From the NCBI GenBank assembly GCA_965208315.1, contig OZ242329.1, forward strand, positions 3,136,500-3,200,499: a DNA stretch of 64,000 bases, in the 5' to 3' direction. The position numbers and the translations under genes are program-made. The stretch comes from Chloroflexota bacterium (GTDB lineage Bacteria; Chloroflexota; UBA11872; VXOZ01). This document shows, piece after piece, positions 1-64,000 of this stretch (positions within the stretch are counted from its first letter, which is position 1; the number at the start of each line of letters is the position of its first letter). The notes under the pieces are model-generated. The model saw nothing but the letters and a program-made list of their open reading frames with translations. It made no database searches and had not been told where the DNA came from.

Positions 1-371
1 TGCGGTAGCGCGTCTATCGCCGCGTTCTCCGGTGTGAACTGGGAGACGAAGGCAAACTTCGGGTCCGTCTGGCCGAGCACGCCGGCGACGAACTCCGGCG
101 CGCTCCGAATATCGAACGGCACCGCGATGGCGCCCAACCGCAAGCAGCCAAAGAGCGCGACCACCCATTCCGGTCGGTTCGGAGCCCAGATGACGACCCG
201 GTCGCCCTTGGTGATGCCCCGACCGTGCAAATACGCCGCCACCTTGCCGGAGGCTTCCCAAATCTCGCGGTAGCTCCAGCTACGCACGCGGATGCCCGGC
301 TTGATGACCAAGGCAGGAGAATCGCTAAAGCGGCTTGCCGCGGTCTCCAAGAGATCGTTGAGGGTCTGCAT
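1..371 (-). CDS. AMP-dependent synthetase/ligase (acyl-CoA synthetase), N-terminal part; the gene runs off the window start
   Basis: Minus-strand translation from the ATG at 371 gives MQTLNDLLETAASRFSDSPALVIKPGIRVRSWSYREIWEASGKVAAYLHGRGITKGDRVVIWAPNRPEWVVALFGCLRLGAIAVPFD, a typical AMP-binding-enzyme N-terminus. The ORF-track entry 14..403(-) is in a different frame and looks spurious. Confidence 0.65.
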   Translation of the reverse strand, partial: MQTLNDLLETAASRFSDSPALVIKPGIRVRSWSYREIWEASGKVAAYLHGRGITKGDRVVIWAPNRPEWVVALFGCLRLGAIAVPFDIRSAPEFVAGVLGQTDPKFAFVSQFTPENAAIDALP

Positions 372-510
372 GCCGCTCTCCTTAGGCATTTATTGGGAGA
401 CAAATATGCGTATTCTACGGCGTATTATACGCACCGTCTCGGTTTCTGGAAACCGACCGCGCTGTGGTAGGGTTGAGAAATGGTAGTCCTGTGCAAGCGC
501 GGCGCGGCTG

Positions 511-1284
511 ATGGTTGCCGGCGCACGGAAGCGGGACTCTACTTGGCGCAGGGAGTTCGCTAGATCAGTGCTGGATATTCCCTTCTTGGGGCCTATTACA
601 ATTGCTCCCGGGGTGCATCAACTGCGCGCGTTAGGCGCCCGCGTCACGGTGCTGCAAGCGCCTGACGGCGCGGTGCTCGTCGATACCGGCAGCCGGGGAA
701 GCCTGCACGTCATAGCTGCCGGTTTGAAGACGCTCGGCGTGGCGCCGGAGCAGGTGCGGCTCATTGCGCTGACGCATTGTCACCCGGACCATGCCGGCGG
801 ACTTGCGGAACTCGTCGAGTTCACCTCCGCGCCGGTGGCTATTCATCACACCGAAGCCGACATCGTACGCGGCGATGAGCCCGCGCCGAGTTTCCTGCGC
901 CGGCAGGCCCTGCAAAACGCCCACCCGCTCTTTGCGATGTTCAACAGCCGTCCGGTAGCCGTGCGCTATCCGCTGGAGGACGGCGACGTGCTGCCCGAAA
1001 GCGGGGGCGTGCGCGTCATCCACACGCCGGGCCATACCGAGGGCAGCATTTGTCTCTACGTCGAGTCGGCGAAGGTGCTCATCGTTGGCGACGCGCTCCA
1101 ATTCCGCTTTGGCAAGCTGCTCGCACCCTCATGGCTCTTCACCCGCGACCCCGAACTGGCGCGGGCTTCCCTCGCCAAACTGCTTGACGTGGACTTCACC
1201 ACCCTCTGCTTCAGCCACTTCCCGCCGATACAGGAGAACGCGCGGGACATGCTGGCGGAATTTCTTCACGGCAGCGAGGACTGA
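511..1284 (+). CDS. MBL-fold metallo-hydrolase
   Basis: THCHPDHAGG (HxHxDH) and TPGHTEGS motifs. Length 257 aa. Confidence 0.8.
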   Translation: MVAGARKRDSTWRREFARSVLDIPFLGPITIAPGVHQLRALGARVTVLQAPDGAVLVDTGSRGSLHVIAAGLKTLGVAPEQVRLIALTHCHPDHAGGLAELVEFTSAPVAIHHTEADIVRGDEPAPSFLRRQALQNAHPLFAMFNSRPVAVRYPLEDGDVLPESGGVRVIHTPGHTEGSICLYVESAKVLIVGDALQFRFGKLLAPSWLFTRDPELARASLAKLLDVDFTTLCFSHFPPIQENARDMLAEFLHGSED

Positions 1285-1523
1285 AGTCCCCTCGTAGGGG
1301 CACTCAGCTTGGCATCTCCGAACTCTGCGATCTGTTTCCCACGCAACGCGCCGCGCTCTCGTGTATCATCATAAGGTGCTGCGCGGCAAGCCGTTCGCAC
1401 TTGTGCGGTGCCCGCTGCGGCCAGCGGAAGATCCCTGCGATTTGGCTGATTCTAAGAGGCGGATTCATCGGCACGATTAAGACATGCCCCGTTGGACAGT
1501 TGCGTAGTGTAAGGAACAGATTC

Positions 1524-2747
1524 ATGACAGAAGAACTCGCGGAAGGATTAGTCGCCGGAGGCGCAACGCGCCCGCTCGGTTACTTGGCAGACGGCGTGTT
1601 TTGCGGCATAAAGGAGATCGACCCGACCGGTGAAAAGCGCGACGTGGGTTGCTTGGTCTCGGAACGTCCCGCGACCGTGGCCGGAGTCTACACGAAGAAC
1701 GTCGTGAAAGCGGCGCCCGTGCTCCTCGACCAGGAGCGCATGCGGCGCGGCACAACCCGCGGCATCGTCTACTGCAGCGGCAACGCCAATGCCTGCACCG
1801 GCGATCAGGGCATGGCGAATGCGCGAGAGATGACGGCTTTGCTGGCTGCCCAGGTCGGCGTGGACGCCGAGGATATCCTGGTCTGCTCTACCGGCGTCAT
1901 CGGTCGCCAACTGCCCATGGATACCGTGCGAGAAGGGATTTCGCAACTGAAGCCGGCGAAAGAGCGCCACCGCGACGCGGCAATTGCCATGCTGACTACC
2001 GACGAGTGGCCCAAAGAAGGGGCGGCCCTGTTCGAGGCCAATGGCGTCTCCTACGCGGTCGGCGGCATGGCCAAGGGCGCGGCGATGATGCATCCCAACA
2101 TGGCGACCATGCTCGCCTACATAAACACCGATGCGCCTGTCGCGGGGGATTTCTTGCATGAAGTCTTACAACGTGCCGTGGATGACTCGTTCCACATGAT
2201 CAGCGTGGATGGCGACACTTCGACCAACGATACGGTACTGGCGCTGGCCAACGGCGCGGCGGGCGGACCGGAAATCACCGGCGGCGCGGCGGGTGATGCT
2301 TTTGAAGCTGCGCTGCGCGCGGTGGCGGTCTTTCTTGCCAAAGAAATCGTGCGGAATGCCGAGGGCGCGACCAAGGTATTCGGCGTGGAGGTACGCGGCG
2401 CTGCCACAGCCGAGGACGCCCGCATCGTCGGCCGCAGCGTAGCTGCCTCCAGTTTGGTCAAGACTGCCTTTCTCGGCTCAGACCCGAACTGGGGACGCAT
2501 CATGTGCGCGGCGGGCTACAGCGGCGTGGACTTCGACCCCAATAAGGCGTCGCTCTGGCTGGAAGACATCCTGCTCTACCGCAACGGCACGCCCACCGAC
2601 TTCGATGAGGACGCCGCCTCCGCCCTGTTGGACAGGAAGCAATCAATGTTCATCCTCGACCTGGCAGACGGCGACGCCACCGCCACCGCCTGGGGCTGCG
2701 ACCTCACTACCGAGTACGTCATCTTCAACAGCGACTACCGCACGTGA
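1524..2747 (+). CDS. argJ: bifunctional ornithine acetyltransferase / N-acetylglutamate synthase ArgJ
   Basis: ArgJ hallmarks are present: GVYTKNVVKAAPV, PNMATMLAYINTDA and DGDTSTNDTV (the self-cleavage ATML site). The start was moved to MTEELAEG. Confidence 0.9.
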   Translation: MTEELAEGLVAGGATRPLGYLADGVFCGIKEIDPTGEKRDVGCLVSERPATVAGVYTKNVVKAAPVLLDQERMRRGTTRGIVYCSGNANACTGDQGMANAREMTALLAAQVGVDAEDILVCSTGVIGRQLPMDTVREGISQLKPAKERHRDAAIAMLTTDEWPKEGAALFEANGVSYAVGGMAKGAAMMHPNMATMLAYINTDAPVAGDFLHEVLQRAVDDSFHMISVDGDTSTNDTVLALANGAAGGPEITGGAAGDAFEAALRAVAVFLAKEIVRNAEGATKVFGVEVRGAATAEDARIVGRSVAASSLVKTAFLGSDPNWGRIMCAAGYSGVDFDPNKASLWLEDILLYRNGTPTDFDEDAASALLDRKQSMFILDLADGDATATAWGCDLTTEYVIFNSDYRT

Positions 2748-2775
2748 GCGGTAGACATCTCGTAGGAGGCGGTTC

Positions 2776-3546
2776 ATGGCAAACAGGACAAACCCGGTCA
2801 TTGACAGTGCAGATCCGGTGGTGCAAGGGCCTGTTGCGCAGGCCCGGCGCGCCGGCAGAGGCCCCGCCATCTGGCTGGCGGGCGATCCTGAAGACCTTAA
2901 GCCTTGGATGGATCGTGGCGCCGCGGGCATCGTCACCAACACCGTCGTCCTGAATGACATGGTCAAGAAATACGGCCAGATCAGGGATGCCGTGCAGCGC
3001 TACCTCGACATCACCGACAAGCCCGTGGTCGTCGAGGTCGACGGCCACTCGACGGAAGAACTGCTGGATGTCAGCCACTACTTCACGCGCATGTCCGACC
3101 AGATCATCATCAAGATTCCCTGCACAGTAAACGCACTCGGCGCCTTTCGACGACTGGCGGCAGAAGGCATCGAGACCTACTGCACCACCGTTTTCTCACT
3201 GCCGCAGGCGGCCGCCGTTGCGCAGGCGGGCGCGACCCACGTCCTCCCCTTCTGCGAGCCGGTCAAGCAGATGGGCGGCGATCCCACCAAGCTGGTGCGT
3301 GAGTGCGTGCGCATGTTCGCGGGCTGGGAAAACCGTCCCTACGTTACCGCCGCTCTCGTCCGCAGCGTCGACACCGCCTACGCCGCCCTCCGCGATGGCG
3401 CTGACGGCATCATCATCTTTTGGACCACGTTTCAAGAGATGATGGAGCATCCCCTCACTGACACGTGGAATGAGACCTTCATGGGCGAGTGGGTTGCCAT
3501 GCACGAAGCCAGCCTGCTCGAAGGCGTGCCTGTGCGCCTCAACTAG
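2776..3546 (+). CDS. transaldolase-family protein (Fsa/TalC-like)
   Basis: GIVTNTVVLNDMVKKYG followed by a TIM-barrel-like remainder. About 256 aa, consistent with short transaldolase/F6P-aldolase family members. Confidence 0.65.
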   Translation: MANRTNPVIDSADPVVQGPVAQARRAGRGPAIWLAGDPEDLKPWMDRGAAGIVTNTVVLNDMVKKYGQIRDAVQRYLDITDKPVVVEVDGHSTEELLDVSHYFTRMSDQIIIKIPCTVNALGAFRRLAAEGIETYCTTVFSLPQAAAVAQAGATHVLPFCEPVKQMGGDPTKLVRECVRMFAGWENRPYVTAALVRSVDTAYAALRDGADGIIIFWTTFQEMMEHPLTDTWNETFMGEWVAMHEASLLEGVPVRLN

Positions 3547-3938
3547 CCTCCCGGTGTCTTTCTGAGCTCGAGAGCACTACGGATGAGGTCGCGAACTGCC
3601 GGAAGGCGTGCGTCCTCCAGCGAGCGAATCTTCACGTGGCGCATCTTGGCGCCGGTTCCTTCCAGGAGACCCTCGGGGTCCGCCAGTTCGACACCCTGGT
3701 AGAAACCGAGGTTGATCCACGATTTGTGAGGCAAAATGTAGGCGTAGCCGTCCTTCATCTTGCGGGGCCCCACGCCATAGGTCGCCGCTCGGTCGCCCAG
3801 GCGCACCACCTCGCATGCATTTGGGTCAACCCCACGAATAACCTCCCGCAGAGCCGCGGCCACGGCACGTAGGGGTTCCTCCGTCATCGCCAGCAAATCG
3901 TCAAACGTGCCGGTCTTTGCTTTAGACATGGTAACCAC
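3543..3938 (-). CDS. DUF1801 (YdhG-like) domain protein
   Basis: 131 aa. Pattern: ...AVAAALREVIRGVDPNACEVVRLGDRAATYGVGPRKMKDGYAYILPHKSWINLGFYQG. Confidence 0.5.
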   Translation of the reverse strand: MVTMSKAKTGTFDDLLAMTEEPLRAVAAALREVIRGVDPNACEVVRLGDRAATYGVGPRKMKDGYAYILPHKSWINLGFYQGVELADPEGLLEGTGAKMRHVKIRSLEDARLPAVRDLIRSALELRKTPGG

Positions 3939-4106
3939 TCAAGTCTCTGGTATCGACGAACGCGTTTTGTCTGTGCGACGAGGCGTGCTAGGCGGGAAGA
4001 AAGTCACATCTGGCATTAATGGCAAGGCTCGCACAGCAGTGTATCATAAGGTTTGCAGATCCTGAATCCGGACGTAACCCAGAATTCACGCCAATTAAGG
4101 ACCCTG

Positions 4107-4958
4107 ATGCCTGGCATCGATCTCCACCTGCACACCACTGCCTCTGACGGGGCGTTTGCGCCTGCTGACCTCGTGCGCATGGCGTATGAGGCCGGGCTCG
4201 ACTGCATCGCCATCACCGACCATGACAGCACTGACGGCGTGGCTATTGCCCAGGAGGCCGGACAAGGGCTCGGTGTGCGTGTGATTGCCGGTATTGAATT
4301 CAACACCATGTGGCACGGCCAGTCTGTGCACATACTCGGCTACTTCGTGGACACAGAACACCCGGAATTGCAGGCAGTCATTGCGCGCCAGCGCGACGGG
4401 CGCCTCTACCGTGCACAGAAGATAATTGAAAAACTGGCGACGCTCGACATGCCGCTCGTATGGGAAGAGATTCTCGCAGGCGCGGACGGGGGCGCCGTGG
4501 GACGTCCGCACATTGCCAAAGCCATGCTTGCGCAGGGCTACGTGAGCGAAGCCAACGAAGCCTTTGACAGATATCTTGGACACGGCATGCCGGCCTACGT
4601 AGAACAGCCGAAACTCACACCAAGTGATGCGGTCATGCTCCTCCACCGCGCCGGCGCCGCAGCCGGGCTCGCGCACCCGTACAACGTGGAAGGCGCGGAC
4701 CAGGTGGACCTGGGCATCTTGGTGCCGGAACTCGCCGATGCCGGCCTTGATGCCATCGAGACTTACTACACCGGCTACTCAACGGAGCAGCGTTCAGCCA
4801 TCTTGCAAATGGCCCAACAATTCAGCCTCATTCCAACCGGCGGCAGCGACTTTCACGGCGGGGGCATCCTAGTCCAAGCGGAATTAGGCGCAATCCGCGT
4901 GCCCCCGGAATCCCTGGCGCGACTGGAAGCGGAAGCCCGGCAACGCACGGCGCGGTAG
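4107..4958 (+). CDS. PHP-domain metal-dependent phosphoesterase
   Basis: MPGIDLHLHTTASDGAFAPADLV...AITDHDS: the PHP-domain His/Asp metal ligands. Start set at MPGID. Confidence 0.8.
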   Translation: MPGIDLHLHTTASDGAFAPADLVRMAYEAGLDCIAITDHDSTDGVAIAQEAGQGLGVRVIAGIEFNTMWHGQSVHILGYFVDTEHPELQAVIARQRDGRLYRAQKIIEKLATLDMPLVWEEILAGADGGAVGRPHIAKAMLAQGYVSEANEAFDRYLGHGMPAYVEQPKLTPSDAVMLLHRAGAAAGLAHPYNVEGADQVDLGILVPELADAGLDAIETYYTGYSTEQRSAILQMAQQFSLIPTGGSDFHGGGILVQAELGAIRVPPESLARLEAEARQRTAR

Positions 4959-5011
4959 CGCGTAAGAAGGTTCTTGCTCACGGTGTGGAGTGAGCGTGCA
5001 GACGCCCGTAT

Positions 5012-5401
5012 CTAACGTGCAAAGATGGCGTCCAGTCTGCTAATGAACAGCCGTACGTCCTCAATGCCGCCCCGCACGGCTGATTCCGTCTGGTCGCCCT
5101 CGTAGAAGTTGATGTGCAATGAGTTCGCGCTCCTGAACAGCCTACCGAGCTCGGCACTGTCAAGTTCAGCGGAAAACTGATCCACGTGCTGAAACAAGTG
5201 CGCGTGGGTATAGTATTCCCATCCTCTTTGTTCGGCGATTGCCTTCACGGCCTGCGCTGCCGCGCCCCATGCCTTCTCCGAGGCCTGCCGCAAATCACCC
5301 GCTTCGAGTTCCTTGTCCGCTTGCCTTAGAAAGACGCGGCTGGTTTGGAGGTACTTCTCTGCCTGTCGGTCTCTTCCGTTGACTTGCATTGCGCGCCTCA
5401 T
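5012..5401 (-). CDS. PaREP1/HEPN-like family protein (putative)
   Basis: 129 aa, helical. EAGDLRQASEKAWGAAAQAVKAIAEQRGWEY..H..L resembles the archaeal PaREP1 (HEPN-like) family. No partner nucleotidyltransferase is visible. Confidence 0.45.
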   Translation of the reverse strand: MRRAMQVNGRDRQAEKYLQTSRVFLRQADKELEAGDLRQASEKAWGAAAQAVKAIAEQRGWEYYTHAHLFQHVDQFSAELDSAELGRLFRSANSLHINFYEGDQTESAVRGGIEDVRLFISRLDAIFAR

Positions 5402-5556
5402 CTCGACTGATCCATTCCCTTATATAATGTCGGCGTCCACGGTGGGGATGTCAAGCGAAGGGAGAGACACTCTGGTTGCTATCCGTTTGTTATCGCCCGG
5501 CTGCGCGGCAAGCCAGCGTGGGTTGCCGTGCGCCCCGTGCGAACCTACGCCAACAC

Positions 5557-5576
5557 GCAGGTTGCAAACCTGCGCT
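5557..5576. repeat. F-type hairpin (GCGCAGG-TTGCAAA-CCTGCGC)
   Basis: Second copy at 10309-10329, between the two rhmD paralogs. Confidence 0.7.
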
Positions 5577-5741
5577 GCCGAGGATCCAGCCCATCGATAC
5601 AAACGCGCTGAGTCACTCGTTCCGCAGCGGTGTAGCTGCTAAAGTAAAGGGAAAGCAGGACAGCGGGCAATCAATCCAGAAGTGTAAGCTCTGCATGCGC
5701 TTCAAGATAGCCTTCACGGTAGTGAGATAAGGAGGTCGACC

Positions 5742-6677
5742 ATGGCCGATTCTGTTGCTAATGCGGCCACGACGGCAGCGAGACGGATCACGCTAGACGA
5801 TCTTGAGCTGAGCCCAGGTAAGTACGTCCGCTTGCAGCGCCTGCTCTACGGCTACGGGCCCGGCAACGGCACCATGATGCTCCTGCCCGTGGACCACGGC
5901 ATGGAGCACGGACCGGTGGACTTCTTCGACAATCCCGCTGCGCTCGATTCCGATTATATCTGGCGGCTGGCGGTAGAAGGCGGTTTCTCAGGTGTCGCTT
6001 TGCAATACGGCAACGCCCTCAAGTACATGCGGCCCTACGCCGGCCGCGTGCCGCTGGTGGTCAAACTCAACGGCAAGACGAACATCCCGCCCGACGACGA
6101 TCCACTCAATCCGCTCAATGCCTCTGTGGAGGACGCCGTGCGCGTGGGGGCCGACGCCGTCGGTTATACGCTGTACATGGGCTCGGCGCGCCAGGATGAA
6201 GACTTCGCCCAGTGGCGGCAGGTGCGGCAGGATGCCGAGCGCTTCGGCATGCCGACCATCATGTGGGCGTATCCCCGCGGCCAGCACATGGAGGCCAAGG
6301 GCGGCCGCGACAGCTTCTACGCCATCGATTACGGAGCACGCGTGGCCTGCGAGCTTGGCGCGGACGTGGTAAAGATCAACGTGCCGAAGATCGATCCGGA
6401 CAAGGACAAGCTTTCGCCCGCGCCGTACAACACGATGCAGATCACGCCCGACGAGGCGCTGGCCAAAGCCGTGCAGTCGGCGGGGAAGACGCTGGTGCTG
6501 ATCTCAGGCAGTTCCCGCGCCAGCGACGAAGAAGCCTTGGAAAAGGCGCGGCTGGGGGTGCAAGCCGGCGCGGCCGGCTTCATCTTCGGCCGCAACTGTT
6601 TCCAACGGCCCTGGGATGAAGGTCTGGCCCTAGTGCAGCGCATGCGCGACATGCTGCGGACAGCCGCCACGGAATAG
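5742..6677 (+). CDS. class I fructose-bisphosphate aldolase, DhnA/FbaB type (DeoC/LacD superfamily)
   Basis: MLLPVDHGMEHGP, VVKLNGKTN (Schiff-base Lys region), YMGS. Confidence 0.8.
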   Translation: MADSVANAATTAARRITLDDLELSPGKYVRLQRLLYGYGPGNGTMMLLPVDHGMEHGPVDFFDNPAALDSDYIWRLAVEGGFSGVALQYGNALKYMRPYAGRVPLVVKLNGKTNIPPDDDPLNPLNASVEDAVRVGADAVGYTLYMGSARQDEDFAQWRQVRQDAERFGMPTIMWAYPRGQHMEAKGGRDSFYAIDYGARVACELGADVVKINVPKIDPDKDKLSPAPYNTMQITPDEALAKAVQSAGKTLVLISGSSRASDEEALEKARLGVQAGAAGFIFGRNCFQRPWDEGLALVQRMRDMLRTAATE

Positions 6678-6780
6678 TAGTGAGAGACAGTCAAAACAGC
6701 CGCCTAAGGTCGATGCTGCCGGGTTGATTGGCAAACCTGCTAAGCTGTTCGGCTTTTGCCAATTAGCTAAAGGCATTGAG

Positions 6781-6835
6781 CCGTTCGCCCTGAGTCTGCC
6801 TGTCCTGAGCTTGCCGAAGGGTCGAAGGGTGTACG
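6781..6835. repeat. C-type hairpin repeat (CCGTTCGCCCTGAGCTTGTCGAAGGGTGAACGG)
   Basis: Copies at 6879-6907, 24213-24268, 24295-24332, 45993-46036 and 58671-58703, all intergenic. Confidence 0.85.
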
Positions 6836-6970
6836 GCGAGGCTACTAGATGCATATTGAAGCTCGTATTCACTCTCCGCCCGTACTTCGACAAGCTCAGT
6901 ACGAACGGAAAGACTACTCGCCTTCGCTCTCGAGTAATAGTTCAAAGAAGAACAAGGGGTCACTCATCCC

Positions 6971-7534
6971 ATGCCCATCTACACCGGCGGCGGTGACGAC
7001 GGCACCACTTCCCTCTTTGGCGGTGAGCGCGTCGGCAAACACGCGCTGCGCGTGGAACTCATGGGTTCCATCGATGAACTCAGCGCCGCGCTGGGGATGG
7101 CGGTAGCGTACCTGGCAACATCACAGACCGAGCTAACCGGTCTGCTCCAGCGCATCCAAAGCGAACTATTCGTGATGGGCGCCGACGTCGCCACACCGCA
7201 GGAACCACGTGCCTACACCATTCCCCGCATTATGCCCGCCCATGCGAATGCCCTAGAAGAAGCCATCGATGCAGCGGACACACAACTCGCTCCGCTCACG
7301 GATTTCGTGCTCCCCGGCGGCACACCCGCCGCCGCCGCGCTCCACTTCGCGCGGGCCGTTTGCCGCCGCACCGAACGCATCGCCGTGGCTCTAGCCCAGG
7401 AGGAAGAACTCTCCAAACCCATTCTGGTCTATCTCAACCGCCTCTCCGACCTGCTCTTCACCCTAGGCCGCCTCGCCAACCACCAGGCCGGCACCAAGGA
7501 TGTGCGCTCGAAAGACGCTCTCCCGCCAGAATAA
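6971..7534 (+). CDS. cob(I)yrinic acid a,c-diamide adenosyltransferase, PduO-type
   Basis: MPIYTGGGDDGTTSLFGGERV is the PduO/ATR signature N-terminus. 187 aa. Confidence 0.85.
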   Translation: MPIYTGGGDDGTTSLFGGERVGKHALRVELMGSIDELSAALGMAVAYLATSQTELTGLLQRIQSELFVMGADVATPQEPRAYTIPRIMPAHANALEEAIDAADTQLAPLTDFVLPGGTPAAAALHFARAVCRRTERIAVALAQEEELSKPILVYLNRLSDLLFTLGRLANHQAGTKDVRSKDALPPE

Positions 7535-7567
7535 CCATAACGTGCAACGCGGCTTACTTCCTTCACC

Positions 7568-8107
7568 CTAGTTTCCATCATCAGGGCAAGGCTCTATGCG
7601 GCTGCCGACGGTGATGCCATGACGTTCCGCCGCGCCAGCGTTGAGTTCCAGCGCGTGGGTGACGGGTTCATCGGGTTGGTAGCGCGGGAGTTGGTCGTCA
7701 GGCGTATCCGGCGACGGGGGCGGGGCAGACGCATCGATTTGGACAACCGTACCGTCGCGTAGCCAGATAATGTCGAGCGCGAATCGCATACCCTTCATCC
7801 AGAACGACGGTTGCTGCGGCTCTGGGAAAACGAACAGCATGCCCGTATCCTCCGGCAGACCGGCGTAGCCGCTCAAGCCCGCGGCCCGTTCCTCCAGCGT
7901 ATCGGCCACCAGCACGTTGATGCGCGCCTCATTGACGCAAAGCTCCGCCTCGAAAGGAAGCGGTGTTTCCCCATCCGACGCGACCCGCGTGGCTAGGCCT
8001 TCCAGCAACTCCGCGGTGGGGTCCCCACAGCTGAGCATAAGAAACACCGCTGCGAACAATAAGATAACCGCTAATTGGCGGAAAATGATCCGTGTAACGC
8101 TATTCAT
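7568..8107 (-). CDS. DUF192-domain secreted/lipoprotein
   Basis: Signal/lipobox-like MNSVTRIIFRQLAVILLFAAVFLMLSCG, then DUF192-like ...MLFVFPEP..FWMKGMRFALDIIWL. The ORF-track start (8143) is probably too far upstream. Confidence 0.55.
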   Translation of the reverse strand: MNSVTRIIFRQLAVILLFAAVFLMLSCGDPTAELLEGLATRVASDGETPLPFEAELCVNEARINVLVADTLEERAAGLSGYAGLPEDTGMLFVFPEPQQPSFWMKGMRFALDIIWLRDGTVVQIDASAPPPSPDTPDDQLPRYQPDEPVTHALELNAGAAERHGITVGSRIEPCPDDGN

Positions 8108-8191
8108 GCCACATGCGCCCAAGGTCGCTGCTCCCCTCTTCAATATGTTTGTTATCAGCCTGGGTTCTTTGTTTACACTAACGCAAATCTC

Positions 8192-8911
8192 TCACCTCAA
8201 GCGCGGCCACCAACCGGGAACAGTCACCCTATAGCGCTCAAAGATTGCGCCGTGCTCGCGTTGCAAATGATCGTCTTCCTTTGCCGCCAGCCGCGCGTAG
8301 GCCGCGAGCAGTACCGGAAACATCAACAGCGTAAGCAGCGTCGGCCATTGGATGAGAAAGCCGACCATGACCAGCGCAAAGCCGATGTACTGCGGATGGC
8401 GCACGACTCCATAGAGCCCGCCGGTCACCAGCGCGCCGCGGGCGCGGTGCACGTGCCACCAGCCCCAGCCCATGAGGACTAATCCGGTCACAACCACCGC
8501 GCTGCCACCCCACTTGAGGAGAGGCACGCCTACGGCCAGCGGCGCCCATTGCATTCGGTCGAGAAATACCGCCCACAGGTGCCCTTCACTGCCGTCCAGC
8601 CCGATTGAGAGACCGAAGACACCGCTTAGCAGGTAGATGGTGAAGGGTATACCGAACATCTCGGTGAAGAGCGCGATGAGAAACGCCGATCCCAGCGCCG
8701 CCTGCCGCCAGTCGCGGTGCGGCAACGCCACGAGAAATCCCACGATGAAGAGCGAGAAGAAAACAACTGACAGAACCACCGCCGGCCAGTTGCCGTACCA
8801 CGGACGCTTATCGAGATAAAGAAACCATACGAGTAACCCCGTCGTCACTGCCAGCGCGAGCAGATAGAGCAGAATGCCTCCGCGCCTGACTGTAAATTCG
8901 CCGAGACGCAT
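8192..8911 (-). CDS. isoprenylcysteine carboxyl methyltransferase (ICMT/PEMT) family membrane protein
   Basis: Multi-TM N-terminus. C-terminal GLYGVVRHPQYIGFALVMVGFLIQ...AKEDDHLQREHGAIFERY. Confidence 0.7.
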   Translation of the reverse strand: MRLGEFTVRRGGILLYLLALAVTTGLLVWFLYLDKRPWYGNWPAVVLSVVFFSLFIVGFLVALPHRDWRQAALGSAFLIALFTEMFGIPFTIYLLSGVFGLSIGLDGSEGHLWAVFLDRMQWAPLAVGVPLLKWGGSAVVVTGLVLMGWGWWHVHRARGALVTGGLYGVVRHPQYIGFALVMVGFLIQWPTLLTLLMFPVLLAAYARLAAKEDDHLQREHGAIFERYRVTVPGWWPRLR

Positions 8912-9069
8912 GGCCTTCTCCCCTCGCTATTCCTACCGGCGTTGCGCCAGTGTCTGGTCCCCAATCGCAGAGTTTCCACTGACACGTGCCACTCCTGACG
9001 GGTATCATAGACCGTACCACAGGCGAGAAACGGTGGTGCCGAACCGGTGTTACGCTTTCCAAACAGAGG

Positions 9070-10278
9070 ATGTCACTTGTGAGAATCACTGACGTTGAAG
9101 CCTATCTCCCCCATCGGCCGCCGGAGCCGCCGAGTTGGCTCTCACACATTCGCGTCGCCAATCCCATGTCGCGCTATCCGGAATACGGCGCGCGGCGGGC
9201 GCTTTGGTTGGGTCCGATGGGACCCGTTATCGTGCGCGTCAAGACGGATGACGGCCTGGAGGGTATCGGACTGGGTGGCGGCGGCAATCCGGGCTGCTTC
9301 ATCGTGGAGCAGCACCTCAAGCGCCTGCTTGTCGGCCAGGACCCGCGCGATACGGAACGGCTCTGGGACCAGATGTTTCGCGCTACGCTGCCGTACGGCC
9401 GCAAGGGGCTGCCCCTCATGGCCATCAGCGGCGTCGACAACGCCCTGTGGGATATCAAAGGCAAGGCCGTCGATCGGCCAGTCTACAAGCTCCTTGGTGG
9501 CGCCACCAAACCTGACATTCCGGTATATGCCACCGGCAATCAATCCGCGGTCTACAAGTCGCTGGGGTTTGTGGGCAACAAAGTCGCCATGCCCTACGGC
9601 CCGTGGGACGGCGTCGAGGGCATGAAGCTGAACGAGAAGCACGTGGCGGATGCCCGTGAGGCGCTGGGTCCCGATATGCTGCTGATGCTGGATTGCTACA
9701 TGGCGTGGGACGTTACTTACACGCTGCGCATGGCTGAGCGGCTGCGCCCGTACGACGTTTTCTGGATCGAAGAAGCGCTGCCGCCCGACGATTACGAGGG
9801 CTACGCCGAACTGCGCCGCCGCATCTCCTGGACGCGCATCACCACTGGCGAGCACGAGTACACGCGCTTTGGCTTCCATGAACTCATTCAACGCGGCTGC
9901 GCCGACATCCTGCAGCCCGATCTCGCGTGGTGCGGCGGCATCACCGAGGCCCATCGCGCGGCACAGATGGCCGAACCCCACGGCATCGACGTCATTCCCC
10001 ACGTGGGCGCTACCGCCAGCTACCATTTCTGCCTTGCCCACGGCAATGCGCCGCTGGTTGAGTTCATCTTCCGGACGGGCGACGGCAGCGAACTCGCGCC
10101 CGTGCAGCCCTTCTTCAGTAACGAGCCGCTGCCGGAAAACGGACGCGTGCGGCCGCCGGAAACTGCCGGATGGGGCAACGAAATCGCGTCGGAGGTTACC
10201 TTGGAGCGCCCGCATCCCACAGCGGAGAGCAAGGAAAAGGCCGAACCCGGCTCGGCCGGTCTGGGTACCGGTGAATAA
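9070..10278 (+). CDS. L-rhamnonate dehydratase-like enolase-superfamily enzyme (MR/MLE), copy 1
   Basis: Resembles E. coli RhmD in blocks: MSRYPEYGARR, GCFIVEQHL, VYKLLGG, MLDCYMAWDV, WIEEALPPDDYEGYAELR, TGEHEY, ILQPDLAWCGGIT, RPHP. An AGGA RBS precedes the ATG at 9070. Confidence 0.85.
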   Translation: MSLVRITDVEAYLPHRPPEPPSWLSHIRVANPMSRYPEYGARRALWLGPMGPVIVRVKTDDGLEGIGLGGGGNPGCFIVEQHLKRLLVGQDPRDTERLWDQMFRATLPYGRKGLPLMAISGVDNALWDIKGKAVDRPVYKLLGGATKPDIPVYATGNQSAVYKSLGFVGNKVAMPYGPWDGVEGMKLNEKHVADAREALGPDMLLMLDCYMAWDVTYTLRMAERLRPYDVFWIEEALPPDDYEGYAELRRRISWTRITTGEHEYTRFGFHELIQRGCADILQPDLAWCGGITEAHRAAQMAEPHGIDVIPHVGATASYHFCLAHGNAPLVEFIFRTGDGSELAPVQPFFSNEPLPENGRVRPPETAGWGNEIASEVTLERPHPTAESKEKAEPGSAGLGTGE

Positions 10279-10432
10279 GGATGCAGTCCTTGCGGGTGCG
10301 GGCTTGCAGCGCAGGTTGCAAACCTACGCTACCGGAGATGGCACAACCCTTGCGGAAACGAACTTCTCGGTTTCTCGCGAGAAACCGACCGGTCGCTCGA
10401 CGCAGCAAAAAAGTGAGCGCAACTCCACCACC

Positions 10433-11593
10433 ATGAAAATCGTCGAAATCGAAGCACTCGTGCCCCAAGCTACCGGTCGCCGTAGCTGGCTTGTAGAAGA
10501 GCGCATGGCGAGTCCCATGGCGCCCTATCCCGAATACGCCGAGACGCGCAGTTCCTGGCAGGGCATGGTGCCGCGCACCATCGCCCGGGTCACCACTGAT
10601 GAAGGCGTCGCGGGCATCGGCGTGGGCGGGGGTGGCGCGCCCAGTTGCCACATCATCGAGCACCACCTCAAGCCACTGCTGGTTGGCAGGGACCCGCGCG
10701 ATATTGAGTTGCTCTGGGACCTCATGTACCGCGCCACACTGCCCTACGGGCGCAAGGGGCTGCCCATCATGGCGGTCAGCGCGATAGATAACGCCCTGTG
10801 GGATATCAAGGGCAAGGCGGCAGGGGTGCCGGTCTACGTGCTGCTTGGCGGCAAGACGAAAGGGCCGGGAAACCAGCCGCCGCGCGTTGCTCTTTATGCC
10901 AGCGGCAACCGCTCGGAAGCGTATACGCGTTTAGGGTTTCAACGGAATAAAGTCTTCATGCGCTACGGGCCGCCCGACGGCGCGGAAGGCATGCGGGAAA
11001 ACGAAGCGCAGGTAGCAGCGGCACGTGACGCGCTGGGACCGGACAGGCTCCTCATGATTGACGCCTGGATGGGCTGGGACGTGCCGTATGCCGTCACCAT
11101 GGCCGAGCGCCTGCGCCAGTTTGACGTCTACTGGTTGGAGGAACCGCTGCTGCCTGATGACTACGACGGCTATGCGACGCTGCGCAAGCGACTACCGTGG
11201 CTGCACATTGCCTGCGGCGAGCATGAATACACGCACTACGGGTTTCATGAGCTTATCAAGCAGGGCTGCGCGGACATCTTGCAGCCCGATCTCGCCTGGT
11301 GCGGCGGCATCACCGTGGCGCGGCGCGTGGCGGCCCTGGCCGAGACCCACGGCCTGCAGGTGATTCCCCATATCGGCGGCGTCATGAGCTACAACTTCGT
11401 CGCAGCGCACGGGGTCTGTCCCATGGCGGAATTCATCTTCGGCAGCGGCGACGGCACGGAGATTGCGCCCATTCATTCGTTCTATGTGGGCGAGCCCCTG
11501 CCTGAAGACGGAGAGGTGCAATTGAGCGATGCGCCGGGATGGGGAGTGGAGCTTTCGCCGCAAGCCGCGTACACGCGGCCTCATCCGGTGTAG
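10433..11593 (+). CDS. L-rhamnonate dehydratase-like enolase-superfamily enzyme, copy 2 (tandem paralog)
   Basis: Same motif set as copy 1 (GGGGAPSCHIIEHHL, VYVLLGG, WLEEPLLPDDYDGYATLR, CGEHEY, ILQPDLAWCGGIT). Start moved to MKIVEIEAL. The upstream part of the 574-aa track ORF is probably non-coding. Confidence 0.85.
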   Translation: MKIVEIEALVPQATGRRSWLVEERMASPMAPYPEYAETRSSWQGMVPRTIARVTTDEGVAGIGVGGGGAPSCHIIEHHLKPLLVGRDPRDIELLWDLMYRATLPYGRKGLPIMAVSAIDNALWDIKGKAAGVPVYVLLGGKTKGPGNQPPRVALYASGNRSEAYTRLGFQRNKVFMRYGPPDGAEGMRENEAQVAAARDALGPDRLLMIDAWMGWDVPYAVTMAERLRQFDVYWLEEPLLPDDYDGYATLRKRLPWLHIACGEHEYTHYGFHELIKQGCADILQPDLAWCGGITVARRVAALAETHGLQVIPHIGGVMSYNFVAAHGVCPMAEFIFGSGDGTEIAPIHSFYVGEPLPEDGEVQLSDAPGWGVELSPQAAYTRPHPV

Positions 11594-11653
11594 TCTTAGC
11601 TATTGGCGTAGACTTCGCAATGAGCGCAGACATCGCTGAAAGAGTAGTCTTGC

Positions 11654-12382
11654 TTACAGCCACTGCTCGGCAATCCACTCTTGTATCAGGACGAAGAGTT
11701 GGCTCTCGCTCAGAATCAAACTGACCACGAGCAGGCCGGTCCAGCCGACGAAACTCGCCAGCAGCGCTTTCCAGATCGACCCGTTCAAAGCAGGGCGCAG
11801 GGCCAAGACGCCGTACTCGATCAAGGCCAAGTACGTGAGGGCGGCCAGCGTGACCCCGTACAGCGGGATTACTTGGAAAAACAAGAAGATAGAAGGAACG
11901 TACGCGAAGGCCAGCGCGCGAAAAAGCTGCATGAAACCCGCGCGGCTCCTGAAGAGCACCTTGCACAGCGCGTAGGCCACCAACAACCAGATGACCCAAG
12001 AAATCAGCGCGTCGCTCATGGCCCGGGCAACGTAACCGAAAGCGCCAAAGAAGCCGAACCAGAACATCCCGACGAGCAGCAAGCTGATGTTCTGCACAAC
12101 GGCAACAATCAACACTACCGTCAGCGCCTGCAGGTTCGCCGATTCGTCCTCGTGGGCGTCTTTGAAGACGTCGGTGTTCAGCATCAACCCGTGCACCATG
12201 CGTTCTATGAGTTCCGACCAGCGCACGTAGGGGTCGAGGCGGTCAATCGGCGCCATGACGGCACGGCCCACAACGGTTTCACGCCAGGGCCGCCGCTTGC
12301 GTTCCGGCAGCGGCTTTGCCTTGTAGTCATCGTCGAGCGGCTTCATCCACGCTCGCGGTACGCGGTCCATGCATCCTCCCAC
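11654..12382 (-). CDS. Yip1-family integral membrane protein
   Basis: Cytoplasmic N-terminus plus about five TM helices. Typical Yip1 domain layout. 242 aa. Confidence 0.55.
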   Translation of the reverse strand: MGGCMDRVPRAWMKPLDDDYKAKPLPERKRRPWRETVVGRAVMAPIDRLDPYVRWSELIERMVHGLMLNTDVFKDAHEDESANLQALTVVLIVAVVQNISLLLVGMFWFGFFGAFGYVARAMSDALISWVIWLLVAYALCKVLFRSRAGFMQLFRALAFAYVPSIFLFFQVIPLYGVTLAALTYLALIEYGVLALRPALNGSIWKALLASFVGWTGLLVVSLILSESQLFVLIQEWIAEQWL

Positions 12383-12522
12383 AGCAGTTGCTTACGTTGT
12401 TCAGCCAATTGGCCGAGGCAGCCATTAGCCGTGATCGCGGTGCGCGCCGCACCGATTGCCACGGCAGGTAACTTCCACTAGCATAGAGATTGCTGCTACT
12501 AACACTGTACCAAATCTGAGCG

Positions 12523-13971
12523 ATGTACTTACGACACACACGACTCCTTAGCTGCCTGACACTCCTGATCCTGGTATGGGCAACCCCCGTACTCTCCGTG
12601 CAGGCGCACGACGATCACGAACACAGCGCGCCCGACCATGCCGTAGGTGGAGGCTGGTACTATACGCAGACCGGCAGTGGCACCGGCAAGGGCTACGCTA
12701 TCACGGACTACGGCGGCATTGCCTTTTGGAGTGGCTTTCAGCAGCTCGGCGGCGTGCCGGCGCTGGGATATCCGGTGTCCGGGCGTTTCATTCTGGGCGG
12801 TTTCGTCTACCAAGCGACGCAGAAAGCCCTCTTGCAGTGGAACCCGGGGACAAACAGCGTCAACCTTGCGAACACGTTCGATATGCTCTCCGCCGCCAAC
12901 TATGACGACTGGCTCGTGGCCTACCGGCAGATTCCCAAGAGCTTCGATTGGTCGGCAGACGACCCGATAAATGACTGGGAAGGAACTGTACAGAACCATC
13001 TCACGCGCATCTTCGAGGCGCAGCCCGGCGACACTCGGGCAATGAGCGCGGCCCGCGCCGCGCTGAAAGAGCGTTTTCTCAGCGATCCTGACTGGCTGCA
13101 ACGCTTCGGCCTGCCGATGGCACTTCAAGAGTTCGGACCGATGATCGTCGTGCGTGCCCAACGCAGCGCTTTGCAATACTGGAAAGTCAAGATGCCCTGG
13201 GCAGACGTCGGGGACGTGACGGTAGTGCTTGGCGGTGACCTTGCCAAAGAGTCCGGCCTCATTCCGGCAGCGGCTACGTATCCGCTGGATGTGGCTCTCG
13301 CTGTCTTGAGTGCTGTGAAACCTCCTACAGGAGGACTAGCCTCACCCCCAGCGCCGGCAGGCACGGCGTCTTCTCTTGACATCGTGCGAATTCCCTCTGG
13401 CAGACTTGCCGATCAATTGTCCCTCGTAGCGTCGCCCACAGTCACAGTGTCGCCCCACGGCAACTACCGTATCTACCTACAACTGCGTAATGAATATCAT
13501 TTGTTCATTTCCAGTGCTATCGAGGTGCACTTGCTCGATGCCAGAGGCGCCGACTTAACTCATGCCACCGGCAGTATCACAGCCCTGCTGCCAGGGTCAA
13601 CACGCGTTGTTCGTCTCTTATCCACCGATCCATATGCTGAAGTCCCCGCAGCGGTAGAACTCCGCTTTACCGGTACGCTGGCTGGCGGCGAGAATCACGC
13701 GCGCCATATCAGCTTTAGCGGCACGCATTACGAGCGTGAAGGAAGTCTCCACGTCCTGCACGGGTCGGTCACGAATAACGGCGCGCGCACCTACAGCCTC
13801 GACCTCAACGGCGCGCTTTTCGATGCCGCCGGCAGCGTGCTCGGCATGGCAATCGGACAGGTGAGCAACCTCCTCCCGGGAGAGACACGAGAACTCAGGC
13901 TAACCACCGACGAAGACATTCAGGGCGTAGCCTCCCACACGGTAGCAGTTAACGTGATAGTTCCGAGATAA
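12523..13971 (+). CDS. secreted hypothetical protein (signal peptide, His-rich N-terminus)
   Basis: Signal peptide MYLRHTRLLSCLTLLILVWATPVLSVQA, followed by HDDHEHSAPDH. 482 aa. No family recognised. Confidence 0.5.
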   Translation: MYLRHTRLLSCLTLLILVWATPVLSVQAHDDHEHSAPDHAVGGGWYYTQTGSGTGKGYAITDYGGIAFWSGFQQLGGVPALGYPVSGRFILGGFVYQATQKALLQWNPGTNSVNLANTFDMLSAANYDDWLVAYRQIPKSFDWSADDPINDWEGTVQNHLTRIFEAQPGDTRAMSAARAALKERFLSDPDWLQRFGLPMALQEFGPMIVVRAQRSALQYWKVKMPWADVGDVTVVLGGDLAKESGLIPAAATYPLDVALAVLSAVKPPTGGLASPPAPAGTASSLDIVRIPSGRLADQLSLVASPTVTVSPHGNYRIYLQLRNEYHLFISSAIEVHLLDARGADLTHATGSITALLPGSTRVVRLLSTDPYAEVPAAVELRFTGTLAGGENHARHISFSGTHYEREGSLHVLHGSVTNNGARTYSLDLNGALFDAAGSVLGMAIGQVSNLLPGETRELRLTTDEDIQGVASHTVAVNVIVPR

Positions 13972-14362
13972 AACCTACCCCTCTGTCGAGACCCCACCAC
14001 AGGCCGCCTCGCGCCAGGTCTTCTTTCCCGCTACCTTGTGTCGGCAGTCAGCTAAGGCGCCTTGCGCACAGTCGCTGATCTCTATGGCGGCGCGTTCATG
14101 CGCAGCCGCCCTCATGGGTCCTTTGCATACCTCTGCAAACGCTTGGAATCAGACTAGGCCGGAAGCGAGTAGTCTTCTCACCTATTGGCACGGTTTGTGC
14201 CAGGATATCCATAACCGGAACAATCCTGACAGATGGATGTCTATGGGTTTGCCATTGCGCGGTTTGGGGACAAAGATTGCCTGGGAAGTTCAGGCCTAGA
14301 ATCCAAGTTCGTCGTGAATATCCGATCTCCGTGAAGTCCGAACAAACTAAAGTGAAACAATC

Positions 14363-16291
14363 ATGAGTTTTATCATGCCGAAATGGCTCAGTGAACCCGC
14401 CGGCCGCCTGCGGGCCACAGCTACTGGAGCAGGCTACATCCTGGGGCTTCTCTTCAAGGAAGTCCCGGTGGCTGCCACGCTCATTACGCTCCAGAGCTTC
14501 GCCGCTGGCACCACCACGCCGCTCATCGTCTTCGCCATCAGCGGCCTCATCGATGACGTACGGCGCTCCGTACCCAACCCCACTGGTATAAACTTCACCG
14601 ATGAATTCCAGCGCTCCCCGGCCAATTCTACTGACGTTTGGTCCTCCATAGTCCCTTGGCTCTTGATCCTACTTGCTGCCTTTATCATCCGCAGCCTTGA
14701 CGGCGCGCTAGGGGACTATCTCAGTCAGTTGACGGGCTTGCGCCTTGGCGCTACCGTGCAGCACATGGTGTGCGCGAAAGCCGTCGCGCTGCCGCTGAGC
14801 GTCTTCGAGCGGGAAGAGTATTACACTAAGCTGGAGGTGACAGGCAAAGAGGGAGGGAGCATCCTCAGCGACTTCCTGGAGAATGTCTCGTGGCTTGTGA
14901 CGTCGCTGGTCGGCGCGGCCGGGTTGATGGTGTTGTTCTTTCGGGCCCACTGGCTGATTGGGGTTGCGCTGGTTACCGTGATGGGGTTGCGGGCAGTTGT
15001 GCAATCGTACACCGAGCACAACTTGCTAGAGGTCGAATACCAAAACTCGCCCCGCCGGCGCGAGAAGCAATACTGGTCGCGGCTCCTTACCAGCCGGGAG
15101 GCTATCCCCGAGATCCGGCTGTCCGGTCTCTCAGACTTCCTGCTCCGCCGACGCCATAGCGTCTTCCAGCGCTTTCTCGTGGAGATTGTTGCTGCCCAAC
15201 GCAAGGTGGCGCTGCCGGGGTTGGGCAGTGTTGCCGCGCAAGAAGCGGTAGCGTTCATCATTGTATTCGCCCTGCTAATTGCCTTGGTCGGCAACATCAC
15301 TTTGGGCAGCTTGGTCGCGCTGCTGTATGGCCTCACCCGGTTTCGCGACCTCGCCGACAACGTCGCCTGGGGCTTGCGAAATATCTATGAGGAGTTGCAA
15401 TACTCCGAGTATCTGCGCGACTTTCTCTCCCTTGAAGCGGAAACGCCGGATACGCCGGAAATTGAGCATCGAATACAGCGGCCCCTGCGCCAGGGGATTC
15501 AGTTTCGCGATGTCAGCTTTACGTATCCTGGCGCGGATCGACCGGCGCTCGCCAACATCAACTTGGAGATCCGGCCCGGTGAGCGCATCGCCCTCGTGGG
15601 CGAGAACGGCGCGGGCAAGACGACACTCGTGCGTTTGCTCCTCGGCCTCTACCGACCCACGCAAGGGACCATACTGGTGGACGGTACGGACCTGTCCACA
15701 CTCGATCCCGAGGCCTGGCGGCGGGAGGCGACCGCGGTGTTCCAGGATTTCGTCCGCTATCCCACGACGGTGTTTGAGAACATCGCCTATGGCGACACCG
15801 CCTTGCTGGCTGCGTCTCCGCAAACCGCATCCGCAACCCATCCCCGCATCGCCGCGGCTGCGGCGCAGAGCGGGGCGGATGGGTTCGTCGCCGCTCTGTC
15901 TGCAGGCTACGCAACGCCTCTCGGCAAGGAATGGCCGGGTGGGACGGAGCTCTCTTCCGGCCAGTGGCAGCGGCTAGCCCTGGCGCGGGCGTACCTGCGC
16001 GATGCCCAAATCGTCGCTCTCGATGAACCCACCGCCGCCTTGGACCCGCGCGCGGAGGTGGAATTCTACCGGCAGTTTACCCAGGTAGCCGCCGGGCGCA
16101 CCGCAGTTTTGGTCTCGCACCGGCTGGGCGCGGCCCGCCTGGGAGACCGGATCGTCGTGCTGGCACACGGTCGCATTGTCGAAGAAGGCAATCACGAGGC
16201 TCTGCTGCACCAGGACGGCGTTTACGCGCACATGTACGGCCTCCAGGCGCGTTGGTATGCCGCGCCGCTCAATGCGGAGGACGACTCATGA
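14363..16291 (+). CDS. ABC transporter ATP-binding protein/permease (exporter half-transporter), subunit 1
   Basis: N-terminal 6-TM domain. Walker A GENGAGKTTLVRLL, signature variant LSSGQWQRLALARA, Walker B VALDEPTAALD, H-loop LVSHR. Confidence 0.85.
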   Translation: MSFIMPKWLSEPAGRLRATATGAGYILGLLFKEVPVAATLITLQSFAAGTTTPLIVFAISGLIDDVRRSVPNPTGINFTDEFQRSPANSTDVWSSIVPWLLILLAAFIIRSLDGALGDYLSQLTGLRLGATVQHMVCAKAVALPLSVFEREEYYTKLEVTGKEGGSILSDFLENVSWLVTSLVGAAGLMVLFFRAHWLIGVALVTVMGLRAVVQSYTEHNLLEVEYQNSPRRREKQYWSRLLTSREAIPEIRLSGLSDFLLRRRHSVFQRFLVEIVAAQRKVALPGLGSVAAQEAVAFIIVFALLIALVGNITLGSLVALLYGLTRFRDLADNVAWGLRNIYEELQYSEYLRDFLSLEAETPDTPEIEHRIQRPLRQGIQFRDVSFTYPGADRPALANINLEIRPGERIALVGENGAGKTTLVRLLLGLYRPTQGTILVDGTDLSTLDPEAWRREATAVFQDFVRYPTTVFENIAYGDTALLAASPQTASATHPRIAAAAAQSGADGFVAALSAGYATPLGKEWPGGTELSSGQWQRLALARAYLRDAQIVALDEPTAALDPRAEVEFYRQFTQVAAGRTAVLVSHRLGAARLGDRIVVLAHGRIVEEGNHEALLHQDGVYAHMYGLQARWYAAPLNAEDDS

Positions 16292-18105
16292 GCACTGAAC
16301 CAAACACCACCCCAAGGTCTTGGCAGCGCCTTAAGTATGTGCCACCTACGCTGGGCCTCCTGCTCGCAGCCGACGCCAGAGGGACAGTTCTGCATTTCAC
16401 GATAAGCATTGTCATGGGTCTCTTTCCCTTGGCCGAGGTGCATGCATTGCGCCGGCTCATCGAAACGGCGGAACTGATAGTCGCGGGAAGCGCCCCCGTG
16501 GCAGACGGTCTCGCGTGGGGACTCGGTCTCGCCCTGCTCGCGATCCTGCACGCTGCGGTAGTGCACGTCAGGGAAATCGTCGACCGCCGTCATCAGGAGG
16601 TCTTGGGCAACTACCTAGAGGAGCGGTGCCTGCAGCAGGCGCAGTCGATGCCGTTGGAGTGGTTCGAGCATGACAAGCACTACGACCTGTTGCACCTGGT
16701 GCGGCGCAGAACGGTGGGACGGTTGGGAGCCACGACCAGTTTTCTCACAAGGAGCCTTTCAGATATTGTGACTATGGCGTCGCTCCTCATCTACCTGGGG
16801 CAATTCCACTGGGGACTGCCGCTCCTGCTTGCCCTCGGATCAACGCCAGGCGCGCTGCTGCGTGAATTCATCAATCGACAAAGATACCTGATGGACCGCA
16901 CGCAAGCCCCGGACGAACGCCGCTTTGGCGTCTATATCGACCTGCTGACCGGCCGGCATTCAGCGGCAGAGATTCGGCTCTTCAGCCTTGGGCAATGGCT
17001 GCTCAATCAAGCCGGGCAGCTCCGTCGCAGTCTCCATAAAGAACGACTGCAACTTGCGGCGCGTGAAGCGCGGCTTACGGTTGTCTCGGACGGCATGAAC
17101 GGCCTGACGCACATTGCGGCCCTCGGCCTGAGCGTCGGCCTCCTCATCAACGGACACATCAGCATTGGCGCGGCGGCAGCCCTATTCGCCGCAATCGAGA
17201 CGTTCCAAATCACGTTCTTCGGGCTGATTTGGTGTGGGTCTATGCTCTACAACTCTCTCCGCTACTTGGAGGACTACTTTGTGCTGATGGACAACCCACG
17301 CCTTGACCTAAGGGCCGGCCGGAAACTGGATCAACCGCTGGCCACACCTATCGTCTTGGAGAATCTCACCTTCACATATCCCGGAGCCGAACGGCCGGCA
17401 CTCTCCGACCTCAACCTAGAACTTCGGCCCGGCGAGCGCATCGCCCTCGTTGGCGAAAACGGGGCAGGCAAGACCACTCTGGTCAAACTCCTGATGGGCC
17501 TCTATCGCCCCACGTCCGGCCGCATCCTTGTAGATGGGGTTGACCTTGCTGACATTGCGCCCGCCGATTGGCACCGGAAATTCGGCACCGTTTTTCAGAC
17601 CTATTTGCGCTACCAGACTACCGTAGAGGAAAACATCACTTTCGGCTGGCTGGAAGGTGCTGACGACAAAGAGCACCTCCAAGCCGTCCTCACGCGCAGC
17701 GGCGCGCAGGAAGTAGTAGCTGAACTGCCGCAAGGACTGAGCACACGGCTAGGCAAGGAGTACCACGCCGGCGCGGAGCTATCGGTGGGACAGTGGCAGA
17801 AACTGGCAATCGCGCGGGCCTATTTCCGCCCCGCCGAAATTCTCATCCTGGACGAACCGGCTTCGGCCCTCGATGCCAAGGCCGAAGCAGCGGTCTATCG
17901 GCACTTTGCCGACCTGGCGCAAGACCGCACGGCGATCCTCATCTCCCACCGCCTGGCATCATGCCAGATCGCCGACCGGATTCTGGTGTTGCGTGAGGGC
18001 CGCTTGGTGGAGGAGGGAACGCACGACGCCCTGCTCGCGTCCGGCGGCGAATATGCCGAACTCTACGGCCTTCAAGCTGCTGCTTACCGAGAAGACGCCA
18101 GTTGA
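16288..18105 (+). CDS. ABC transporter ATP-binding protein/permease (exporter half-transporter), subunit 2
   Basis: ATGA start overlap with the upstream gene. Walker A GENGAGKTTLVKLL, signature LSVGQWQKLAIARA, Walker B LILDEPASALD. Confidence 0.85.
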   Translation: MSTEPNTTPRSWQRLKYVPPTLGLLLAADARGTVLHFTISIVMGLFPLAEVHALRRLIETAELIVAGSAPVADGLAWGLGLALLAILHAAVVHVREIVDRRHQEVLGNYLEERCLQQAQSMPLEWFEHDKHYDLLHLVRRRTVGRLGATTSFLTRSLSDIVTMASLLIYLGQFHWGLPLLLALGSTPGALLREFINRQRYLMDRTQAPDERRFGVYIDLLTGRHSAAEIRLFSLGQWLLNQAGQLRRSLHKERLQLAAREARLTVVSDGMNGLTHIAALGLSVGLLINGHISIGAAAALFAAIETFQITFFGLIWCGSMLYNSLRYLEDYFVLMDNPRLDLRAGRKLDQPLATPIVLENLTFTYPGAERPALSDLNLELRPGERIALVGENGAGKTTLVKLLMGLYRPTSGRILVDGVDLADIAPADWHRKFGTVFQTYLRYQTTVEENITFGWLEGADDKEHLQAVLTRSGAQEVVAELPQGLSTRLGKEYHAGAELSVGQWQKLAIARAYFRPAEILILDEPASALDAKAEAAVYRHFADLAQDRTAILISHRLASCQIADRILVLREGRLVEEGTHDALLASGGEYAELYGLQAAAYREDAS

Positions 18106-18263
18106 AGTCCATGCGTGTGTGCGGCGTGCTTCTAAGGAGTCGTCCCACAGCGTCGCGAGGCACATTCCAGGGTTTACACGGACTCCGCAAATGTAGCATG
18201 ATAAAGCGTAAGCTTTTGCGTAGCATAAGCATCTGCGCCCACGGGCTAATGAGGAGGTCGGTT

Positions 18264-19229
18264 GTGGGAGAACCGTTCGCGTATTTTGAAGGGAATGTGG
18301 TGCCGCTTGGTGACGCCAAAGTAGGCATCATGACTCACGCGCTCAACTACGGCACCGGCTGTTTTGAGGGCATTCGGGGCTACTGGGTGCCGGAGGACGA
18401 GCAGGTCTATCTCTTTCGCGCGCGTGAGCACTTTGAGCGTTTGCACCGCTCCGCGCATATCCTGCGCATGAAGGTGCGCCTCAGCCCGGAGGAATTGACG
18501 CAACTCGCCTGTGACCTCGTCGCGAAGTCCGGCTACCGCGAAGACGTGTACGTGCGCCCGCTCGTCTACAAGAGCGCCGAGCAGGTGGGACTCTCGTTGG
18601 TGCGCAAAGCCGAAGACGGCAGTCTGGAAGACGTGCCGGACGACTTCTTTATGTTTACCGTGCCGTTTGGGGCCTATTTGGACCTGGACAAGCCGATTCG
18701 CGTCACCATTTCCCCCTGGCGGCGCATCGATGACAACGTGATTCCGCCGCGAGCGAAAGTTACGGGACTATACATCAATTCGGCCTTGGCGACCTCCCAA
18801 GCCAAGGAACTGGGCTTTGACGAAGCCATCATGTTGAACAGCGACGGCTCGGTTTCGGAGGGCCCCGGCGAAAACATCTTCATGCTGCGGGACGGCAAGC
18901 TCATAACCACCGGACCTGACTCGAATATCCTCGAAGGTATCACGCGCCATGCCGTGATGACGCTGGCACAAGAGGAACTCGGCATTGAAGTGGTGGAGCG
19001 GCGCATTGCGCGCACCGAACTCTACATTGCCGATGAACTCTTCTTTACCGGCACGGCCGCGCAGATTTCCGCCATCGGCGAGGTAGACGGCAGAGTCATC
19101 GGCAGCGGCGAAATCGGCCCCGTGACGGCCCGGCTGCAGGAAGTCTTCTTCGACGCGGTGCGCAACCGCAATCCGAAGTACGGCGACTGGTGCGCCGCCG
19201 TCTATCCCGTAAGCGCCGGCGTCTCGTAG
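18264..19229 (+). CDS. ilvE: branched-chain amino acid aminotransferase (class IV PLP enzyme)
   Basis: FEGNVVPLGDAKVGIMTHALNYGTGCFEGIRGY and LFFTGTAAQISAIGEVDGRVIG. A GAGGAGG RBS sits 7 nt upstream of the GTG at 18264. Confidence 0.85.
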   Translation: MGEPFAYFEGNVVPLGDAKVGIMTHALNYGTGCFEGIRGYWVPEDEQVYLFRAREHFERLHRSAHILRMKVRLSPEELTQLACDLVAKSGYREDVYVRPLVYKSAEQVGLSLVRKAEDGSLEDVPDDFFMFTVPFGAYLDLDKPIRVTISPWRRIDDNVIPPRAKVTGLYINSALATSQAKELGFDEAIMLNSDGSVSEGPGENIFMLRDGKLITTGPDSNILEGITRHAVMTLAQEELGIEVVERRIARTELYIADELFFTGTAAQISAIGEVDGRVIGSGEIGPVTARLQEVFFDAVRNRNPKYGDWCAAVYPVSAGVS

Positions 19230-19382
19230 GGCGCTTCGCGCTTTACCGCGCTCGTGTGGCAGCCGTGTTTCTCCTTGTCACGTGAGTGTTCTTTGGGGTT
19301 TGCCGGTGCCGCCGTCGTTTACCGGTTGTTCGTGGAGAGGCAGTGGCCCACGTGATGCGCAGACCACCGCCGAGGAAGCAGG

Positions 19383-19760
19383 ATGGCAGAGCAAGCAGGC
19401 GCGAACATCGAGGTTGAGTTTGTGCCTCGCTATCGCTTCTGGACGGACAAGGTATTCTACTTCTTCCTGATACTGGCCTTGCTGGCAGACGTTGCGCTGT
19501 TCGGCGTCATCCAGAGTGTCTATCCCCAACTGCCGGAGCGATTGCCCATCCTCTTCAATGCCCAGGGCCAAGCCGATCTTGTGGCGAATAAAGTCTATCT
19601 CTACCGCCTGCCACTCGGCGTGGCATTGCTGATACTTGCAAATGGCGCGGTGTGCGCTTTCTTCATAAAGAGGAGCGCCTTTGCCGCCCGCATGCTGATG
19701 CTGACTACGTGTTGGCTAGGCCTGCTGCTTTTGGCCGGCCTCTGGTTTATCATTCGCTAA
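19383..19760 (+). CDS. small hypothetical membrane protein
   Basis: 125 aa, three predicted TM helices. Confidence 0.4.
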   Translation: MAEQAGANIEVEFVPRYRFWTDKVFYFFLILALLADVALFGVIQSVYPQLPERLPILFNAQGQADLVANKVYLYRLPLGVALLILANGAVCAFFIKRSAFAARMLMLTTCWLGLLLLAGLWFIIR

Positions 19761-19773
19761 GGAGGACAAATCT

Positions 19774-20520
19774 ATGCAGCTAAAAGGTAAGTGTGCCATC
19801 GTTACCGGCGGCGCCACCGGCATTGGCCGCGCGGTCTGCATTTCACTCGCCCGTGAGGGAGCGAACGTCGTCGTCAACTATTCCAGGTCTGAAAAAGAGG
19901 CCGAAGAGACCGCCCGCGACGCTACGGCAGCCGGCGGTCGGGGTGTGACCTTCAAGGCCGACGTGGCCGATGAAGCCAAGGTCATAGAGATGGTGAACTT
20001 TGCCCACGAGTCTTTCGGCAGCGTGGACGCGCTGGTGAACAACGCGGGCTATACGCAATTTATCAAACATACCGAACTTGACAAACTGACCGACGAGCTG
20101 TGGAACCGCATCTTTGCGGTGAACGTCATGGGAGCGTTCTACGGCATCCGCGCGGTCACGCCCATCATGAAGGCGCAAGGCAGCGGACGCATTGTCAACA
20201 TCTCCTCCGTGGCCGGCATCACCGGCGGCGGCAGTTCCGTGCCCTATGCCGCCTCCAAGGCCGCCATGATCGCCCTCACAAAGTCTATGGCGGCTGCCTT
20301 AGGACCGGAAATCCTCGTGAATAGCGTTGCGCCCGGCCTGATCTACACACGTTGGACGGAAGATTACCCCGACCGCAATGAAGAGATACGCCAGACCACT
20401 ATCACACAGCGTCTGGGCACGCCGGAAGACATTGCGGGGGCGACGCACTACCTCATCTGCACCGCCGATTGGGTCACCGGCCAGACGCTCATCATCGACG
20501 GCGGCAGGGGAGTCGGGTAG
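19774..20520 (+). CDS. SDR-family oxidoreductase (FabG-like)
   Basis: TGGATGIGRA, NNAGY, YAASKAA(M) catalytic YxxxK. Confidence 0.85.
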   Translation: MQLKGKCAIVTGGATGIGRAVCISLAREGANVVVNYSRSEKEAEETARDATAAGGRGVTFKADVADEAKVIEMVNFAHESFGSVDALVNNAGYTQFIKHTELDKLTDELWNRIFAVNVMGAFYGIRAVTPIMKAQGSGRIVNISSVAGITGGGSSVPYAASKAAMIALTKSMAAALGPEILVNSVAPGLIYTRWTEDYPDRNEEIRQTTITQRLGTPEDIAGATHYLICTADWVTGQTLIIDGGRGVG

Positions 20521-20656
20521 ACAGAGTTTAATCTGTGAAGAATCGGGTCCTGCCGGGTTTGAAGCGTCTGAGAGATTACGATTGCTGCTCTTGACTCAGC
20601 CATGCCGCAACATGGTTCTGCGGCAGTATCGAGTGGGCATAAGTTATTGCGGGTTG

Positions 20657-20690
20657 AGAAGATGGATTCCCGTTTTCACGGGAATGACGG
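20657..20690 (+). repeat. A-type hairpin repeat (GAAGATGGATTCCCG-N-CGGGAATGACGG; ATTCCC-N8-GGGAAT core)
   Basis: Further copies at 21479-21512(-), 27868-27900(+), 33245-33277(+), 34535-34567(+), 36983-37015(-). Confidence 0.85.
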
Positions 20691-20918
20691 AGTGCGGCAT
20701 TGCGGATGTGGGCGTTGGCTCGTTCCTCAGTAGCGCGGGGGCTTGTCCCCCGCATAGCGTCCAGTGCGCGCGGTATTTCAACAGTGCGTTGCCTCTACCT
20801 CATGGCAGAAGGTCATTGCGACGCCGAAACAAGAGACAAACACGAATTTCTCGGCTGCTGCTCCAACTCATGAAGATCAAGATTCCGCTGCAAACCAAGA
20901 ACACCAGGACGGTGAATA

Positions 20919-21431
20919 ATGCCGGTCGCTGAGGATTTTCTCAAGGAATTGAGCATACGCCCATATGAACCACGCGACGAGGCGCGCGTCAAGGAGCTTA
21001 CCATCGCCGCCTTTACGGGTGTTAGCATCGAGAATAACATCGAACACGCTTGGCCTGGGCTCTTGCCCGTTCCCTGGGGCGAACGCAAATGGCCCATGGT
21101 TGCCATGGATCTCACCGCTCATCCGGAAGAGTGCTTTGTGGTCGAATACGATGGTGAAGTAATCGGCTATGCCACAACGCGCATCAACCGCACCAATAGC
21201 GTCGGCCAGATACCCGATATGGCCGTGGACGAGAAGTTTCGCGGCAAGGGGATCGGCCGCATGCTGTTGGAGCACTGCCTGCAGTACTTTCGCGACCAGA
21301 ACCTGATACTTGCCCGCATCGAGACCCTGGACCAGAATCCTATCGGCCGCCACCTCTATCCCGATCTTGGGTTCGAGGAAGTAGCACGGCAGATTTTCTA
21401 CGCCATGCCCTTGGAGCCGCAGGACGAATAG
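20919..21431 (+). CDS. GNAT-family N-acetyltransferase
   Basis: VDEKFRGKGIGRMLLEHCLQYFRD acetyl-CoA binding motif. Confidence 0.75.
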   Translation: MPVAEDFLKELSIRPYEPRDEARVKELTIAAFTGVSIENNIEHAWPGLLPVPWGERKWPMVAMDLTAHPEECFVVEYDGEVIGYATTRINRTNSVGQIPDMAVDEKFRGKGIGRMLLEHCLQYFRDQNLILARIETLDQNPIGRHLYPDLGFEEVARQIFYAMPLEPQDE

Positions 21432-21540
21432 AGGCGGGCACATGGGTGAACGTAAGAAGGTAACGCGAGGAGCCGTCGTCCGTCATTCCCGCGAAAGCGG
21501 GAATCCATCTTTTCTCGCGCCACCTGCACACTTCCCCAAG

Positions 21541-21565
21541 CGGGGGACAAGCCCCCGCGCTACGG
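21541..21565. repeat. D-type hairpin repeat (GGGGACAAGCCCCCGCGCTACGG)
   Basis: Copies at 20733-20759(-), 52992-53013 and 54372-54395. Confidence 0.8.
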
Positions 21566-21757
21566 TGTAGATTCTTGTTAGCTACCGTGTCCCTGGCCTC
21601 TGGCCTCCGGCCTCCGGCGGAGTGACGGAGAACTGCGCAGTGGCTGCGGGTGTGTGCCTGCCCTGCGCTGCAAACGCGCCTCTGCCGCACTTTGGTATGC
21701 TTGAAGGGTAGGCATCCACACCTTGCAAAATCCTCTTTCTAGGAGCAGAACCACAGC

Positions 21758-22288
21758 ATGGCTAACGCACGACCCTCATTGGCTACCCGGCTCGGAAGCT
21801 GGATACGGGTTATTACACTGGCGCTTGCGCTGATTGGTGTCGCTGCGGGAGTTGCGGCGCTGGCCCTCGGCGTCTTCCTTTGGCGCGACCGTCCCACCAT
21901 TCAGACTGCTGCCGACCAGGCCCAGAACGCGGCGCAGGTCACAAGCGTAATAGATACGCGTGTGTCAGGATTGGAGCAGCAAGCTGAGGCACTGAGCCAG
22001 CAAGTGAGTGTGCTGCAGTTCCAGAACCACCTCCTGCGGGCATCGGTGCGCGTCAGCCGGGCACGGGCTCACCTGCGCGAGCAAGAGGGCGGTCTTGCGA
22101 TCCGCGAGTTGGCTGAAGTCGATCGTTCGCTGGCGGCCGCGGCGAAGCTGGGTTCTGCAGGCCAGCAGGAACAGATAGCGGAAATCAAGACTCTCCTTGC
22201 CGACCTGAAGAACATCATCGAGACGGGTACGTTCCCCATTCAAACGTTGGAAGTCGTCGGCGACCGCATCGACGGGATGATCCGGTAA
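21758..22288 (+). CDS. hypothetical membrane-anchored coiled-coil protein
   Basis: N-terminal TM helix, then a Q/A-rich helical region. Confidence 0.4.
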   Translation: MANARPSLATRLGSWIRVITLALALIGVAAGVAALALGVFLWRDRPTIQTAADQAQNAAQVTSVIDTRVSGLEQQAEALSQQVSVLQFQNHLLRASVRVSRARAHLREQEGGLAIRELAEVDRSLAAAAKLGSAGQQEQIAEIKTLLADLKNIIETGTFPIQTLEVVGDRIDGMIR

Positions 22289-22386
22289 GAGCAATTCGCC
22301 GCGAAGAGTCCACCAGAGACGACTCCAGCGGCTCGCCGTCGTCCGGTTCCCTGTAGAAGAGCCACACCTTTCCAGGTGAGAAATCC

Positions 22387-23297
22387 ATGAACATCGGCGT
22401 GATTGGGCCCGGCCGCGTGGGATCAGGCCTGGCACGTCTCCTTGCGGATCGTGGGTACGTCGTCCGTGCAATTGCGGGAAGGACTCCTGCCCAAGCTGAA
22501 TCGCTCGCTGCAGTTCTGTCGGAATGTGAAGCTGCCGGCCCACAACGTGTCGCTGACACCTGCGATCTAGTCTTCATCACCACTCCCGACTCCGGCATTC
22601 CGGCAATTGCCAGCGCCAATACGTGGCGGCCCGGACAAGGTGTCGTCCATTGCAGCGGCGCGCTCTCCGCAGCCGCACTCGCCGTGGTAACGCAGCATGG
22701 CGCAGTGCCCGGCGCGTTTCATCCTTTGCAGACGCTGCCGGACGCCCAGGCGGCATTTGCAAATCTGCCCGGCTCGTTTATTGGCATCGAGGCGGAAGAG
22801 CCGCTTCTCACCCAACTCAAGGAGATCGCAACTTCTCTGGAGTGCACCTGGGGCTATGTGCCAGCCGTGGCGCGGCCGGCCTATCATGCGGCGGCGGTGC
22901 TCGTCTCCAACTACACCGTGGCCCTCGCCCATGCCGGCGTCGAACTCTGGCAAGCTATTGGAAATCGGAACAGGAAGGGCTGGAGGCCTTGGTTCCCTTA
23001 CTGCAAGGCACCGTGCATAACCTTCGTCGTCTTGGGTCGGAGGATGCCCTCACCGGTCCCATAGCACGTGGGGACTGGGCAACAGTACAACGCAACCTCA
23101 CGGCAATTCGTGAGGCCGCCCCCCAACAGGCTTTTCCGTACGCTGCAATGGCCCTTGCAATGATATACAATAATCTCGTAGCTATTGATGACAACGATGG
23201 CGCTTTCGACAAAGATTGCGCCGCTGACAAAGCTGCACTCGAACGTGAGTTGCGGTCACTTCTGAGCGCGACGCTCAAGAACCGAGGGACGTCATGA
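22387..23297 (+). pseudogene. DUF2520 / Rossmann-like oxidoreductase gene (panB-associated) with a frameshift near 22955-22970
   Basis: N-terminal Rossmann part MNIGVIGPGRVGSGLARLLA... is in the frame of ORF 22387..23064. The C-terminal DUF2520 part ...EQEGLEALVPLLQGTVHNLRRLG...LTGPIARGDW... is in the frame of ORF 22623..23297. That second frame ends in an ATGA overlap with the panB start. Confidence 0.6.
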
Positions 23298-24166
23298 GCA
23301 CCGAGCGCGTTACCATCGCCGACCTCAAGCGGATGAAGGCGGAGGGCCGCAAGATCGTAATGCTGACGGCGTACGACGCGCCGCTGGCGCACTTCGTAGA
23401 GGCTGCCGGTGTGCCCGCAATCCTGGTCGGCGACAGCTTGGGCAACACGGTGCTTGGCTACGAGAATACCTTGCCGGTGACCGTGAACGACATCTTGCGC
23501 CACACCCGAGCCGTGGTGCGCGGCACGCGCCGGGCTATGGTGATAGCCGACATGCCCTTTCTCTCGTACCAGGTTTCCAACGAGCGCGCGCTGCTTAACG
23601 CCGGGCAGTTGATCAAGGAGGGCGGCGCGCACGGGGTAAAGCTGGAAGGCGGCAAGCAAACCGTAACGGTAACGGCCCATCTGGTAGATGCCGGCATTCC
23701 GGTGATGGGGCATATCGGACTCACCCCACAATCGGTCCATCAACTCGGCGGCTACCGGGCACAGGGGCGCACACTGGCGGAGGCGGAAGAACTGCAAAGC
23801 GATGCGCTTGCCCTCGAGCGCGCGGGCGCGTTCGCCATTGTCCTGGAGAGCATTCCGGCCACGCTGGCGCAGAAGATCACCGAGTCCCTCTCCATTCCCA
23901 CCATCGGTATCGGCGCAGGCGTCCACTGTGACGGTCAGATTCAGGTATTGCACGATCTCCTCGGGCTGAATCCACACGCCGTGCACCCTCGGCATGCCAA
24001 GGCCTACGCGAAATTGGGCGAAGCGATGCGCGCCGCGGTAAATGCCTATGTGCAGGACGTCGAAAACAGGGCGTTTCCTACCCGCGAACACAGCTTCATG
24101 CTGCCCAACGAAGTCGCACGCGCCTTGCGTAAAGAGACCCTGATTTCGGCCTCTGACGAAGACTAA
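23294..24166 (+). CDS. panB: 3-methyl-2-oxobutanoate hydroxymethyltransferase
   Basis: LKRMKAEGRKIVMLTAYDAPLA...AILVGDSLGNTVLGY...AHGVKLEGG. Confidence 0.9.
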   Translation: MSTERVTIADLKRMKAEGRKIVMLTAYDAPLAHFVEAAGVPAILVGDSLGNTVLGYENTLPVTVNDILRHTRAVVRGTRRAMVIADMPFLSYQVSNERALLNAGQLIKEGGAHGVKLEGGKQTVTVTAHLVDAGIPVMGHIGLTPQSVHQLGGYRAQGRTLAEAEELQSDALALERAGAFAIVLESIPATLAQKITESLSIPTIGIGAGVHCDGQIQVLHDLLGLNPHAVHPRHAKAYAKLGEAMRAAVNAYVQDVENRAFPTREHSFMLPNEVARALRKETLISASDED

Positions 24167-24394
24167 TCACGAAGATTTACTGGGAATCCTCTTTGCGCCC
24201 GCTACGACTAATCCGTTCGCCCTGAGCTTGCCTGTCCTGAGCTTGCCGAAGGGTCGAAGGGTGAACGGGGCCATGCCCATCCTAGAAGCGTTTCTGTTCG
24301 CCCTAAGCGTGTCGAAAGGTGAGCGGGAACGGGGTTGCAAGGGCGCAAAGGCACCGCCTGGATTCTTCTCTAAGCATCAACCAAGCACTCTCAC

Positions 24395-25249
24395 ATGCAG
24401 ATTCTGCACACAATCCCAGCCGTTCGCGCCGCTCGCCAAGAGGCCCGGGGCAGCCTTGGGCTGGTGCCCACTATGGGCTATCTGCACGCGGGCCACATGG
24501 CGCTGGTGCGGGCCGCCCGCGATGCTAACGATCACTGCTGGGCCACAGTATTCGTCAATTCACTGCAATTTGGACAAAACGAGGACTTCAACACCTATCC
24601 CCGCGACCTGCCGCGCGATCTTGCTCTCTTCGAAGAAGCCGGTGTGGATGCCGTCTTCGTCCCTGAAGCTGAAACCATGTACACAGCAGAATTCAGCACG
24701 TACGTGGATGTCGAGAAGCTCACCGATCGCCTGGAAGGCGCAGCGCGCCCGGGTCACTTTCGCGGCGTTACCACGGTGGTCTGCAAGTTGCTCAATATCG
24801 TGCAGCCCCATCGGGTCTATTTGGGTCGCAAAGACGCCCAGCAACTCCGCGTCATCCGCCGCATGGTGCGCGACCTCAACATCCCCACCACTATCGTACC
24901 GGTGGAAACCGTGCGAGAACCGGACGGCCTCGCCCACTCCAGTCGCAACGTGCACCTGAAACCGGCTGAACGCCAGGCGGCGAACGCCCTCTACCAAGCG
25001 CTCCAAGCAGCGCAGCAGGGCTTTGTCGCCGGCGAGCGCAATGCCGACGTCTTGCGCGCCGCCATGCGCGCGGTCCTCGCGCGGGAACCCCTCCTCGACG
25101 TGGAATACGTCAGCGTCGCCGACGATGAGAGCCTGGAAGCACTAACCACAATCGAGCGCCCGGCTCTTGCCTCTCTCGCCGCCAGAATTGGAACTACGCG
25201 CCTCATCGACGCCATCGAGTTAGGCAGCGACAGCTCTCCCTCAAGTTGA
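24395..25249 (+). CDS. panC: pantoate--beta-alanine ligase
   Basis: LVPTMGYLHAGHMALV (HIGH-like), FVNSLQFGQNEDF, YLGRKDAQQL. Confidence 0.9.
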   Translation: MQILHTIPAVRAARQEARGSLGLVPTMGYLHAGHMALVRAARDANDHCWATVFVNSLQFGQNEDFNTYPRDLPRDLALFEEAGVDAVFVPEAETMYTAEFSTYVDVEKLTDRLEGAARPGHFRGVTTVVCKLLNIVQPHRVYLGRKDAQQLRVIRRMVRDLNIPTTIVPVETVREPDGLAHSSRNVHLKPAERQAANALYQALQAAQQGFVAGERNADVLRAAMRAVLAREPLLDVEYVSVADDESLEALTTIERPALASLAARIGTTRLIDAIELGSDSSPSS

Positions 25250-25567
25250 CCCCGCTATCTGACTCTCAGTGTCATTAAGGGCGGCGCTAAAAGGGTGTAA
25301 AATTGAAAGTACTACTTGCAATCTTACACCCTATGCGGTTGCCAACGGGCGCTACTCTAGATGATCTGAACTCGCTGCCTCTACCGGAAATCCTTTACTC
25401 ACTGCAGCCATGTGACGCTCATGCCCGCAGTGCGCTACTATAGGAGACGTGCGCCAGCGCACAATTCCTCTTTCCAGAGTGGGTAAACGGCACCGATACG
25501 ACGGTGCCTTAATTGTGTCGCGCGCTGACATGAATTTTGACTGATCCCTAATCTGTCGAAGGAAGCA

Positions 25568-26566
25568 ATGATGCTCGGAACGTTCAACTCGCCCGTACTC
25601 TGGATAGGCTTCACCGCCGTCGTTCTCACTCTACTCATCCTCGACCTGCTGGTGTTTCACCGGGGCGCTCATGTCATAAAACCCCGTGAAGCGGCTACGT
25701 GGGTGGCAATTTGGGTGAGCCTCGCTCTCATCTTCGCCGTCGGCATGTTCATCTTTGCCGGGCCCGAACGCGGCACGGAGTTCATCACGGGCTATCTCAT
25801 CGAGTGGACTCTGAGTGTCGACAACCTCTTCGTCTTCTTGATCATCTTCACGTACTTTGCGGTACCCCACGAGTATCGCTACAACGTGCTCTTTTGGGGG
25901 ATTCTCGCCGCCATCATCTTACGCGGCACGTTTATCCTGGTCGGCGCCGCCCTCTTGAATACCTTCCATTGGATGATCTTCGTCTTTGGCGGCTTCCTCA
26001 TCTATACCGGTTTTCGCATTCTGATCAAGGGTGACGAGGATACCGATCCCGAGCGCAATTTCGCCGTCCGCATCTTTCGCAAGATTCTCCCAAGCACCGC
26101 GAACTACCATGGCGGAAGTTACATCGTAAAGGTCGACGGCCGCTGGCTGGCAACGCCGCTGTTGCTCGTGCTGCTCGTGGTGAACGTGACCGACGTGGTC
26201 TTTGCCCTCGATTCCGTGCCCGCAATTTTCGCCATCACACGCGAACCCTTCATCGTCTACTCGGCAAACATCTTCGCCATTCTCGGCCTGCGCGCCCTGT
26301 ACTTCCTGCTCGCGAACTTGATGGACCGGTTCCACTATCTCAGCGTGGGCCTCGGCCTCGTGCTCGTTTTCGTGGGCATCAAGATGGTCGTGGGCGACTT
26401 CCACGGCGTACCTAAAGGCGACCACTTCTTTACACCCGTGCTCGAGGGGATCGAGGTGGTAGCATCTGCTTTCCACGAACAGCCGGTGTACTCCCTGGCC
26501 GTGGTTGGAGTGCTGCTGGGCGGGTCAGTCATCGCATCGCTGCTCCGGCCGCACGACGCCGAGTGA
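25568..26566 (+). CDS. TerC-family integral membrane protein
   Basis: TerC hallmarks: YLIEWTLSVDNLFVFLIIF and ALDSVPAIFAIT. Confidence 0.8.
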   Translation: MMLGTFNSPVLWIGFTAVVLTLLILDLLVFHRGAHVIKPREAATWVAIWVSLALIFAVGMFIFAGPERGTEFITGYLIEWTLSVDNLFVFLIIFTYFAVPHEYRYNVLFWGILAAIILRGTFILVGAALLNTFHWMIFVFGGFLIYTGFRILIKGDEDTDPERNFAVRIFRKILPSTANYHGGSYIVKVDGRWLATPLLLVLLVVNVTDVVFALDSVPAIFAITREPFIVYSANIFAILGLRALYFLLANLMDRFHYLSVGLGLVLVFVGIKMVVGDFHGVPKGDHFFTPVLEGIEVVASAFHEQPVYSLAVVGVLLGGSVIASLLRPHDAE

Positions 26567-26915
26567 CGCGCCTTTCACACGGTCACTCCTGTCGGTGAGC
26601 AGTACTTACTCTTCGTCCTGTGGCTTCTCTTTGCGTCCGGTGAGGTAGAACCAGAGCGTGTACGCTACGGCGCAGCCGACGAGGAGCGCACCCACAGCCA
26701 CCTCGTCCCACACGCCCAACGCGCCATGCTCCAGCGGGGCCGGCAGCATGTGAAGTGGAACCGCGAGCGCGAGCCGGCCCGAGCGTGGCGCACCGCGGTG
26801 CTCCCCTGCGGCTTGCGTTGTTCGGCAATAGCGGTTTATGCGACGCGAATTCATCGGTTTTTGCTACCCAACTCTACTGAATGCCCCGTACAAGTTCATT
26901 GCTGAAGCGCCGATC

Positions 26916-28736
26916 CTATCCCAGAATTATCCCGCGCATCTCCATCGGCTGCGTCATCATCCAGGCGCCGGTAAAGAACAACAGTACAATGATAACCGCC
27001 CAGGGTAGGAGCGCACGAATAGCCCTTGCCATGGAGCCGTGTTGTTTTCTGGCGATGCGATAGCCAACCGTCAGCGAAACGAGCATGCCGAGTTCCAGCA
27101 GCAGTAGTTCAAGCGGCACCAACCAGGAATCTGGCACGATTGCGGCCAACTCCCATTGGGGAGCACCCAGTAGGGTCACGCCGAAGTCCGCGAGAAAGCT
27201 CTGCGTCACGGGAATTGCGGTCAATGCACCGATGAGGAAGTGGAAGCCGTAGTGCGCTAACCACATCCCAAAGCCGATGGGAATGAGGGCAAAGCTGAAG
27301 CGTGTCGCCGTGGCCGCCAGCGTTTCACGGCTCCCGCTGAGGGCGCGGCTGGACCACGCCGCAGCGGTCACCAGCACAAACGGCAGCGCCACGAGGCCCA
27401 CTATAAACAGCACGCCCAGCACCACCGGCTCACTGGTCACACCGAGTTGCCCGGCGAGCCACTGTTCCAGTGCGTAGACCGGCGCTACCATGCCGAAAGC
27501 GTTCACAAAGGCCGCGAACACGAGCACGTACACGAGCGCCGCCAGGTCGATGCGCTGCGCCAGCGCGCCGACGCCGGAGTGCAATTGATCCAGTTTGCGG
27601 AACTCGCTGGTGGGAGCGCGGAGCTGGATGCCGACGTTGTCGTAAGGACAGGCCTGAATGCAGTCCAGGCAGAACGTACAGTCCATGTTGCCGACTTTGC
27701 GTTCTTGGAAGAGCCACAGTTCGCAGCCGGTCTGCACGAGTTGGAGGCCGGCGGGGATGGCGATGTCTCTCTCGGCTTGCTTAGGCTCCTTTATTGAAGA
27801 TTGCTTGCTTTCACGGTGGGAAGATTCAGATGTCGTCGGCGCAGGCTCTTGACCCACTCGCCCTGCAGAAGATGGATTCCCGCTTGCGCGGGAATGACGG
27901 ATGCCGGGCTCACTATTGGAATTTCCTCTTGTAGCGTCCAGCGATTTACCCGGGACCCCAATTCCCTCGCCCAAACTCGGGGGACTCCCTCTCCCTTGAG
28001 GGAGAGGGTCGGGGTGAGGGTGACTCTTTGCAGACCAGCTTAATGCCGACAGAGAAGGTGAGTCCTGCGCGGCGTTCGTCTCGCGGGAGTGACGAAGAAC
28101 GTCCGGCTCAGGCCTCTGCGCATAGCGCCCCTTGATGCAGTCTTTGGTCGGACACGAACCGCAGAGGTCCGGCTGGCGCACCTTCACCTCCAGCGGCGAG
28201 ACCATGCCGTGGACGAAGTGGAACTGTCCGATGGGACAGACGTACTTGCAAAAGGCCGCGCCGCGAAAGATGCCGTCAATGGCGAAGGCCGCCACAAAGT
28301 ACGTCAAGGCCACCCACGCCGTGAGCCAGGGACTCGCCCACAGATCGAAGGCCTCATACGCCCAGAAGAAGACCAAGAGAACGCCAAGCGCCAGCCACTT
28401 GTTGCGAATGACCTTCGGCCAGCGCCGGTTGGCGGGCAGGAGCTTCTTGGCCAGGCGGCGCGGCAGCATGAACGGGCACGCCATGCAAAAGATGTTGCCC
28501 GCAATGAGCAGCGCCAGCACCACCAAGCCCCGCCAATGCACCCAGGGCAACACGCCGGCGAGATTCTTGGGCGCGAGTTGCGGACCCCAGAAACCGTCAT
28601 AGAGGATGAGCGCCGACACTGCCAGCAGCACAGCCTGCATTGATGTCCGGGCATGCTTCCAGCGCAGAAAGCTCCCAATTACGGGCAGGTTGAGAAGATC
28701 GCGCTGGGTCGACGGCTGGGTGCGCGGCACAGCCAC
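26916..28736 (-). CDS. FixG/CcoG-like membrane polyferredoxin (4Fe-4S binding) carrying an in-frame repeat-derived insertion
   Basis: CMACPFMLPRR, FCKYVCPIGQFHFVHG, CGSCPTKDCIKG ... CTFCLDCIQACPYDN, plus TM helices. The low-complexity segment of about 100 aa between the two Cys clusters is encoded by mosaic repeat units at 27868-28023. Confidence 0.65.
   Translation of the reverse strand: MAVPRTQPSTQRDLLNLPVIGSFLRWKHARTSMQAVLLAVSALILYDGFWGPQLAPKNLAGVLPWVHWRGLVVLALLIAGNIFCMACPFMLPRRLAKKLLPANRRWPKVIRNKWLALGVLLVFFWAYEAFDLWASPWLTAWVALTYFVAAFAIDGIFRGAAFCKYVCPIGQFHFVHGMVSPLEVKVRQPDLCGSCPTKDCIKGRYAQRPEPDVLRHSRETNAAQDSPSLSALSWSAKSHPHPDPLPQGRGSPPSLGEGIGVPGKSLDATRGNSNSEPGIRHSRASGNPSSAGRVGQEPAPTTSESSHRESKQSSIKEPKQAERDIAIPAGLQLVQTGCELWLFQERKVGNMDCTFCLDCIQACPYDNVGIQLRAPTSEFRKLDQLHSGVGALAQRIDLAALVYVLVFAAFVNAFGMVAPVYALEQWLAGQLGVTSEPVVLGVLFIVGLVALPFVLVTAAAWSSRALSGSRETLAATATRFSFALIPIGFGMWLAHYGFHFLIGALTAIPVTQSFLADFGVTLLGAPQWELAAIVPDSWLVPLELLLLELGMLVSLTVGYRIARKQHGSMARAIRALLPWAVIIVLLFFTGAWMMTQPMEMRGIILG
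27985..28023. repeat. E-type hairpin repeat (CTCCCTCTCCCTTGAGGGAGAGGGTCGGGGTGAGGGTGA)
   Basis: Second copy at 57178-57215. The copy here lies inside the fixG-like CDS. Confidence 0.8.
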
Positions 28737-28738
28737 GG

Positions 28739-29206
28739 CTAGTTTCCTTCCTTGCCCTTGTCGGACTTCATGTCCATCTCACCCTGCACGCCTTTCAGAT
28801 CAATGCGCTGTTCGGCCGTTCTGCCGTTGGCGAACGTGGCGCGCACGATGATGACCCAGTCGCCGCCCATAGTGAATCTGAAGTCCTCAGTAACGTACGT
28901 GCCGTTGCCACGGGCTTCAGTCGCAACGATAACCGGCTGCATACCGGCATGGGTCATCGTGCCCTCCACCTGAATGGTGGCGTCTGATACGAGATTACCT
29001 GCCATGTCCCGGATCTGCAGGGTTATTTCGGCGTCACCTACCGCCGCAGGCTCCGGCGAGATAGAGACGATTGTCACGTCGAGTCCGCCGGTCTCTCCGG
29101 CACGCGGTCCGCACGCGCTGAATACGAGCGCGACAGACAGGGCGATCAAGACGACAACCAGCGTTCGAGCATTGTGCGTGATTTCGGAAAGACCTAAACG
29201 AACCAA
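28739..29206 (-). CDS. FixH/YtkA-like lipoprotein (Met/His-rich, possible Cu-binding)
   Basis: Lipobox ALVFSACG. TMTHAGMQPV motif. Ig-like size of 155 aa. Lies next to fixG-like. Confidence 0.5.
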   Translation of the reverse strand: MVRLGLSEITHNARTLVVVLIALSVALVFSACGPRAGETGGLDVTIVSISPEPAAVGDAEITLQIRDMAGNLVSDATIQVEGTMTHAGMQPVIVATEARGNGTYVTEDFRFTMGGDWVIIVRATFANGRTAEQRIDLKGVQGEMDMKSDKGKEGN

Positions 29207-29289
29207 TGGGCTATCCCTTTCATAGTAGCAACGGGCGATAGGGTCTGGGCAACGTGCGCGCGTTTCACTCTTCCCGGCGCGTAGACTGG

Positions 29290-29315
29290 TAGGGCGGTTC
29301 GCGAACCGCCCCTAC
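29290..29315. repeat. G-type perfect palindrome (AGGGCGGTTCGCGAACCGCCCCTAC)
   Basis: Second copy at 37197-37224. Confidence 0.8.
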
Positions 29316-29826
29316 GCGGCGGCGCCACGCGTGCCGGTTGCATGACAGGCAGCCGGGAGCGGCAAGCTCAGTTGCTTGTGCCGCTGAGGCTACGAAACTT
29401 GGAACTCCTCAAAGCGAGGAAGGAAAGGGAATAGGCGGACGCCAAATGAGGAGGGCGTTGCTATTGGTAGCTAACCGCTCGGAGAAGATGGTTGGGGGTG
29501 AGCGCAAGACGTACGTGGGCAATGACAACGTCACGAGCATGGGGCCCCACACCGTATTTGTTACAATGCCGTGCGCTCCCGTCTGTGGCTGGACTTCCGG
29601 GAATGCAACCGAACGAGAAGAGTCATTGGCCGCAAATGACGGCAATTGTCCGTCCGGCGCAAAGGATGCCAGGGTCAAAGCTGCAGGGGTGTCTTGAGCG
29701 CCCGGCAGGCTGCAGACGACGCCATTGGTGAACGGCAGCGCGAGATGCAGCACGATGGCGCTGATGAGCAAGAAAGCGCTTAGGTTGAAGGCCCGATGTG
29801 ACATGAATCTGCTGATCCTGTGCTCC

Positions 29827-30771
29827 TCAGCGCTCCGGTTGCAGAACCAACGCCGCCGCCCCTACTATGCCGGAGTGCTCGCTCTCTGCCGCCAGTCGAA
29901 TAAAGCTCTCAATGTTGGGATGTGGGCTGCCGGCCAGTTGCTGGTACCAGTTGCGGATATCCTGGATCAAGCGTCCGCCGTCCTGCATCACCCCGCCGCC
30001 AAAGACGATACATTCGGGCGCGAAGAGCTGGTGACAGATTTGGCAGCCAATAGCGAGCCAGCGCGCTGTATCGTCGCGCACGGCCTGCATCACCGGATCG
30101 CCTTCATCTGCCGCGTCGCGCACGGTTACGCTTGTAAGGTTTTCTATGTTGCCGTCCGTGAGACGCCGCACGATGTCGGTAGGCTCCTCGGCCGCAGCCT
30201 GTTTCCCCCGGCGGGCGATGCCGGGTCCGGCGGCCAGTGATTCCAAGCAGCCGTGCACGCCGCAATTGCAGAGCGGACCGCCTGGGTTCACCAGGATGTG
30301 TCCGACTTCACCCGCGGCGCCGCTGCCCCGCACCACCCGTCCGGCGTCGATGATGCCGCCGCCAATGCCCGTGCCGACGGTTAGATACACCAAATTCTGC
30401 GTGTCTTTGCCTCTACCGAACGCGTACTCGCCCCACGCCCCGGCGTTGCCGTCATTCGCAATGACACCGGACAGGCCGTAGCGGTCTTGCAGCAAGTCCA
30501 CGAGCGGCAAGTTCCGCCAACCCACGTTGACCGCTGAGACCGCGATGCCCTGGTCGCGGTCTACCGTACCGGGCACAGCGATACCGATAGCGTTCGGCTT
30601 TTCGTGCCCCTGCGCGAGCAGCCGGTCAACCACCGTGCAGATGCTCTCCAGCATCGTCTCATGGGAATCTTTCACCATCGGCGCGCGGTCGGTTGCCAGA
30701 ATGCCGCCGTCCTGGTCGACAACGCCGGCGGCAACTTTCGTGCCGCCGATATCAATGCCGATTCCGGTCAT
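29827..30771 (-). CDS. ROK-family sugar kinase (glucokinase-like)
   Basis: GIDIGGTKV, ROK motif GxxCxCGxxGCxE (CNCGVHGCLE). Confidence 0.8.
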   Translation of the reverse strand: MTGIGIDIGGTKVAAGVVDQDGGILATDRAPMVKDSHETMLESICTVVDRLLAQGHEKPNAIGIAVPGTVDRDQGIAVSAVNVGWRNLPLVDLLQDRYGLSGVIANDGNAGAWGEYAFGRGKDTQNLVYLTVGTGIGGGIIDAGRVVRGSGAAGEVGHILVNPGGPLCNCGVHGCLESLAAGPGIARRGKQAAAEEPTDIVRRLTDGNIENLTSVTVRDAADEGDPVMQAVRDDTARWLAIGCQICHQLFAPECIVFGGGVMQDGGRLIQDIRNWYQQLAGSPHPNIESFIRLAAESEHSGIVGAAALVLQPER

Positions 30772-30776
30772 AGTCC

Positions 30777-31952
30777 TTAGCTCGACGAGAACTCCGGTGC
30801 GCGATGCACGATTTCTCCGCCTATTACTGTCAGCATAACGCGAAAGTCTTGAGAAAGCACGGCAATGTCGGCATCCGCCCCAGCTTGGATGATGCCCTTG
30901 CGGTCGCTCAAGCCAAGTTGCCGCGCGGGCACGTAGCTTGCCATGGCGAGCACGTGGGGCAAGGGTATGCCGGCCTCTACGTAGACGCGCACATTGCGAT
31001 TCATAGCCGATGAACTCCCCGTGATCGTACCATCGTCCCGTGTGGCGAGTACTTCCGAAACCGTTACGGCCACGCCGCTCGCGCGCTCATAGCGGCCCGC
31101 CGGCAGACCGGAAAACTCCACGCCGTCCGTAACGAGGGCCACGCGTTCCCAGCCTTTCGCCGCGATGAGCAGTCTGCCCACCTGTGGGTCTACATGCGCG
31201 CCGTCGCCAATCAACTCAGCCGTGATCTCGGCATGTGCCATGACGCCGCCAACGGTACCGGGATCACGGTGATGCAGTGGGCGCATCGCGTTGAAGGTGT
31301 GAGTCGCCTGGCGCACGCCGCTGCGAACCGCAGCCGCAACCTCCTCGAAGGTGGCATCGGAGTGGCCGATGGAGGGGATTATGTCGTGCTTGGCGAGGTA
31401 TGCTACCAACTCCAAGCCACCCTCCCGTTCGGGGGCGAGGGTCATGGACTTGATCATGCCTTGGGCGACGTCCTGCAGGGCGGCTACCTCGTTCACGCTG
31501 GGCTCTCGCATGAGCGGTATGCGCATGGCGCCGGGGCGCTCAGGACTGAGATACGGTCCTTCCATGTGCACGCCGAGCAGCCGCGTTCCGGTGGGGCGAA
31601 CGGCAGCTTCCACGAGCGTTTCCAAAGCCCCGACCGTGTGCTCCCACGCTGCCGTGCCCACCGTTGCCAGCAGACCGGTCGTGCCCGTTTCGGCCCGGTA
31701 TGCGCAGATCTTGTGCACGTCTTCCACGGAGTGCGTGCTGAAGGAAGCGCCCAAAGCCCCGTGCACGTGCATATCGATGAAGCCGGGGCAGACGATGCAG
31801 CCGGATACGTCAATCGTCTCCGCAGCATCGGCGAGGCCCGTCAGTTCCGCGTCGGGCGCCACGCTTGCGATGCGGCCACCCTTGATGGCGACACTCGTTT
31901 GCGGGTGTTCTTGCAGGGGCGTGTAGACCGTACCGCCAGAAAGAAGGATCAT
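30777..31952 (-). CDS. nagA: N-acetylglucosamine-6-phosphate deacetylase
   Basis: PGFIDMHVHGALG, amidohydrolase fold, 391 aa. Confidence 0.8.
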   Translation of the reverse strand: MILLSGGTVYTPLQEHPQTSVAIKGGRIASVAPDAELTGLADAAETIDVSGCIVCPGFIDMHVHGALGASFSTHSVEDVHKICAYRAETGTTGLLATVGTAAWEHTVGALETLVEAAVRPTGTRLLGVHMEGPYLSPERPGAMRIPLMREPSVNEVAALQDVAQGMIKSMTLAPEREGGLELVAYLAKHDIIPSIGHSDATFEEVAAAVRSGVRQATHTFNAMRPLHHRDPGTVGGVMAHAEITAELIGDGAHVDPQVGRLLIAAKGWERVALVTDGVEFSGLPAGRYERASGVAVTVSEVLATRDDGTITGSSSAMNRNVRVYVEAGIPLPHVLAMASYVPARQLGLSDRKGIIQAGADADIAVLSQDFRVMLTVIGGEIVHRAPEFSSS

Positions 31953-32061
31953 GCGAACTCCAATCTAAACCGCCAAATTCATCGTACGGGGCGGTTGAAA
32001 CTGCGTCAATGTATACTAGGGTAACGCGCAAGTCGCTGGATCATGAGTGAGGAGAAGTGCC

Positions 32062-33111
32062 ATGGGTTCGAAAGTGCGGGTCGGCGTTATCGGCGCGGGT
32101 GGTATTGCCCGCGGCGCTCACCTACCGGGATACGCGAAAATTCCTGAGGAAGCCACAGTCGTCGCCATCAGTGACGTCGATGTGCCGCGTGCGCAAAGCG
32201 TTGCGGACGAATACGGAATCCCACAGGTCTACGCCGACTTCAATGAAATGGTCGTGCAGGAAGACTTGGACCTTGTGAGTGTTTGCACACCGCCGTTCAT
32301 GCACAAGGACGCGTCGGTTGCCGCGCTCAACGCGGGCGCCAACGTCATTTGCGAGAAGCCGATGGCCATGAACGCCGCCGAGTGCGAGGAGATGATCGCC
32401 GCCGCTAAGCAGAACGACAAGATGCTCACCATCGGCTTTCAATCGCGCTTTGGCGAGCGCGCGCAATTTCTCAAGCATCTCATCGAGCAGGGCGAGCTCG
32501 GCGAAATCTACTATGCCCGCGTGCTGGCGTTGCGGCGGCGGGGCATCCCCTGGTGGGGCGTCTTCATTGAGAAAGACAAGAATGGCGGCGGTCCATTGAT
32601 CGATATCGGCGTGCATACGCTTGATCTGACCCTGTGGCTCATGGGCCACCCCACGCCGACGGCGGTCACCGGCGCAGTCTTCACGAAGCTGGCCAAGCGA
32701 CCCGGCCTCTTTACCCGCGGGAGAGAAGCCGATCAAGACCGGTACTCAGTGGAAGACTTTGCCACGGCGCAAATCCGCTTCGACACCGGCGCTGTCATCA
32801 ACCTGGAGACGAGTTGGGCGCTCAATATCGAAAACGAAGTGAACGCGTATCTCTGCGGCACCGAGGGCGGCGCGACGTTGCGACCGCTGAAGATCCACAA
32901 AGAGGTGCCGCACGCCGGACTTCTCGACTACACGCCGGCACACGAAGAAGGCAGAGAGCACAATCACGAAGGCCAGTTCGCGCAGGTCGTAAGGAACGTG
33001 AAAGAAGGCACGCCGCCGCTGGTGAAAGCGGAGGAAGCGCTGGTGGTGCAGCGGATCGTGGATGCAATCTACGAGTCCGGCGAGACCGGCCGGATGGTCG
33101 AATTGGCGTGA
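32062..33111 (+). CDS. Gfo/Idh/MocA-family oxidoreductase
   Basis: VRVGVIGAGGIARGAHLPGY Rossmann N-terminus, then EKPMA. A GAGGAG RBS precedes the ATG at 32062. Confidence 0.8.
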   Translation: MGSKVRVGVIGAGGIARGAHLPGYAKIPEEATVVAISDVDVPRAQSVADEYGIPQVYADFNEMVVQEDLDLVSVCTPPFMHKDASVAALNAGANVICEKPMAMNAAECEEMIAAAKQNDKMLTIGFQSRFGERAQFLKHLIEQGELGEIYYARVLALRRRGIPWWGVFIEKDKNGGGPLIDIGVHTLDLTLWLMGHPTPTAVTGAVFTKLAKRPGLFTRGREADQDRYSVEDFATAQIRFDTGAVINLETSWALNIENEVNAYLCGTEGGATLRPLKIHKEVPHAGLLDYTPAHEEGREHNHEGQFAQVVRNVKEGTPPLVKAEEALVVQRIVDAIYESGETGRMVELA

Positions 33112-33153
33112 TGCCTTGGTGGAAAGAGGAGCGTAAAGGCAAGTCAAGCAGTC

Positions 33154-33183
33154 TCCGTCACTCCGGCGAAAGCCGGAGTCCAG
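33154..33183 (+). repeat. B-type hairpin repeat (TCCGTCACTCCGGCGAAAGCCGGAGTCCAG)
   Basis: Copies at 37026-37055(-) and a variant at 21601-21630. Often adjacent to A-type units. Confidence 0.8.
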
Positions 33184-33359
33184 AACTGGTGCAGAGTAGA
33201 GAATCTCGTAGATGTGCAAGCGCGTACAGTCCTGTGTCCAAGAAGAAGATGGTTTCCCGCTTTCGCGGGAATGACGGAGTCTTGTTTTCGTGACAATTCC
33301 GAGCAGACTGAATCCGATTCAAGCGCATCGATCCCAAGCAAGTTAAGGCACGAATTCCT

Positions 33360-34211
33360 ATGGCACGCATGAAAGTGGTTGTTACCGGAGCTGCGGGCTA
33401 CGTTGCTTCTCAGCTCTTGCCGGCGTTTCGCGAGCGGTATGATCTCGTCCTGCTGGACAATCGGAACCGCACCCGCGACGGCGCCCTGGTTGAGGGCGTT
33501 ACCATCTCCGATCTCCGCGAATTCGACCGGGAGACGTACCGCCGCTTCTTCAATGGGGCGGACGCCATCGTGCACCTGGCTTTCAACTACAAAGCGGGGC
33601 ATTCGATGAATGACGGCGACTACTACTCAGAACGGTCGAATCTCGATCTGGCCTACCACGTCTACCAGACCGCCGTGGATGAGGGAGTAAAGCGGGTCGT
33701 CATCGCCAGTTCCAACCATGCCGCCGACTGGTATGAACACTTGCTGCGGCAGCGCAAAATGGAGATGCTCGACGTCACCGCGCCACCGCTTTCAGACAAT
33801 TTCTACGGCTGGGCGAAGGCGTGTTACGAGCATCTGGGGTTTCTTGCTGCCACTGGGGCCATGGGCCGCGCAGTGGAAATTGTGCAGGTGCGCATTGGGG
33901 CGCCACGGCAGATACCGGCGGACAGCGCCGCAAAAGACCTCACGAGCTATAAGCGCAATCTGGGCGCATACATCAGCCCCCGCGACTTGCAGCAACTCTT
34001 TGTCAAATCCATTGAAACGCCGGATATCACGAACGAGCACGGCGTCCCCTTCCAGATCTTCTACGGCGTGTCCAACAACGCGCGGGCCTTTTGGAGCATC
34101 GCCAATGCCCGCAAAGTGATTGGCTACGCGCCGCAGGACGACTCGGAAGTCGTCTTCGCCGACGACATCCGGCGGGTGCTGGTGGCTGGCAAGAGCGTGG
34201 GTAGGCTCTGA
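33360..34211 (+). CDS. NAD-dependent epimerase/dehydratase family protein
   Basis: VVVTGAAGYVASQL, then YGWAKA (YxxxK). Confidence 0.75.
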   Translation: MARMKVVVTGAAGYVASQLLPAFRERYDLVLLDNRNRTRDGALVEGVTISDLREFDRETYRRFFNGADAIVHLAFNYKAGHSMNDGDYYSERSNLDLAYHVYQTAVDEGVKRVVIASSNHAADWYEHLLRQRKMEMLDVTAPPLSDNFYGWAKACYEHLGFLAATGAMGRAVEIVQVRIGAPRQIPADSAAKDLTSYKRNLGAYISPRDLQQLFVKSIETPDITNEHGVPFQIFYGVSNNARAFWSIANARKVIGYAPQDDSEVVFADDIRRVLVAGKSVGRL

Positions 34212-34227
34212 GCGGCCCGAAAGCACA

Positions 34228-34328
34228 GTCATTCCGAGCGTAGCGAGGAATCTAGTGCCATGCACTAAGCAGTCTATAGACCCAGCACCCTAGATTCCTC
34301 ACTTCGCTGCGCTCCGTTCGGAATGACA
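34228..34328. repeat. H-type long imperfect palindrome (GTCATTCCGAGCGTAGCGAGGAATCTAG ... CTAGATTCCTCACTTCGCTGCGCTCCGTTCGGAATGAC)
   Basis: Related units at 34395-34425 and 59906-59945. A separate 12-bp-arm hairpin lies at 59841-59892. Confidence 0.75.
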
Positions 34329-34680
34329 TGTGTACTGGTATATACGACGCCAGATCTACCGCTCTTTCTCCCAAATCCGTCAACGAATCTCCTGACTTCT
34401 ACAATTCCGAGCGTAGCAAGGAATCTAAGCTGCAAGACTGCTCACGCGCCGCACTTGGTTCATCAAGCTAACGGCGATACCGCAGGGAGGGTTGCCCCCG
34501 CCTCTTGGTACGCCTCGCACAATGTGAGTACCTTGAAGATGGATTCCCGCTTGCGCGGGAATGACGGCGCATAAGGGTATGCACTATTTGCTTCCCCGAA
34601 GTTGACGTATACGTTACGATAATAGGGAAGGCTCCTTTCCTAATCTCCCAAACATAGCAGCAGTAGAGGATTTAAACGTC

Positions 34681-35166
34681 GTGGCAACGCTTCGGGTTTT
34701 CGACACCGGTAGAGCAGAACGGGCACAGGTGGCAGACGTGCCCGCCATGAAGCAGATAATCGACTACTACGCCAAGCAGAACCGCATGCTCTTCCGTTCG
34801 CTGGCGGAGCTTTACGGCGGGATCCGCGATTATGTGGTCTGGCGGCAGGACGGCAAGGTGGCGGGGTGCTGCGCTTTGCACGTCATGTGGAAAGACCTCG
34901 CGGAAGTGCGCGGTTTGGCCGTGCTGCCGGAATACCAGGGGCAGGGCATCGGGCGGCAGCTTGTTGACGCCTGCGTCGCGGAAGCGCGGGAACTGGGCAT
35001 CAAGACCGTGTTCACTCTGACGCTGGAACCCACGTTTTTTACTAAGTGCGGCTTCCGGGAAGTAGAGCGCGATACGCTCTCCATCAAAGTCTGGCAGGAG
35101 TGCTACCGCTGCCCTAAGTTCTCCAAGTGCGACGAGATCGCCATGATCCGTACCCTGCAAGAGTGA
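34681..35166 (+). CDS. GNAT N-acetyltransferase, ArgA-like short form
   Basis: LAVLPEYQGQGIGRQLVDACVAEA. GTG start. Confidence 0.65.
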   Translation: MATLRVFDTGRAERAQVADVPAMKQIIDYYAKQNRMLFRSLAELYGGIRDYVVWRQDGKVAGCCALHVMWKDLAEVRGLAVLPEYQGQGIGRQLVDACVAEARELGIKTVFTLTLEPTFFTKCGFREVERDTLSIKVWQECYRCPKFSKCDEIAMIRTLQE

Positions 35167-35383
35167 GGCCGCTGTTCGGCGTGCCGCAATGGAAAGAGCC
35201 GGCTATTAGCATTAATCGAAGACTTTTCGAGGTAATTCGCCTGCCTCCGCTGTGACTTCACACTTTCTTCACAGTTCTTTGGTACCGTGCAAGATTATGG
35301 GTGGCAAAGTGTCCCGTGTGGTCATGCGTAGAAATCGAGAATGAGTGAGTAGCTGGTTCTGTGGTAAGAGGAGGGTTCAGGAG

Positions 35384-36865
35384 ATGGCATTAACGCGGCG
35401 TTCGTTTCTCGGGTTGGTCGGAGGCGTGCCGCTGGCGGCAAGCCTTGCGTCCGGCTGTGGCTTCTTTGAGGACTTGGTCGGCGGAGATTCCGGCGACAAG
35501 ACGGTCAACGTAGCGGTCTTCTTGCCACAAGGGCAGGGAGCGAACTTTCAGGCGGCGCAGGCCGGTAACATCCTGGCCGCTCTCCAGTCTGCCGCCAACG
35601 AGATCAACGACCAAAACCTCGGCTTCCAGATGGAAGTCAACCTCACTGTTGTTCTACCCGGCCCGAACCCTAACTTCGGAGCCTTCTTTGGTGGAGCAGC
35701 CAGCGCGCAACCCACGCCAACCCCGTTCAGTCCCATCGCCGAAACGTTGAGTGAGGCGGCGGCCAGTGGGGAATTGGACAGCGGCGATCCCCTGCCCGAC
35801 TTGCTAATGATCAGCAACATGGACGAATTGCCGCTGCTTTACTCCGAAGGCGTTATCGAGCCGTTCGACCAGGCAACCCGCGTTGAAGGCAGCATCGATC
35901 TCTCGGCATTCGCGCCCGGCGCGATGGAGTCTGTGAGTTGGCAGGGTCAAGTCATGGCCTTACCGCTTTCGAGCATCATCAACACGCTCACCTATGATTC
36001 AGATCTCCTTGCCAATGACGGCGTGGCGGCGCCCAGCAATCCATGGACGTGGGCGGAGATGATCGAGGCCGGCAAGCAGCTCACGTATAGCAACGATGAG
36101 GGTGCCCAATGGGGGACCTACGCCCACGCTTCGGTGCCACTGCTACTCAGCATGATTTGGAGTCATGGTGGCGATGTTTTTGGCGCCCAAGGAGGTGAGG
36201 TGCGCCTTGCCGACCCGCCAGCGATCAAAGCTATCGAGCTTTGGCGGGACATGATTGTCCGTCACCGCATTGCGCCGAACCCGCCGGCCGGCACCTTTGC
36301 CTTCATGCGCGCGGGCCGCAACGGCATGGAAGTGGTGAGTTTCGACCAACTGCCCCAGCGAGGCGGCGGTGGCGGAGGCGGCGGCACTCAGCCCACTGAA
36401 CGGGCACGCTTGGCTACCGCCGTGCGAACGGGCGGCGGGCAAGGCCTGGGTCCGGAACGCATCCATGCCGCGCCCATGCCGCTCAATGCGACGCAGGCCA
36501 CCTGGGTCGCGCCGGTGGCCGGGCTCAGCGTTGGCGCCCAGGCAAAGGACACGGGCCTGGCGGCCCAGGCGGCTGTGGTGCTCTCCCGCGAGCTCGCCCA
36601 ACTGCCCGTTACGTTCTTCGGCTACCCGGTCTACGGCGCCACCGGCGAGCGCATCAAGCAGGTGCGGCCGAGCCTGAGAATCGAGGACGCGAATATCATC
36701 GCGGAAGCGCTGCAATACAGCCGGGGCCTGCCGCCCCTCATCGCTCCCTACCTGGGATCGCTCTTCCAGCAACATCTCATGCAGCCGATTTTGAGCGGTG
36801 AAAGTACCGTCCTTGATGCCGCTCAGCAGGTGTCGATCGCCATGCAGGAAATGATGCGGCAGTAG
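35384..36865 (+). CDS. extracellular solute-binding protein (ABC, family 1), Tat/lipoprotein signal
   Basis: MALTRRSFLGLVGGVPLAASLASGCG. SBP-like body. An internal poly-Gly stretch is encoded by a (GGC/GGT)n run. AGGAGG RBS. Confidence 0.65.
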   Translation: MALTRRSFLGLVGGVPLAASLASGCGFFEDLVGGDSGDKTVNVAVFLPQGQGANFQAAQAGNILAALQSAANEINDQNLGFQMEVNLTVVLPGPNPNFGAFFGGAASAQPTPTPFSPIAETLSEAAASGELDSGDPLPDLLMISNMDELPLLYSEGVIEPFDQATRVEGSIDLSAFAPGAMESVSWQGQVMALPLSSIINTLTYDSDLLANDGVAAPSNPWTWAEMIEAGKQLTYSNDEGAQWGTYAHASVPLLLSMIWSHGGDVFGAQGGEVRLADPPAIKAIELWRDMIVRHRIAPNPPAGTFAFMRAGRNGMEVVSFDQLPQRGGGGGGGGTQPTERARLATAVRTGGGQGLGPERIHAAPMPLNATQATWVAPVAGLSVGAQAKDTGLAAQAAVVLSRELAQLPVTFFGYPVYGATGERIKQVRPSLRIEDANIIAEALQYSRGLPPLIAPYLGSLFQQHLMQPILSGESTVLDAAQQVSIAMQEMMRQ

Positions 36866-36920
36866 GCTGATGGGGTAGGGGCGCTTAGCAAGGCTCATTC
36901 GTCGAAGTTGAAAGTGTTGA

Positions 36921-37167
36921 GTAATTCGTTGACAGAATTTGCTGCCGATCCGATGTGACAAGCGCGAGAATACGCCTCTTAACCGTCATTCCCGTGAAAA
37001 CGGGAATCCATCTTCTCCGCGTGCCCTGGACTCCGGCGTTCGCCGGAGTGACGGACAAATGGGCGATTTCAAACCTAAAGCAAAGCAATGCAGTCTGGCA
37101 CCTTCCCAGGCGATTACTATGGTGCCCTTCACTCTTGATCTTGGTGCGATTCTTTCAACGAATTACC
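36921..37167. mobile_element. candidate MITE: ~250-bp element with 18-bp terminal inverted repeats enclosing hairpin repeat units
   Basis: TIRs GTAATTCGTTGACAGAAT (36921-36938) and ATTCTTTCAACGAATTAC (37150-37167) match 17/18 as reverse complements. Between them lie one A-type and one B-type repeat unit. Confidence 0.45.
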
Positions 37168-37269
37168 TGAAATTTACAGTAGCGACGGAAAAAGCGTTAG
37201 GGGCGGTTCGCGAACCGCCCCTACGTTTTATTAATGGCAAAAGGTACCGGGTCTGCAACCGCCGAGCGA

Positions 37270-38013
37270 TCAGACACTCACGGTCACTTCTTCCAGCGGC
37301 TGAACGTTGCCAAACACTATTTCGGGACCATCCGTGGGCGCCGCCCAGCGGGCGGCGTTGGCAATCACGTGGCGTACTTCCGCCTGGTAGAACGTGGGGA
37401 ACGTCTCGTGTCCGGGGCGGAAGTAGAAGACCTTGCCGCGGCCACGGTGGTAGCAGCACCCGCTGCGGAAGACCTCGCCACCCGGGAACCAGCTAATGAA
37501 GACAAGCGTGTCCGGTTCCGGGATATCGAAGAACTCGCCGTACATCTCTTCATGCGGAATATCGATGTACTGTCCCACACCCGCCGCGATGGGATGGCCC
37601 GGCTCGACGACCCAGAGCCGCTCGTTTTCGCCGAGTTCACGCCACTTCAGGTTGCACGTCGTACCCATGAGCTTCTTGAAAATCTTGGAAAAGTGGCTGG
37701 AATGCAAGCAAATCAGCCCCATGCCGTCCAGCACGCGCGCGTGCACGCGGTCCACGATTTCATCTTCCACCGCCGCATGCGCCTGGTGTCCCCACCAGAT
37801 CAACACATCGGTTTCTGCAAGCACCTCATCCGTAAGGCCGTGCTCGGGCTCATCCAGTGTCGCCGTTTGCACGGAGAAGCCGGGTTGCTCCTCAAGGTAC
37901 TCGGCAATGGCGCGGTGGATCCCCTCCGGATAGACCGCGCGGATATGCGCGTCTGACTTCTCGTGGCGAAACTCGTTCCATACCGTGACCCGAATTGGTT
38001 GAGACATGCGCAT
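37270..38013 (-). CDS. ThuA-family (trehalose utilisation / class-I glutamine amidotransferase-like) protein
   Basis: [11 protein letters not shown] ... VLIWWGH ... ICLHS ... [11 protein letters not shown]. Confidence 0.75.
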
Positions 38014-38745
38014 TTACTCCCTCACCAAGACAGCAAGTTCCTGAAAATCACGAACATGAACACACTTGTGCTTTATTTCGACCACGCCGATCCGGGCCAT
38101 TTCGCCGAGGGTCTGTGTGACCGTGGAGCGCAACGCTCCAATGCTATCGCCAATCTCCTCGTGTGTGAAGCCCCGCACTTCCTGGGACTTTGGATCCAGG
38201 TGGGTAAGCAGAAACGCCGCCACGCGGGCACGCACCGGACTGAACGCGAGGCGCGCGAGTTGGTCCTCTAGAGACTTCAACCTATCGCCGATCACTTTGA
38301 AGAAGCGCAGACCGACATCGGGGCGCTGGCGCAAGAGGTTTTCCATTTCAGCGCGTGACATTACACACACCAGGCTCGGCGCGACTGTCTCGGCGAAACA
38401 CCCATGCATACTCTGCCCCAGCAGGCCCATCTCACCGAACACGCTGCCCATGAAGACGCGGCGTATGCTCAGGCGCTTGCCTTCTTCACTGAGCCGGTAG
38501 ATGTCCACAGCGCCCATCTTGAGGATGTAGAGGTTCTCGCTCGCGTCGTCGGGTGTATACACGAGCGTATCCTTGGGAAACGTATACATTGGCAGGTGGC
38601 CGAACAGCCGCTCCATTTCGCTTTTCGACAGATCGCGAAAGAGGTCGACGTGAATGAGATGCCGCATGAGGAGCGCCGTGCGCTCGTCTCTATTTGCGAT
38701 GGGGCTGCGCTTCTTTGCGGGAAGTACTTTGCTCAGGACGCTCAC
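38014..38745 (-). CDS. Crp/Fnr-family transcriptional regulator
   Basis: cNMP-binding domain (GSVFGEMGLLG), C-terminal HTH EIGDSIGALRSTVTQTLGEM. Confidence 0.8.
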   Translation of the reverse strand: MSVLSKVLPAKKRSPIANRDERTALLMRHLIHVDLFRDLSKSEMERLFGHLPMYTFPKDTLVYTPDDASENLYILKMGAVDIYRLSEEGKRLSIRRVFMGSVFGEMGLLGQSMHGCFAETVAPSLVCVMSRAEMENLLRQRPDVGLRFFKVIGDRLKSLEDQLARLAFSPVRARVAAFLLTHLDPKSQEVRGFTHEEIGDSIGALRSTVTQTLGEMARIGVVEIKHKCVHVRDFQELAVLVRE

Positions 38746-38852
38746 GGCATTTTCCTAACGAGCAATGTCGGCTGGACAACAGTCTTGCGCAATGCAATAC
38801 CCTACCATCATACACAACTCGCAGTACGTATTGAAAAGAAGGAGGTCTACCC

Positions 38853-39386
38853 ATGCGTCGAAGTCTGTTCCGACTGCGCAGAAGTCTTGTCTTGATGGGT
38901 GTCGCGCTCATTGGGGCGATGCTTGTGTTGGCAGGGTGCAGCGTCGCCCAAGAATCCGACACTACGGCTGATGCCCCGGAGGCCAGCGGAGCCGCTATCA
39001 TCGAATACTTGAATGCGGCTGATTATCAGAACGCCTGGCAGCACCTGCCCGGGGTAGAGCCCATGTATACCGGGGGAGAGCCGCACGGCGCCTTGCTGAG
39101 CACGTATTTCAACGCGATCGCTCTGCAGGCGATTACCGACAAGGCGGGGAGCATTCCCGAAGGCGGCATGGTCGTCAAGGAGAACTACATGCCCGACGGC
39201 AAGCTGGCTGCAATCACGGTCATGTACAAGGCCGCCGGCTACGAGAATCCAGAAGCGAACAACTGGTTCTTCCTAAAGTATGCGCCTGATGGTGTGATCG
39301 AGGCCGAGGGCCCCGTCCAGGGCTGCACCGAGTGCCACGGCGACGTGCGCGACAACGACTTCCTCTTCACAGCGGATGTGAAGTAG
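38853..39386 (+). CDS. c-type haem lipoprotein, possibly cytochrome P460 / cytochrome c'-beta family
   Basis: Signal/lipobox MLVLAGCS. A single C-terminal CXXCH (CTECHG). Size about 177 aa, typical of P460 family members. Confidence 0.45.
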   Translation: MRRSLFRLRRSLVLMGVALIGAMLVLAGCSVAQESDTTADAPEASGAAIIEYLNAADYQNAWQHLPGVEPMYTGGEPHGALLSTYFNAIALQAITDKAGSIPEGGMVVKENYMPDGKLAAITVMYKAAGYENPEANNWFFLKYAPDGVIEAEGPVQGCTECHGDVRDNDFLFTADVK

Positions 39387-39447
39387 GTTAGCCATTCCCG
39401 GGAAGTGCGCGTCTCTCGCCGTGCACACCCTAAAGACGCCAAACACA

Positions 39448-39478
39448 ACGCCTGCGGGTGATTTGCCCGCAGGCGTTC
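39448..39478. terminator. bidirectional stem-loop terminator between convergent genes
   Basis: AACGCCTGCGGG-tgatttg-CCCGCAGGCGTT, a perfect 12-bp stem, flanked by short T-rich stretches on both strands. Confidence 0.5.
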
Positions 39479-39500
39479 TGCGTTTAATGAAGGTCTGTAT

Positions 39501-40052
39501 CTAGGCACGCGACAAAGTGGCAAGGGAAACCCTTGGTCCAACGAGTGTGTTGATAGCGATGTTTTCGTATTCTTCGCGCTTTAGTATCCGATCCGGCCCT
39601 ACCTTCACAAACTGCTTGTCAAATCTGGGAGATAATTTCTCGCCAATGCGGAAGTATCGGATGCGCATATTTGAGTGAGCGGTCTCATTGCCGTACTCAA
39701 TGTCGCAGACTGAACGGAGATACTCCAGAAACGGCAGTGACCGTCGCAACTGTTCTTTAGGTCCATTGTTGTCACTTAAGGTCTTCTTCAACTCCACAAA
39801 GATAGCGTACTCAATGCCATCAAAGGCATAGACTAGCAAGTAGTCGCAGATCCTCTTCCACGGGCCATCCTTGAGAACTGGCAAGTGACTCGACTTGCTC
39901 AGACGTATCGCAGCAACGGAAATGGATGGAGTAGACACGGTAACCTTCATTCTCGAATCCCGTTGACGTTCTCGGAGGCTGATGCTGCCATCCTTTTGAG
40001 GCTCTAGCACGTTTTGGGCTAAGACCTCTATCAGCCTACACCTCAGTGTCAT
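39501..40052 (-). CDS. small protein of the low-GC island; possible PD-(D/E)xK-like nuclease partner of the ATPase
   Basis: 183 aa. The start ATG lies 1 nt after the ATPase stop. AT-rich codon usage. FDGIEYAIFVELKK fits D-x9-E-x-K. Confidence 0.5.
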   Translation of the reverse strand: MTLRCRLIEVLAQNVLEPQKDGSISLRERQRDSRMKVTVSTPSISVAAIRLSKSSHLPVLKDGPWKRICDYLLVYAFDGIEYAIFVELKKTLSDNNGPKEQLRRSLPFLEYLRSVCDIEYGNETAHSNMRIRYFRIGEKLSPRFDKQFVKVGPDRILKREEYENIAINTLVGPRVSLATLSRA

Positions 40053-40053
40053 T

Positions 40054-41505
40054 TCACGCTTCCACGTCTTCTGTTAGTCGCGACGCTAGTTCGTTTGCTG
40101 CGGTATTGATTTGGTCGATCGTCTTGTCAAAGACCGGCATGTCAATGCCAAACGTGTCCACTTCGCATCGACGCAATGTGCTCTCTTCAGCGACGTATGC
40201 CCGCACGGATTCTGGCGCTAGAAAGTCATCCTCCTGGTATTTTAGCTTCTTGATAACATCTTTCTTATCCGGAAAGGACCTGCTAAGCATTATGAGGTTG
40301 TTGATCTCTTTGATTAGATAGTCACTATGCGTGGTTATTAGCACCCTCAAGCCGGCCCCCACACATCGTGCCAGCAGGCGTGCAAGTAGAATTTGATTTG
40401 CCGTGTCAAGATGACTCTCTGGTTCGTCGATGATGAGAAGGTGGTTATCCCGCGCAATGTGCCGAAAGAAGAAATACAAGTCAGACAAACCGCGCGCGGA
40501 TGATGACGCCCGGTGCAAAGGTATGGAAAAGCTCCGCTCCTTACGCGCTTTCGACCTGAATTGGATGTCATCACCCTTACTTCTGTAGTAACCTTCCATC
40601 ATGTCCTTGATATCATCAAAAAGCTTGTCTTCATAAAGTGCACTTCTCTCCCTTTCAAGATCGGCGATACTTCTGGTGTAGTCAATATTGTCCTTTATTG
40701 GAAGCGCGTAGCGGCTAGTGAAGGTATCTATCAGAGAAACCGGTGAGAAACGCTTTCTGTTCTTGTCATCCCGCATCATTTGTAGCCAGTCGACCAATCT
40801 ATTCTTGGTGAAGTCGAGTTCTTTGTAGAAAAGCGAAATACCAAAGCGCTCGGCAGATAGAACGAACGGGGTAGTGACGAGTTCCGGGAAGAGGAAATGA
40901 AGGTAGAGAGATGCGAGATACTCTACAGTTTCAGAATGATCCCACCGTCGGTTCTCAATGCCACTCCTTGCTAAAAGCAAAGACTCTCCATCATAGCGAA
41001 CCGAAAATGTGTCCCCGGCTTGATTTGTCGTTTTGACAACTCTACTACCTCTGGGAAAGTCATCACTCAACGCTACCTCAATTGATGCCCCTTCGAAGGC
41101 GCTGGTTGGCGAACTAAACACATCAGCCAGGGCAACTTCTGAGAAAGCATGCGTCACGGCCCCGGCCAGTAGGTGTCGCTCCTGATTGAGTGTATTCCAG
41201 TCGACGATTCGTCTAGCCTGCCCAAGTTCCATCACCTCTGTTGCGAGTCCTTCCACTATTAGGGAGCGCACTGAGGGATCATAGCGGGAGAACTCGTCCC
41301 CTGTGAGGAAGTACTCAACATCTGGCCATACTCTCCACATCTTTAGGAAGCCATAGAGCGTGTAGACCAGGTACGTCTTACCGGTGTTGTTGTGACCGGC
41401 GATCAATGTGAGATCGCCCAACTCGAGTTCGGCCTCGTTGATGGGACCAATCTTCTTGAAACGAAACTTCATCGGATTTGACGGTGAATTATCGTTAGCA
41501 GTCAT
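40054..41505 (-). CDS. ABC/AAA_21-type ATPase (SMC/RecF-like head, no coiled coil, no TOPRIM) of the low-GC island
   Basis: Walker A LIAGHNNTGKTY, signature-like ASSSARGLSDLYFF, Walker B/D-loop HLLIIDEPESHLD, H-loop VLITTHSDYL. An AAGGA RBS precedes the MTANDN ATG. GC is much lower than in the flanking DNA. Confidence 0.7.
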   Translation of the reverse strand: MTANDNSPSNPMKFRFKKIGPINEAELELGDLTLIAGHNNTGKTYLVYTLYGFLKMWRVWPDVEYFLTGDEFSRYDPSVRSLIVEGLATEVMELGQARRIVDWNTLNQERHLLAGAVTHAFSEVALADVFSSPTSAFEGASIEVALSDDFPRGSRVVKTTNQAGDTFSVRYDGESLLLARSGIENRRWDHSETVEYLASLYLHFLFPELVTTPFVLSAERFGISLFYKELDFTKNRLVDWLQMMRDDKNRKRFSPVSLIDTFTSRYALPIKDNIDYTRSIADLERERSALYEDKLFDDIKDMMEGYYRSKGDDIQFRSKARKERSFSIPLHRASSSARGLSDLYFFFRHIARDNHLLIIDEPESHLDTANQILLARLLARCVGAGLRVLITTHSDYLIKEINNLIMLSRSFPDKKDVIKKLKYQEDDFLAPESVRAYVAEESTLRRCEVDTFGIDMPVFDKTIDQINTAANELASRLTEDVEA

Positions 41506-41611
41506 TGCGCCAATCCTTGCATGGCGGCAGTGCGCCAATGGAAACAGAATGTGTCTTGCACAATGCGGAGCCTATCAAATATACAGTTCAATTCTAGCGT
41601 CTAAAGGCAAC

Positions 41612-42055
41612 TCAGCGCGCAGTGGCTTCTTTATTCAGCCTTGTGAAGAACTGCTTCATGAGCAGTTTGGCGGCTTGGGCCATGAGGCGTTGGCCGACGC
41701 GGGCCAGGGTGCCGCCGGCTTGGGCGTCGCCGGCGACGTGGATGGTGGTGACGCCAGGCTTCTTCTCGGCGAGAGAGAAAGTCCCTTCGCCTTTCACAAA
41801 ACCGGGTCCGCCGCTGCCTTCCACGATCATGCGGTAGCCGTGGGGCGGGTCGCGGTCGGCCACCGCCACCGTGCCCTGGTAGCGGCCTTTGATGCCGGCC
41901 ACGCCCACGTTCAGGGTGGCCGCGAAGGTGTCGTCGACTGTCGGTTCCAGCTTCTCGCAGCCGGGGATGCATACCGCGAGCACGTCCGGGTTTTGCAGCA
42001 ATGCCCACACGTGATCTCTGCCCGCTTTGATCGTGAACGTACCTTCAACCTTCAT
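41612..42055 (-). CDS. SRPBCC-family protein, CoxG-like
   Basis: MKVEGTFTIKAGRDHVWALLQNPDVLAVCIPGCEKLE is typical of CoxG. Confidence 0.65.
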   Translation of the reverse strand: MKVEGTFTIKAGRDHVWALLQNPDVLAVCIPGCEKLEPTVDDTFAATLNVGVAGIKGRYQGTVAVADRDPPHGYRMIVEGSGGPGFVKGEGTFSLAEKKPGVTTIHVAGDAQAGGTLARVGQRLMAQAAKLLMKQFFTRLNKEATAR

Positions 42056-42275
42056 ACGTTATGCCCTTAATCGCTTCGCGTGGCCCAGTTCTCTTCAATC
42101 ATACCGCCAACCATGGGCGGTATCCTAATCTCCTGACTACACCGCGCGTTGCAGCCGGCCGCAGAGACTGTCCGCAGCTTGTGTGCGGTTGTAAATCGTG
42201 GTATAGTGGTTTTCCACTATTAGGAATGGTTCTCAATACTTCGCAGGGCACTTGTAGCATGGATCGAGGGAGTGT

Positions 42276-45200
42276 ATGGCAACGGCACAGAAAGCGGATT
42301 CCGTAAGCACAAGTTGGCGGCTTGCCAGTCTCACCAAGGGCGTGCGCGGTCGGATTGTTCTGGCCGCGCTTTTTGGATTGGGCGCCGTAACGACCGGCGT
42401 GGCGCGGCTTTCGCTCTCCGGTACTGCGGTAGCGATGGTCTTCGAGCAGAAGCCCTTCATGGAAATTCTTGTGATTCTGCTCGGCGTGCTATTTCTGCCA
42501 ATGCTGCGCATCGTCTTTACCATGGCGCAGCAGTTCATCGCCCACGAGACCGCGGCCAAGATGAAAGTCAAACTGCGCACCGCCCTTTACAAGCACTTGC
42601 TGCGGCTGGGTCCGGGTTTCACGCAGAAGCAACGCACCGGCGAGGTAGTAGTGAAAGCCGTGGACTCGGTAGAGCAGCTTGAGACGTTTTTCGGTCGCTA
42701 CCTGCCGCAGCTTGTGGTGGCAGGAATAGCTCCGATTGGCATTCTCATCTTCATGACGATTCTCGATTGGCATTCCGCCGTCATCTTCCTGACATTTGCC
42801 GTGCTCACCTACGTGGCGCCGACGTTCTTCCGCCGGGCCACGTACCGTGCCAGTGGTGGGCGCTGGCAGGCCAACCGCAAGCTCAGCGCGGACTTCATCG
42901 ACGCCATTCAGGGTCTTGCCACCTTGAAGATCTTCGGCCGCAGCACGGACTGGGGCCACATGCTCGCCGACCGTGCCCGCGCGCTCTCGAAGACCACCAT
43001 GAAGGTGCTGGGCATCAACATCGCGGCCGGCGGCGTGAGCATGCTCTTCATGAGCCTCGGCGCCGCATTGGTGCTCGCCTGGGGCGCGGTGCGGGTCGAT
43101 CAAGGCACGCTTGAAATAACCCCGCTCATGATTGTGCTTTTCTTAGGCGTGGAGATCTTTCGCCCACTACGGGAACTCAACCAGCTCTACCACACGGGTC
43201 TGCTCGGCATTTCGTCGGCGATCGGCATGTTCTCGCTTCTCGATGAGAAACCGGAGGTCGTGGACGCCGCCGACCGTGCCACTGCAAGTGACGGAGCGGC
43301 CCCGACTGTCGTAAATGAAGCAGCGCTGGATCCCAGCGTGGACTTCGAGAACATCACCTTCACCTACGAACAAGGCAACCGACCCGCGTTGCAGGATGTT
43401 TCCTTCTCCGTGCCGGCGGGCAGCACGCTGGGCATCGTGGGTCCGTCCGGGGCAGGCAAGACGACGGTTACAAACTTGCTGTTGCGCTTTTTCGATCCCC
43501 AGTCGGGCCGCATCATGCTTGGCGGTCACGACCTGTGCGACATTCCGTTGGAAACTCTGCGGCAGCAGGTATCTATCGTCGCCCAGGACACGTATCTCTT
43601 CCACGGCACGGTGCTGGAGAACATTCGCCTCGCCCGCCCCGACGCTTCCGATGAAGAAGTGCTCGCAGCGGCGCGCGCGGCAAATGCCCACGAGTTCATC
43701 CCACGATTGCTAGATGGTTACAACACGATCATCGGTGAACGCGGCCAGAAGCTCTCCGGCGGCCAGCGGCAACGCTTGGCTATCGCGCGGGCCATTCTCA
43801 AAGACGCACCTATTCTCATTCTCGATGAGGCTACCTCACACGTGGACAGCGGCAACGAAGCGGTCATACAAGAGGCGCTGGAGCGTCTCATGCAAAATCG
43901 GACGACGATAGTTATCGCTCATCGCCTGTCCACGGTGGTCGGCGCCGACCAAATCATCGTGTTGGATCTAGGCGCGTGCGTGGAACGGGGTTCCCACGGC
44001 GAACTTATGGCGTATGACGGCGTCTATGCGCGTCTGGTAGCGGCGCAATCGCGGCAGCCGGTGGCCCCAGAAGACGCTGACGCGACCGGAGCGCTTGGTT
44101 CCGTCGCGACAAATGGGAATACCGTACAGACCAACGCCATTGCCGGGCTTGATCGCACAGGCAAGAAACGCAAGTCTGATGACAAGGCCGATAACGACGG
44201 CCACTTTCTGCGCAGCGCCGGTCACGCCAAGCCCATCGAGCCGGTCGCAATCGGCGCATGGGAAACGAGCAGCCGCCTCATGCGGCTCATTCGCCCGGAG
44301 TGGCTGGAGTTCGCCATTACCGTCGGCAGCGGCCTGGTAAAGGCGGGAGCTACCATCGCGCTTGGTGTTGCCAGCGCCATGTTGGCCGGCCGTGTGGCCA
44401 CTGACGGCGGGCTGGGGGCCTTGATCCCAATCGTCCTCGCGCTCGCGGTGACGGTGGCGCTCTTTACTTGGATCGAGTCCTGGATTTCCCACGATATGGC
44501 CTACCGCATTCTGGCTGACATGCGCATCAAGCTCTTTGACACACTGGACCGCCTCGCGCCAGCGTACATGTACAGCCGCCGCAGCGGGGACCTGACAAGC
44601 GTTGTGACGTCCGATATCGAGACCGTCGAGTCGTTCTTCGCCCATGCTGCCGGCCCGATCCTGGTCGCCATCATGGTGCCGCTGGTCGCCCTGGCCTTCT
44701 TGCTCAACATGTCGTGGCTGCTCGCGCTTTCCCTGGTGCCGTTCCTCATTCTGGTCGGCCTGAGCCCCCACTACATCGGCAGGCACACGGACCGGTTGGG
44801 CAACCGGCTGCGCGCGGAGCTTGGCGAGGTCAACGCCCACATGGCGGACAGCGTGCAGGGGCTGCGCGAGGTGGTAGTCTTTTCGCAGGACGGCAGGCGT
44901 TTGCAGGAAATCCACGACAAGAGCGATGCGCTTACGGGCTTGCAAATACGCTATGGCAGGCAACTCGGTTTCCAGCAAGGCGCCATCGAGGGCATCCAAG
45001 CGGTCGGCGCGCTCGTCGTGCTCATATTGGGCGCGTATCTCGTCAATGAAGGGCTTATGGGAGCGGCGGCTTTGCCGGTAGCAACGATGCTGGCTTTGAC
45101 CTGCTTTACGCCGGTAGCCGAAATCGCCCGCATCGTCAAGGAACTGGCAAACGCCTTCGGTTCCGGGCGCCGCGTTTTTGCCGTGCAGGACGAACCGGTG

Positions 45201-45974
45201 CCGGTAGACGACGGAGATGCCGTCTCGCCCGAAACCGCCGCAGTTCCCGCACTGCAATTCGAAGACGTCTGGTTCAATTACGGACCGGGAGAGCCGCAGG
45301 CCCTGAGCAGCGTTTCATTTTCAGTAGATGCCGGTCAGACAGTCGCCTTGGTAGGGCCTTCCGGCGCGGGCAAGACCACTGTTGCGCACCTGCTCATGCG
45401 CTTCTGGGACCCCCAGCAGGGCAAGATCACTTTCGGCGGCCACGATATTCGCGGCTTCACGCTCGACGACTTGCGCAGCCGCATCTCGCTCGTCTCCCAG
45501 GACATTTATCTCTTCAACATGAGCATCCGGGAGAACCTGCGCTTGGCGCGGCCTGATGCCACCGATGCAGAGATCGAGGCAGCGGCTAAGATGGCCAGCG
45601 CCCACGAATTCATCCAGACGTTCCCGCAGGGTTACGATTCCGTCATCGGCGAACGGGGCACGTCGATTTCCGGCGGGCAGCGCCAGCGATTAGCAATTGC
45701 CCGTGCTCTGCTGAAGCAAGCGCCGATTCTCATCCTGGACGAAGCCACGTCCCATCTCGACACGGAGAACGAACGCGAGGTGCGGGCGGCCATTGCTGAG
45801 CTGATGGAGGGCCGCACCACCCTTGTCATCGCGCATCGCTTGTCGACAGTGCGTGATGCAGACAACATTATCGTTCTCGACGACGGGCGCGTCACCCAGC
45901 AAGGCACTCACGACGAACTGCTGGACTCCACAGGCACGTATGCCGAGCTTGTCCGGGTTCAAGTCCAAATCTAG
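42276..45974 (+). CDS. fused tandem ABC transporter (two TMD-NBD halves; CydDC/MsbA-like exporter)
   Basis: Two full NBD motif sets: GPSGAGKTTVTNLL/LSGGQRQRLAIARA/LILDEATSHVD and GPSGAGKTTVAHLL/ISGGQRQRLAIARA/LILDEATSHLD. Each follows a 6-TM domain. 1232 aa. Confidence 0.85.
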   Translation: MATAQKADSVSTSWRLASLTKGVRGRIVLAALFGLGAVTTGVARLSLSGTAVAMVFEQKPFMEILVILLGVLFLPMLRIVFTMAQQFIAHETAAKMKVKLRTALYKHLLRLGPGFTQKQRTGEVVVKAVDSVEQLETFFGRYLPQLVVAGIAPIGILIFMTILDWHSAVIFLTFAVLTYVAPTFFRRATYRASGGRWQANRKLSADFIDAIQGLATLKIFGRSTDWGHMLADRARALSKTTMKVLGINIAAGGVSMLFMSLGAALVLAWGAVRVDQGTLEITPLMIVLFLGVEIFRPLRELNQLYHTGLLGISSAIGMFSLLDEKPEVVDAADRATASDGAAPTVVNEAALDPSVDFENITFTYEQGNRPALQDVSFSVPAGSTLGIVGPSGAGKTTVTNLLLRFFDPQSGRIMLGGHDLCDIPLETLRQQVSIVAQDTYLFHGTVLENIRLARPDASDEEVLAAARAANAHEFIPRLLDGYNTIIGERGQKLSGGQRQRLAIARAILKDAPILILDEATSHVDSGNEAVIQEALERLMQNRTTIVIAHRLSTVVGADQIIVLDLGACVERGSHGELMAYDGVYARLVAAQSRQPVAPEDADATGALGSVATNGNTVQTNAIAGLDRTGKKRKSDDKADNDGHFLRSAGHAKPIEPVAIGAWETSSRLMRLIRPEWLEFAITVGSGLVKAGATIALGVASAMLAGRVATDGGLGALIPIVLALAVTVALFTWIESWISHDMAYRILADMRIKLFDTLDRLAPAYMYSRRSGDLTSVVTSDIETVESFFAHAAGPILVAIMVPLVALAFLLNMSWLLALSLVPFLILVGLSPHYIGRHTDRLGNRLRAELGEVNAHMADSVQGLREVVVFSQDGRRLQEIHDKSDALTGLQIRYGRQLGFQQGAIEGIQAVGALVVLILGAYLVNEGLMGAAALPVATMLALTCFTPVAEIARIVKELANAFGSGRRVFAVQDEPVPVDDGDAVSPETAAVPALQFEDVWFNYGPGEPQALSSVSFSVDAGQTVALVGPSGAGKTTVAHLLMRFWDPQQGKITFGGHDIRGFTLDDLRSRISLVSQDIYLFNMSIRENLRLARPDATDAEIEAAAKMASAHEFIQTFPQGYDSVIGERGTSISGGQRQRLAIARALLKQAPILILDEATSHLDTENEREVRAAIAELMEGRTTLVIAHRLSTVRDADNIIVLDDGRVTQQGTHDELLDSTGTYAELVRVQVQI

Positions 45975-46044
45975 CGGGCACAGGCTGTTGAAAGATTCGG
46001 TATCCGTTCATCCTTCGACAAGCTCAGGACGAACGGTTGTCCTG

Positions 46045-47073
46045 CTACGGAAAGAGCGGCTTGGCTTCCAGCCCCATGGTTTCCGGCAGGCCGAGCATGG
46101 CGTTAGCGTTCTGCAGCGCTTGGCCGGAGGCGCCCTTAACCAGATTGTCGATGGCGGTAGTGACGATGAGGTGCTCCGTGCGTTCGTGCACCACCGGATG
46201 AATGAGACAGTGGTTGCTCCCGTAGGTCCACTTGGTCTTGGGTGAGACCGCAAGCACCTGCACGAACGGCTCGTCGGCGTAACGGGCGTGATAGAGGTCG
46301 TCCACTTCCCGCTGGGTAACGGCACTGGCGAGTGTGGCGTAGCAGGTCGCCAGGATGCCGCGGGTCATGGGAATGAGGTGCGGGACGAAAGTCACTTGCA
46401 CGTCCGTGCCCGCCACTTCGCTCAGTTCCTGTACGATTTCCGGCATATGCCGGTGGCCCTGCAGCGCATAGGCTTCCACGCTCTCATTGACTTCCGAATA
46501 ATGATTCGTCAGCGTGAGGCTGCGACCGCCGCCGGAGATGCCGGACTTGGCGTCTACGATCACAGCAGGGGGAATGAGTCTTTCTGCTAGTGCTGGCGCT
46601 AATCCCAAGATAGCGCCGGTGGGATAGCAGCCCGGATTTGCCACGATCTTGGCCTGTTGCACCTCCTCCCGGTGCAACTCGGTCAGGCCAAAGACGGCGC
46701 TCTCCAGGTAATCCGGGCACGGGTGCTCCTGATACCACTCCTGGTAGGTCTCCGGGTCATGGAGCCGAAAGTCGGCAGCGATATCTACCACCGGAACACC
46801 GTCCTGAATGAACGGCAGCAGAGCCTCCGCCGAGGCCTTGTGGGGCAGTCCGGAAAAGACGAGGTCCACCTCCGTGGTAATGTCTTCCGTTATCGTCATC
46901 TCGGCAAGATCGCCGTTGGGAAAGAGGCCCGTAAACGGGAAGACCTCGCCCAGGCTCTTGCCAGCCTGGCTGCGGCCAGTGACGGCGACAATCTGCATCT
47001 CTGGGTGCCAGGCCAGCAGCCGGATGAGTTCCAGTCCGGCATAGCCGGTGACGTTCAATATGCCAATGCGCAT
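46045..47073 (-). CDS. argC: N-acetyl-gamma-glutamyl-phosphate reductase
   Basis: MRIGILNVTGYAGLELIRLL. Active-site Cys region GCYPTG. GGAG RBS before the ATG at 47073; the track start is a TTG. Confidence 0.9.
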   Translation of the reverse strand: MRIGILNVTGYAGLELIRLLAWHPEMQIVAVTGRSQAGKSLGEVFPFTGLFPNGDLAEMTITEDITTEVDLVFSGLPHKASAEALLPFIQDGVPVVDIAADFRLHDPETYQEWYQEHPCPDYLESAVFGLTELHREEVQQAKIVANPGCYPTGAILGLAPALAERLIPPAVIVDAKSGISGGGRSLTLTNHYSEVNESVEAYALQGHRHMPEIVQELSEVAGTDVQVTFVPHLIPMTRGILATCYATLASAVTQREVDDLYHARYADEPFVQVLAVSPKTKWTYGSNHCLIHPVVHERTEHLIVTTAIDNLVKGASGQALQNANAMLGLPETMGLEAKPLFP

Positions 47074-47184
47074 CCTAGTACTCCGCTTCAAAACAGAAAG
47101 TGCAAGACTAAACGAGTGAGGTTCTCGCGGCTAGCGTAAGAGGATAGAGATTCAGTATAACCAAACACCGCTGCCGCGTAAATC

Positions 47185-48054
47185 CTAGCGTGTAGCAATA
47201 ATCACGAGGATCAGGGCTGCCAGTCCGATGCGATAGAGCGCCAGCGGCCAGAGCCTGCCACGCTGCAGGTAGCGCAAGAAGACGCGGATACAGAGATATC
47301 CCACCACCAGCGCGCTGAGAAATCCCACTATGAAGAGCGTGCCGCCGTTGCCGCTCAGGGCCGCGCTATCGAGGTGACGCGCTTCCCAAATGCCCGCGCC
47401 GAAGATTATCGGAGCCATGAGCAGGAACGAGAAACGCGCGGCTTGCACCCGGCTCAAGCCCAGCAGCATGCCCATCGTGATGGTGCTGCCGGAGCGGGAC
47501 ACTCCCGGCACGGTGGCCAGCGCTTGGGCGAATCCGATGAGCAAGGCTTCCCGCCAACCAAGGCTGTCCAGACCTTTTTCACCGCTATGCCGAGCATCCA
47601 CTACCCACAGAATCACGCCAACCCCGGCGAGGGCAGCGGCGATGATCCAGGGCGAACGGAGGACTGTGGCGGCAGCTTCTTCAAGCAGCAGACCGGCGAC
47701 CACCGCGGGCAGCGTGGCGAGCACGAGCAGCCACGCCAGCTTACGCTCGGGCTCGGCTTGGATATTCCGGTCGCGAATAGAGGTTAAGAAAGCAGTGGCG
47801 AGCGACAGAACGTCGCGCCAGAATACCAGCAGGACGGCAAAGAGCGTACCCACGTGCAGCGCTACCGCAAACGGCAGGCTGTTCAGGACCGGCGACGACC
47901 ACCGGAACGCCCAGGGCAGAATGGCAAGGTGGCCGGAACTGGAAATCGGCAGAAATTCGGTGATTCCCTGCACGATCCCAAGTATGATAGCTGCGATCAC
48001 ATCGCTATCCCACCACGCTGCCCCGGCGGCAAGCGAAAAGGTCTGGTATGGCAT
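47185..48054 (-). CDS. uppP: undecaprenyl-diphosphate phosphatase
   Basis: GITEFLPISSSGHL and PGVSRSGSTI motifs. 8 TM helices. Confidence 0.85.
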   Translation of the reverse strand: MPYQTFSLAAGAAWWDSDVIAAIILGIVQGITEFLPISSSGHLAILPWAFRWSSPVLNSLPFAVALHVGTLFAVLLVFWRDVLSLATAFLTSIRDRNIQAEPERKLAWLLVLATLPAVVAGLLLEEAAATVLRSPWIIAAALAGVGVILWVVDARHSGEKGLDSLGWREALLIGFAQALATVPGVSRSGSTITMGMLLGLSRVQAARFSFLLMAPIIFGAGIWEARHLDSAALSGNGGTLFIVGFLSALVVGYLCIRVFLRYLQRGRLWPLALYRIGLAALILVIIATR

Positions 48055-48073
48055 CTACGTCCTTGGATTCCGT

Positions 48074-48865
48074 CTAGGTCGTGCGGCGCGCCTGCTCGAC
48101 TTCTCTAATCCTGGCTACTATTGCCGCACTCCCCGCGACCACGGAGCCAACTTGCGGCGAGGTCACGGGGGAGCCGTTCATTGCGACATATGCGCCTTCC
48201 GCTTCCTGTACGATCAGCAGCGCGGCGGCCATGTCCCAGGGCTCCAACCGATGGTGAAAGAACCCGCTCAAACGTCCCGCGGCGACGTAGCATAAGGCAA
48301 GCGCCGCCGAACCTGTGATGCGGAGTCCGGCAACCTGAGGTCGCAGCGCCGCAGCGAGGGCCATGCTCTCGGAGGAGGCCGGCTCATTGTGTCCCAGGTC
48401 AAAGCCGAGCAGTGCGTCATGCCAGGCAACGCCTCTGCGCACTGTGATCCTTTCACCATTCCACGTCGCGCCCTTTCCGGCCTCAGCCACAAAGAGATCG
48501 TCCAAGAGGGGATCGTACACAACGCCGACGACCGGTCGCTTGCGTTCCACCAATGCAATGCTCACGGTAAACAGGGGAAAGCGATTGGCAACATTGAGCG
48601 TGCCGTCGACTGGGTCAACGATCCACGTCGGTTCGTCGGACAGCGGACGTGCGGTAAGCTCTTCGGACAGGAAGTGATGGCTGGGAAATGCGGTGCTAAT
48701 TCGCTCCTGTACGAGGTCGTTTACGGCGAGGTCGAGGCCGGTGACATAGTCTCCCCGGCCTTTGGTCGCAACAATCGCAGCGTCGGCTGCATTCTTTCGC
48801 AGATATGCTCCGGATTCTTGCGCTGCGGCCGTAGCGACCGCAACGGGCGACAATTGCATGATCAA
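48074..48865 (-). CDS. inositol monophosphatase family protein
   Basis: WIVDPVDGT and DYVTGLDLA motifs. Confidence 0.8.
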   Translation of the reverse strand: MIMQLSPVAVATAAAQESGAYLRKNAADAAIVATKGRGDYVTGLDLAVNDLVQERISTAFPSHHFLSEELTARPLSDEPTWIVDPVDGTLNVANRFPLFTVSIALVERKRPVVGVVYDPLLDDLFVAEAGKGATWNGERITVRRGVAWHDALLGFDLGHNEPASSESMALAAALRPQVAGLRITGSAALALCYVAAGRLSGFFHHRLEPWDMAAALLIVQEAEGAYVAMNGSPVTSPQVGSVVAGSAAIVARIREVEQARRTT

Positions 48866-49027
48866 GCGTTACCTTTACGCATTGCGGCGCGCGAACCCGG
48901 GAGCGCGGGTGTCTCGCCCGCAGGCTACCATGACGCGAGCCACTGTCGAACTTGCGCATCTACCCCTTGGGGCACTTGGGCTTCTCAGCGCTGTGTGAAA
49001 CGCTGGCGCTGCATTGCAGCACTCACG

Positions 49028-49570
49028 TTAACTCTCTCGTTCATACCCATCGTTCCCATTCGTCACCCGAGCATACGCGCTGCTAAACCGCCAGTCCACG
49101 TTGCGCTGGCAGAGGCCGGCCTTCACAGGATTGGCTTCTATGTAGGCAATGGCTGCGGTGAAATGCCGCTCATTACGGATAAAGCGGTCAAAGTAATCCT
49201 GGCTCCAAAATGGCGCGGAGCAGCCGAAACGCTTGACCGCTTGATGGGCCGTAAATGACTTCCAGCTATGTATGATCGTGGAAACGGCATGCCCGGCTAA
49301 TGGCGCAAAGAGCACGTGAACGTGTGTCGGCATCACAACCCACGCGTGCAAATGGTAGCGCGTGTTGGCGAAATAGAGCAAGGCATCTTCTACCATCGCT
49401 GCAAGCTGTGGGTTGCGTAGAGGCGTATCTTTGGTTTCTTGATCAAGGTACGCTTCAAGCCGGCGGCGCAAGGCGCTCTTTTTTTGCGTTTCGCCAAGAT
49501 AGTTGAGTTCTTGGTTCCATCTAGCGAGTACAGTTGACGGTAATGTTCCGGCAAGCCGGAAAGTTACCAT
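49028..49570 (-). mobile_element. REP-associated tyrosine transposase (RAYT) / IS200-IS605 TnpA-like Y1 transposase gene
   Basis: HUH motif VMPTHVHVLF, catalytic Tyr region, 180 aa. No tnpB is present. The genome is rich in REP-like hairpins. Confidence 0.7.
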
Positions 49571-49753
49571 CTGCGGGATCGCTCCTCCGTCGAAGTGTGG
49601 CAGATAGCCGCGAAAGTGCCAACCGCGTGGCTCAAGGGTGGCAGACGGCAGTGATGCGGATGCGGGCGGGACGCCCGCGTTCCCAGCCGTTTCCTCTCTT
49701 TTATCTTAATCGCAGGTAGCTCCCACCGGCATCCGGGAGTCCATTCCCAGATA

Positions 49754-51859
49754 CTACACGCCCAACTCGTGTGCCAGCCTTGCGGACGTCAAGGCATCTT
49801 CGCGGTAGCGCAGTGCCTGGGGCGCGTTGTACGCGCGGTAGGCAGCGGTCGTACGCCCACACGCCGCCAGCAGCGTTGCCATGCTGATCGGCTCCCGTTG
49901 GTGGTTGTGGGGCGTCCAGATCACGAGGTGGCGCGGGGCGACGAGCGCCGCTACGTCACAAATGTCGAACTCTTGCAGCACGCCAAAGAGGAACCAAGAC
50001 GCATCGTACGCGTAGTATTCGTTCTCCACCAGCCAGCGGTACGAAGCCAGACATTCGTGAGCGATAACTCCCGTCGCGCGCTGGTCCAGCGCGGCGGCAA
50101 ACAGCGCGAGCAGGGCGCCGCCTCCGCATCCTCCGAGCACGACGCTCTTGGCAGTGGTGGCTGGGATGGCCGCCAGCGCGTCCATGCCGCGCATGATGTC
50201 CTGCACGCGCATTCCCAACAGGGGACGAGCCTGCAAGAAGCCCATATAGGCTACTTTGTGGCTGATGTGCCCGTTGTCGCTCGTAGCAGGATTATCCGTG
50301 ATTGGGAAGCCTGTTTCTCCTATACCTCTCGGGTCCAGCGCCAAGGACGTAATGCCGCGCACCGCCAAGGCATCGAGCAACACTCCGGTGCTCTCCGAGT
50401 CCTTGCCCGCCTCGTCTATCCAGAGCAGCACCGTGTCTTCCTGGGCGCCGACCGGGGTGCGCAGGACGCAAGGGATGAGGATGCCGGGCTCCGATTCGAA
50501 GACGACGCGCTCGCGCTGCATGCGTTCACTGGAATCGAGAGGGACACGGGTGAGATCCAAGTCGCCAGACAACGAAGAAGCGGAGAGCACACGGCGCACG
50601 CGCTCGCGCACGACCTGTTGGTACTTCGCGGCCTCGCTCTCGCTGCCGACTTCGGGCAGCGCCGGGTTCATGTCTGCCAGGAGCCTGCGGTTGAGCGTGA
50701 ATACGGTCTCGCTGCCCAATTCGTAGACGTTGCCCGTTTCCGTGCACCAGAGCGTCTCATCCGGCTCTAGCGTGATCTCCGTCTCGCCGCTGCCTTCCTC
50801 TTCTTTGTCGAATAAGCGGTTGAACCACGCGTATGCGGCTTGGCGCATGGGGAGATGGTACCCATGGTTCTGCTCCGCCACGGCCAGCGTGAGGTGGTCG
50901 GGAACGTCCAGGACCGTGTAAACACGTTTCGCGCTCTCGACGGTTTTACGCGCACCCGCTAGCGGAAAGTAGTCGCCGGTGGCAGCGCCTACACAGAGGG
51001 GGCGCGGCGCCACCAACGTCAGGTACTCCGCATGGTCGAGGCCCACGGCCAGTTGCCCGAAGAGATTCTGCTCGGCGTCTTGGGGACCAACGCTATCCAG
51101 GAGCGCGGGAAACCCGGCAATGTAGCAGGTGGGCATGGCCGCCGTCACCCGGTCGTCGAAAGGCACGTAGTAGGCGGTGTTCGTGCCGCCGCCGGATACG
51201 CCGGTGCAGCCGATGCGGGCCGGATCGACGTCATCCCGCGAGAGGAGATAGTCCAGGGCGCGAATGCTATCCCAGATCATGTATTGCGCGAGATTAATCC
51301 CCAGGAGCAAACACTGGGCGCCCATGTTGCTGTGCTCGCGGGTGGACGCGGTGAAAGCCGAATCCTTCTTGACCGGGTCCCAGTACTGCCAGCGCTCGCC
51401 TTGGCCGAGCGGATCGTACGCCAGCACGAGGTAGCCTTTCTCGGCAAAGCCGGCCGGCGTGCGCTGGTAGCTGTCCCACGCTTTGCCGTTCCGGCTGTGG
51501 CCGAGCGGGAAGAGGATGCCCGGATAGGGTGGGGCGTGCCGTTTGGGTACGTAGACGAGTGCGGTCACATAGAAGCGGGGACGGCTCTCGAAGACTATTT
51601 TGTAGATGGTGTAACGTTCTCGTTCCAGCTTGCCTACCGCGCGCGTATTGAGCGGTGTCCTCTCCGGGAACGGCCCGATGGCCTGCTCAAAGTTGGACAT
51701 CAATTGAGCCCGGCGCAGTTCCCATTGTTCTTGGGTCTTCACGGCTGCACGTGACTTCTCAGCATGATCGAACAGCATGTGGGCTTGCTGGATCAAATAG
51801 GTGTGGAGCATGTCCGCGGGGATTGTGTCGGCGGCGTACGGTGCGGTGGATATTGCCAT
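49754..51859 (-). CDS. duplicated alpha/beta-hydrolase protein (acetyl-xylan-esterase / dienelactone-hydrolase-like)
   Basis: GxSxG nucleophile elbow GVSGGG in the first half. The second half has GGCGGG. 701 aa. Confidence 0.55.
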   Translation of the reverse strand: MAISTAPYAADTIPADMLHTYLIQQAHMLFDHAEKSRAAVKTQEQWELRRAQLMSNFEQAIGPFPERTPLNTRAVGKLERERYTIYKIVFESRPRFYVTALVYVPKRHAPPYPGILFPLGHSRNGKAWDSYQRTPAGFAEKGYLVLAYDPLGQGERWQYWDPVKKDSAFTASTREHSNMGAQCLLLGINLAQYMIWDSIRALDYLLSRDDVDPARIGCTGVSGGGTNTAYYVPFDDRVTAAMPTCYIAGFPALLDSVGPQDAEQNLFGQLAVGLDHAEYLTLVAPRPLCVGAATGDYFPLAGARKTVESAKRVYTVLDVPDHLTLAVAEQNHGYHLPMRQAAYAWFNRLFDKEEEGSGETEITLEPDETLWCTETGNVYELGSETVFTLNRRLLADMNPALPEVGSESEAAKYQQVVRERVRRVLSASSLSGDLDLTRVPLDSSERMQRERVVFESEPGILIPCVLRTPVGAQEDTVLLWIDEAGKDSESTGVLLDALAVRGITSLALDPRGIGETGFPITDNPATSDNGHISHKVAYMGFLQARPLLGMRVQDIMRGMDALAAIPATTAKSVVLGGCGGGALLALFAAALDQRATGVIAHECLASYRWLVENEYYAYDASWFLFGVLQEFDICDVAALVAPRHLVIWTPHNHQREPISMATLLAACGRTTAAYRAYNAPQALRYREDALTSARLAHELGV

Positions 51860-51981
51860 CGGGGGATCATCCCTTCTTGTGGTACACGCGAGACTCTCTC
51901 CTCAAAACGAGTATAGGTGCTGCCTTCTTGCGCCGTCAATTGACATGCGCGACCTACAAAAAAGCGCAGATGTCAATAGAT

Positions 51982-52689
51982 CTAGCGCTGGCGGAAGATC
52001 TGCTCCAGCTCCATGCCCGTGACATTCCGAATGCCGACGACGGTGTAGATGATGGCTATGGTGAGGATGATGATGGCCGGCACGGATATCACGGGAAAAC
52101 TCAGGGCCGTCATCTTGCCTAACTCTTCGTTGAAGGCAACGGTTCCGGGCTGACTAACCACGACAAGACGTGCCAGCACGTAGTTCAAGAGGGCAGAGAG
52201 GAAGAATGAACCTGCCACGATGAACGTGGCGTTCACCAGTCGTTTTTCATAGGCCGGCCGCGTGCGGCGTGCGTCGAGTGCGGCGTTCACCGCGGCGCTG
52301 TCGATGACTTGGTTCAAGAGGATGGAGAGCAGCGAAAACCGGGTCTTCAGCGAGCCGAGCACCGCTATGCCGATGACCAGCGGCACGGCTCCCTCCTTGA
52401 CGGCTATCCACCTGGGATCGAGCTTGAGCAACCCGATGCCGCCCGTGAGCAGGATGCCGACGATGCCGACAATTGGGAGAAAGTTGAGCGTGCGCCGCTG
52501 CGAATAGTCGAAGATGCCGTATGCCAAAGGGAACGCCAGCGCGACCAGAAGACCGTACATCGGCCCTAACCACTCGTCGCTGCTGAAACGCATCAGGATG
52601 ATTACCGGGATGACGATGTTCAGGAGAATGCTGAGCAGTGGGTTTTCGCGTTTTGGGCGGGAGTCGCTTTGAGCGGATTCGTTCATCAA
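51982..52689 (-). CDS. hypothetical multi-pass membrane protein
   Basis: 235 aa, about six TM helices. Family not recognised. Confidence 0.4.
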   Translation of the reverse strand: MMNESAQSDSRPKRENPLLSILLNIVIPVIILMRFSSDEWLGPMYGLLVALAFPLAYGIFDYSQRRTLNFLPIVGIVGILLTGGIGLLKLDPRWIAVKEGAVPLVIGIAVLGSLKTRFSLLSILLNQVIDSAAVNAALDARRTRPAYEKRLVNATFIVAGSFFLSALLNYVLARLVVVSQPGTVAFNEELGKMTALSFPVISVPAIIILTIAIIYTVVGIRNVTGMELEQIFRQR

Positions 52690-53165
52690 GGATTGGCCTT
52701 ACGTTGCATAGTTGCGGTCCGTATATATGATAGTACATTGTGGTGCCAAGAGACGGGAGTAAGCCAAATGCTGTCACATTAACCATTGCGGCGGGGAACA
52801 TGGCGCCCTTCGACAAACTCACAGTGTCCCGCATCCCGGTAGCGCAGGCCCTTTGGCAGGCTCAGGACAGGTTTGTAACCCCGTATCGAGTACGGGGCAG
52901 GCTCTGCGCTTGCTGGAGGATCAAGCCTCGTATACCTTCTCTCTCATGCGGCAATGTCGGACAATGTGCCTGGCACTGCTTGCTCAGGCGAGGGACAAGC
53001 CCCCGCGCTACGGTTCGTTAGAGAGGCTCGATCTTGCACGGCAAGAATGCAGCAATCGAGTTCAGGCGCTTTCTTGCGCTCATTTGGCGTTTGACGGCAA
53101 GATATGAGTGTGGACGCCCAGGTAAGGTATCAACTTAGTGAAGCCCGAGGAGTGACGATTCACCG

Positions 53166-54140
53166 ATGGTGCGCCAACTGGCTAGAACTACGCTCAAGAC
53201 CGGGGAACGGATGCAGTGCCTGCTGGTCAAAGAACCGGAGGAGAGCTGGGCGGAAGACGTGCAGCGCTTGCTCGTGCATAAGCGCGACCACGTGCAGTGG
53301 CATATTGCCCGCTCCATCGCGGGACCGCTCGATGCGCTGGAGACGCGTTTCTACCTGGGTGTGGTCGGCGGGGAAGCGGTCGGCAACATCATGACGGTGG
53401 AACACGGCGGCATCGGCATCCTCGGCCATGTCTTTACGCATCCCGATCACCGGCGTAAGGGCATCGCGAGCCGCATCATGGCCAGTCAAATGCAGGACTT
53501 TCAGGAGCGGGACGGACGGGTGCTCACTCTTGGCACCGGTTTTGATTCGCCGCCCTACTGGATCTATCACAGCTTTGGCTTTCGGAGCATCGTCGCAGGC
53601 AGCGGCGCCATGTGGTATTGGAAGCAGCCGGAACAGGCGGCAGAACTCTGGCGCGCCCCACCCACCGGCGTTGCGGCTCCGCTGTGGCAGCATTGGCCGC
53701 TGGTCAACCTGCTATGCACGCAGCCGGCTGGCGACCGCCTGCGACACGCCGCGCGCCGCCTGTGGGGCCCGCGCAATTTCGAAGGCGACTTCACGCGGTA
53801 CAAACGCGATCTCGAAGCGGAAAACTCATCCATCGTGGCGCGCGTGTTGGAAAACGAGGCAGGACTGGTCGTAGGCTGGGCGAGCCTGGAGGACGATCCG
53901 CTTTGGGGCGGGGCGGCGGCCTTGCTCGACGTTTTGATGCATCCGACGGCGTGGCACGCGGCGGGAGACTTGCTAACCGCCCTGCCGCTACCGGCAAAAC
54001 CAATCTTCGCTTACGCCGATCAGGACTCGCCCAAGAATGAACTATTGGATGCGCACGGCTTCACCCAAGTAGCCTCCTGGCCTGATTGGCTTCCCGTGGA
54101 TGGCGAAAGGCACGGCGTCAATTGCTGGCTGCGGCGGTAA
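53166..54140 (+). CDS. GNAT-family acetyltransferase (two-domain)
   Basis: HPDHRRKGIASRIMASQMQDF acetyl-CoA motif. 324 aa. Confidence 0.6.
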   Translation: MVRQLARTTLKTGERMQCLLVKEPEESWAEDVQRLLVHKRDHVQWHIARSIAGPLDALETRFYLGVVGGEAVGNIMTVEHGGIGILGHVFTHPDHRRKGIASRIMASQMQDFQERDGRVLTLGTGFDSPPYWIYHSFGFRSIVAGSGAMWYWKQPEQAAELWRAPPTGVAAPLWQHWPLVNLLCTQPAGDRLRHAARRLWGPRNFEGDFTRYKRDLEAENSSIVARVLENEAGLVVGWASLEDDPLWGGAAALLDVLMHPTAWHAAGDLLTALPLPAKPIFAYADQDSPKNELLDAHGFTQVASWPDWLPVDGERHGVNCWLRR

Positions 54141-54538
54141 ATTGCCCTCGAGCGCAAGAGCCGGCAATGCCTCCGCTTTCCTTGGATAGATTCACACCTC
54201 TCCTTGTCGGGCTCCACGGTATCGTTCAGAGTAGGGGCACGATATATCGTGCCCCTGCCGCGCAATCAGCCGTCGAAGTGCATCCGTCACTACCGTGCAA
54301 GTGGGAGTCCAGCTTCTCTCATCATACTGCGCGTGCTTCAGAGGAGAGTGTTGCCTGGACACCATCCGGAGCGGGGACAAGCCTCCGCGCTACAATCCTT
54401 TACCCTACCAAGGCAAGCTCCACTGTCTTGGGTGATTGACTGGATATGCTATCATAATTATTGATGGGCAAGAAAACAGGCAGAACGGGTATGCGTTTGT
54501 GACAAGCGACAATGGCAAGACCATAAAGGGAGCCTACA

Positions 54539-55816
54539 ATGCTTACACGACGTGCCTTGATAGCGAGCACAGCGGCGCTGGCGGCCGGGTGTAGCTCTCT
54601 TGAATCGGCATTCTCCGTGCCGAACCAGCCTCGAACAATCGATCTGACGTGGATTTCGGAGGCGTATGGAGGATTCCGCGAACGGGGACTCGGGCCGAAT
54701 GGTCTTGAAGAAACGCTCAAACATATAGTGGCAGCGCTGGAGGAGGACATCGAGAATCCGAATGGACCTGCAAAGGCACGCTATACCCTGACATCACGCT
54801 TCGTGCGCTCGGAAAATGCGGATCCCCCGCTGCAGAGTATTGATGATGTTATCGCCTGGTACGGAGGCTTGGAGGCCGACCTCCTGTCTGTGCCGCCCTT
54901 TCTTGCCCAATTGCTAGGGGAGCGAGGCGTGATCTTGTCTTTAGACCAGCTAGTCTCAGCAGATGGGTCCGAGTTCACTGACGCCATATACCCCTACCTT
55001 CTCGATCACTTTCGGTCCGATGGCGGGCTCTTTGCTCTGCCGGTAGATGCGGGCCCAACGATGATTCACTACAACCCAAGAGTCTTGTCCCAGGATGACG
55101 TGAGCAGGATAAATGAGGGTTGGCACTGGGATGACATGGTGGAAATTGCCGAGAAACTGACCGAACGCGATGAAAACGGAGAGGTGCAGCGCTGGGGACT
55201 GATCACACAGCATCAAGGATACTGGTGGGCGCTGTGGCAGAACGAAGCGGAGCTGGCCGACCCAATTACGAATCAGTGTCGGCTTCTGGAGCCGGCGGCC
55301 ATTGAAGCGCTGCAATTTTGCCACGACTTGATACACACGCATCAGGTCTCACCGCCTGTGACGAGTTTCGACGCTTGGAGCGCCTTCCAGAGCGGGTCTT
55401 GGCCGCCGATGTTCTTTTCGTCCGTGCAAGGCAATTGGAGTTCGGATAACCGCTGGGCGGCCCTGCCACGGGGCAAGCAGCACAGCGTGCCGGTGATTGG
55501 AAACATGGGTATCGCCATCACCGATAGGGCCCAGAACACGGAGGCAGCGTTTACGGCGCTCAAGGGTCTGGTTGGTGTCATGCAGCGTTTTGTGGAAGTG
55601 CCGGCGCAGAAGGAAGCAATCACCCGGCTGGGCGATTTTCGCAAGACTTTGCTTCCCGCTGAGATTGCGGCTTTCCAGCACTCGATGGAACACGGACGGG
55701 CGATACCCTTTAGCCGAGCCATGTGGACTGCTATGCGCGCGCTAGAGGAGGGCATCGTGCGGGGTGACGACGTTCTTACTGCGGTGAACGACGCCTGTTC
55801 CTCGCTGCAAGCGTAA
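54539..55816 (+). CDS. family-1 solute-binding lipoprotein, paralog A (orphan, Tat-like signal + lipobox)
   Basis: MLTRRALIASTAALAAGCSS. FALPVDAGPTMIHYNP, WGL...WWALWQN. Confidence 0.65.
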   Translation: MLTRRALIASTAALAAGCSSLESAFSVPNQPRTIDLTWISEAYGGFRERGLGPNGLEETLKHIVAALEEDIENPNGPAKARYTLTSRFVRSENADPPLQSIDDVIAWYGGLEADLLSVPPFLAQLLGERGVILSLDQLVSADGSEFTDAIYPYLLDHFRSDGGLFALPVDAGPTMIHYNPRVLSQDDVSRINEGWHWDDMVEIAEKLTERDENGEVQRWGLITQHQGYWWALWQNEAELADPITNQCRLLEPAAIEALQFCHDLIHTHQVSPPVTSFDAWSAFQSGSWPPMFFSSVQGNWSSDNRWAALPRGKQHSVPVIGNMGIAITDRAQNTEAAFTALKGLVGVMQRFVEVPAQKEAITRLGDFRKTLLPAEIAAFQHSMEHGRAIPFSRAMWTAMRALEEGIVRGDDVLTAVNDACSSLQA

Positions 55817-55847
55817 AGCTGACCGCAGATATGAAAGGATCAGTGCC

Positions 55848-57134
55848 ATGCTTACACGACGCGCCTTGCTAGCGAGCACAGCAGCGCTGGCGGCCGGTTG
55901 CGGGCCGCTCAGATCATCTTCGGATCTGCCCAGTGGGCCGGAGGCCGCCGCGCTCACGTGGTACACCTTTTCGTTTAGCGGCCTATTTGTCCCAAATGGC
56001 TCATTTGAACAGCCGCAAGAGAGGCTGCCAAAGATTGTAGCCGCGATGGGGGAGGATGTAGAAAATCCCAACGGCCCCGTGCGCGGAAATTACTCCTTGT
56101 CGCCGCGTGTCATAGGCCGCGACGACTATCCGGATCCGCCGCCCAGGAACCAAGACGAATTTGCGGAGTGGATCGGCGGCATCAATACGGACCTCCTGTC
56201 TATCAGTCCCAGTATGGCGGAATCCTTGGGGAGGCGGGGCGTGATATTGCCCTTAGAGCGCTTCATCGCCGCTGATGATCAGGACCTTGCGGATACGTTT
56301 TACCCTTATGTGCTCGATCAATTTCGAGGAGAGGGTGGGCTTTTCGCTCTGCCAATAGACGCGGATCCGCTTCTGCTCAATTACAACCCGGCTCACTTTG
56401 CGGCGCAGGGGATTCCATCGCCGGACGAGAGCTGGGACTGGGACGACCTGATAGCAAACGCGGTAAAGCTGACCCAGCGGGACGACGACGGGAACGTGAC
56501 GCGTTGGGGGCTCGTCCCGCATTTTCATGGATTGTGGTGGGCGCTATGGCAGAACGAGGCGGAAGTGCTTGGTCCGGTGACTGGGCAGTGCCGGCTGCAA
56601 GAGCCGGCCGCCACCGCAGCCCTACAATTCTGCCATGACCTGTTCCACACCCATCGCGTCGCGCCACCGGTGGCCGGGAGAGAGTTGTGGGATATCTATA
56701 GCTTGCCGCCGGATGTATTTCCAGCCATGTTCTTTAGTCAAGTCACTCGGGCGCATAGATACGAGTACCGTTTGGCAGAATTGCCCCAGGGCAAAGTGCG
56801 CAGCGTGCCGGTCTCTGCCGACATGGGCCTCGCCATTCATGCCCGTTCTGGACAAACCGACGCAGCATATACGGCACTTAAGGGTCTTTTGCAAACGATG
56901 CAACGCTTCGTTGCCGTGCCAGCACAGATAGAGGCCGTCGCGCGGCTGGGAGAGATACGGCCAAGTCTCCTCCCAGAAGAAGTGGCGGCTATTCAGCGGT
57001 CCATGGAGCATGGACGCGCGCTCACGTGGGGCGATGGGGCAGGGCATGCCATGCAGCACGTGGTCGACGGCCTCGCGCGCGGTGATGAAGTGGCTACCGT
57101 GGTGAACGAGGCCTGCGCCATAGTGGAAGAGTAG
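55848..57134 (+). CDS. family-1 solute-binding lipoprotein, paralog B
   Basis: MLTRRALLASTAALAAGCGP. FALPIDADPLLLNYNP. Highly similar to paralog C. Confidence 0.65.
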   Translation: MLTRRALLASTAALAAGCGPLRSSSDLPSGPEAAALTWYTFSFSGLFVPNGSFEQPQERLPKIVAAMGEDVENPNGPVRGNYSLSPRVIGRDDYPDPPPRNQDEFAEWIGGINTDLLSISPSMAESLGRRGVILPLERFIAADDQDLADTFYPYVLDQFRGEGGLFALPIDADPLLLNYNPAHFAAQGIPSPDESWDWDDLIANAVKLTQRDDDGNVTRWGLVPHFHGLWWALWQNEAEVLGPVTGQCRLQEPAATAALQFCHDLFHTHRVAPPVAGRELWDIYSLPPDVFPAMFFSQVTRAHRYEYRLAELPQGKVRSVPVSADMGLAIHARSGQTDAAYTALKGLLQTMQRFVAVPAQIEAVARLGEIRPSLLPEEVAAIQRSMEHGRALTWGDGAGHAMQHVVDGLARGDEVATVVNEACAIVEE

Positions 57135-57348
57135 CGGTACCAGACAGGCCACGATCACGCAAGCGGGAGGCAAATTCTCCCTCTCCCGCTGGGAGAGGGT
57201 TGGGGTGAGGATGAACGTCCGTTGCGATGGTGTTAGGAAACAAGGCCATGCGTGTGCGCGGTCGTTTCTCTCACGTAACGGAACATCTAGGACGAAATTC
57301 GCATCCCGTTGTTTGAAGACCAAAGACGGCACCGAAAGGAGCAGTGCT

Positions 57349-58638
57349 ATGCTTACACGACGCGCCTTGCTAGCGAGCACAGCAGCGCTGGCGGCCGGCT
57401 GCGGGCCGTTCAGGTCTTCATCAGATCTGCCCAGCCAACCGGAGGTGGCCGCGCTCATATGGCGTACGTTTTCGTTTAGCGGTCTTTACTACCAGCCAAG
57501 CTTGACCTTCGAAGAGCCGCAAGAGAAATTGCTGAGAATTGTTGCCACGCTGGAGGAAGACGTAGACAACCCCAACGGTCCTGCAACCGGTCGTTACACG
57601 CTAGCGCCCGGGCTCATCGGCCAAGGAGACTATCCTGACCCTCCGCCCAAGGACGACGATGAGTTTGCCGAATGGATCGACAGCATCGAAACTGACCTCT
57701 TGTCTATCAGTCCCGATATGGCGGAAACCCTAGGGAAGCGGGGCGTCATACTGCCGTTGGAGCGGTTCATCGCAGCCGACGACCAGGACCTCACGGAGAC
57801 GTTCTACCCCTATGTGCTCGATCAATTTCGCGGTGAAGGCGGTCTCTATGCGCTGCCCATAGACGCGAATCCGCTGCTACTCTACTACGACCCCGCCTAT
57901 CTCAGACTTCGAGGTGTTTCTCCACCAGACGAAACGTGGACCTGGGACGACCTAGCAGCCAATGCGCTGGTACTGACCAGGCGCGACGAGGAAGGGCAGG
58001 TGACGCGGTGGGGTCTCATGCCCCACTTTCGCGGGCTCTGGTGGGCGCTGTGGCAGAACGGGGCAGAGGTGAATGACCCGGTGACCGGCCGGTGCCGTTT
58101 GCAGGACCCGGCCGCCACGGAAGCCCTGCAATTCTTTCACGACCTGCTGCATATCCACCAGGTCGCGCCGCCGGTGGGTGGGAGAGAGACCTGGGAGTTT
58201 TACGGCGGGATGGACGATACGGTGCCGGCGATGTTCATTAGTACAGTCAATCATGAACCAAGGTTTGACTACCGCTTGGCAGAGCTGCCGCGCGGCAAGG
58301 TGCGCAGCGTGCCGGTTTCCGCCCACATGGGTCTTGCCATCCACGCGCGCTCGGGGCAGACCGATGCGGCGTACACGGCTTTGAAGGGTCTGTTGCAGAC
58401 GATGCAACGCTTTGTGGGCGTGCCTGCGCAGAGAGAGATGGTAGCGCGGCTGCCAGAGATTTGGCCAACACTGGGGCCCGCGCAATTGACGGCTCTGCAA
58501 CAGTCAATGGAATTCGGACGGGCAGCGCCCTGGGACGACCGCGCGTGGCAGGTCATGCAACATATCGTGGACGGCCTCGCGGGCGGCGATGAAGTGGCGA
58601 CCGTGGTGAACGATGCATGCGCAGTGCTGGAGGAATAG
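57349..58638 (+). CDS. family-1 solute-binding lipoprotein, paralog C
   Basis: MLTRRALLASTAALAAGCGP. YALPIDANPLLLYYDP. AAAGGA RBS. Confidence 0.65.
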   Translation: MLTRRALLASTAALAAGCGPFRSSSDLPSQPEVAALIWRTFSFSGLYYQPSLTFEEPQEKLLRIVATLEEDVDNPNGPATGRYTLAPGLIGQGDYPDPPPKDDDEFAEWIDSIETDLLSISPDMAETLGKRGVILPLERFIAADDQDLTETFYPYVLDQFRGEGGLYALPIDANPLLLYYDPAYLRLRGVSPPDETWTWDDLAANALVLTRRDEEGQVTRWGLMPHFRGLWWALWQNGAEVNDPVTGRCRLQDPAATEALQFFHDLLHIHQVAPPVGGRETWEFYGGMDDTVPAMFISTVNHEPRFDYRLAELPRGKVRSVPVSAHMGLAIHARSGQTDAAYTALKGLLQTMQRFVGVPAQREMVARLPEIWPTLGPAQLTALQQSMEFGRAAPWDDRAWQVMQHIVDGLAGGDEVATVVNDACAVLEE

Positions 58639-58855
58639 CAGTAACCTGAGAGGATATCTGGAAAGAGTATCCGTTCGGCCTGAGCTTGTCGAAGGATGAA
58701 CGGATACTGTCTTTGCGAACGGATTATTGTTTCCGTACGCGTTGCGCTTGCTTCTCTTGGGCCGACAAAAGAGGCCCCAGTCTGAACGGCGCTTGGCTGA
58801 GCGCTTACGAGACACTCTTGAGAACCGAGCGCAACCTTGCGCTGCGGAGCAGTGG

Positions 58856-59767
58856 TTATCGCCTGCGGTACAGTACGCGACTGGCGTTAGACGGCCTATC
58901 CGGTATGCCTAACTCGTCATCCAGCAGCGGTTCGACTGCTCTGCATTCACTCGCGTTGGGGTCCAGAGGCGCAAGCGGCGACCCCTGCCGCAGAAAGTCT
59001 CCCGGCAGCCACGTGGTGCCTTCCGCATCCCACGACCACAGCATCGTGGTTCCCGCCGCCGAGCTATGGCGCACGAAGGGCGTGGTCAAAAGTCCCGCGA
59101 ACGTCAGGTGGACGCCGTCCCAGCGTGAGGCAACGCGGCTCCAGTCCGGTGACAGCGAACCGGCTCCCGCCGGGCTATTGCGATCTTTATTGACGCTGGG
59201 AAACGAGACACACAACTTGTGCCAGTCGGCTGGGCTTGCACCCTCGAGCACACGGGCAGTCGGTTCGATCTCGGCTGCGAATCTGTCGTACTCTTCCGGA
59301 TTCAGCCAGTCTCCGGTGCCCAATACCGTATCAACGCACGAGAATTCTCCCCTGAGCGTGGAGGTGATCCGCCATGACAGCGGCCGTTGCGCGTATGCTT
59401 CCCAATGGGCAATCGTCTCCGGCGACAATTGGCGTGATGAGGCGCGTTCCATCTCATTTTTACTTATGAAGACTTGCCGGCTGCAATCAATAGGGGCAGT
59501 CCACCAGCGGCTTGCCGGATGGTCCGCCACTGCGCGCGCCAAGCTCTTCAGGCTTGAGCCATGTGAGAGGGCGGCCGTTACGGCCTGTTCGAAGTGGCCC
59601 GACCAGGGATTGAGCGCGTCCAAGGCGACGACGGCGCGCGCGAAGGCGTGCCGGGGCGTGACGGCCTGCGCGATGGGAACCTGATCCCGCGCGACCGTCA
59701 GCAGAAAGGCACAGCCCACCGGGCAGCGCAGCAGCCGGGCGGCTGAATCATCGGTGTTGGGCTCCAT
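58856..59767 (-). CDS. hypothetical protein (weak call)
   Basis: 303-aa ORF with no recognisable motifs. It overlaps an equally long antisense ORF, which is common in GC-rich DNA. Coding status is uncertain. Confidence 0.3.
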   Translation of the reverse strand: MEPNTDDSAARLLRCPVGCAFLLTVARDQVPIAQAVTPRHAFARAVVALDALNPWSGHFEQAVTAALSHGSSLKSLARAVADHPASRWWTAPIDCSRQVFISKNEMERASSRQLSPETIAHWEAYAQRPLSWRITSTLRGEFSCVDTVLGTGDWLNPEEYDRFAAEIEPTARVLEGASPADWHKLCVSFPSVNKDRNSPAGAGSLSPDWSRVASRWDGVHLTFAGLLTTPFVRHSSAAGTTMLWSWDAEGTTWLPGDFLRQGSPLAPLDPNASECRAVEPLLDDELGIPDRPSNASRVLYRRR

Positions 59768-60079
59768 TGGTTAGTGTTCTTTCGGCTAGGATTCACCCAT
59801 TCTGCGGCCCTATGGCGGAGCGTAAGCCGTGCGCGGCGCATTAGATTCCGCGTCTTTGACGAAGTCAGCGAACCTTGGTTCGCGTAATCTAAAAATCCCC
59901 CGATTCTAGATTCTTCGTCGCTCCGCTCCTCAGAATGACATAGCGAGGAGCTGCCTTAAGCGTTGGTTCGCACGTTGTCAGCTTATATCTCTATGGTTCT
60001 AAGTCCGAACCTACCAATTCCCTACCTGACATCTACAGGAATGACGTGCAATGTCACAAGATCATATGAGGTGTAACCG

Positions 60080-61675
60080 CTAACCCCGTTCGGCGAAGAC
60101 CGGCGCGAGCATGTTGTCCACCGGGGCGTAGCTATCGGTGAGGATCACGGCCGGACGGCTATCCACGTACTCCCGTAGGCGCGCGGGGTCCAACATGGTG
60201 CTCACGGGCCCATCCGGCAGCAGTGCGCCGACAGTGCTATGTAACATCGCTTCTGTAAGCGGCTGCTTACCGGCAACCAGCACGAACGTATTGCGCCCGT
60301 CCTGCTCCCAGCCGGGACCGTCTGCCAGCAGATAGACGTGCGGGAACACCTGCTCCAGGGTCAGGATCATCGACGGCAAGAAGCGCCCGTGTTCGAATGT
60401 GTCCACCACGTTCAGCATGTAGAATCCGTCGGGCGTGAGGAGGTCGTGCACGATCTCAGCGAATTCTCTGGTCGTCAAGTGCCAAGGCACCGAAAGGTCG
60501 TTGAACGCATCGCCGATGATGGCGTCGTATTGTCCGGCCTCAAGACGCTTCACCACCAGGCGCGCGTCCTCGTTGTACGTTTTGACGCGCGTGCCGCGGG
60601 GCAGACCCATCTTTTCATGTGCCACCTCAGTAACGGCCGGATCGATCTCCGCCACCTCGATGACGGCGTCAGGGTAGACCACTTCCAGGTAGCGCGGGAA
60701 CGTGTAACCGCCGCCGCCAATGGAGAAGGTGCGGATGCCGGTGCGGTCGCCGGCGATGTACTTCACGAGTTCGGCGTATATCTTTACATAATCGTAGTCC
60801 AGGCGCGTGGGGTCTTCCAGGATGCTATAGCTGTGAATGAGGTGGTCGAGCACGAGGCGGCGCTGCGTGACGTTCTCTTCCAGCTTCTTTTCGGTTACGC
60901 GGATACAAAAGTAATTCGTCTCCACCTGGCACGGCGCGGCGAACGCGCCGCGCGGCTGCAGGGTTAGGGCGTCTTGGGCGAGATGCCGGACATAGTTCCA
61001 ACCGAGGGGCAGACTATAGGCGTTGCGCCCGTAGCTGAAGATGCCCAGCAGAACGAGCAGCAGGGCCCCACCGCCGAGCAGCAAGCGGCGGTTCCAGAGA
61101 TTGCCAAAGATTACGGCCACGAGCAGGAGGATTATGGCGACGAGCAAGATAACCGTCCGCGTGCCGAAGAACGACACCAGGAAGAAGCCGGTGGCAAACG
61201 TGCCGGCAATCGCGCCCACCGTGGAGAGCGCGTAGATGCGGCCTACCACGCCGCCCGTGCGGGTCAGGTCATCCAAGATTAGCCGCACGACCACCGGCGT
61301 GATTGTGCCCATGAAGACGCTGGGCAGGAAGAAAACGGTGGCGGTAAAGAAGAGGATCTTCAGCATGAGATGCACGGGCAAGTCCTGCGCGATGCCGGAG
61401 ATGATCGCCGTCAGCGGCAGGATGGTCAGCGTAAGGATGCTGGAGAGCAGAAAGAGCACGCCCAGCGTAGTGACCGTCGGAAACCGGTCGCCGATGCGTC
61501 CGCCAACGTAATTCCCCAAGCTGATGCCAGCCAGCATGACACCGATGACGCTTGTCCAGGTGTACAGCGAGACGCCGAGATACGGCGCGATCATCCGCCC
61601 CGCCGTAAGCTCGACGACCAGAGTACAGAAGCTCGCTATGAAGACTATCGTGCCCGCCCGCCAGATGCTGCGCAT
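60080..61675 (-). CDS. fused membrane-domain / spermidine-synthase-like (polyamine aminopropyltransferase family) protein
   Basis: N-terminal multi-TM domain. C-terminal SpeE-like fold (GGGGYTFPRYL, DAIIGDAFND). Confidence 0.7.
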   Translation of the reverse strand: MRSIWRAGTIVFIASFCTLVVELTAGRMIAPYLGVSLYTWTSVIGVMLAGISLGNYVGGRIGDRFPTVTTLGVLFLLSSILTLTILPLTAIISGIAQDLPVHLMLKILFFTATVFFLPSVFMGTITPVVVRLILDDLTRTGGVVGRIYALSTVGAIAGTFATGFFLVSFFGTRTVILLVAIILLLVAVIFGNLWNRRLLLGGGALLLVLLGIFSYGRNAYSLPLGWNYVRHLAQDALTLQPRGAFAAPCQVETNYFCIRVTEKKLEENVTQRRLVLDHLIHSYSILEDPTRLDYDYVKIYAELVKYIAGDRTGIRTFSIGGGGYTFPRYLEVVYPDAVIEVAEIDPAVTEVAHEKMGLPRGTRVKTYNEDARLVVKRLEAGQYDAIIGDAFNDLSVPWHLTTREFAEIVHDLLTPDGFYMLNVVDTFEHGRFLPSMILTLEQVFPHVYLLADGPGWEQDGRNTFVLVAGKQPLTEAMLHSTVGALLPDGPVSTMLDPARLREYVDSRPAVILTDSYAPVDNMLAPVFAERG

Positions 61676-61881
61676 GGAATTTCCCTTTCGTTGCCGTGCT
61701 GTGCAGTTGAACGTGGCTGCGTATTGGGTATGGCTTTATCTGCGTGTTATGACCAGTGCTTTTCTCCAGATCGCATTGTTCCTATTGTAGCCATGACTTT
61801 GTCTTGCTCGCATCCCCCTGAGCGCTCCGCTACACTATGGTGAAAGGTGTCTGAGCAAGAAACTGGAAGAGTTCCGCCACG

Positions 61882-63216
61882 ATGGGCATCACGACGCGAC
61901 AACGTGAAGACATGATGACGGTGCTGGCGGCGGCGCTGAAAGCGGTGGACCCGGCGCAGGCGGTGCGGAATTGCGTCCGGAGAGAAGGATCGCGCTTGGT
62001 CGTCGGAGACGATGCGTACGATCTCGCTGCCTTCAAGCGCATACTCGTCGTGGGGGCGGGGAAAGCCAGCGGGCCGATGGCGCAGGCGCTGGAGGAGATT
62101 CTCGGCGAGCGGTTGGAGGGGGGCGTCGTCAACGTCAAGGAAGGCTACGCCGTTCCGACGCAACGGATCGAATTGATCGAGGCGGCCCATCCCGTGCCGG
62201 ATGAGAATGGCTTGCGCGGCACCGAGCGCATCCTGCAATTGGCGGCAGACGCCGGCGAGGACGATCTGGTGTTTTGCCTGATTTCCGGCGGCGGTTCGGC
62301 CCTCATGGAGTTGCCTGCCGGGGGAATCACCCTCGACGACCTCCAACAATTAACCGACCAACTCCTGCGCAGCGGCGCTACCATCAACGAAGTAAATACG
62401 ATCCGCAAGCACATCTCTCAGGTCAAAGGCGGCGGGTTGGCGCGGGCGGCTGCGCCCGCGACGCTGATTGCGCTCATTCTCTCCGACGTGGTGGGGAATC
62501 CGCTGGATTTTATCGCTTCGGGGCCGACCGTGCCCGACACGACCACGTTTCAAGATGCGTGGAATCTCTTGGGTAAATTCGGCTTGCAGGACGCGATACC
62601 GCAGCGCGTGCGCGCGCAACTTGAGCGCGGCCTCGATGAATCCATACCGGAGACGCCCAAAGAAGGCGACCCGATCTTTGCCCGCGCGGCGAGTGTGCTC
62701 GTTGGCAGCAACGAAATCGCGGCCCGCGCGGCATTGGACGCAGCACGGGAATTGGAGTATAATGCAATCCTGGTCACTACCTGGGTGGAAGGTGAGGCAC
62801 GTGAGGTTGCCAAGGTGATGGCTGGAGTCGCCAAGGGTCTCATCCGCCACCACTCTCCAATCCCACCGCCGGCGTGCGTTATCTTCGGCGGTGAAACGAC
62901 CGTTACCGTGCGCGGTGAGGGCAAAGGCGGGCGCAGCCAAGAAATGGCGCTTGCGGCGTCACTTGCGCTCGACGGTTGGGAGAGTGTTGCGGTGATGGCG
63001 GTGGGAACAGACGGAACCGACGGCCCGACCGACGCGGCCGGCGGCATTGCGGACGGCGCGGTGATGGCGCGGGCACGGGCGCGCAATCTGGATCCTTTCG
63101 CCTATCTGGACCGCAACGACTCCTACCATTTCTTAGAGCAGACTGGCGCGCTTCTCGTCACCGGGCCGACTAACACCAACGTGAATGACCTGATTTTCGT
63201 CTACGCCTTTGGCTAG
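61882..63216 (+). CDS. glycerate 2-kinase (MOFRL family; DUF4147 + MOFRL)
   Basis: ILVVGAGKASGPMA; CLISGGGSALME; FGGETTVTVRGEGKGGRSQE; TDGTDGPTDAAGG. Confidence 0.8.
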   Translation: MGITTRQREDMMTVLAAALKAVDPAQAVRNCVRREGSRLVVGDDAYDLAAFKRILVVGAGKASGPMAQALEEILGERLEGGVVNVKEGYAVPTQRIELIEAAHPVPDENGLRGTERILQLAADAGEDDLVFCLISGGGSALMELPAGGITLDDLQQLTDQLLRSGATINEVNTIRKHISQVKGGGLARAAAPATLIALILSDVVGNPLDFIASGPTVPDTTTFQDAWNLLGKFGLQDAIPQRVRAQLERGLDESIPETPKEGDPIFARAASVLVGSNEIAARAALDAARELEYNAILVTTWVEGEAREVAKVMAGVAKGLIRHHSPIPPPACVIFGGETTVTVRGEGKGGRSQEMALAASLALDGWESVAVMAVGTDGTDGPTDAAGGIADGAVMARARARNLDPFAYLDRNDSYHFLEQTGALLVTGPTNTNVNDLIFVYAFG

Positions 63217-63280
63217 GGTAATCCGCTCGCTTCCTCATTCAGTCGTCTCCTCCGTTCAGCTTCGTTTCCTCGTTTAATCA

Positions 63281-63799
63281 GTGGCAGGTATGCTCCCCAT
63301 GGAACTTAGAGATGAGTCACTTCCTCCTCTTGATTCGTCATTCCTTCCTCGCGCCCCCGTGCGGCGCTGGCACTCGGTAAGCCGGCGCAGCGATCTGCGA
63401 CCGTTGTCCCGGGGCCGCGGCAACAGACTGCTGATGGTCTTCAGTTTCGGGGTGGTGTTTCTGCTGTTGGGCGGCGGTGTGTTGTGGGTCGCCAGCCGGA
63501 GTCTCGCATCTAACGGCAGTGTGACGGCCGTTCAGAACAGTGAAGCGGCGCGCACAACACCCGTCGTTCCCACCCCAGCCGCGCCCAGTCCGGCTACGGC
63601 AGCAGCGCCAACGACACCGGAATTCCACGTAGTGCAACCGGGTGAATCGCTCTACGCCATTGTGAGGAAGTATAATACGACTGTAGATGCGACTGAACTC
63701 AATAATCTCGTAGACGCACTAGTTGAACTCAATGATATAGAGAATCGTGACGCGATCCAGGTTGGGCAACGACTGCGTCTCGTACCTGAAGAGCAATAA
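63281..63799 (+). CDS. LysM-domain protein with N-terminal TM anchor
   Basis: C-terminal LysM HVVQPGESLYAIVRKYNTTV...IQVGQRLRLV. Confidence 0.6.
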   Translation: MAGMLPMELRDESLPPLDSSFLPRAPVRRWHSVSRRSDLRPLSRGRGNRLLMVFSFGVVFLLLGGGVLWVASRSLASNGSVTAVQNSEAARTTPVVPTPAAPSPATAAAPTTPEFHVVQPGESLYAIVRKYNTTVDATELNNLVDALVELNDIENRDAIQVGQRLRLVPEEQ

Positions 63800-64000
63800 G
63801 GCGCGGGTGAAGAGTTTTGGCGGCGCGTGGGGCACGTGCCACGGCGCGCTCGCGTTTTTCCTGGCCCTTGTACTATGGCTGCAATTGGCCGGCGCCGTGG
63901 GCGCGGCATCGGGCACGCCGTGGCATGCGGAGGCCGATTTGCTGTCGGGAGACGTGCTCTCTGCCTGGCAGCTTTGGGAAAATGCGCTTGAACCTGAAGC

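Follow-up and report, generated by a model that had tools for sequence, protein, structure and literature searches.

What are the short palindromes that crowd the intergenic space of this Chloroflexota bacterium: mobile repeats, functional hairpins at gene ends, or products of metagenome assembly? In the window, i.e. the whole 64,000-nucleotide stretch of DNA that was analysed, the initial annotation had counted roughly 30 such units, and had sorted them into at least eight families (A to H) of REP/BIME-like repeats tiling the space between genes. The sample names of this Chloroflexota MAG lineage point to sponge metagenomes.

Number, folding and placement of the units

The family-HMM scan bears out the count, with about 33 short palindromic units in about ten sequence families. 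Two further families were added to the original eight, I, which flanks a RAYT gene, and J (54229); A and B proved to be one family, and E is not a REP. Perfect hairpins with a stem of at least 8 bp number 24 in the window, compared to 9.2 in shuffles, and the A core ATTCCC-N8-GGGAAT matches six times (0.11 expected). Family B has two exact or near-exact and two degenerate copies, C two short and four variant or composite copies, D four copies, E one exact copy and a variant at 57179, F two copies and G two loci; dinucleotide shuffles gave 0.00-0.01 matches on average for B to G and never reached the observed count. The C consensus first proposed has no exact occurrence in the window, where its best matches carry two mismatches, but C copies are present, and the range of 6775-59945 given for the repeats holds all units except one F copy at 5555. 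Non-coding DNA makes up 14.7% of the window and contains 31 of the 33 units (p = 6e-24); the description as intergenic tiles leaves out an in-frame cluster in fesM at 27.87-28.10 kb.

Prediction of RNA folds, which the initial annotation had suggested as a check, favours A, B, C, D, F, G, J and the H doublet (z-scores of -3.2 to -6.6), whereas E, I, single H units, B3 and B4 fold no better than shuffles. One alternative is that the hairpins serve in the first place as transcription terminators or as stabilisers of mRNA 3' ends, and that selection has kept them where they are, with no spread as mobile DNA. A stop codon lies 10-120 nt 5' of many units, and two look like terminators: A2 (21478-21515, + strand), a hairpin followed by the T-rich tail CCATCTTTTC, and the palindromic G2 (37196-37227, unstranded; z -5.4), which is flanked by T-runs on either side, lies between convergent genes and resembles a bidirectional terminator. 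The suspected preference for convergent over divergent neighbours turned out to be a weak bias, as units occur in 29 of 55 convergent, 64 of 183 unidirectional and 19 of 55 divergent intergenic regions, with a modest enrichment in convergent compared to unidirectional regions (p = 0.027). The occupied divergent regions speak against a primary terminator role, as does the 50:50 orientation relative to transcription in every family, and terminator-like sites between 20 and 40 kb are not enriched at all (17 found, 17.8 expected). We therefore consider terminators an unlikely primary explanation.

Sequence classes of the units

The families carry diagnostic GTAG or CGTC heads, which are those of two published REP super-families. 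Judged by these heads, A, B and H are CGTC/TGTC-tagged REPs. A fits exactly the CGTC-1 definition of Di Nocera et al. 2013 (PMC3733652), i.e. the type of Neisseria dRS3 and Rickettsia RPE-6; CGTC repeats were in 2013 listed for five phyla, Chloroflexota not among them. Unit A has the CGTC head, the 8-bp stem starting AT, the GNRA-like 4-nt loop, the CCA tail and the ATTCCC-N8-GGGAAT core of that family; its dimers are likewise mostly arranged with heads outside, no transposase adjoins it, and in-frame intragenic copies exist, as for Rickettsia RPEs. It differs in its Chloroflexota host, in an extended tail (CCATCTTCT), in a sub-family B whose stem begins AC, and in its frequent pairing, in inverted orientation, with the unrelated GTAG family D. 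A and B form two sub-families of a single family, with a common scaffold and with compensatory changes in the stem as their difference. When 140 CGTC units are compared, compensatory variation is seen at positions 2, 6 and 8 of the stem, and broken pairs are almost lacking. To our knowledge, no dedicated transposase has been described for the CGTC/TGTC class.

Beside A2, the non-coding A copies comprise A1 (20656-20692, -), A4 (33241-33279, -), A5 (34535-34567, -) and the A6(+)/B2(-) dimer (36981-37057, unstranded), which has its CGTC heads outside, a gap of about 1-8 nt, and represents the commonest heterotypic pair in relatives. B1 (33154-33188, +; z -4.4) has a ACTCCGGC stem, while B3 (21598-21630, -) is degenerate and adjoins a CTGGCCT heptamer run that differs in copy number between strains, and B4 (54282-54319, +) is a degenerate, non-folding B-like unit with a weak HMM score. 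The supposed long palindrome H is, at 34.2 kb, an inverted doublet of TGTC-tagged units (H1+H2, 34226-34330, unstranded) forming a 105-nt, REPIN-like hairpin (z -6.6), of which a second copy lies about 3 kb past the window end (L004), but at 59.9 kb it is a single related unit (H4, 59903-59942, -; GTCATTCTGAGGAGCGGAGCGACGAAGAATCTAG); H3 (34404-34429, +) is also single.

D, F, G, J and I are by the same token GTAG-tagged REPs, and show the terminal GTAG, GC-rich stems of 7-11 bp and loops of 3-5 nt. These are D1 (20728-20753, +; GTAGCGCGGGGGCTTGTCCCCCGC), D2 (21537-21566, -), D3 (52986-53014, -; in a divergent intergenic region) and D4 (54373-54396, -); F1 (5554-5580, -), with a degenerate GCAG head and 30.5 bits in a divergent region, and F2 (10307-10335, -; CCGGTAGCGTAGGTTTGCAACCTGCGC; z -4.8); the fully palindromic G1 (29287-29316, unstranded; GTAGGGCGGTTCGCGAACCGCCCCTAC) beside G2; the palindromic J1 (54229-54260, unstranded; GTAGGGGCACGATATATCGTGCCCC; z -6.3); and two I units that flank the RAYT gene.

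C is a family of untagged hairpins, in which the composite C1 (6779-6836, +), a 56-nt unit whose loop encloses another C core, is 95% identical to the copy at 24213, the composite C3 (24210-24268, +). The remaining copies are C2 (6867-6911, -), C4 (24291-24329, +; 33.8 bits), C5 (46001-46038, -; convergent genes on either side) and C6 (58668-58706, +; convergent region, z -3.5). E belongs to another described class, that of the intrastrand-triplex motifs called PIT/TMECO (Holder et al. 2015; PMC4666352), since E1 (27983-28026, +) and E2 (57176-57216, +; between two SBP genes) match CCCTCNCCC-N3-6-GGGNGAGGG-N3-GGGNGAGG exactly and E1 has almost the same sequence as a type-B copy of E. coli. In E. 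coli this motif is intergenic without exception (PMC4666352), whereas E1 is translated inside fesM, and here the motif co-clusters with REPs.

All four clusters singled out initially (20.65-20.76, 21.48-21.63, 33.15-33.28 and 36.98-37.22 kb) are real. They resemble E. coli BIMEs and Neisseria NIMEs in combining several REP types in both orientations into strain-variable intergenic clusters, but their partners come from different super-families, and the regular Y/Z alternation and fixed spacers of BIMEs are not seen; with such heterotypic composition and variable spacing, the label "BIME-like" suits them only in a loose sense.

Conservation is as strong in the unpaired heads and tails (CGTC...CCA, GTAG) as in the stems, which would be expected if the units were sites for a host DNA-binding protein (a nucleoid protein, gyrase, IHF or a global regulator) and owed their identity to its specificity. 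Gyrase, IHF and Pol I do bind the REP/BIMEs of E. coli. Yet about ten unrelated families would require about ten proteins, the stems covary, so that structure rather than sequence is conserved, and the modules are tandemly duplicated and able to sit inside a gene. We regard protein sites as a very improbable origin of the units, although such binding is compatible with, and does not exclude, a mobile-element explanation.

A RAYT gene between inverted repeats

The window contains one gene for a REP-associated tyrosine transposase (RAYT; 49028-49705, -), which had passed unremarked. Its product scores 85.1 bits against NCBIfam NF047646 (cut-off 80) and 31.4 against Pfam Y1_Tnp (cut-off 23), and among solved structures it matches 4ER8 (TnpA-REP) best, to which its HUH motif (HVH) and catalytic Tyr (in YIEANPVKAG) align. 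I1 (48898-48930, -; GGTAGCCTGCGGGCGAGACACCCGCGCTCCC) lies about 100 nt 3' of the gene and is conserved in three related species; I2 (49655-49685, +) is inverted relative to I1, overlaps the 5' coding region (GNAGVPPAS) and, in other strains and species, occurs as 2-4 modules in tandem. These flanks and the gene order AXE1, RAYT, inositol phosphatase, BacA are kept in three species.

A RAYT flanked by inverted REPs is the arrangement called a REPtron. GTAG REPs with RAYTs are said to have been described in this form by Nunvar in 2010 and Ton-Hoang in 2012, structure 4ER8 reportedly stems from Messing in 2012, and the REPIN-RAYT concept, which the H doublet and the A6/B2 pair recall, is said to be that of Bertels and Rainey. 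The single, syntenic RAYT with inverted cognate flanks agrees with this arrangement, and is not what terminators would lead one to expect. In contrast to REPtrons, the cognate family I is rare (two copies in the window, three in 412 kb of relatives), and a RAYT that would go with D, F, G or J, the GTAG families that are abundant, was looked for here and not found. The 5' REP moreover lies within the RAYT coding region, as part of a tandem module to which the start codon belongs too. One such 72-nt family I module is present in near-identical strains (P0121, 226 aa) and deleted here, and the start codon is therefore absent: N-terminal codons are conserved up to 49705 without one, and counted from the first ATG the ORF spans 49028-49570. 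The RAYT may thus be inactive in this strain.

Units within fesM

The polyferredoxin gene fesM (26916-28736, -) contains, in frame and within a linker, A3 (27867-27902, -; translated as IRHSRASGNPSS), E1 (translated as SHPHPDPLPQGRGS) and a decayed B-like CGTC half-unit (28078-28104, -; VLRHSRETN), which is weak in the family-HMM scan; together they span 27867-28104. This linker measures about 133 aa, compared to a median of 26 aa in distant homologs. RHSxES modules are absent from 63 distant homologs, and in the 28 closest 0-4 were scored, mostly 1-3, with five repeats recognisable by eye in homolog P0008. By this comparison, the linker is a hotspot of REP insertion across the clade, and REP copies are tolerated in frame in this one disordered protein segment. 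Translated units are a further argument against terminators.

Dispersal in relatives and assembly support

The initial annotation had expected the units to recur beyond this window, and they do. The exact A 31-mer was found in at least 116 genome stretches, with at least eight well-separated loci in OZ244803.1 alone. Chloroflexota loci totalling 412 kb hold further copies of B, C, D, E, F, G, H and J, of which there are hardly any in 459 kb of loci from elsewhere. Unit density in related Chloroflexota chromosomes is 0.41 per kb with 1 kb masked on each side of the ascertaining copy, a value biased upward because the loci were ascertained through an A unit. Since the families occupy many dispersed positions in these chromosomes, they are not confined to the window. 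Near-identical 25-35-mers occur at dozens of loci in many phyla, which would be unexpected for independently evolved terminators.

Metagenome assemblies are the source of the window, and the ends of short-read contigs accumulate at units: three such contigs diverge within A2, and a contig from Logan stops at 59848, about 55 nt before H4. Assembly or binning artefacts, or a restriction of the repeats to this window, nevertheless have next to no probability and were rejected, as window sequences are 99.8-100% identical in contigs of several independent assemblies (NCBI MAGs, ENA, Logan) and the families are spread over megabases of long-read closed chromosomes of related MAGs.

Cluster dynamics and origin of the mosaics

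More than half of the units (185 of 350) lie within 150 nt of another unit, and clusters vary between strains and species by tandem duplication or deletion; the A1+D1 module, for example, is present in three tandem copies at the site in OZ244803.1 that is orthologous. The differences seen are tandem copy-number changes only, with no transposition event observed among them, and such changes need recombination or slippage rather than a transposase.

The units very probably represent short palindromic REP-type elements that are non-autonomous, lie densely throughout the genome and fall into four components. The tagged heads, the RAYT with its cognate REPs, the recurrence in relatives and the breaks of short-read contigs at units support the expanded, multi-family repertoire that was originally proposed. 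Most likely, HUH/Y1 RAYT enzymes mobilise, or once mobilised, the GTAG REPs (D, F, G, J and I) in the form of single-stranded DNA hairpins. Fresh copies would settle preferentially beside existing units, mostly in intergenic regions and often shortly 3' of a stop codon, and thereby build heterotypic mosaics, which could then grow or shrink by tandem duplication and deletion between repeated modules. Some units may act secondarily as terminators or stabilisers of mRNA 3' ends. The repeats are real, but because they belong to described classes and are accompanied by a REP-associated transposase gene, they are an essentially ordinary case of known bacterial "junk/mobile" DNA.

Repeat units in the window

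The short palindromic repeats listed in the initial annotation as families A to H are real, and the reading given to them there is supported with corrections. Each quoted unit was searched across the window with dinucleotide-shuffle controls. The A core (ATTCCC-N8-GGGAAT) has six matches against 0.11 expected. For B we found two matches plus two degenerate copies at 21600 and 54284, for C two short copies plus four variant or composite copies at 6781, 6867, 24213 and 24291, for D four matches, for E one exact match and a variant at 57179, for F two matches, one of which (5555) lies outside the range first stated, and for G two loci. Families B to G averaged 0.00-0.01 matches in the shuffles, no shuffle reached an observed count, and families A to G stand far above chance. 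Perfect hairpins with a stem of at least 8 bp are likewise in excess (24 versus 9.2 in shuffles). A scan with family HMMs, built from the window and related genomes, gave about 33 units, in agreement with the earlier figure of roughly 30. Two further families, I (flanking a transposase gene) and J (at 54229), were added in the course of this work.

The units had been described as usually intergenic, and 31 of the 33 indeed fall in non-coding DNA, which makes up 14.7% of the window (p = 6e-24), but one cluster at 27.87-28.10 kb sits in frame inside the polyferredoxin gene fesM. An all-against-all short BLAST of the window also placed all short repeat pairs between genes except one at 27867. RNA folding, proposed earlier as a check, gave z-scores of -3.2 to -6.6 against shuffles for families A, B, C, D, F, G, J and the H doublet. 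Families E and I, H units on their own and the degenerate copies B3 and B4 fold no better than shuffles.

An assembly artefact, raised at the outset as a possible explanation, is contradicted by the recurrence of the same repeats in several independent assemblies. The window proteins are encoded identically in the NCBI MAGs GCA_034423255.1, GCA_028874835.1 and GCA_028874195.1, in the ENA assemblies of SAMN13943213-15 and in one Logan assembly, and contigs of independent assemblies are 99.8-100% identical to the window, also across the repeats. Contig ends accumulate at the units (21503, with three contigs, 33155, 34334, 34349, 37072 and 59848), the effect that multi-copy sequences have on short-read assemblies. 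At 21503, three independent short-read contigs (L123-L125) track the window to the 3' arm of the A2 unit and then share a different sequence (GGTGGATTCACATTTCAAG...), which reflects either an alternative junction or recombination at the repeat, or a branch of the assembly graph. An apparent 36-nt indel near 63.9 kb proved to be a stretch of Ns in the other assembly. From 35716 onward, in the region of a solute-binding protein gene, near-identical strains (L126, L127) diverge and carry an IS1595-family transposase, a structural variant that is unconnected with the repeats.

A CRISPR array was rejected, as the units show no regular spacing, form no arrays and occur in both orientations. Searches of the window with Rfam at gathering thresholds and with ARAGORN returned no matches, and Pfam assigned only housekeeping functions to about 30 window proteins, with no transposase or integrase besides the REP-associated tyrosine transposase (RAYT) discussed below. 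Two copies of one palindrome (TCTCGGTTTCT...GAAACCGACCG, also given as TCGGTTTC...GAAACCGA) at 437-470 and 10365-10392, directly upstream of an MBL-fold gene (511) and of the second enolase-superfamily paralog (~10433), were left out of the count; they resemble operators and not REPs. The tandem enolase-superfamily (MR_MLE) paralogs themselves (noted for the stretch 9869-11593), at 8986-10278 and ~10433-11593, are 75% identical over 282 nt and have the F2 unit between them; in the mechanical ORF list the second gene is either merged or given a wrong start. Elsewhere, a two-gene island of low GC content (~52%) at 39501-41538 (-) encodes a 494-aa AAA_15/AAA_21 ATPase matching PADLOC PD-T4-4_A (355.7 bits) and a 183-aa partner matching PDC-M47B (30.7 bits), and is a candidate anti-phage defence system. 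GC skew is of small amplitude, negative over roughly the first 32 kb, close to zero mid-window and positive from about 48 kb.

Units with a CGTC head

REPs fall into two super-families set by an unpaired terminal GTAG or CGTC (Di Nocera et al. 2013, PMC3733652). In that scheme the CGTC-1 type, identical to Neisseria dRS3 and Rickettsia RPE-6, is defined by a CGTC head, a CCA tail, a 4-nt loop and an 8-bp stem whose first bases are AT. All six A copies of the window have this head, stem, loop and tail, and the unit, tCCGTC-ATTCCCGC-GAAA-GCGGGAAT-CCAtcttct, matches CGTC-1 point by point. Family B is the A scaffold with compensatory stem changes. At least seven of the eight stem pairs are formed in 140 of 310 frame matches from the window and its relatives, and in these 140 units stem positions 2, 6 and 8 alternate between T:A and C:G, C:G and G:C, and C:G and T:A, respectively, with almost no broken pairs; their loops are mainly GAAA, GCAG or GCAA. 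The H unit, aTGTCATTCCGAGCGyAGCGAGGAATCTAG, carries the variant head TGTC, and a literature search by its sequence found no paper. Initially described as a long palindrome near 34.2 and 59.9 kb, H forms at 34226-34330 an inverted doublet equivalent to a 105-nt hairpin, which is repeated with about 80 nt of flank some 3 kb past the window end, but the 59.9-kb copy is one variant unit.

Pfam searches of the window proteins revealed no transposase adjoining the A and B units, and CGTC-tagged REPs in general are not known to have a transposase of their own. In Neisseria, dRS3 flanks RS elements and is the integration or attachment site of filamentous prophages. The 27-mer of CGTC-1 occurs in at least 120 IMG/VR viral or prophage contigs (L137-L216), often within 100 nt of the contig end. 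This position is reminiscent of the Neisseria attachment site but may reflect no more than host flanks within prophage calls.

GTAG units, a triplex motif and an untagged hairpin

The GTAG head is kept in the cross-genome consensus of families D (42 copies), F (10), G (10) and J (20), whose stem-loops have z-scores of -3.2 to -6.3; among individual copies, I1 has GGTAG, F1 has GCAG, and I2 lacks GTAG. In relatives, the 7-bp stem of family I is perfect; the fold of its window copy is not significant. Dispersal of GTAG units was seen in relatives, where D has 38 copies in 23 of 52 Chloroflexota loci. A cognate RAYT with REP flanks was found for family I only. No further RAYT turned up in a tblastn search with this protein across all fetched loci, so that the abundant GTAG families D, F, G and J could not be linked to a transposase.

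Family E differs in kind. The PIT/TMECO consensus reads CCCTCNCCC-N3-6-GGGNGAGGG-N3-GGGNGAGGG (Holder et al. 2015, PMC4666352), and both window copies of E match it exactly, with no match expected. By its sequence, E is this predicted intrastrand-triplex motif and not a REP. Its copy E2 lies in the spacer preceding the third of three tandem SBP_bac_1 solute-binding paralogs (54539-58638; 61-86% identity in blocks). Family C, a hairpin without a tag, has a stem of 10-11 bp and a loop of 11 nt; a literature search by sequence found no published name for it.

A RAYT gene that lost its start codon

The ORF at 49028-49570 (-) scores 85.1 against NCBIfam NF047646, 'REP-associated tyrosine transposase' (curated cut-off 80), and 31.4 against Pfam Y1_Tnp (cut-off 23). 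Its closest solved structure is E. coli TnpA-REP (4ER8), with which the HUH motif (HVH) and the catalytic Tyr (YIEANPVKAG) align. Two inverted I units (GTAGcctGCGGGCGrGACrCCCGCGCTCCC) at 48898-48930 and 49655-49685 flank this single RAYT copy of the window, an arrangement that constitutes a REPtron in the published sense. Two related closed chromosomes carry orthologues with 83-85% identity in a shared neighbourhood (AXE1-like, RAYT, inositol phosphatase, BacA), so that three species in total have the locus, and the gene is apparently vertically inherited.

Both orthologues have the same 3' I unit and, at the 5' end, a tandem array of I-containing modules. Each 5' module includes the ATG and the first codons, and its REP is therefore translated, as GNAGVPPAS. 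In near-identical strains, which carry two modules, the 226-aa RAYT (P0121) is intact. The window has one module: a 72-nt deletion took the start codon away, and the gene is thus not intact in this strain. The N-terminal codons RGWHFRGYLPHFDGG are conserved, yet without any ATG, GTG or TTG. RAYT may be inactive here.

In-frame repeats in fesM

The 606-aa ORF at 26916-28736 (-) is a real gene, fesM. It contains a 133-aa insert between the conserved CIKGRY and GCELWLFQE motifs. The DNA of this insert consists of A3 (in-frame translation IRHSRASGNPSS), E1 (SHPHPDPLPQGRGS) and a decayed B-like half-unit (VLRHSRETN). In the 28 closest FesM homologs this linker spans 56-206 aa and holds 0-4 modules of the RHSGESRNP/RHSRESGNP type by motif count, most having 1-3, with or without the triplex-motif peptide; in the homolog P0008, five such repeats are visible by eye, beyond the motif-count maximum of 4. 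The 63 more distant homologs have a median linker of 26 aa and no such module. The AlphaFold model of FesM is poor overall (pLDDT 53.8) and shows no structure in the insert, which weakly suggests disorder. Intragenic REPs and Rickettsia RPEs have already been described, in clusters of 43-82 aa (PMC3733652); compared with these, the fesM cluster is larger and recurrent across a clade.

Arrangement and possible functions

More than half of the units have a neighbour no further than 150 nt away (185 adjacent pairs for 350 units). Among heterotypic pairs, A with D and A+/B- are the most frequent; the latter have their heads outside, the dimer arrangement of CGTC-1 (16 pairs, gaps mostly 1-11 nt, including A6/B2). 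Adjacent A and D units are on opposite strands in 26 of 29 cases (p = 1.5e-5), and for 28 of the 42 D units the distance to an A or B unit is at most 120 nt. E. coli-type BIMEs consist of two REP types alternating regularly in opposite orientation with defined linkers. The clusters seen here combine different families, at gaps that vary from 1 to 150 nt, and we do not class them as such. An improbable reading, for which the A-D pairings and the block duplication of the A+D module in a relative would speak, is that CGTC REPs of this lineage spread by hitch-hiking as inverted hetero-dimers with RAYT-mobilised GTAG units; a related reading is that the RHSxESxNP modules of FesM may have been exapted and not merely tolerated.

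Some arrangements vary among genomes. At the site orthologous to 20.5-20.9 kb, an A+D module occurs once in the window and three times in tandem (period ~185 nt) on OZ244803.1, the chromosome of a related Chloroflexota MAG, and a CTGGCCT heptamer beside B3 varies among strains. Around the A6/B2 dimer, 39-nt imperfect inverted repeats (36900-36938 and 37149-37187) may delimit a larger composite, MITE-like element; their motif GTCAACGAAT(T)ACCTGA also adjoins the H doublet (34379-34395) and its second copy in locus L004.

A position between convergent rather than divergent genes had been suggested as a test. Among intergenic regions of the window, 3 of 8 convergent, 2 of 10 divergent and about 13 of 38 unidirectional ones contain units, which is not significant; across 51 sources with crude gene calls a weak bias to convergent regions emerges (29/55, versus 64/183 unidirectional, p = 0.027, and 19/55 divergent, p = 0.083). 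Single copies do resemble terminators: G2 lies between convergent genes with a T-run on either side, and a T-rich tail follows A2. Taken together, terminator-like sites show no enrichment, and we reject termination as the main function because the units show no orientation bias, every family being oriented 50:50 relative to transcription. A secondary role of some copies as terminators or stabilisers is plausible but does not account for the population.

Occurrence in other genomes

Confinement to the window, the other explanation considered initially, is countered by the recurrence of the families in related Chloroflexota chromosomes. The 31-mer of A (CGTCATTCCCG-N6-CGGGAATCCATCTT), used as query for a genome scan, was found in at least 116 genome stretches, among them many well-separated loci on the closed Chloroflexota chromosomes OZ244803.1 (at least eight, from 248 kb to 2.94 Mb) and OY282371.1 (at least 11). 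Beyond Chloroflexota, the matches listed include Gammaproteobacteria, Alphaproteobacteria, Neisseria, Planctomycetota, Ignavibacteria, Hydrogenedentota, Zixibacteria, Gemmatimonadota, Acidobacteriota and others, more than 10 phyla among them. The other families are restricted: 52 Chloroflexota loci (412 kb) contain 38 D, 43 C-core, 25 B, 20 E-tail, 11 H, 9 J, 6 F and 3 G copies, and 459 kb of non-Chloroflexota loci are essentially devoid of them. The multi-family set is specific to the window's clade, since the Dehalococcoidia chromosome OY282371.1 carries family A alone. Density in relatives, over all families, is 0.41 units/kb after masking 1 kb either side of the ascertaining A copy, and 0.52 units/kb in the window. 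By extrapolation, and with residual ascertainment bias, this would amount to about a thousand units per 3.4-Mb genome.

Significance

The repeats belong to known classes, namely CGTC-1/dRS3-type REPs, GTAG REPs with a RAYT and PIT/TMECO motifs, and our understanding of what REPs are is unchanged. New are Chloroflexota as host phylum of CGTC repeats, the co-occurrence and density of the units, the clade-wide in-frame array in fesM and the loss of a RAYT start through deletion of a REP module. GTAG REPs, CGTC REPs and triplex motifs are found together in one lineage at about one unit per 2 kb, and these units account for the fragmented short-read MAGs of this lineage and for spurious or over-long ORF calls. 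The fesM gene provides a clean natural case of in-frame REP arrays in a conserved membrane ferredoxin throughout a whole clade, and the RAYT locus illustrates that recombination between REP modules can remove the start of the transposase gene itself.

Follow-up and report, generated by a model that had tools for sequence, protein, structure and literature searches.

RESULTS AND DISCUSSION

The host gene and its integrity

How does DNA that otherwise lies between genes come to be read as part of a conserved membrane protein? The question is raised by a gene at positions 26916..28736 (-) of the window analyzed here, a 64-kb stretch of a Chloroflexota genome. The gene is an uninterrupted open reading frame of 606 amino acids with zero internal stops, and it contains two repeats, termed A-type and E-type, that occur again in intergenic positions. 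A preliminary description of the locus had reported both points, and our analysis agrees: we located six other A-type copies and one other E-type copy in the window.

The organization of the 606-amino acid protein, an N-terminal membrane domain with a CxxxCP motif followed by ferredoxin-type Cys motifs, is shared with CcoG/FixG, with NapH/MauN and with FesM of Synechococcus PCC 7002 (Xu, Liu & Zhao 2005, Plant Physiol 138:1586, as cited in PMC9003380). The gene had been taken for a fixG/ccoG-like gene. Pfam and NCBIfam searches of the protein, however, returned neither of the CcoG-defining domains (Fer4_18 and the C-terminal FixG_C) nor an NCBIfam ccoG match. Pfam gave only sub-threshold matches to Fer4_5 (17.1 bits, cutoff 22) and Fer4_7 (17.5 bits, cutoff 27), and NCBIfam only NapH-type models far under their cutoffs (NapH, 31 bits versus 213), and we thus dropped the CcoG/FixG identity. 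The protein is 100% identical to NCBI MDE2931868.1, labeled 'FesM [Chloroflexota bacterium]' by its source. We assign the host gene to the FesM-type, NapH-like polyferredoxins, the name FesM being the one that NCBI annotations give to the identical protein and its relatives. A YtkA-like gene (28739..29206 (-); PF13115, E = 1.6e-13) lies directly upstream with a 2-nt gap. It adjoins FesM at every orthologous locus and is fused to it in P0035, and the gene order ROK, YtkA-like, FesM and a small downstream ORF of 63-100 amino acids is kept in eight orthologous loci. The YtkA-like neighbor recalls FixH, the partner of FixG.

It had also been suggested that the insertion may inactivate the protein. 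Some features point in this direction, as about 100 extra residues separate the Cys motifs of a ferredoxin-like domain and the Pfam matches to Fe-S domains are weak. The short FesM homologs, however, score equally weakly and lack precomputed Pfam domains. Although their linkers differ greatly, the 28 proteins recovered from the clade are all full-length and free of truncation, and the eight genes that we read as DNA each translate to the expected full-length protein. The Cys ligands are all invariant among 69 homologs, as are >80 other alignment columns. The sequences flanking the linker are 77-89% identical at the nucleotide level, and are thus better conserved than third-codon positions of the N-terminal part (62-76%). 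An AF2 model folds both flanking domains confidently (pTM 0.78) around residues 224-324, which have pLDDT values <50 and no secondary structure and are predicted to form a disordered loop between well-folded domains. Searches of the PDB with a FesM sequence profile and, by Foldseek, with the AF2 model returned nothing significant, so the fold context of the loop is taken from the AF2 model. Three contigs encode an identical protein, and orthologs on contigs of 2-3.5 Mb share the architecture, which rules out mis-assembly or a chimera. Taken as one proposal, that the gene was inactivated by the insertion, is a decaying pseudogene or is an assembly chimera, this reading appears very improbable to us. 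Inactivation in particular is unlikely because the loop is predicted to be disordered and the clade proteins are full-length. Judging from the conservation of the ORF and from structure prediction, it is most likely that the FesM-type protein still works.

The A-type repeat and CGTC-1 REPs

We next describe the A-type repeat. The genic copy has its core at 27873..27899 and an extended family unit at 27867-27901, both on the (-) strand, and reads CGTC, ATTCCCGC, GCAA, GCGGGAAT, CCA; its gene-strand translation is RHSRASGNP. The extended unit has six other matches in the window at 91-100% identity (20657, 21479, 33244, 34535, 36983 and a variant at 37027), and all six lie between long ORFs. Six of the seven full units, which measure 27-37 nt, match the 27-nt pattern with no more than three mismatches, where shuffled sequence is expected to give 0. 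The copy at 34540..34566 (-), located between an ORF ending at 34211 and an ORF starting at 34672, matches the genic unit in 33 of 33 nt (34535-34567), including the unusual GCAA loop.

These features are those of the CGTC-1 REPs of Di Nocera, De Gregorio & Rocco (2013, BMC Genomics 14:522; PMC3733652), a family that the authors equate with Rickettsia conorii RPE-6 and Neisseria dRS3. As in the published definition, an unpaired CGTC is found at one end (seven of seven window units start with it), followed by an 8-bp stem with A-T in the first and second positions (ATTCCCGC / GCGGGAAT), a 4-nt loop (GCAA here, GAAA in most copies) and a CCA tail, which is present in every unit. The stems of 12 distinct CGTC-1 units are paired in 97.9% of cells, with three pairs changed on both sides, and the genic hairpin is predicted in the local fold. 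Again as published, the units are multi-copy and mostly intergenic with a minority in ORFs: seven are found in 64 kb, six of them between ORFs, and intergenic copies are also present at the orthologous loci L001, L002, L004 and L006. The head-to-head dimers described for CGTC-1, a tendency of the family rather than a criterion (PMC3733652), were not seen in the window, where the only close pair (36984+ / 37027-) is arranged tail-to-tail, and the genic arrays are head-to-tail. With every defining feature present, we assign the A-type unit to the CGTC-1 REP family on sequence grounds. The preliminary description had spoken of a REP/MITE-like element. The REP-type hairpin part of this proposal holds, and a BoxC/triplex motif has to be added to it (see below), but we dropped the MITE identity, as the units measure 27-45 nt and show no terminal inverted repeats or target duplications. 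Rfam returned zero family matches in the whole window at gathering thresholds.

A further unit not noted before is located at 28074..28095 (-). Read directly from the sequence, CGTCACTCCCGCGAGACGAACG keeps the CGTC head and the 5' arm but has lost the 3' arm, and is translated as LRHSRET; an intact variant for comparison is CGTCACTCCGGCGAAAGCCGGAGTCCA at 33156. This probable decayed CGTC unit is also present in L005 and is further decayed in L003.

We then performed an exact-match scan with the 26-nt CGTC-1 core, and found it in >120 DNA stretches from many phyla. The published hosts of CGTC repeats are Proteobacteria, Chlorobi, Bacteroidetes, Spirochaetes and Thermotogae, not Chloroflexi (PMC3733652). 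Our sequence matches thus extend CGTC-1 REPs to the Chloroflexota and, by the exact-match scan, to many other phyla.

Translation of these units has precedent, and intragenic REPs are already established, so that our understanding of the mechanism is unchanged. Published intragenic CGTC-1 copies are read in various frames, yielding peptides of the form xHSRxSGNP (CHSRRSGNP) and VIPAKAGI, both also encoded in the FesM genes, and SFPRKRES, and CGTC clusters encoding 43-82 amino acids have been reported (PMC3733652). A REP that preserves an ORF had been considered uncommon for the present locus; in REP-rich genomes, however, in-frame REPs are not rare (PMC3733652, Additional file 3). What differs here is that one loop of one gene is occupied clade-wide, with nested-hairpin variants and head-to-tail 72-bp arrays, whereas head-to-tail CGTC dimers have been called negligible (PMC3733652).

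The E-type repeat and the BoxC/triplex motif

The E-type unit lies at 27987..28021 on the (+) strand and reads CCCTCTCCC TTGA GGGAGAGGG TC GGGGTGAGGG T. The FesM gene therefore reads its complement, which is translated as HPHPDPLPQGRG. A pyrimidine block, a purine block and a G/T-rich third strand are separated by short loops (CCCTCTCCC-TTGA-GGGAGAGGG-TC-GGGGTGAGGG, 27987-28020), as in the BoxC, PIT or G+C-rich intrastrand triplex motif (TM) described by Holder et al. (2015, NAR 43:10126, PMC4666352), who cite earlier BoxC and triplex work by Bachellier and by Maher. The genic unit matches E. coli TMECO no. 2 (Table 1 of PMC4666352) in 33 of 35 positions, and its purine block and third strand are identical to those of TMECO nos. 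12 and 20. We thus assign the E-type unit, by its sequence, to the BoxC/PIT triplex motifs, with which it also shares a near-identical three-block sequence in multiple copies and locally variable sequence among relatives. In our fold prediction, only the hairpin part of the genic motif was recovered.

Allowing up to three mismatches, the E unit has three matches in the window versus 0.03 expected. A second copy (57179..57211 (+)) is intergenic, downstream of the ORF at 55848..57134, and the unit recurs between genes at orthologous loci as well. For E. coli, the copies are placed with respect to ORFs and presented as intergenic elements, and the terms 'intragenic' and 'in-frame' are absent from PMC4666352. 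Here, in contrast, the motif lies on the template strand of the gene and is translated in frame as HPHPxPLPQGRG, which may be the first in-frame BoxC/triplex motif to be described. Both the CGTC-1 and the BoxC unit can be read in five of six frames without a stop, as read directly from the sequence.

Linker variation among FesM orthologs

The three units lie in a hypervariable linker (27729..28121 (-), codons 206-336) that connects the CxxCxxxxC and GCELW...CTFCLDCIQACP motifs. The spacing from CxxCxxxxC[I/V] to GCELW is 135 amino acids, versus a median of 30 in 72 more distant homologs, and the protein measures 606 amino acids versus a median of 501 in distant FesM homologs. The repeat DNA forms an in-frame, low-complexity segment that coincides with the excess length, as had been proposed. 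When we aligned the protein with its homologs, the extra segment coincided with the repeats; distant homologs lack it, and none of these distant proteins carries a unit-derived peptide. Units are confined to P0001-P0028 and are found in 0 of 92 more distant FesM proteins.

Comparison of related genomes revealed the presence/absence differences that had been anticipated. Linkers measure 54-161 amino acids in the eight orthologs read as DNA and 58-208 across the clade, and contain 1-5 CGTC-1 units and 0-1 BoxC, always in one frame. BoxC is found in 11 of the 28 clade proteins, and is missing from sister taxa. In several orthologs the units are spaced every 24 codons. L006 contains a 72-bp tandem array of 4.5 copies, which is absent from the window linker; our tandem-repeat search of the latter detected only a trivial TGAGGG periodicity within BoxC. 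The 3'-most linker site carries a CGTC-1 unit in eight of eight orthologs read as DNA, but this unit differs by genome, being either simple CCCGCG, simple CCGGCG or a 45-nt nested hairpin. The nested variant gave 0 matches in two metagenome scans, the collection searched evidently not containing even the JGI contig that bears the variant. A regular-expression scan of 120 loci, however, returned comparable long-loop or nested CGTC units from other taxa (L034, L072, L101 and L115), and this type of variant is thus not unique to FesM.

The patchy presence and absence of units, the 72-bp tandem array and the nested hairpins together indicate repeated remodeling of the linker. The preliminary description had envisaged an in-frame insertion that was tolerated or selected. 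Repeat DNA is indeed read in frame, but the insertion is not recent in this genome: since all eight orthologs carry CGTC-1 at the 3'-most site and the linker has since been remodeled, the sequences indicate an old insertion, later reshaped by duplication and deletion. A second event is fresh. P0026 contains a clean 51-nt in-frame insertion with a CGTC-1 unit in another loop and another frame (VIPAKAGIH). It is missing from the sister P0024 and from all other sequences, and has neither inverted termini nor a target-site duplication.

Could the linker be an ordinary low-complexity peptide repeat (RHSxESxNP) selected as protein, its likeness to intergenic repeats being coincidental or secondary? 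The motif does use a single frame, in which it is repeated as many as five times with a regular 24-residue spacing. A coincidence at the protein level is, however, contradicted by the 33-nt DNA identity to an intergenic copy, by the occurrence of the exact core in many phyla, by the other frame used in P0026 and by the lack of the motif in the more distant FesM proteins. In addition, the covariation of peptide positions 4 and 7 follows base pairing and not amino acid similarity: where R and G are exchanged at these positions, the stem change is compensatory, and 32 of 34 units are complementary here. This conserved stem pairing argues that the linker units are constrained at the DNA rather than the peptide level. 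We regard the peptide-repeat reading as already contradicted by these sequences, and scarcely credible.

How the linker may have arisen

We conclude that the FesM linker very probably consists of small structured repeats drawn from the genome's own pool and translated in frame. Apart from spacers, it contains an intact CGTC-1 hairpin, a decayed CGTC unit and a single BoxC/triplex motif. What the units are and which families they belong to is shown directly, as are the polymorphism among orthologs, the predicted disorder and the independent recent in-frame insertion elsewhere in the gene. From here, we infer how the units entered, what recombination or conversion contributed and that the protein has kept its function. 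In this scenario, an ancestor of this Chloroflexota clade would have acquired a unit or a mosaic array in a permissive surface loop located between the two Cys motifs. It may have survived there, its length being a multiple of three, its frame free of stops and its residues polar and disorder-prone (R, H, S, E, G, N and P). Thereafter, the repeats could have acted as substrates for unequal recombination or slippage, possibly also for gene conversion with other copies. Recombination or slippage would then have generated tandem duplications, deletions, subtype swaps and nested hairpins, with the loop ranging from about 55 to about 200 amino acids, and the repeat-derived stretch would persist as a disordered loop of a working protein.

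A view of the units as neutral passengers fails on its own, without gene conversion or selection on structure, because their conservation far exceeds that of the remaining linker sequence. It is conceivable, but in our judgment unlikely, that the CGTC-1 hairpins and possibly BoxC are kept in the FesM loop by selection on nucleic-acid structure rather than as tolerated passengers. They might act by making translation or transcription pause between the Fe-S-binding halves of the protein, or serve as a recombination hot spot through which loop length is adjusted; BoxC loci are reportedly prone to rearrangement (PMC4666352). Selection of this kind, if true, would explain why units remain near-invariant and paired while the linker and synonymous sites diverge by 24-38%. 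Within the rapidly changing linker the units stand out by their conservation, that of the window differing from those of L002 and L006 in ≤1 of 27 nt despite a third-codon divergence of 35-38% (62-65% identity). Compensatory stem changes preserve pairing yet alter the amino acids radically (R to G, G to R), and the inner hairpin of the 45-nt variant in L004 also has a compensatory change. Gene conversion by, or replacement with, the many genomic copies predicts equal conservation, however, and intergenic copies are conserved equally. Both stem variants are genome-wide subfamilies, so that the apparent compensation may be a subfamily swap and not evolution in place. Many orthologs lack BoxC with no sign of harm, and folding of the entire linker RNA gave no stability beyond that of shuffled sequence (z = -0.92), only two local hairpins standing out.

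CGTC REPs have no known dedicated transposase (PMC3733652). The window does contain a Y1_Tnp (RAYT-like) ORF at 49028-49570 (-) (PF01797, E = 2.3e-7). It is flanked by other hairpins, one of them GTAG-tagged, and by no CGTC-1 units, in agreement with the published view.

Comparison with other in-frame repeats

In-frame hairpin repeats have been known as a phenomenon since the Rickettsia palindromic elements. RPE-1, known from an obligate intracellular alphaproteobacterium, measures ~100-150 bp. The units in FesM, in contrast, measure 27-37 nt, belong to a free-living Chloroflexota MAG and are joined by an inserted repeat of a second class. Common to both systems are palindromic repeats located in frame in coding genes and kept in functional proteins, as the Rickettsia work is presented in the source citing it (Ogata et al. 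2000, 2002, cited in PMC5896051). Bacterial MITEs such as Coxiella QMITE1/2 (PMC5896051; reviewed in PMC10969869) likewise are small non-autonomous repeats that can add amino acids to an annotated protein. They are, however, 100-400 bp long with terminal inverted and direct repeats, whereas we find single stem-loops of 27-45 nt with neither.

At the FesM locus, the path from small bacterial repeat to protein sequence can be followed unusually closely, for two repeat types that are among the most widespread. Throughout the clade, a single permissive loop in a conserved Fe-S membrane protein has been built and rebuilt with 1-5 REP units, an optional BoxC, 72-bp arrays and nested hairpins, and the fresh CGTC-1 insertion in a second loop adds to this picture. 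Repeats of this kind explain odd low-complexity inserts (RHSxESxNP, HPHPxPLPxGRG and VIPAKAGI) that annotators and structure predictors face in MAG proteins.

Repeat units read in frame in FesM

The gene at 26916..28736 (-) is open throughout and encodes 606 aa, and both repeat units that it carries in frame recur intergenically in the window, as the preliminary description had stated. The A-type unit (27867-27901, 35 nt) has six other window matches at 91-100% identity, all between long ORFs, and equals the copy at 34535-34567 over 33 nt without differences. A 27-nt A-type pattern with up to 3 mismatches gave 6 window matches vs 0 in 100 shuffles. The E-type unit (27987-28021) recurs at 57179-57211, just 3' of an ORF ending at 57134. 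This second copy separates genes two and three of a set of three tandem paralogues (54524-58340; ~1.3-1.5 kb each, 61-86% identical to one another in nucleotide sequence). Read along the gene, the A-type unit encodes RHSRASGNP and the E-type unit HPHPDPLPQGRG. Of a third, decayed unit (CGTCACTCCCGCGAGACGAACG, 28074-28095), only the head and 5' arm survive.

At 100% identity, the protein matches NCBI MDE2931868.1, named "FesM [Chloroflexota bacterium]" at source. We rejected its initial assignment as fixG/ccoG, because no diagnostic Pfam or NCBIfam feature is present: Pfam returned only Fer4_5 and Fer4_7, both sub-threshold, and NCBIfam only NapH-type models, far under cutoff. A YtkA-like gene lies directly upstream, and the order ROK - YtkA-like - FesM - small downstream ORF is kept in 8 orthologous loci. 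A functional link between these two neighbours is supported by the homologue P0035 (717 aa), a fusion of FesM with a YtkA-like domain (PF13115). Mis-assembly, named earlier as a possible refutation, is excluded by the identical protein on contigs of 44.7 kb and 3.5 Mb; another MAG carries a one-substitution version on a contig of 7.2 kb.

The units belong to the CGTC-1 and BoxC families

The A-type unit consists of CGTC, ATTCCCGC, GCAA, GCGGGAAT and CCA. Judged by sequence, it is an exact match to the published CGTC-1 tagged REP definition of a CGTC head, an 8-bp stem beginning AT, a 4-nt loop and a CCA tail (PMC3733652). The initial label REP/MITE-like thus holds for REP, and its MITE part is wrong or unlikely. 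PMC3733652 treats Rickettsia RPE-6 and Neisseria dRS3 as equivalents of CGTC-1, and the intragenic peptides in its Additional file 3 (CHSRRSGNP, CYSRESRNP, VIPAKAGI, SFPRKRES, DSRFRGND) are one DNA unit in its different frames. Over 12 distinct units from the window and orthologous loci, 97.9% of stem cells are paired, and three stem pairs have changed on both sides.

The exact 26-nt core CGTCATTCCCGCGAAAGCGGGAATCC occurs in at least 120 DNA stretches of a one-genome-per-species collection, from Alpha-, Beta-, Gamma- and Deltaproteobacteria, Dehalococcoidia, Anaerolineales, Nitrospirota, Terriglobia (Acidobacteriota), Gemmatimonas, Binatia, Phycisphaerae (Planctomycetota) and two CPR lineages. 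Among these stretches it extends well past the 5 phyla given in 2013 as CGTC REP hosts, a list from which Chloroflexi are absent (PMC3733652).

The E-type unit is a BoxC/PIT element, a class since renamed G+C-rich intrastrand triplex motifs and tied to local genomic instability (PMC4666352). Against E. coli TMECO no. 2, the window copy CCCTCTCCCTTGAGGGAGAGGGTCGGGGTGAGGGT has 2 mismatches in 35 positions, and intergenic BoxC copies also occur in orthologous loci and in unrelated genomes.

The FesM linker is repeat-derived throughout one clade

We compared the best 120 homologues, 28 of them closest to the query (~65-100% identity) and 92 more distant. For the distant proteins the medians are 501 aa in total length and 30 aa in the CxxCxxxxC[I/V]-to-GCELW spacer (measurable in 72 of the 92), and none has a unit-derived peptide (0/92). 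In contrast, the closest 28 reach 529-679 aa, and their spacers, 58-208 aa in length, hold one to five xHSxxSxNP units per protein and, in 11 of them, the BoxC peptide HPHPxPLPxGRG. Both peptides invariably have the same orientation and frame, bearing out the proposal of an in-frame, repeat-derived linker.

A recent date for the insertion is wrong or unlikely: all eight orthologues read as DNA carry a CGTC-1 unit at the 3'-most linker site. Its subtype varies. The window and the orthologous loci L002 and L006 share a simple CCCGCG stem, and L007 and L128 a simple CCGGCG one. A 45-nt variant, read RHSRESSPRAGARNP and enclosing an inner hairpin CGCCCCG-NNN-CGGGGCG, occupies L001 (10709-10753), L003 (4810-4854), L004 (10715-10759; inner stem CGCCCCC/GGGGGCG, a compensatory change) and L005 (10832-10876). 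Within those loci it is found only inside FesM, but other taxa have comparable long-loop CGTC units (L034, L072, L101, L115). BoxC presence varies between sister taxa on a tree from the conserved domains. The L006 linker contains a tandem array (10632-10957; 72-bp period, 4.5 copies, 78% matches) with one CGTC-1 unit per period, so that five RHSxxSxNP motifs follow one another at 24-residue intervals, and the 24-codon spacing is seen again in further orthologues.

CGTC-1 units also enter the gene anew. P0026 (L128, gene 2759-4411) has a clean 51-nt in-frame insertion at ~3941-3991 that is missing in its sister P0024 and all other homologues and contains a CGTC-1 unit (…AKGSVIPAKAGIHPPQP…) read VIPAKAGIH. 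It lies in a different loop from the linker, the short turn that joins two predicted transmembrane helices.

Origin and constraint

The best reading is that repeat DNA entered a permissive FesM loop in an ancestor of the clade. Survival would then have depended on length, as a multiple of three, and on frame. In each unit five of six frames are open, and the one used in FesM is polar; the alternatives would bring hydrophobic residues or Cys beside the Fe-S site. The repeats would later have provided the substrate for unequal recombination and slippage, and possibly for gene conversion.

The units are near-invariant, with at most 1 of 27 nt differing among the window, L002 and L006, despite 24-38% divergence at neutral sites; neutral drift does not explain this. 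At peptide positions 4 and 7, R and G trade places through a compensatory base-pair change, and 32 of 34 units are complementary there. The conservation would be explained by conversion from the numerous genomic copies or by selection for the structure itself, and these data do not separate the two, since both stem variants are also present as genome-wide subfamilies.

Inactivation of FesM by the repeats, suspected initially, is unlikely. An AlphaFold2 model built on 69 homologues (pTM 0.78) is confident in both flanking domains and predicts residues 224-324 as disordered (pLDDT <50, no secondary structure), with strands 203-207 and 331-336 on either side. All Cys ligands are invariant, the clade proteins recovered are full-length despite very different linkers, and linker-flanking coding sequence is 77-89% identical vs 62-76% at third-codon positions of its N-terminal part.

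Palindromic repeats read in frame are an established phenomenon, described for Rickettsia RPEs (as cited in PMC5896051), for intragenic GTAG and CGTC REPs coding for up to 82 aa (PMC3733652) and for MITE-derived protein extensions in Coxiella (PMC5896051). New here are Chloroflexi as a CGTC REP host phylum, a single loop occupied and remodelled clade-wide, including head-to-tail arrays, and a BoxC/triplex motif in frame, of which the BoxC paper (PMC4666352) makes no mention.

Other repeats and a RAYT-like gene

A RAYT/IS200-like Y1 transposase ORF lies at 49028-49570 (-) (PF01797, E = 2.3e-7; HVH motif; ~40% identity to Stenotrophomonas RAYTs over 60 aa). Its frame appears to extend 5' of the listed ATG (…RGYLPHFD…). 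The upstream flank holds a hairpin GCGGGCG-TCC-CGCCCGC (49662-49678) and the downstream flank a weak GTAG-tagged one (~48905-48928); neither contains a CGTC-1 unit, consistent with the published lack of a dedicated CGTC transposase (PMC3733652).

Alongside the CGTC-1 units, the window carries the GTAG-tagged REP families GTAGCGCGGGGGCTTGTCCCC and [G]TAGGGGCGGTTCGCGAACCGCCC at 20730-20753, 21540-21563, 52988-53011 and 54373-54393, and also at 29292-29314 and 37198-37220, so that this genome holds both REP superfamilies and BoxC. Further interspersed hairpin families with the core CCGTTCG..CTGAGCTTG.CGAAGG..GAACGG (80-97% identity) are found at 6781-6836 and 24213-24268, and at 6867-6909, 45995-46036 and 58670-58709.

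Follow-up and report, generated by a model that had tools for sequence, protein, structure and literature searches.

PD-T4-4 is an experimentally validated defense system that protects Escherichia coli and lies in a defense locus of an ICE-like element (PMC9519451). In the same work (Vassallo et al. 2022), immunity was of the direct kind for 7 of 11 systems with DNA-binding or DNA-cleavage components, which are often PD-(D/E)xK-like (PMC9519451). The E. coli system, EcPD-T4-4, forms higher-order complexes and cut 0 of 11 DNA substrates in vitro (bioRxiv 10.1101/2025.07.10.664194). WonAB, which its authors call similar to PD-T4-4, protects against phages by lysis-independent abortive infection, in which translation is shut off and genomic DNA stays intact (PMC12137116). 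Its ATPase motifs and its nuclease lysine are both needed, and overproduced WonB is toxic, but only together with active WonA (PMC12137116).

We examined, against this background, a locus in a 64-kb stretch of Chloroflexota DNA (the window). An earlier note, made from the sequence alone, had proposed that a low-GC segment between a P460-like gene and coxG carries a horizontally acquired defense module in which an ABC-type ATPase is joined by a small PD-(D/E)xK-like protein. This partner matched nothing recognizable, and the system was hence held to be possibly an undescribed variant. The first part of this proposal is borne out. Profile matches, fold, cross-phylum pairing, and replacement at the slot agree that the pair is a horizontally spread defense-type module. 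The second part is not: the ATPase is a full-length match to PD-T4-4_A and PDC-M47A, and the family of its partner matches PDC-M47B in 66 of 66 members. The kind of system is already described, and the locus reveals no new one.

Results

A low-GC cassette in a slot downstream of coxG

The cassette (39481..41611, 2131 bp) consists of a leader, an ATPase gene (gene A), a putative nuclease gene (gene B), and a 20 nt 3′ tail. Its GC content is 0.489, compared with 0.605 ± 0.015 for all other 2131-bp windows (z = −7.9), and it is the lowest among 1152 windows of that length. The segment had been described as much more AT-rich than the rest of the window; the drop is real, and its size is 11 to 12 points. 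GC3 is 0.55 to 0.58 in the cassette genes and 0.72 to 0.79 in the flanks. Codon usage differs as the earlier note had it insofar as AAT, TTT, GAT, and AAA are approximately twice as common as in the flanks, but the AAA/(AAA+AAG) ratio is unchanged (0.23 versus 0.22). The biggest codon shift is that of AGA, at approximately 8-fold.

Pfam supports the identities given to both flanking genes, which are at native GC. Upstream, coxG (41612..42055, minus strand) encodes a 147-aa COXG/SRPBCC protein (Pfam COXG, E 1e-24; GC 0.64); it is the native-GC anchor at the upstream edge of the slot and stands outside the system. Downstream lies the cytochrome P460-like gene (38853..39386, plus strand; Pfam PF16694 Cytochrome_P460, E 3e-11; GC 0.60). 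By blastn against the relative L063, homology ends at the coxG stop codon (41612) and restarts at 39480. Between the convergent P460 and B genes is a GC-rich hairpin with 15-nt arms and a 7-nt loop (39444..39480; ΔG −36.5 kcal/mol, z = −4.7), which is likely the terminator for both transcripts. The strong terminator that had been counted with the module exists as a structure, but L063, which has no A–B pair, keeps the hairpin and shows a compensatory change in it; the hairpin belongs to the conserved P460 flank and not to the cassette. The consensus terminator scan missed this hairpin.

The cassette brings its own leader (41506..41611, minus strand), which contains a promoter-like TTTAGA-16-TATATT element (41605-41578) and an AAGGA ribosome-binding site (41518-41514) located 8 nt 5′ of the gene A ATG. 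The promoter-like element is known from the consensus scan only and is a weak match, because the number of promoter and terminator matches in that scan did not exceed shuffle expectation. The leader is common to loci that carry the A–B pair (the window, L003, and L005), and the leader of the loci with Panacea cargo (L061 and L063) is unrelated to it from the first base past the coxG stop. Direct or inverted repeats were sought on either side of the cassette, with short chance-level matches as the only result and no att-like repeats. No tRNA gene was found in the 64-kb window, and an Rfam scan of 30–50 kb was likewise empty; there is therefore no tRNA-linked integration site. Nor does the window contain a defense island, as the neighbors are all housekeeping genes, with no integrase or tRNA gene nearby.

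As proposed, the two genes form a minus-strand operon, with ORFs at 40054..41505 and 39501..40052. They are joined by TGA-A-ATG, so that the B start codon follows the ATPase stop after a 1-nt spacer, and B is probably translationally coupled to A.

Gene A encodes an ABC-type ATPase of the PD-T4-4_A family

Gene A (40054..41505, minus strand) starts at the ATG at 41505 and encodes 483 residues, one fewer than first counted. PADLOC and Pfam matches assign it to the ABC-type ATPases of the PD-T4-4_A/PDC-M47A family. All of the ATPase motifs quoted in the earlier note are present: Walker A (41374-41397), the signature (40483-40509), Walker B/D-loop (40405-40440), and the H-loop (40315-40335); a SAERFG motif lies at 40840-40857. 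The motifs GHNNTGKT, ASSSARGLS, LLIIDEPESHLD, and TTHSDYL are unchanged in 52 homologues, in which the invariant residues are G37..K43-T44, E219-R220, S334-S336/R338, D360-E361, H365-L-D367, and H393. These motif residues, together with the structural neighbors, place A in the ABC ATPase clade of the defense/SMC-Rad50-OLD type. In A, Pfam finds nothing but AAA_15/AAA_21 and thus agrees with the earlier note that TOPRIM is absent; a coiled coil and an Mre11/SbcD partner are absent as well.

The best-scoring model for A is the second of the PADLOC PD-T4-4_A models (PDLC04033; E 1.1e-106), which aligns residues 13-475 with 1-455 of 460 model positions. Another PD-T4-4_A model (PDLC04032) gives E 2.5e-66, and PDC-M47A matches over the full length (E 7.5e-88). 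The HMMs of AriA, GajA, Old, and PtuA overlap A in part, over the signature/Walker B region. Identity to the E. coli PD-T4-4 prototypes is only ~26%. The predicted structure of A (pLDDT 79) is nearest, among solved structures, to PtuA, followed by Rad50/SMC heads and GajA. Its dN/dS is 0.11 to 0.18.

Gene B encodes a predicted PD-(D/E)xK protein

Gene B (39501..40052, minus strand) encodes 183 residues, and profiles and fold identify the product as a predicted restriction-endonuclease-fold PD-(D/E)xK protein of the PDC-M47B type. The core motifs are C69-D70-Y-L (39837-39848), E87-L-K89-K (39783-39794), and E100-Q-L-R-R-S-L-P107 (39732-39755). The earlier note had read a D-x9-E-x-K motif, which uses D77; this residue varies across the B family. 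The acidic position that the family conserves is D70, within C-D-Y-L, so that the motif becomes D70-x16-E87-x-K89. The conserved predicted catalytic core comprises D70, E87, K89, and Q101. In the structural model, D70 starts a strand (71-77), E87-x-K89 lies within a second strand (80-91), and E100/Q101 fall within a helix (98-120). Judged from this model, B has the PD-(D/E)xK restriction-endonuclease fold: strands bearing D...(D/E)-x-K are followed by a helix, and the family conserves these residues. The nearest folds are those of McrC, NgoMIV, Bse634I, and FokI, and also those of the dual DNA/RNA nucleases Can2 and Card1; Foldseek against viral structures (BFVD) gave no match at E ≤ 1e-3.

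Sequence searches with B gave no match in NCBIfam or the PDB and a single one in Pfam, DUF7627, far below cut-off (E 0.17). No HNH, TOPRIM, or DUF4435 domain was found in A or B with Pfam, NCBIfam, and PADLOC. In PADLOC, B matches PDC-M47B (E 5.5e-8, 30.7 bits), and its match to the PD-T4-4_B HMM is weak (E 0.045). In the B family as a whole, PDC-M47B is matched by all 66 members and PD-T4-4_B by 25 of them (best 2.8e-7). Aligned by hhalign with three bona fide E. coli PD-T4-4_B proteins, the B-family profile gives E 1.2e-6, 1.4e-4, and 9e-4, with C-D, (D/E)-x-K, and Q-L/I-x-x-S in register. At the level of sequence, B is thus a distant homologue of PD-T4-4_B and not a close member. Because the relationship is distant and the window protein's own match is weak, we infer, rather than observe, that the two are equivalent effectors. 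The B subfamily sits at the edge of existing PADLOC models, with low scores and some members missed (a 46%-identical relative has no PADLOC match at 1e-5); current HMMs barely pick up the PDC-M47-type nuclease subfamily.

Alternative cargo and allele exchange at the slot

Related genomes of the Chloroflexota clade carry the pair in synteny, at one fixed slot behind coxG. Taken alone, this synteny would fit a resident gene. The earlier note had held that orthologues beside coxG at native GC would speak against a defense module; the synteny is found, but the clade orthologues too are not at native GC. In the close relatives L061 and L063 the identical slot holds, with sharp boundaries, a Panacea antitoxin and a 93-aa ORF. 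The pair is thus accessory, the slot holding other cargo in close relatives, and because of this different cargo and the non-native GC the synteny does not refute a defense role. In a further relative, L062, the breaks in the pair might have been read as a decayed pseudogene copy. We rejected this reading because coxG is frameshifted there too, which points most probably to errors in the long-read assembly.

Purifying selection acts on both genes (dN/dS 0.1 to 0.3). The synonymous divergence of the two genes is out of step with that of the flanks, with dS of 1.7 to 2.3 for A and B where the flanks give 0.5 to 0.6; for B of the window versus L001, dS is 0.19, compared with 0.39 to 0.94 in the flanks. 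Identity breakpoints fall at the A/B junction. From these discordant distances we conclude that, as the sequences have it, A and B alleles have been exchanged at the slot. Positive selection on B was considered and rejected, as dN/dS is at most 0.29 and recombination explains the pattern.

Distribution of the A–B pair

Of 49 loci, drawn from at least 12 phyla or classes, 48 have gene A immediately 5′ of B, and the GC content of the pair is below that of its flanks in 48 of 48 loci. Pairs also occur on small E. coli and Klebsiella plasmids, and on Col-type plasmids of 4-5 kb such relatives account for the bulk of the cargo. The layout is the same in those E. coli plasmid pairs whose scores mark them as bona fide PD-T4-4 (862 bits for A, 357 bits for B). 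Another pair lies in a P2-like Vibrio phage, between repressor and integrase. Across 45 loci there is no conserved third gene, and no neighbor recurs in more than 6; those that do repeat are a Type III Res subunit, a DNA methylase, and an MNT nucleotidyltransferase. The gene coxG was also considered as a third component. It adjoins the pair in the Chloroflexota clade only (3 of 49 reference loci) and is absent from 46 of 46 non-Chloroflexota loci, and it was rejected on these grounds, on its native GC, and on the cassette edge that falls exactly at its stop codon.

Discussion

Our analysis indicates that the cassette, in a variable slot downstream of coxG, probably encodes an anti-phage system of two genes that belongs to the PD-T4-4 family (PADLOC PDC-M47 subtype). 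Membership of the pair in the PD-T4-4/PDC-M47 family is very probable, and there is a good chance that it works in defense against phages or mobile elements in its Chloroflexota host. By analogy with WonAB and E. coli PD-T4-4, A would dimerize through its nucleotide-binding sites and hold B in a complex, and the hypervariable insert of A (approximately residues 57-205) may sense a phage cue. ATP binding or hydrolysis would then license B, whose cleavage of nucleic acid would halt the infection. We suggest tentatively, at somewhat less than even odds, that infection is aborted by way of an RNA target and an arrest of translation, and not by DNA restriction.

Within the same family, the A–B complex could instead follow another effector logic, that of a restriction-like DNase which confers direct, non-abortive immunity by cutting phage DNA and leaving the host unharmed. 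The DNA enzymes McrC, NgoMIV, Bse634I, and FokI as nearest folds, the direct immunity given by 7 of 11 systems with DNA-binding or DNA-cleavage components (PMC9519451), and the Type III R-M genes that adjoin some A–B loci are what such an enzyme would lead one to expect. We nevertheless consider it unlikely, in view of the failure of EcPD-T4-4 to cut any of 11 DNA substrates in vitro, the abortive, translation-arresting action of WonAB on cells whose genomic DNA stays intact, and the presence of the dual-specificity Can2 and Card1 among the fold neighbors. A selfish module of the addiction or toxin–antitoxin type, with B as toxin and A as controller, would stabilize itself or its carrier and have no real role against phages. 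Relatives that make up most of the cargo of Col-type plasmids, the Panacea-type TA pair found in place of A–B at this Chloroflexota slot, and the toxicity of overproduced WonB all fit this picture, yet we judge it improbable: PD-T4-4 and WonAB protect against phages in experiments (PMC9519451, PMC12137116), the chromosomal slot offers no mobile backbone to stabilize, and simple antitoxin sequestration is ruled out because WonB is toxic only with active WonA.

It is very improbable that a known type of ATPase is paired here with a partner unrelated to any described effector. The uninformative Pfam, NCBIfam, and PDB sequence searches and the low PADLOC score of B (30.7 bits), together with the close family member missed by PADLOC, might suggest as much, but the family matches PDC-M47B (66/66) and PD-T4-4_B (25/66), its catalytic core is in register with bona fide E. 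coli PD-T4-4_B by profile alignment, and the operon layout and protein sizes are those of PD-T4-4. A housekeeping pair for DNA repair, resident beside coxG and composed of a Rad50/SbcC-like ATPase and a nuclease, would account for synteny across the clade, purifying selection on both genes, and Rad50 and SMC heads among the structural neighbors of A. This reading is hardly credible for genes that a TA cassette replaces in close relatives, that occur patchily across phyla among unrelated neighbors, and that show a GC deficit in 48/48 loci and a dS at odds with the flanks; moreover, A matches a defense-family HMM over its full length and has neither a coiled coil nor an Mre11/SbcD partner.

Taken as a PD-T4-4-family defense system, the locus extends a validated E. 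coli/Vibrio family to uncultured Chloroflexota and at least 11 other phyla or classes. Counts of such systems in environmental genomes are probably too low, because the nuclease is invisible to Pfam and NCBIfam and marginal in PADLOC. The locus is also a clear case, found in nature, of a variable slot that has no integrase, in which the same flanks enclose either the A–B pair or a Panacea toxin–antitoxin cassette, and the evidence that nuclease alleles are exchanged apart from ATPase alleles is useful for studies of defense-repertoire turnover. Speculatively, and with rather little probability, the PDC-M47-type nuclease might be a functionally distinct effector class of the PD-T4-4/WonAB superfamily, swapped between ATPase alleles at the A/B junction, and the slot an integrase-free, recombination-driven defense/TA hotspot of sponge-type Chloroflexota. 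Should B be an RNase that the ATPase licenses and that has a new target, the PDC-M47-type subfamily would define a separate mechanism.

Among described systems, the locus resembles PD-T4-4 in its two-gene operon, with an ABC-type ATPase of ~460-485 aa followed on the same strand by a PD-(D/E)xK protein of ~180-210 aa, in its short gene gap (1-13 nt in the E. coli prototypes, 1 nt here), and in its location on mobile or variable DNA. It differs in the size of B (183 aa versus 198-210 aa), in having E87 where the E. coli proteins have D, and in lying in a slot on the chromosome of an uncultured Chloroflexota host, with no backbone of an ICE, prophage, or plasmid around it. PDC-M47, a phage-defense candidate of PADLOC-DB v2, is the best joint assignment, since A and B both match its profiles; it is a computational candidate only, and no indexed paper mentions it. 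WonAB, from the Vibrio cholerae WASA-1 prophage (AWB73975.1, AWB73976.1), is likened to the pair through its published resemblance to PD-T4-4. It likewise combines an ABC ATPase with all six motifs and a small variant PD-(D/E)xK nuclease, in the ‘OLD-ABC ATPase + novel REase’ operon class, although WonB is smaller (16 kDa). Septu PtuAB, PARIS AriAB, Gabija/OLD, and AbiL/RloAB are built on the same ABC-ATPase clade as A, but the matches of AriA, GajA, Old, and PtuA to A are partial and 80 or more orders of magnitude weaker than that of PD-T4-4_A. Their effectors differ as well, being HNH in PtuB and TOPRIM/DUF4435 in AriB, GajA, OLD, and RloB, whereas B has a predicted PD-(D/E)xK fold.

A low-GC gene pair in a variable slot

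The segment 39481..41611 has a GC content of 0.489, the lowest among 1152 stretches of this length (0.605 ± 0.015 in the others; z = -7.9), as expected for the low-GC island proposed in an earlier note. Both minus-strand ORFs lie where that note placed them: the small nuclease gene B (39501..40052, 183 aa) and the ATPase gene A. The A-B junction reads TGA-A-ATG, placing the B start codon 1 nt past the A stop as described, and Pfam identifies the claimed neighbors, Cytochrome_P460 and COXG. The A ORF (40054..41538) begins with TTG. An AAGGA ribosome-binding site lies 8 nt ahead of an ATG at 41505; starting there gives 40054..41505 and 483 aa, the length of database entry P0121 ("AAA family ATPase [Chloroflexota bacterium]"), correcting the 484 aa reported earlier. 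GC3 is 0.55-0.58 for A-B and 0.72-0.79 for the flanks. The reported codon shift holds in that AAT, TTT, GAT, and AAA occur at about twice their flank frequency, but the AAA/AAG preference is that of the flanks; AGA is about eight-fold commoner in the pair.

Two other departures in GC were seen in the window. GC dips to ∼0.51 at 36909-37229, between the solute-binding-protein gene and ThuA; this stretch matches separate sites in relatives in both orientations (L001 4305-4750, 10826-10878, and 13370-13401; L062 5149-5259, 6603-6734, and 11716-11749) and resembles a short dispersed repeat of the MITE type. GC rises to 0.69-0.71 at 36200-36800, over the C-terminal portion of the solute-binding-protein ORF (35345..36865, 506 aa).

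The order coxG-A-B is kept in relatives in which B is 90%, 68%, and 55% identical, with differing outer flanks. By itself, this synteny would suggest a resident gene. The earlier note had set conserved synteny with coxG at native GC against its own proposal; the order is indeed kept, but GC stays low, at 0.46-0.49 (GC3 0.51-0.58) for A-B compared with 0.58-0.64 (GC3 0.72-0.85) for the flanks in every member of the clade. At this very slot, two close relatives, L061 (7541-8379) and L063 (7539-8377), carry another cassette, on the strand opposite to A-B: a SocA_Panacea antitoxin (183 aa; E 1.5e-12 and 2.8e-15) and a 93-aa, weakly ParE-like ORF. The flank of L061 is PepM3, and L063 shares the P460-Crp-ThuA flank of the window. 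Homology between the window and L063 extends to the end of coxG (stop codon, 41612) and restarts at 39480, which delimits the variable segment as 39481..41611. The leader past the coxG stop is conserved among A-B loci only.

Divergence is also discordant. Between L003 and L005, which both carry A-B, the flanks are 87-94% identical (dS 0.50-0.63), and A and B are 65% and 54% identical (dS 1.7-1.9). Between the window and L005, A is 86% and B 55% identical. Relative to L001, dS is 0.19 for B and 0.39-0.94 for the flanks; DNA identity to this locus is 94-99% in B and 82-89% in coxG. In sliding DNA identity, the breakpoints lie close to the A/B junction and within the N-terminal insert of A, which suggests that the nuclease has been exchanged as a module, apart from the ATPase. 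Together, the low GC of A-B, the Panacea cargo of L061 and L063, and the discordant divergence identify the slot as a variable hotspot, in which alleles and cargo are replaced through recombination. Neither an integrase, a tRNA gene, nor a flanking repeat is present near A-B in the window; the hotspot is integrase-free, with alternative toxin–antitoxin cargo.

Throughout the compared loci, dN/dS of A and B is 0.10-0.29, indicating that both are functional, with no sign of positive selection on either. In L062 (6843-9445), which might be read as a pseudogenised copy, coxG, A, and B are all frame-split, most likely through assembly indel errors; gene calls in such long-read assemblies call for caution.

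The P460 and B genes converge on a strong hairpin at 39444-39480 (ΔG -36.5 kcal/mol, z = -4.7), which corresponds to the strong terminator reported after the pair. However, the hairpin belongs to the P460 flank, because it is kept in L063, which lacks A-B. There, the stem CTGCGGG/CCCGCAG becomes CTGTGGG/CCCACAG, a compensatory change that supports the hairpin as a real structural element of this flank.

Features of the two proteins

All ATPase motifs quoted earlier are found in A and are invariant in 52 homologues, and Pfam returns AAA_15 and AAA_21 only, in keeping with the claimed lack of TOPRIM. In PADLOC, A is a full-length match to PDLC04033, a PD-T4-4_A model (E 1.1e-106, 356 bits), and also matches PDC-M47A (E 7.5e-88) and a second PD-T4-4_A model (E 2.5e-66); the AriA, GajA, Old, and PtuA models align to its signature/Walker B segment only (E 1e-18 or weaker). 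The solved structures nearest to the AlphaFold model of A (pLDDT 79, pTM 0.81) are PtuA (Septu; retron Eco7/Ec78), then Rad50, SMC heads, and GajA. We know of no solved structure for PD-T4-4 or WonAB. Homologue alignment delineates a hypervariable region at residues ∼57-205.

B yielded nothing informative in Pfam (DUF7627 alone, E 0.17, under cut-off) and zero matches in NCBIfam and PDB sequences. PADLOC matches it to the PDC-M47B models (E 5.5e-8 and 2.3e-5) and only marginally to PD-T4-4_B (E 0.045). The former match 66/66 members of the B family and the latter 25/66 (best E 2.8e-7). A relative at 46% identity has no PADLOC match at 1e-5; this subfamily is poorly covered by present HMMs. Across the 66 members, C69, E87, L88, Q101, L102, R103, S105, and P107 are invariant, and E28, D70, Y71, L72, K89, K90, and E100 show conservation of 90% or more, a pattern that points to D70-x16-E87-x-K89 as the catalytic motif. 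The D-x9-E-x-K motif proposed earlier relied on D77 (FDGIEY), which lies in a variable hairpin turn; the conserved acid is D70. In the predicted structure of B (pLDDT 85, pTM 0.86), D70 opens strand 71-77, E87-x-K89 is part of strand 80-91, and the next helix contains E100/Q101, the canonical PD-(D/E)xK arrangement.

Distribution across phyla

Exhaustive profile search found 722 representatives of the B family at 50% clustering (152 at E ≤ 1e-30), and the ATPase search gave >2700 hits at E ≤ 1e-10. Among reference contigs (one genome per species), 49 loci encode a B relative, in Chloroflexota (including Dehalococcoidia and Caldilineaceae), Latescibacterota, Gammaproteobacteria, Acidobacteriota, Dadabacteria, Poribacteria, Binatia, Spirochaetia, Gemmatimonadota, and Thermodesulfobacteriota. 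A lies directly upstream on the same strand in 48/49, and A-B is lower in GC than its flanks in 48/48, by 4-19 points. No conserved third gene accompanies the pair, the commonest neighbor occurring in 6/45 loci; a Type III restriction Res subunit recurs at 6 loci, an N6/N4 DNA methylase at 4, and an MNT-type nucleotidyltransferase at 3. Many hosts (L009-L057) belong to taxa typical of marine-sponge microbiomes (Poribacteria, Dadabacteria, Latescibacterota, Binatia, and Caldilineaceae; bins CAR2 and RHO2). Going by these names, the window may come from a sponge-associated member of the Chloroflexota.

Proposed mechanism

For A-B, the present data establish the family and fold, conservation of the catalytic and nucleotide-binding residues, tight coupling, and accessory status. 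WonAB, a Vibrio cholerae prophage system likened by its authors to PD-T4-4, serves as a mechanistic template. Its ATPase motifs and nuclease lysine are all needed, the predicted docking site of WonB is on the C-terminal extensions of the WonA dimer, and WonB toxicity needs active WonA (PMC12137116). Translation stops while genomic DNA remains intact, and its authors suggest abortive infection independent of lysis, with rRNA or tRNA as the target (PMC12137116). EcPD-T4-4 forms higher-order complexes and cleaved 0/11 DNA substrates (bioRxiv 10.1101/2025.07.10.664194). By analogy, we favor a model in which B would be a nuclease gated by A, whose activation aborts infection; RNA is somewhat more likely than DNA as its target. 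The hypervariable region of A would most plausibly form the sensing surface.

Relation to known defense systems

Septu, PARIS, Gabija/OLD, and AbiL have HNH or TOPRIM effectors, whereas A-B has neither, which rules out these systems. Full-length A relatives (∼26% identity) were found by tblastn on E. coli and Klebsiella plasmids. At three E. coli plasmid loci, the ATPase gene is followed after 1-13 nt by one for a hypothetical protein of 198-210 aa, and PADLOC calls these pairs bona fide PD-T4-4, with scores of up to 862 bits for A and 357 bits for B.

PD-T4-4 pairs also occur on small replicons and in a phage. Among L059, L060, and related 4-5 kb Col-type plasmids of E. coli and Klebsiella, several tiny, non-mobilizable ones carry the pair as nearly their sole cargo apart from replication functions. 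The P2-like Vibrio phage 1.202.O (NC_048066.1; L064 3001-5032) carries one between its repressor and integrase genes (PADLOC: A 614 bits, B 63 bits), annotated merely as "AAA family ATPase" and "hypothetical protein."

The B-family profile matches the three E. coli B proteins (E 1.2e-6, 1.4e-4, and 9e-4), aligning CDYLLV with CDLVLI, VELKK with LDLKSK or FDQKSK, and EQLRRSLPFLEYL with IQLENSRLFISYM (window family and E. coli, respectively). This alignment argues for B as a distant PD-T4-4_B homologue with the same catalytic core. The undescribed variant suggested in the earlier note is thus a known type: A is a full-length PD-T4-4_A match and B a PDC-M47B match. As in E. coli PD-T4-4, the ATPase comes first with a small protein close downstream, of 183 aa in the window rather than 198-210 aa; A-B belongs to the PD-T4-4 family and is best placed in the PADLOC PDC-M47 subtype.

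Follow-up and report, generated by a model that had tools for sequence, protein, structure and literature searches.

The hairpin-flanked transposase locus at positions 48897-49686 of the window, the 64-kb stretch of Chloroflexota DNA analysed here, is a REPtron. Its gene encodes a REP-associated tyrosine transposase (RAYT), and the reading that best accounts for the locus, to which we assign a probability of roughly 70%, is that of a vertically inherited class-2 RAYT with its own REP flanks, whose start codon was deleted in the window strain and which is probably disabled or altered there. The evidence comes from family membership, the architecture and covariation of the REPs, synteny, purifying selection and the deletion itself.

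Gene, coding frame and neighbourhood

The RAYT open reading frame (ORF) extends over positions 49028-49570 on the minus strand, from an ATG at 49568-49570 to a TAA at 49028-49030, and encodes 180 amino acids. As read from the ORF translation, the HUH motif (His-Val-His in THVHVLF) is located at 49316-49324 (minus strand). The segment YIEANP at 49127-49144 (minus strand) comprises the catalytic tyrosine (49142-49144) and the class-2 Y---NP signature. The original prediction described a 180-residue ORF with an HVHVLF HUH motif and a conserved Tyr region; the coordinates and both motifs were confirmed, and the Pfam Y1_Tnp model scored 31.4 bits on the ORF against a cut-off of 23. The 180-residue ORF takes in all of the globular Y1/HUH core as predicted, from β1 to the C-terminus.

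The RAYT gene lies between an AXE1-like hydrolase of 701 amino acids (49754-51859) and an inositol monophosphatase (IMPase, 48074-48865), the latter followed by BacA/UppP (47185-48054), all encoded on the same strand as the RAYT. No tnpB adjoins the gene among these neighbours, in agreement with the prediction, and tblastn revealed no second Y1 homologue in the 64-kb window. A promoter scan found no sigma-70-like site, terminator-like matches were at chance level, and no Rfam family matched within 48600-50000.

Assignment to the RAYT family

The protein is a RAYT, that is a class-2 member of the TnpA_Y1 family, and not an IS200 transposase. It scored 85.1 bits with the NCBIfam RAYT equivalog REP_Tyr_transpos (NF047646), a small margin above the cut-off of 80, while the IS200 equivalog NF033573 yielded 22.4 bits, below its cut-off of 55. 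E. coli TnpA_REP (4ER8) was the sole significant PDB sequence match (E 2e-8). The AF2 model of the 226-residue form of the protein, which is described below, has a pLDDT of 85.8, with residues 1-40 of low confidence. A Foldseek search with this model returned 4ER8_A as the best match (E 1.8e-9, TMt 0.69, rmsd 2.8 Å), whereas the IS200, IS608 and ISDra2 TnpA proteins were matched with E values of about 1e-4 and rmsd values of 8-15 Å.

The metal-binding and catalytic residues of E. coli TnpA_REP are H59, H61, N119 and Y115 (PMC3479197), and their equivalents here are H129, H131, N193 and Y189. Among 88 relatives, H129, H131 and Y189 are each conserved in 87 or 88, N193 in 87 and P194 in all. The residue that precedes the HUH motif is threonine in the window's Chloroflexota lineage only, and asparagine in 84 of the 88 relatives. 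Class 2 of the TnpA_Y1 family is characterized by Y---NP and class 1 by Y---Q (PMC6006769). The proposal of a solitary RAYT rather than an ordinary IS200/IS605 element is thus upheld by the RAYT model, which was passed, the IS200 model, which failed, the Y---NP signature and the inverted flanking hairpins. IS200/IS605 ends accompanied by tnpB were also looked for; there is no tnpB, and the hairpins are inverted rather than on the same strand.

The two flanking hairpins

Inspection of the gene's flanks, which the original prediction had proposed, revealed a pair of inverted REPs. The 5′ REP, CTGGGAACGCGGGCGTCCCGCCCGCA, is located at 49661-49686 on the minus strand and consists of the foot GGAAC, the stem GCGGGCG/CGCCCGC and the loop TCC. 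It lies on the RAYT sense strand within the open leader frame, where it is translated as GNAGVPPA. The 3′ REP, CCGGGAGCGCGGGTGTCTCGCCCGCA, is inverted (48897-48922, plus strand), has one G-T mismatch in its stem, and is placed 106 nt downstream of the RAYT stop codon and 32 nt upstream of where the IMPase gene starts. The inverted pair that brackets the gene is 88% complementary over 24 nt, and each copy is itself a 26-nt hairpin.

The hairpin type is defined by a GGA(A/G)C foot, a 7-bp stem beginning with GC and a TCC or TCT loop, and the cognate REP unit can be written as CYGGGARCGCGGGYGTCYCGCCCGCA. This pattern occurs exactly twice in the 64-kb window, both times at the flanks of the gene, with 0 occurrences expected by chance. 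A search that tolerated up to 5 mismatches, together with a structure-aware detector, found no further cognate REP in the window, and no dispersed copy was found in the 64 kb or in 2 x 20 kb of relatives. Sites at 22081 and 25054 were rejected as chance matches, with one stem mismatch each and loops (CGCC and TGGC) unlike TCY. The folding energies of the two hairpins are unexceptional compared with shuffles (z of -1.7 and -0.7 for these GC-rich 38-mers). Folding energy is thus uninformative, and the case for the hairpins therefore rests on covariation.

The canonical 5′ GT[AG]G foot is absent from both copies, the feet here being GGAAC and GGAGC. 'Atypical' REPs that lack GTAG have been accepted for subclasses 2.6 and 3 (PMC6006769).

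The hairpin type in homologous loci

A sample of 80 metagenomic loci that encode relatives of 43-56% identity was examined for the same hairpin. Units of the same architecture were located within 350 nt of the gene in 77 of the 80 loci, with a plus-oriented unit upstream in 70 and a minus-oriented unit downstream in 68. Both were present in 55 of the 64 loci for which both flanks were available, and the upstream and downstream units shared an identical stem in 46 of 61 loci.

The units differ in sequence while remaining paired. There are 37 distinct stems in which complementarity is kept, for example GCGGGCG, GCGGACG, GCCCGCA, GCAGACA and GCACGCT. Across 41 distinct 26-mers, 97.9% of cells are paired, compared with 30-47% after sliding of the 3′ partner; four of the seven stem pairs are changed on both sides (66 cells), a result reached by none of 500 shuffles. 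Because the units used for covariation had been pre-selected for at most one mismatch, selection on the head motif GGANCGC alone, which is independent of pairing, served as an unbiased control. In the flanks, a 7-bp stem with no more than one mismatch came after 244 of the 339 occurrences of GGANCGC, and 225 of those stems were perfect. Elsewhere in the window the same test gave 2 of 55, inside genes 0 of 26, and in the 139 kb of locus sequence at distances above 600 nt 12 of 141.

Feet counted around the 80 genes include GGAGC (161), GGACC (43), GGAAC (15), GGGGC (11) and GGATC (5), and GTAGC is not among the 30 commonest. Four parts of the unit are conserved: its foot, the GC at the stem base, the TCY loop, and a C-T/C-G immediately 5′ of the foot. 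On these sequence comparisons, the hairpin with a GGAGC/GGAAC foot qualifies as the cognate element of this RAYT clade.

Distribution among bacteria

Species-representative genomes were scanned with a 23-mer pattern built from the two window copies with three degenerate positions, and at least 120 stretches were matched. The matches listed fall in Planctomycetota, Verrucomicrobiota, Acidobacteriota, Chloroflexota, Alpha- and Gammaproteobacteria, Actinomycetes, Desulfobacterota, Sumerlaeota, Binatia and others; the window's own species is absent among the 120 matches listed. A RAYT homologue is encoded in four stretches among the 120 (from Stellaceae, Planctomycetales, Actinomycetes and a gammaproteobacterium), each with the same REP-gene-REP layout. 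The remaining 116 stretches among the matches listed have no such gene and carry dispersed single units or convergent doublets. Close pairs among the matches listed are convergent in 23 of 24 cases, and some enclose elements of ~200 nt whose interiors are conserved. The hairpins of other genomes are therefore genuine REPs, dispersed as such or as REPIN-like doublets.

A profile search retrieved 2,356 cluster representatives at E<=1e-30, and the RAYT clade is therefore large. A specific hairpin (foot GGAGC, stem GC-N5, loop TCY) is thereby tied to a large RAYT clade, on account of the strong covariation and the association in 77 of 80 loci. In this way, well-documented REP-RAYT pairs now reach past the GTAG systems of proteobacteria into Chloroflexota and numerous further phyla.

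Loss of the start codon

The reading frame remains open for 45 codons upstream of the ORF (49571-49705, minus strand), as far as a TAA at 49706-49708. This extension, which translates to ...PRGWHFRGYLPHFDGGAIPQ, is what is left of the N-terminal leader and arm of the full-length gene, and it contains no ATG, GTG or TTG. The codons at 49583-49630 (minus strand) encode the arm, PRGWHFRGYLPHFDGG. Its pattern W-H-x-R-G-Y-L-P-H-F-D-G-G is invariant or nearly so across the family, in alignments of 11 and of 88 homologues, and W30, R33, H38, F39 and G42 are kept in all 88 sequences. In the AF2 model, β1 comprises residues 46-52 of the 226-residue form and begins at the methionine that opens the 180-residue ORF. 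A database protein (P0001, NCBI 'transposase [Chloroflexota bacterium]') has 226 amino acids, starts with MKRKKRPPGNAGVPPASA... and is 100% identical to the window protein over the shared part. The 180-residue ORF is thus a 5′-truncated form of a gene that encodes ~226 residues.

Contigs of sister strains (L002-L005) are 99.9-99.96% identical to the window; one of them, L003, differs from it by 5 mismatches over 12.6 kb and has an identical 600-nt ORF. The sister strains carry two tandem 68-nt units upstream of the gene, each composed of a hairpin and a leader, with the ATG between the two hairpins. In this region the window is shorter by 72 nt, equivalent to one 68-nt REP-plus-leader unit and 4 nt, and the ATG is lost with them. 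Alignment with the sister-strain contigs places the junction at 49684-49690 (minus strand), and the same deletion is seen in L001, a MAG contig identical to the window. In contrast, a canonical start is present 27-57 codons upstream of the arm in six of six other strains or lineages (L003, L208, L209, L210, L006 and L007). These six have one to four upstream hairpin units, and the proximal one is always read in frame as PGNAGV(S/P)PAS. The window allele is thus derived, its start codon having been lost recently.

The window strain cannot make the conserved arm from any canonical start, since the 72-nt deletion took the ATG, and its RAYT gene is probably disabled or altered. Non-canonical ACG or CTG starts within the upstream open frame were judged unlikely by eye, as no usable Shine-Dalgarno sequence lies at a workable distance. 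The sequence GGAGGA is found 12 nt before the internal ATG of the 180-residue ORF. Given this sequence and the retention of every predicted core element, the 180-residue product may hold some activity. In E. coli TnpA_REP, deletion of the C-terminal tail increases activity, so 'truncated' need not equal 'dead'. Both breakpoints of the 72-nt deletion can be placed after CT, and replication slippage between direct repeats would account for the deletion as well as RAYT action would.

Inheritance and selection

The gene order SBPs, GNAT, hydrolase, RAYT, IMPase, BacA and ASD is kept in relatives (82-93% protein identity), with identical synteny in six other strains or lineages, and exact-protein look-ups returned the syntenic site only. 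Among three lineages the RAYT proteins are 83-84% identical, compared with 81-87% for the neighbours. The RAYT dN/dS (Nei-Gojobori) is 0.17-0.19 versus 0.07-0.12 for the neighbours, and its dS of 0.45-0.56 is about half of theirs. The RAYT is thus vertically inherited under purifying selection, with one homologue within the 64-kb window. Single-site, vertical behaviour has been described for domesticated RAYTs (PMC5581495), and the inheritance pattern fits a domesticated RAYT and not an insertion sequence.

Proposed mechanism and alternative roles

E. coli TnpA_REP binds as a monomer to the folded REP on single-stranded DNA and recognizes the stem base together with the 5′ foot. It cuts at a dinucleotide set by the foot bases and forms a 5′-phosphotyrosine, and strand transfer is possible (PMC3479197). 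By analogy, we infer a similar scheme for binding and cleavage here; what the truncation does to function is likewise inferred. The full-length protein of ~226 residues would bind the folded hairpin on single-stranded DNA and read its unpaired 5′ foot, GGAGC/GGAAC instead of GTAG. His-x-His and Tyr189 would cut and rejoin DNA near REPs, rearranging or copying them, and the conserved CT that directly precedes the foot is a candidate for the point of cleavage in the clade. The REPs visible in this lineage are confined to the flanks of the gene, the upstream one inside the N-terminal leader, and the number of REP-plus-start-codon units varies from one to four among lineages. The recent 72-nt deletion took out one such unit along with the ATG and leaves, at best, the 180-residue core translated from the internal ATG.

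The gene might instead encode a nuclease or DNA-binding protein domesticated by the host that has ceased to spread REPs in this lineage, in which case the hairpins and the upstream array would regulate the RAYT gene itself or the IMPase-BacA genes. Such a role would agree with the lack of any dispersed cognate REP in the 64 kb plus 40 kb sampled and with the strict synteny and purifying selection. It would also agree with an upstream REP that is always in frame in the leader, as PGNAGV(S/P)PAS, and with the threonine that replaces the near-invariant asparagine before the HUH motif in this lineage only. The DNA sampled is, however, about 3% of a genome of roughly 3 Mb, none of the catalytic residues (His, His, Tyr and Asn) has been lost, and dispersed REP populations and doublets are clear in relatives of other phyla. 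Overall, this role is considered unlikely.

Strains that are 5 SNPs apart in 12.6 kb carry one or two upstream units, while others carry one to four, and the one-unit window allele is without any start codon. As both deletion breakpoints follow CT, the RAYT itself could make the rearrangement. The invariant WHxRGYLPHFDGG arm might stand in for the C-terminal metal-binding, auto-inhibitory tail of E. coli TnpA_REP. A more ambitious and clearly speculative proposal, which we regard as improbable, is that the REP-start-codon unit is a fast copy-number switch that turns the RAYT on and off, that the arm replaces the E. coli tail, and that the whole is a distinct pan-bacterial REP-RAYT system. If true, this system, defined in part by the GGAGC-footed REP common to >8 phyla, would follow a regulatory logic of its own.

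Abundant hairpin families of the window

The description of the DNA as REP-rich is fair, as several hairpin repeat families are present in the 64-kb window. Families A/A', which are CGTC-tagged (CGTCATTCCCGCGAAAGCGGGAATCCA and CGTCACTCCGGCGAAAGCCGGAGTCCA), have 9 copies and family B has 4-6. The GTAG-tagged family C (GTAGCGCGGGGGCTTGTCCCCCGC) has 4 copies, and family D (TAGGGGCGGTTCGCGAACCGCCCCTA) has 2.

The original prediction went further and suggested that the RAYT may spread one of these families. This part was not supported, because the cognate hairpin is found only at the gene's own flanks; the abundant families are tagged otherwise, and the start codon has been lost. An active RAYT that disseminates A/A', B, C or D could be entertained from the presence of several families at 2-9 copies each in the window, and from family C (GTAGC-GCGGGGG-CTTGT-CCCCCGC), which shares the layout of a foot followed by a GC stem and has a foot one base off the cognate. 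Against this, no abundant family flanks the gene, and the 80 homologous loci have GGNNC feet, with GTAGC outside the 30 commonest. Furthermore, CGTC REPs have been reported to have no tyrosine transposase associated with them (PMC3733652), GTAGGGGCGG-type REPs are listed under another subclass, 2.4 (PMC6006769 Table S1), and the window strain has lost the start codon. Dissemination of a window family by this gene is thus very improbable, and the other hairpin families of this genome must originate otherwise. A second inverted composite cluster, at 20656-21638, was considered as a possible bracket of another transposase and was rejected, as it brackets a GNAT-like ORF instead.

Comparison with known systems

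The E. coli K-12 REPtron (TnpA_REP/RayT/YafM, 4ER8; Quentin subclass 2.2, Bertels group 2) is the best match in both sequence and structure. The two systems have in common the HUH and Tyr Y1 nuclease, the Y---NP signature, inverted flanking REP hairpins, a single gene copy (here within the 64-kb window) and vertical inheritance, and the equivalents of E. coli W94 and R104 are kept as W168 and R178. Sequence identity to E. coli TnpA_REP is, however, only about 18-28%. The foot is GGAGC/GGAAC here rather than GTAG, and the stem is short and perfect, with 7 bp and a 3-nt loop, whereas that of E. coli is long and bulged. The invariant N-terminal WHxRGYLPHFDGG arm also sets the protein apart from E. 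coli TnpA_REP. Conversely, the position of the third histidine ligand, E. coli H123, is occupied by alanine, and the long C-terminal E161 tail is absent. The DNA sampled here also differs from the E. coli case in having no dispersed REP population.

The closest precedent for the hairpin itself is found in subclass 2.6. 'Atypical secondary structures' have been described for REPtrons of this subclass, for example that of Aequorivita sublithincola AFL81591.1 (Quentin et al. 2018, PMC6006769). Table S1 of that work gives GCTGG-CGCGGGCG-TCC-CGCCCGTG as a REP of the Aequorivita subclass 2.6 gene and GCTAG-CGCGAGCG-TCC-CGCTCGTG as a second REP of the same gene. These have the same architecture as the window REPs and nearly the same sequence, and the hairpin type is therefore already recorded as an 'atypical secondary structure' by Quentin et al. 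In the literature the REP sequence had no main-text match, the near-match occurring only in this supplementary table.

At the protein level, an NH[LIV]H-type HUH motif and an 'SS' tail motif are shared with subclass 2.6. The Y motif is YIE[ASN]NP here and YIH[QN]NP there, the 21-residue αC/β4 insertion of subclass 2.6 is not evident in the alignment to 4ER8, and subclass 2.6 occurs mainly in Bacteroidetes, whereas the window host belongs to Chloroflexota. The features NHVH, W[QES], YIE[ASN]NP and the 'SS' tail fit parts of both 2.6 and 2.7 when set against the motif tables, and the positions of E. coli E100 and H101 are Asp and Arg, as in subclasses 2.5 and 2.7. Compared by motif tables alone, subclasses 2.6 and 2.7 are the candidates.

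An ordinary tnpA-only insertion sequence of the IS200 type, with the flanking hairpins as its left and right ends, would share the Y1 HUH superfamily fold, the catalytic residues, a small gene, subterminal hairpins and the lack of TnpB, and would suit a very large family whose patchy distribution across phyla implies horizontal transfer over long time scales, but it is scarcely credible given that the IS200 model falls far under its cut-off, the signature is Y---NP and not Y---Q (PMC6006769), the hairpins are inverted and not same-strand, the gene occupies the same chromosomal site in lineages with dS of 0.45-1.5 at a dN/dS of 0.18, exact-protein look-ups recovered the syntenic site only and no multiple identical copies, and the gene is absent from 116 REP-bearing stretches among the 120 matches listed.

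TIRYT/TIRtrons, in which a RAYT-like gene lies between inverted, GTAG-less and sometimes self-complementary repeats, are found outside the proteobacteria, in Acidobacteria among other phyla (Di Nocera et al. 2013, PMC3733652). The present locus resembles them in that inverted repeats without a GTAG tag lie on both sides of a RAYT-like gene. The repeats here, in contrast, are short hairpins of REP size that are dispersed singly or as doublets in other genomes, and the TIR consensus GGGGWSAS is absent from them.

The locus is an ordinary example of the known RAYT/REPtron kind that has probably been crippled in the window strain, and the general picture of RAYT biology is unchanged. Some consequences follow for annotation. 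The 180-residue call should be regarded as a truncated gene, and translation of a REP (as GNAGVPPA, GGTPALP and similar) explains the odd N- and C-terminal tails of many database proteins.

Divergence and architecture of the RAYT

Across window positions 49028-49627, compared with the syntenic contigs of two relatives (L006 and L007), the RAYT gene exhibits dS values of 0.45-0.56, about half of the 0.85-1.5 of its three neighbours. Despite this lower dS, amino-acid identity to the same two contigs is similar for the RAYT and the three neighbours. Some members of the RAYT family recovered by the profile search (P0122, P0130, P0132, P0140 and P0234) are 450-1170 amino acids long, with the RAYT domain located internally or at the C-terminus. 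These long proteins could be fusions or products of read-through across REPs.

In the syntenic locus of a third relative (L209), two REP units lie upstream of the RAYT at 1347-1410, 39 nt apart and both in frame; the RAYT leader accordingly carries a duplicated peptide, PGNAGVSPASAPLPGIAGVSPATASLP, encoded by these two units.

REP surroundings and distribution

Many metagenomic RAYT loci carry, immediately after the REP, a further conserved module with the pattern (A)ATGAGCGCG[ACT]AGCGCGAAC (RAYT flanks of L134, L140, L148, L150, L152, L163, L168, L180, L198 and L205); this module is absent from the REPs of the window.

Among the species-representative genomes matching the 23-mer REP pattern, Terriglobia and 'Versatilivorator' genomes contain convergent GGGAGC-footed REPs that bound elements of ~200 nt with conserved interiors (L010 164-361, L054 930-1128, L102 6086-6283, L119 2972-3169; L059 664-859, L076 7039-7230, L107 934-1131). 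The elements comprise two families and resemble derivatives of the MITE or REPIN type. Matches to the pattern also lie in MAGs that bear the labels Akkermansia, Klebsiella and Defluviitaleaceae (L047, L115, L114 and L063), which could reflect either horizontal transfer or mis-binned contigs.

Other repeats of the window

Other hairpin families form mixed islands at 20656-20753, 21472-21638, 27867-27903, 33152-33280, 34534-34570 and 36983-37223, in which GTAG-tagged C or D units often adjoin CGTC-tagged A/A' units. Inverted composite A+C clusters are seen on both sides of an ORF encoding a 170-residue GNAT-like protein (20919..21431). Family B repeats (CCGTTCG.CCTGAGCTTGTCGAAGG.TGAACGG), which are unrelated to the hairpin of the RAYT, occur in both orientations at 6781-6908, 24213-24326, 46004-46036, 52849-52871 and 58671-58703.

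Paralogous genes are also present, with three tandem copies at 54524-58340 (period ~1.3-1.5 kb, identity 61-86%) and further pairs at 9229/10580 and 15510/17363.
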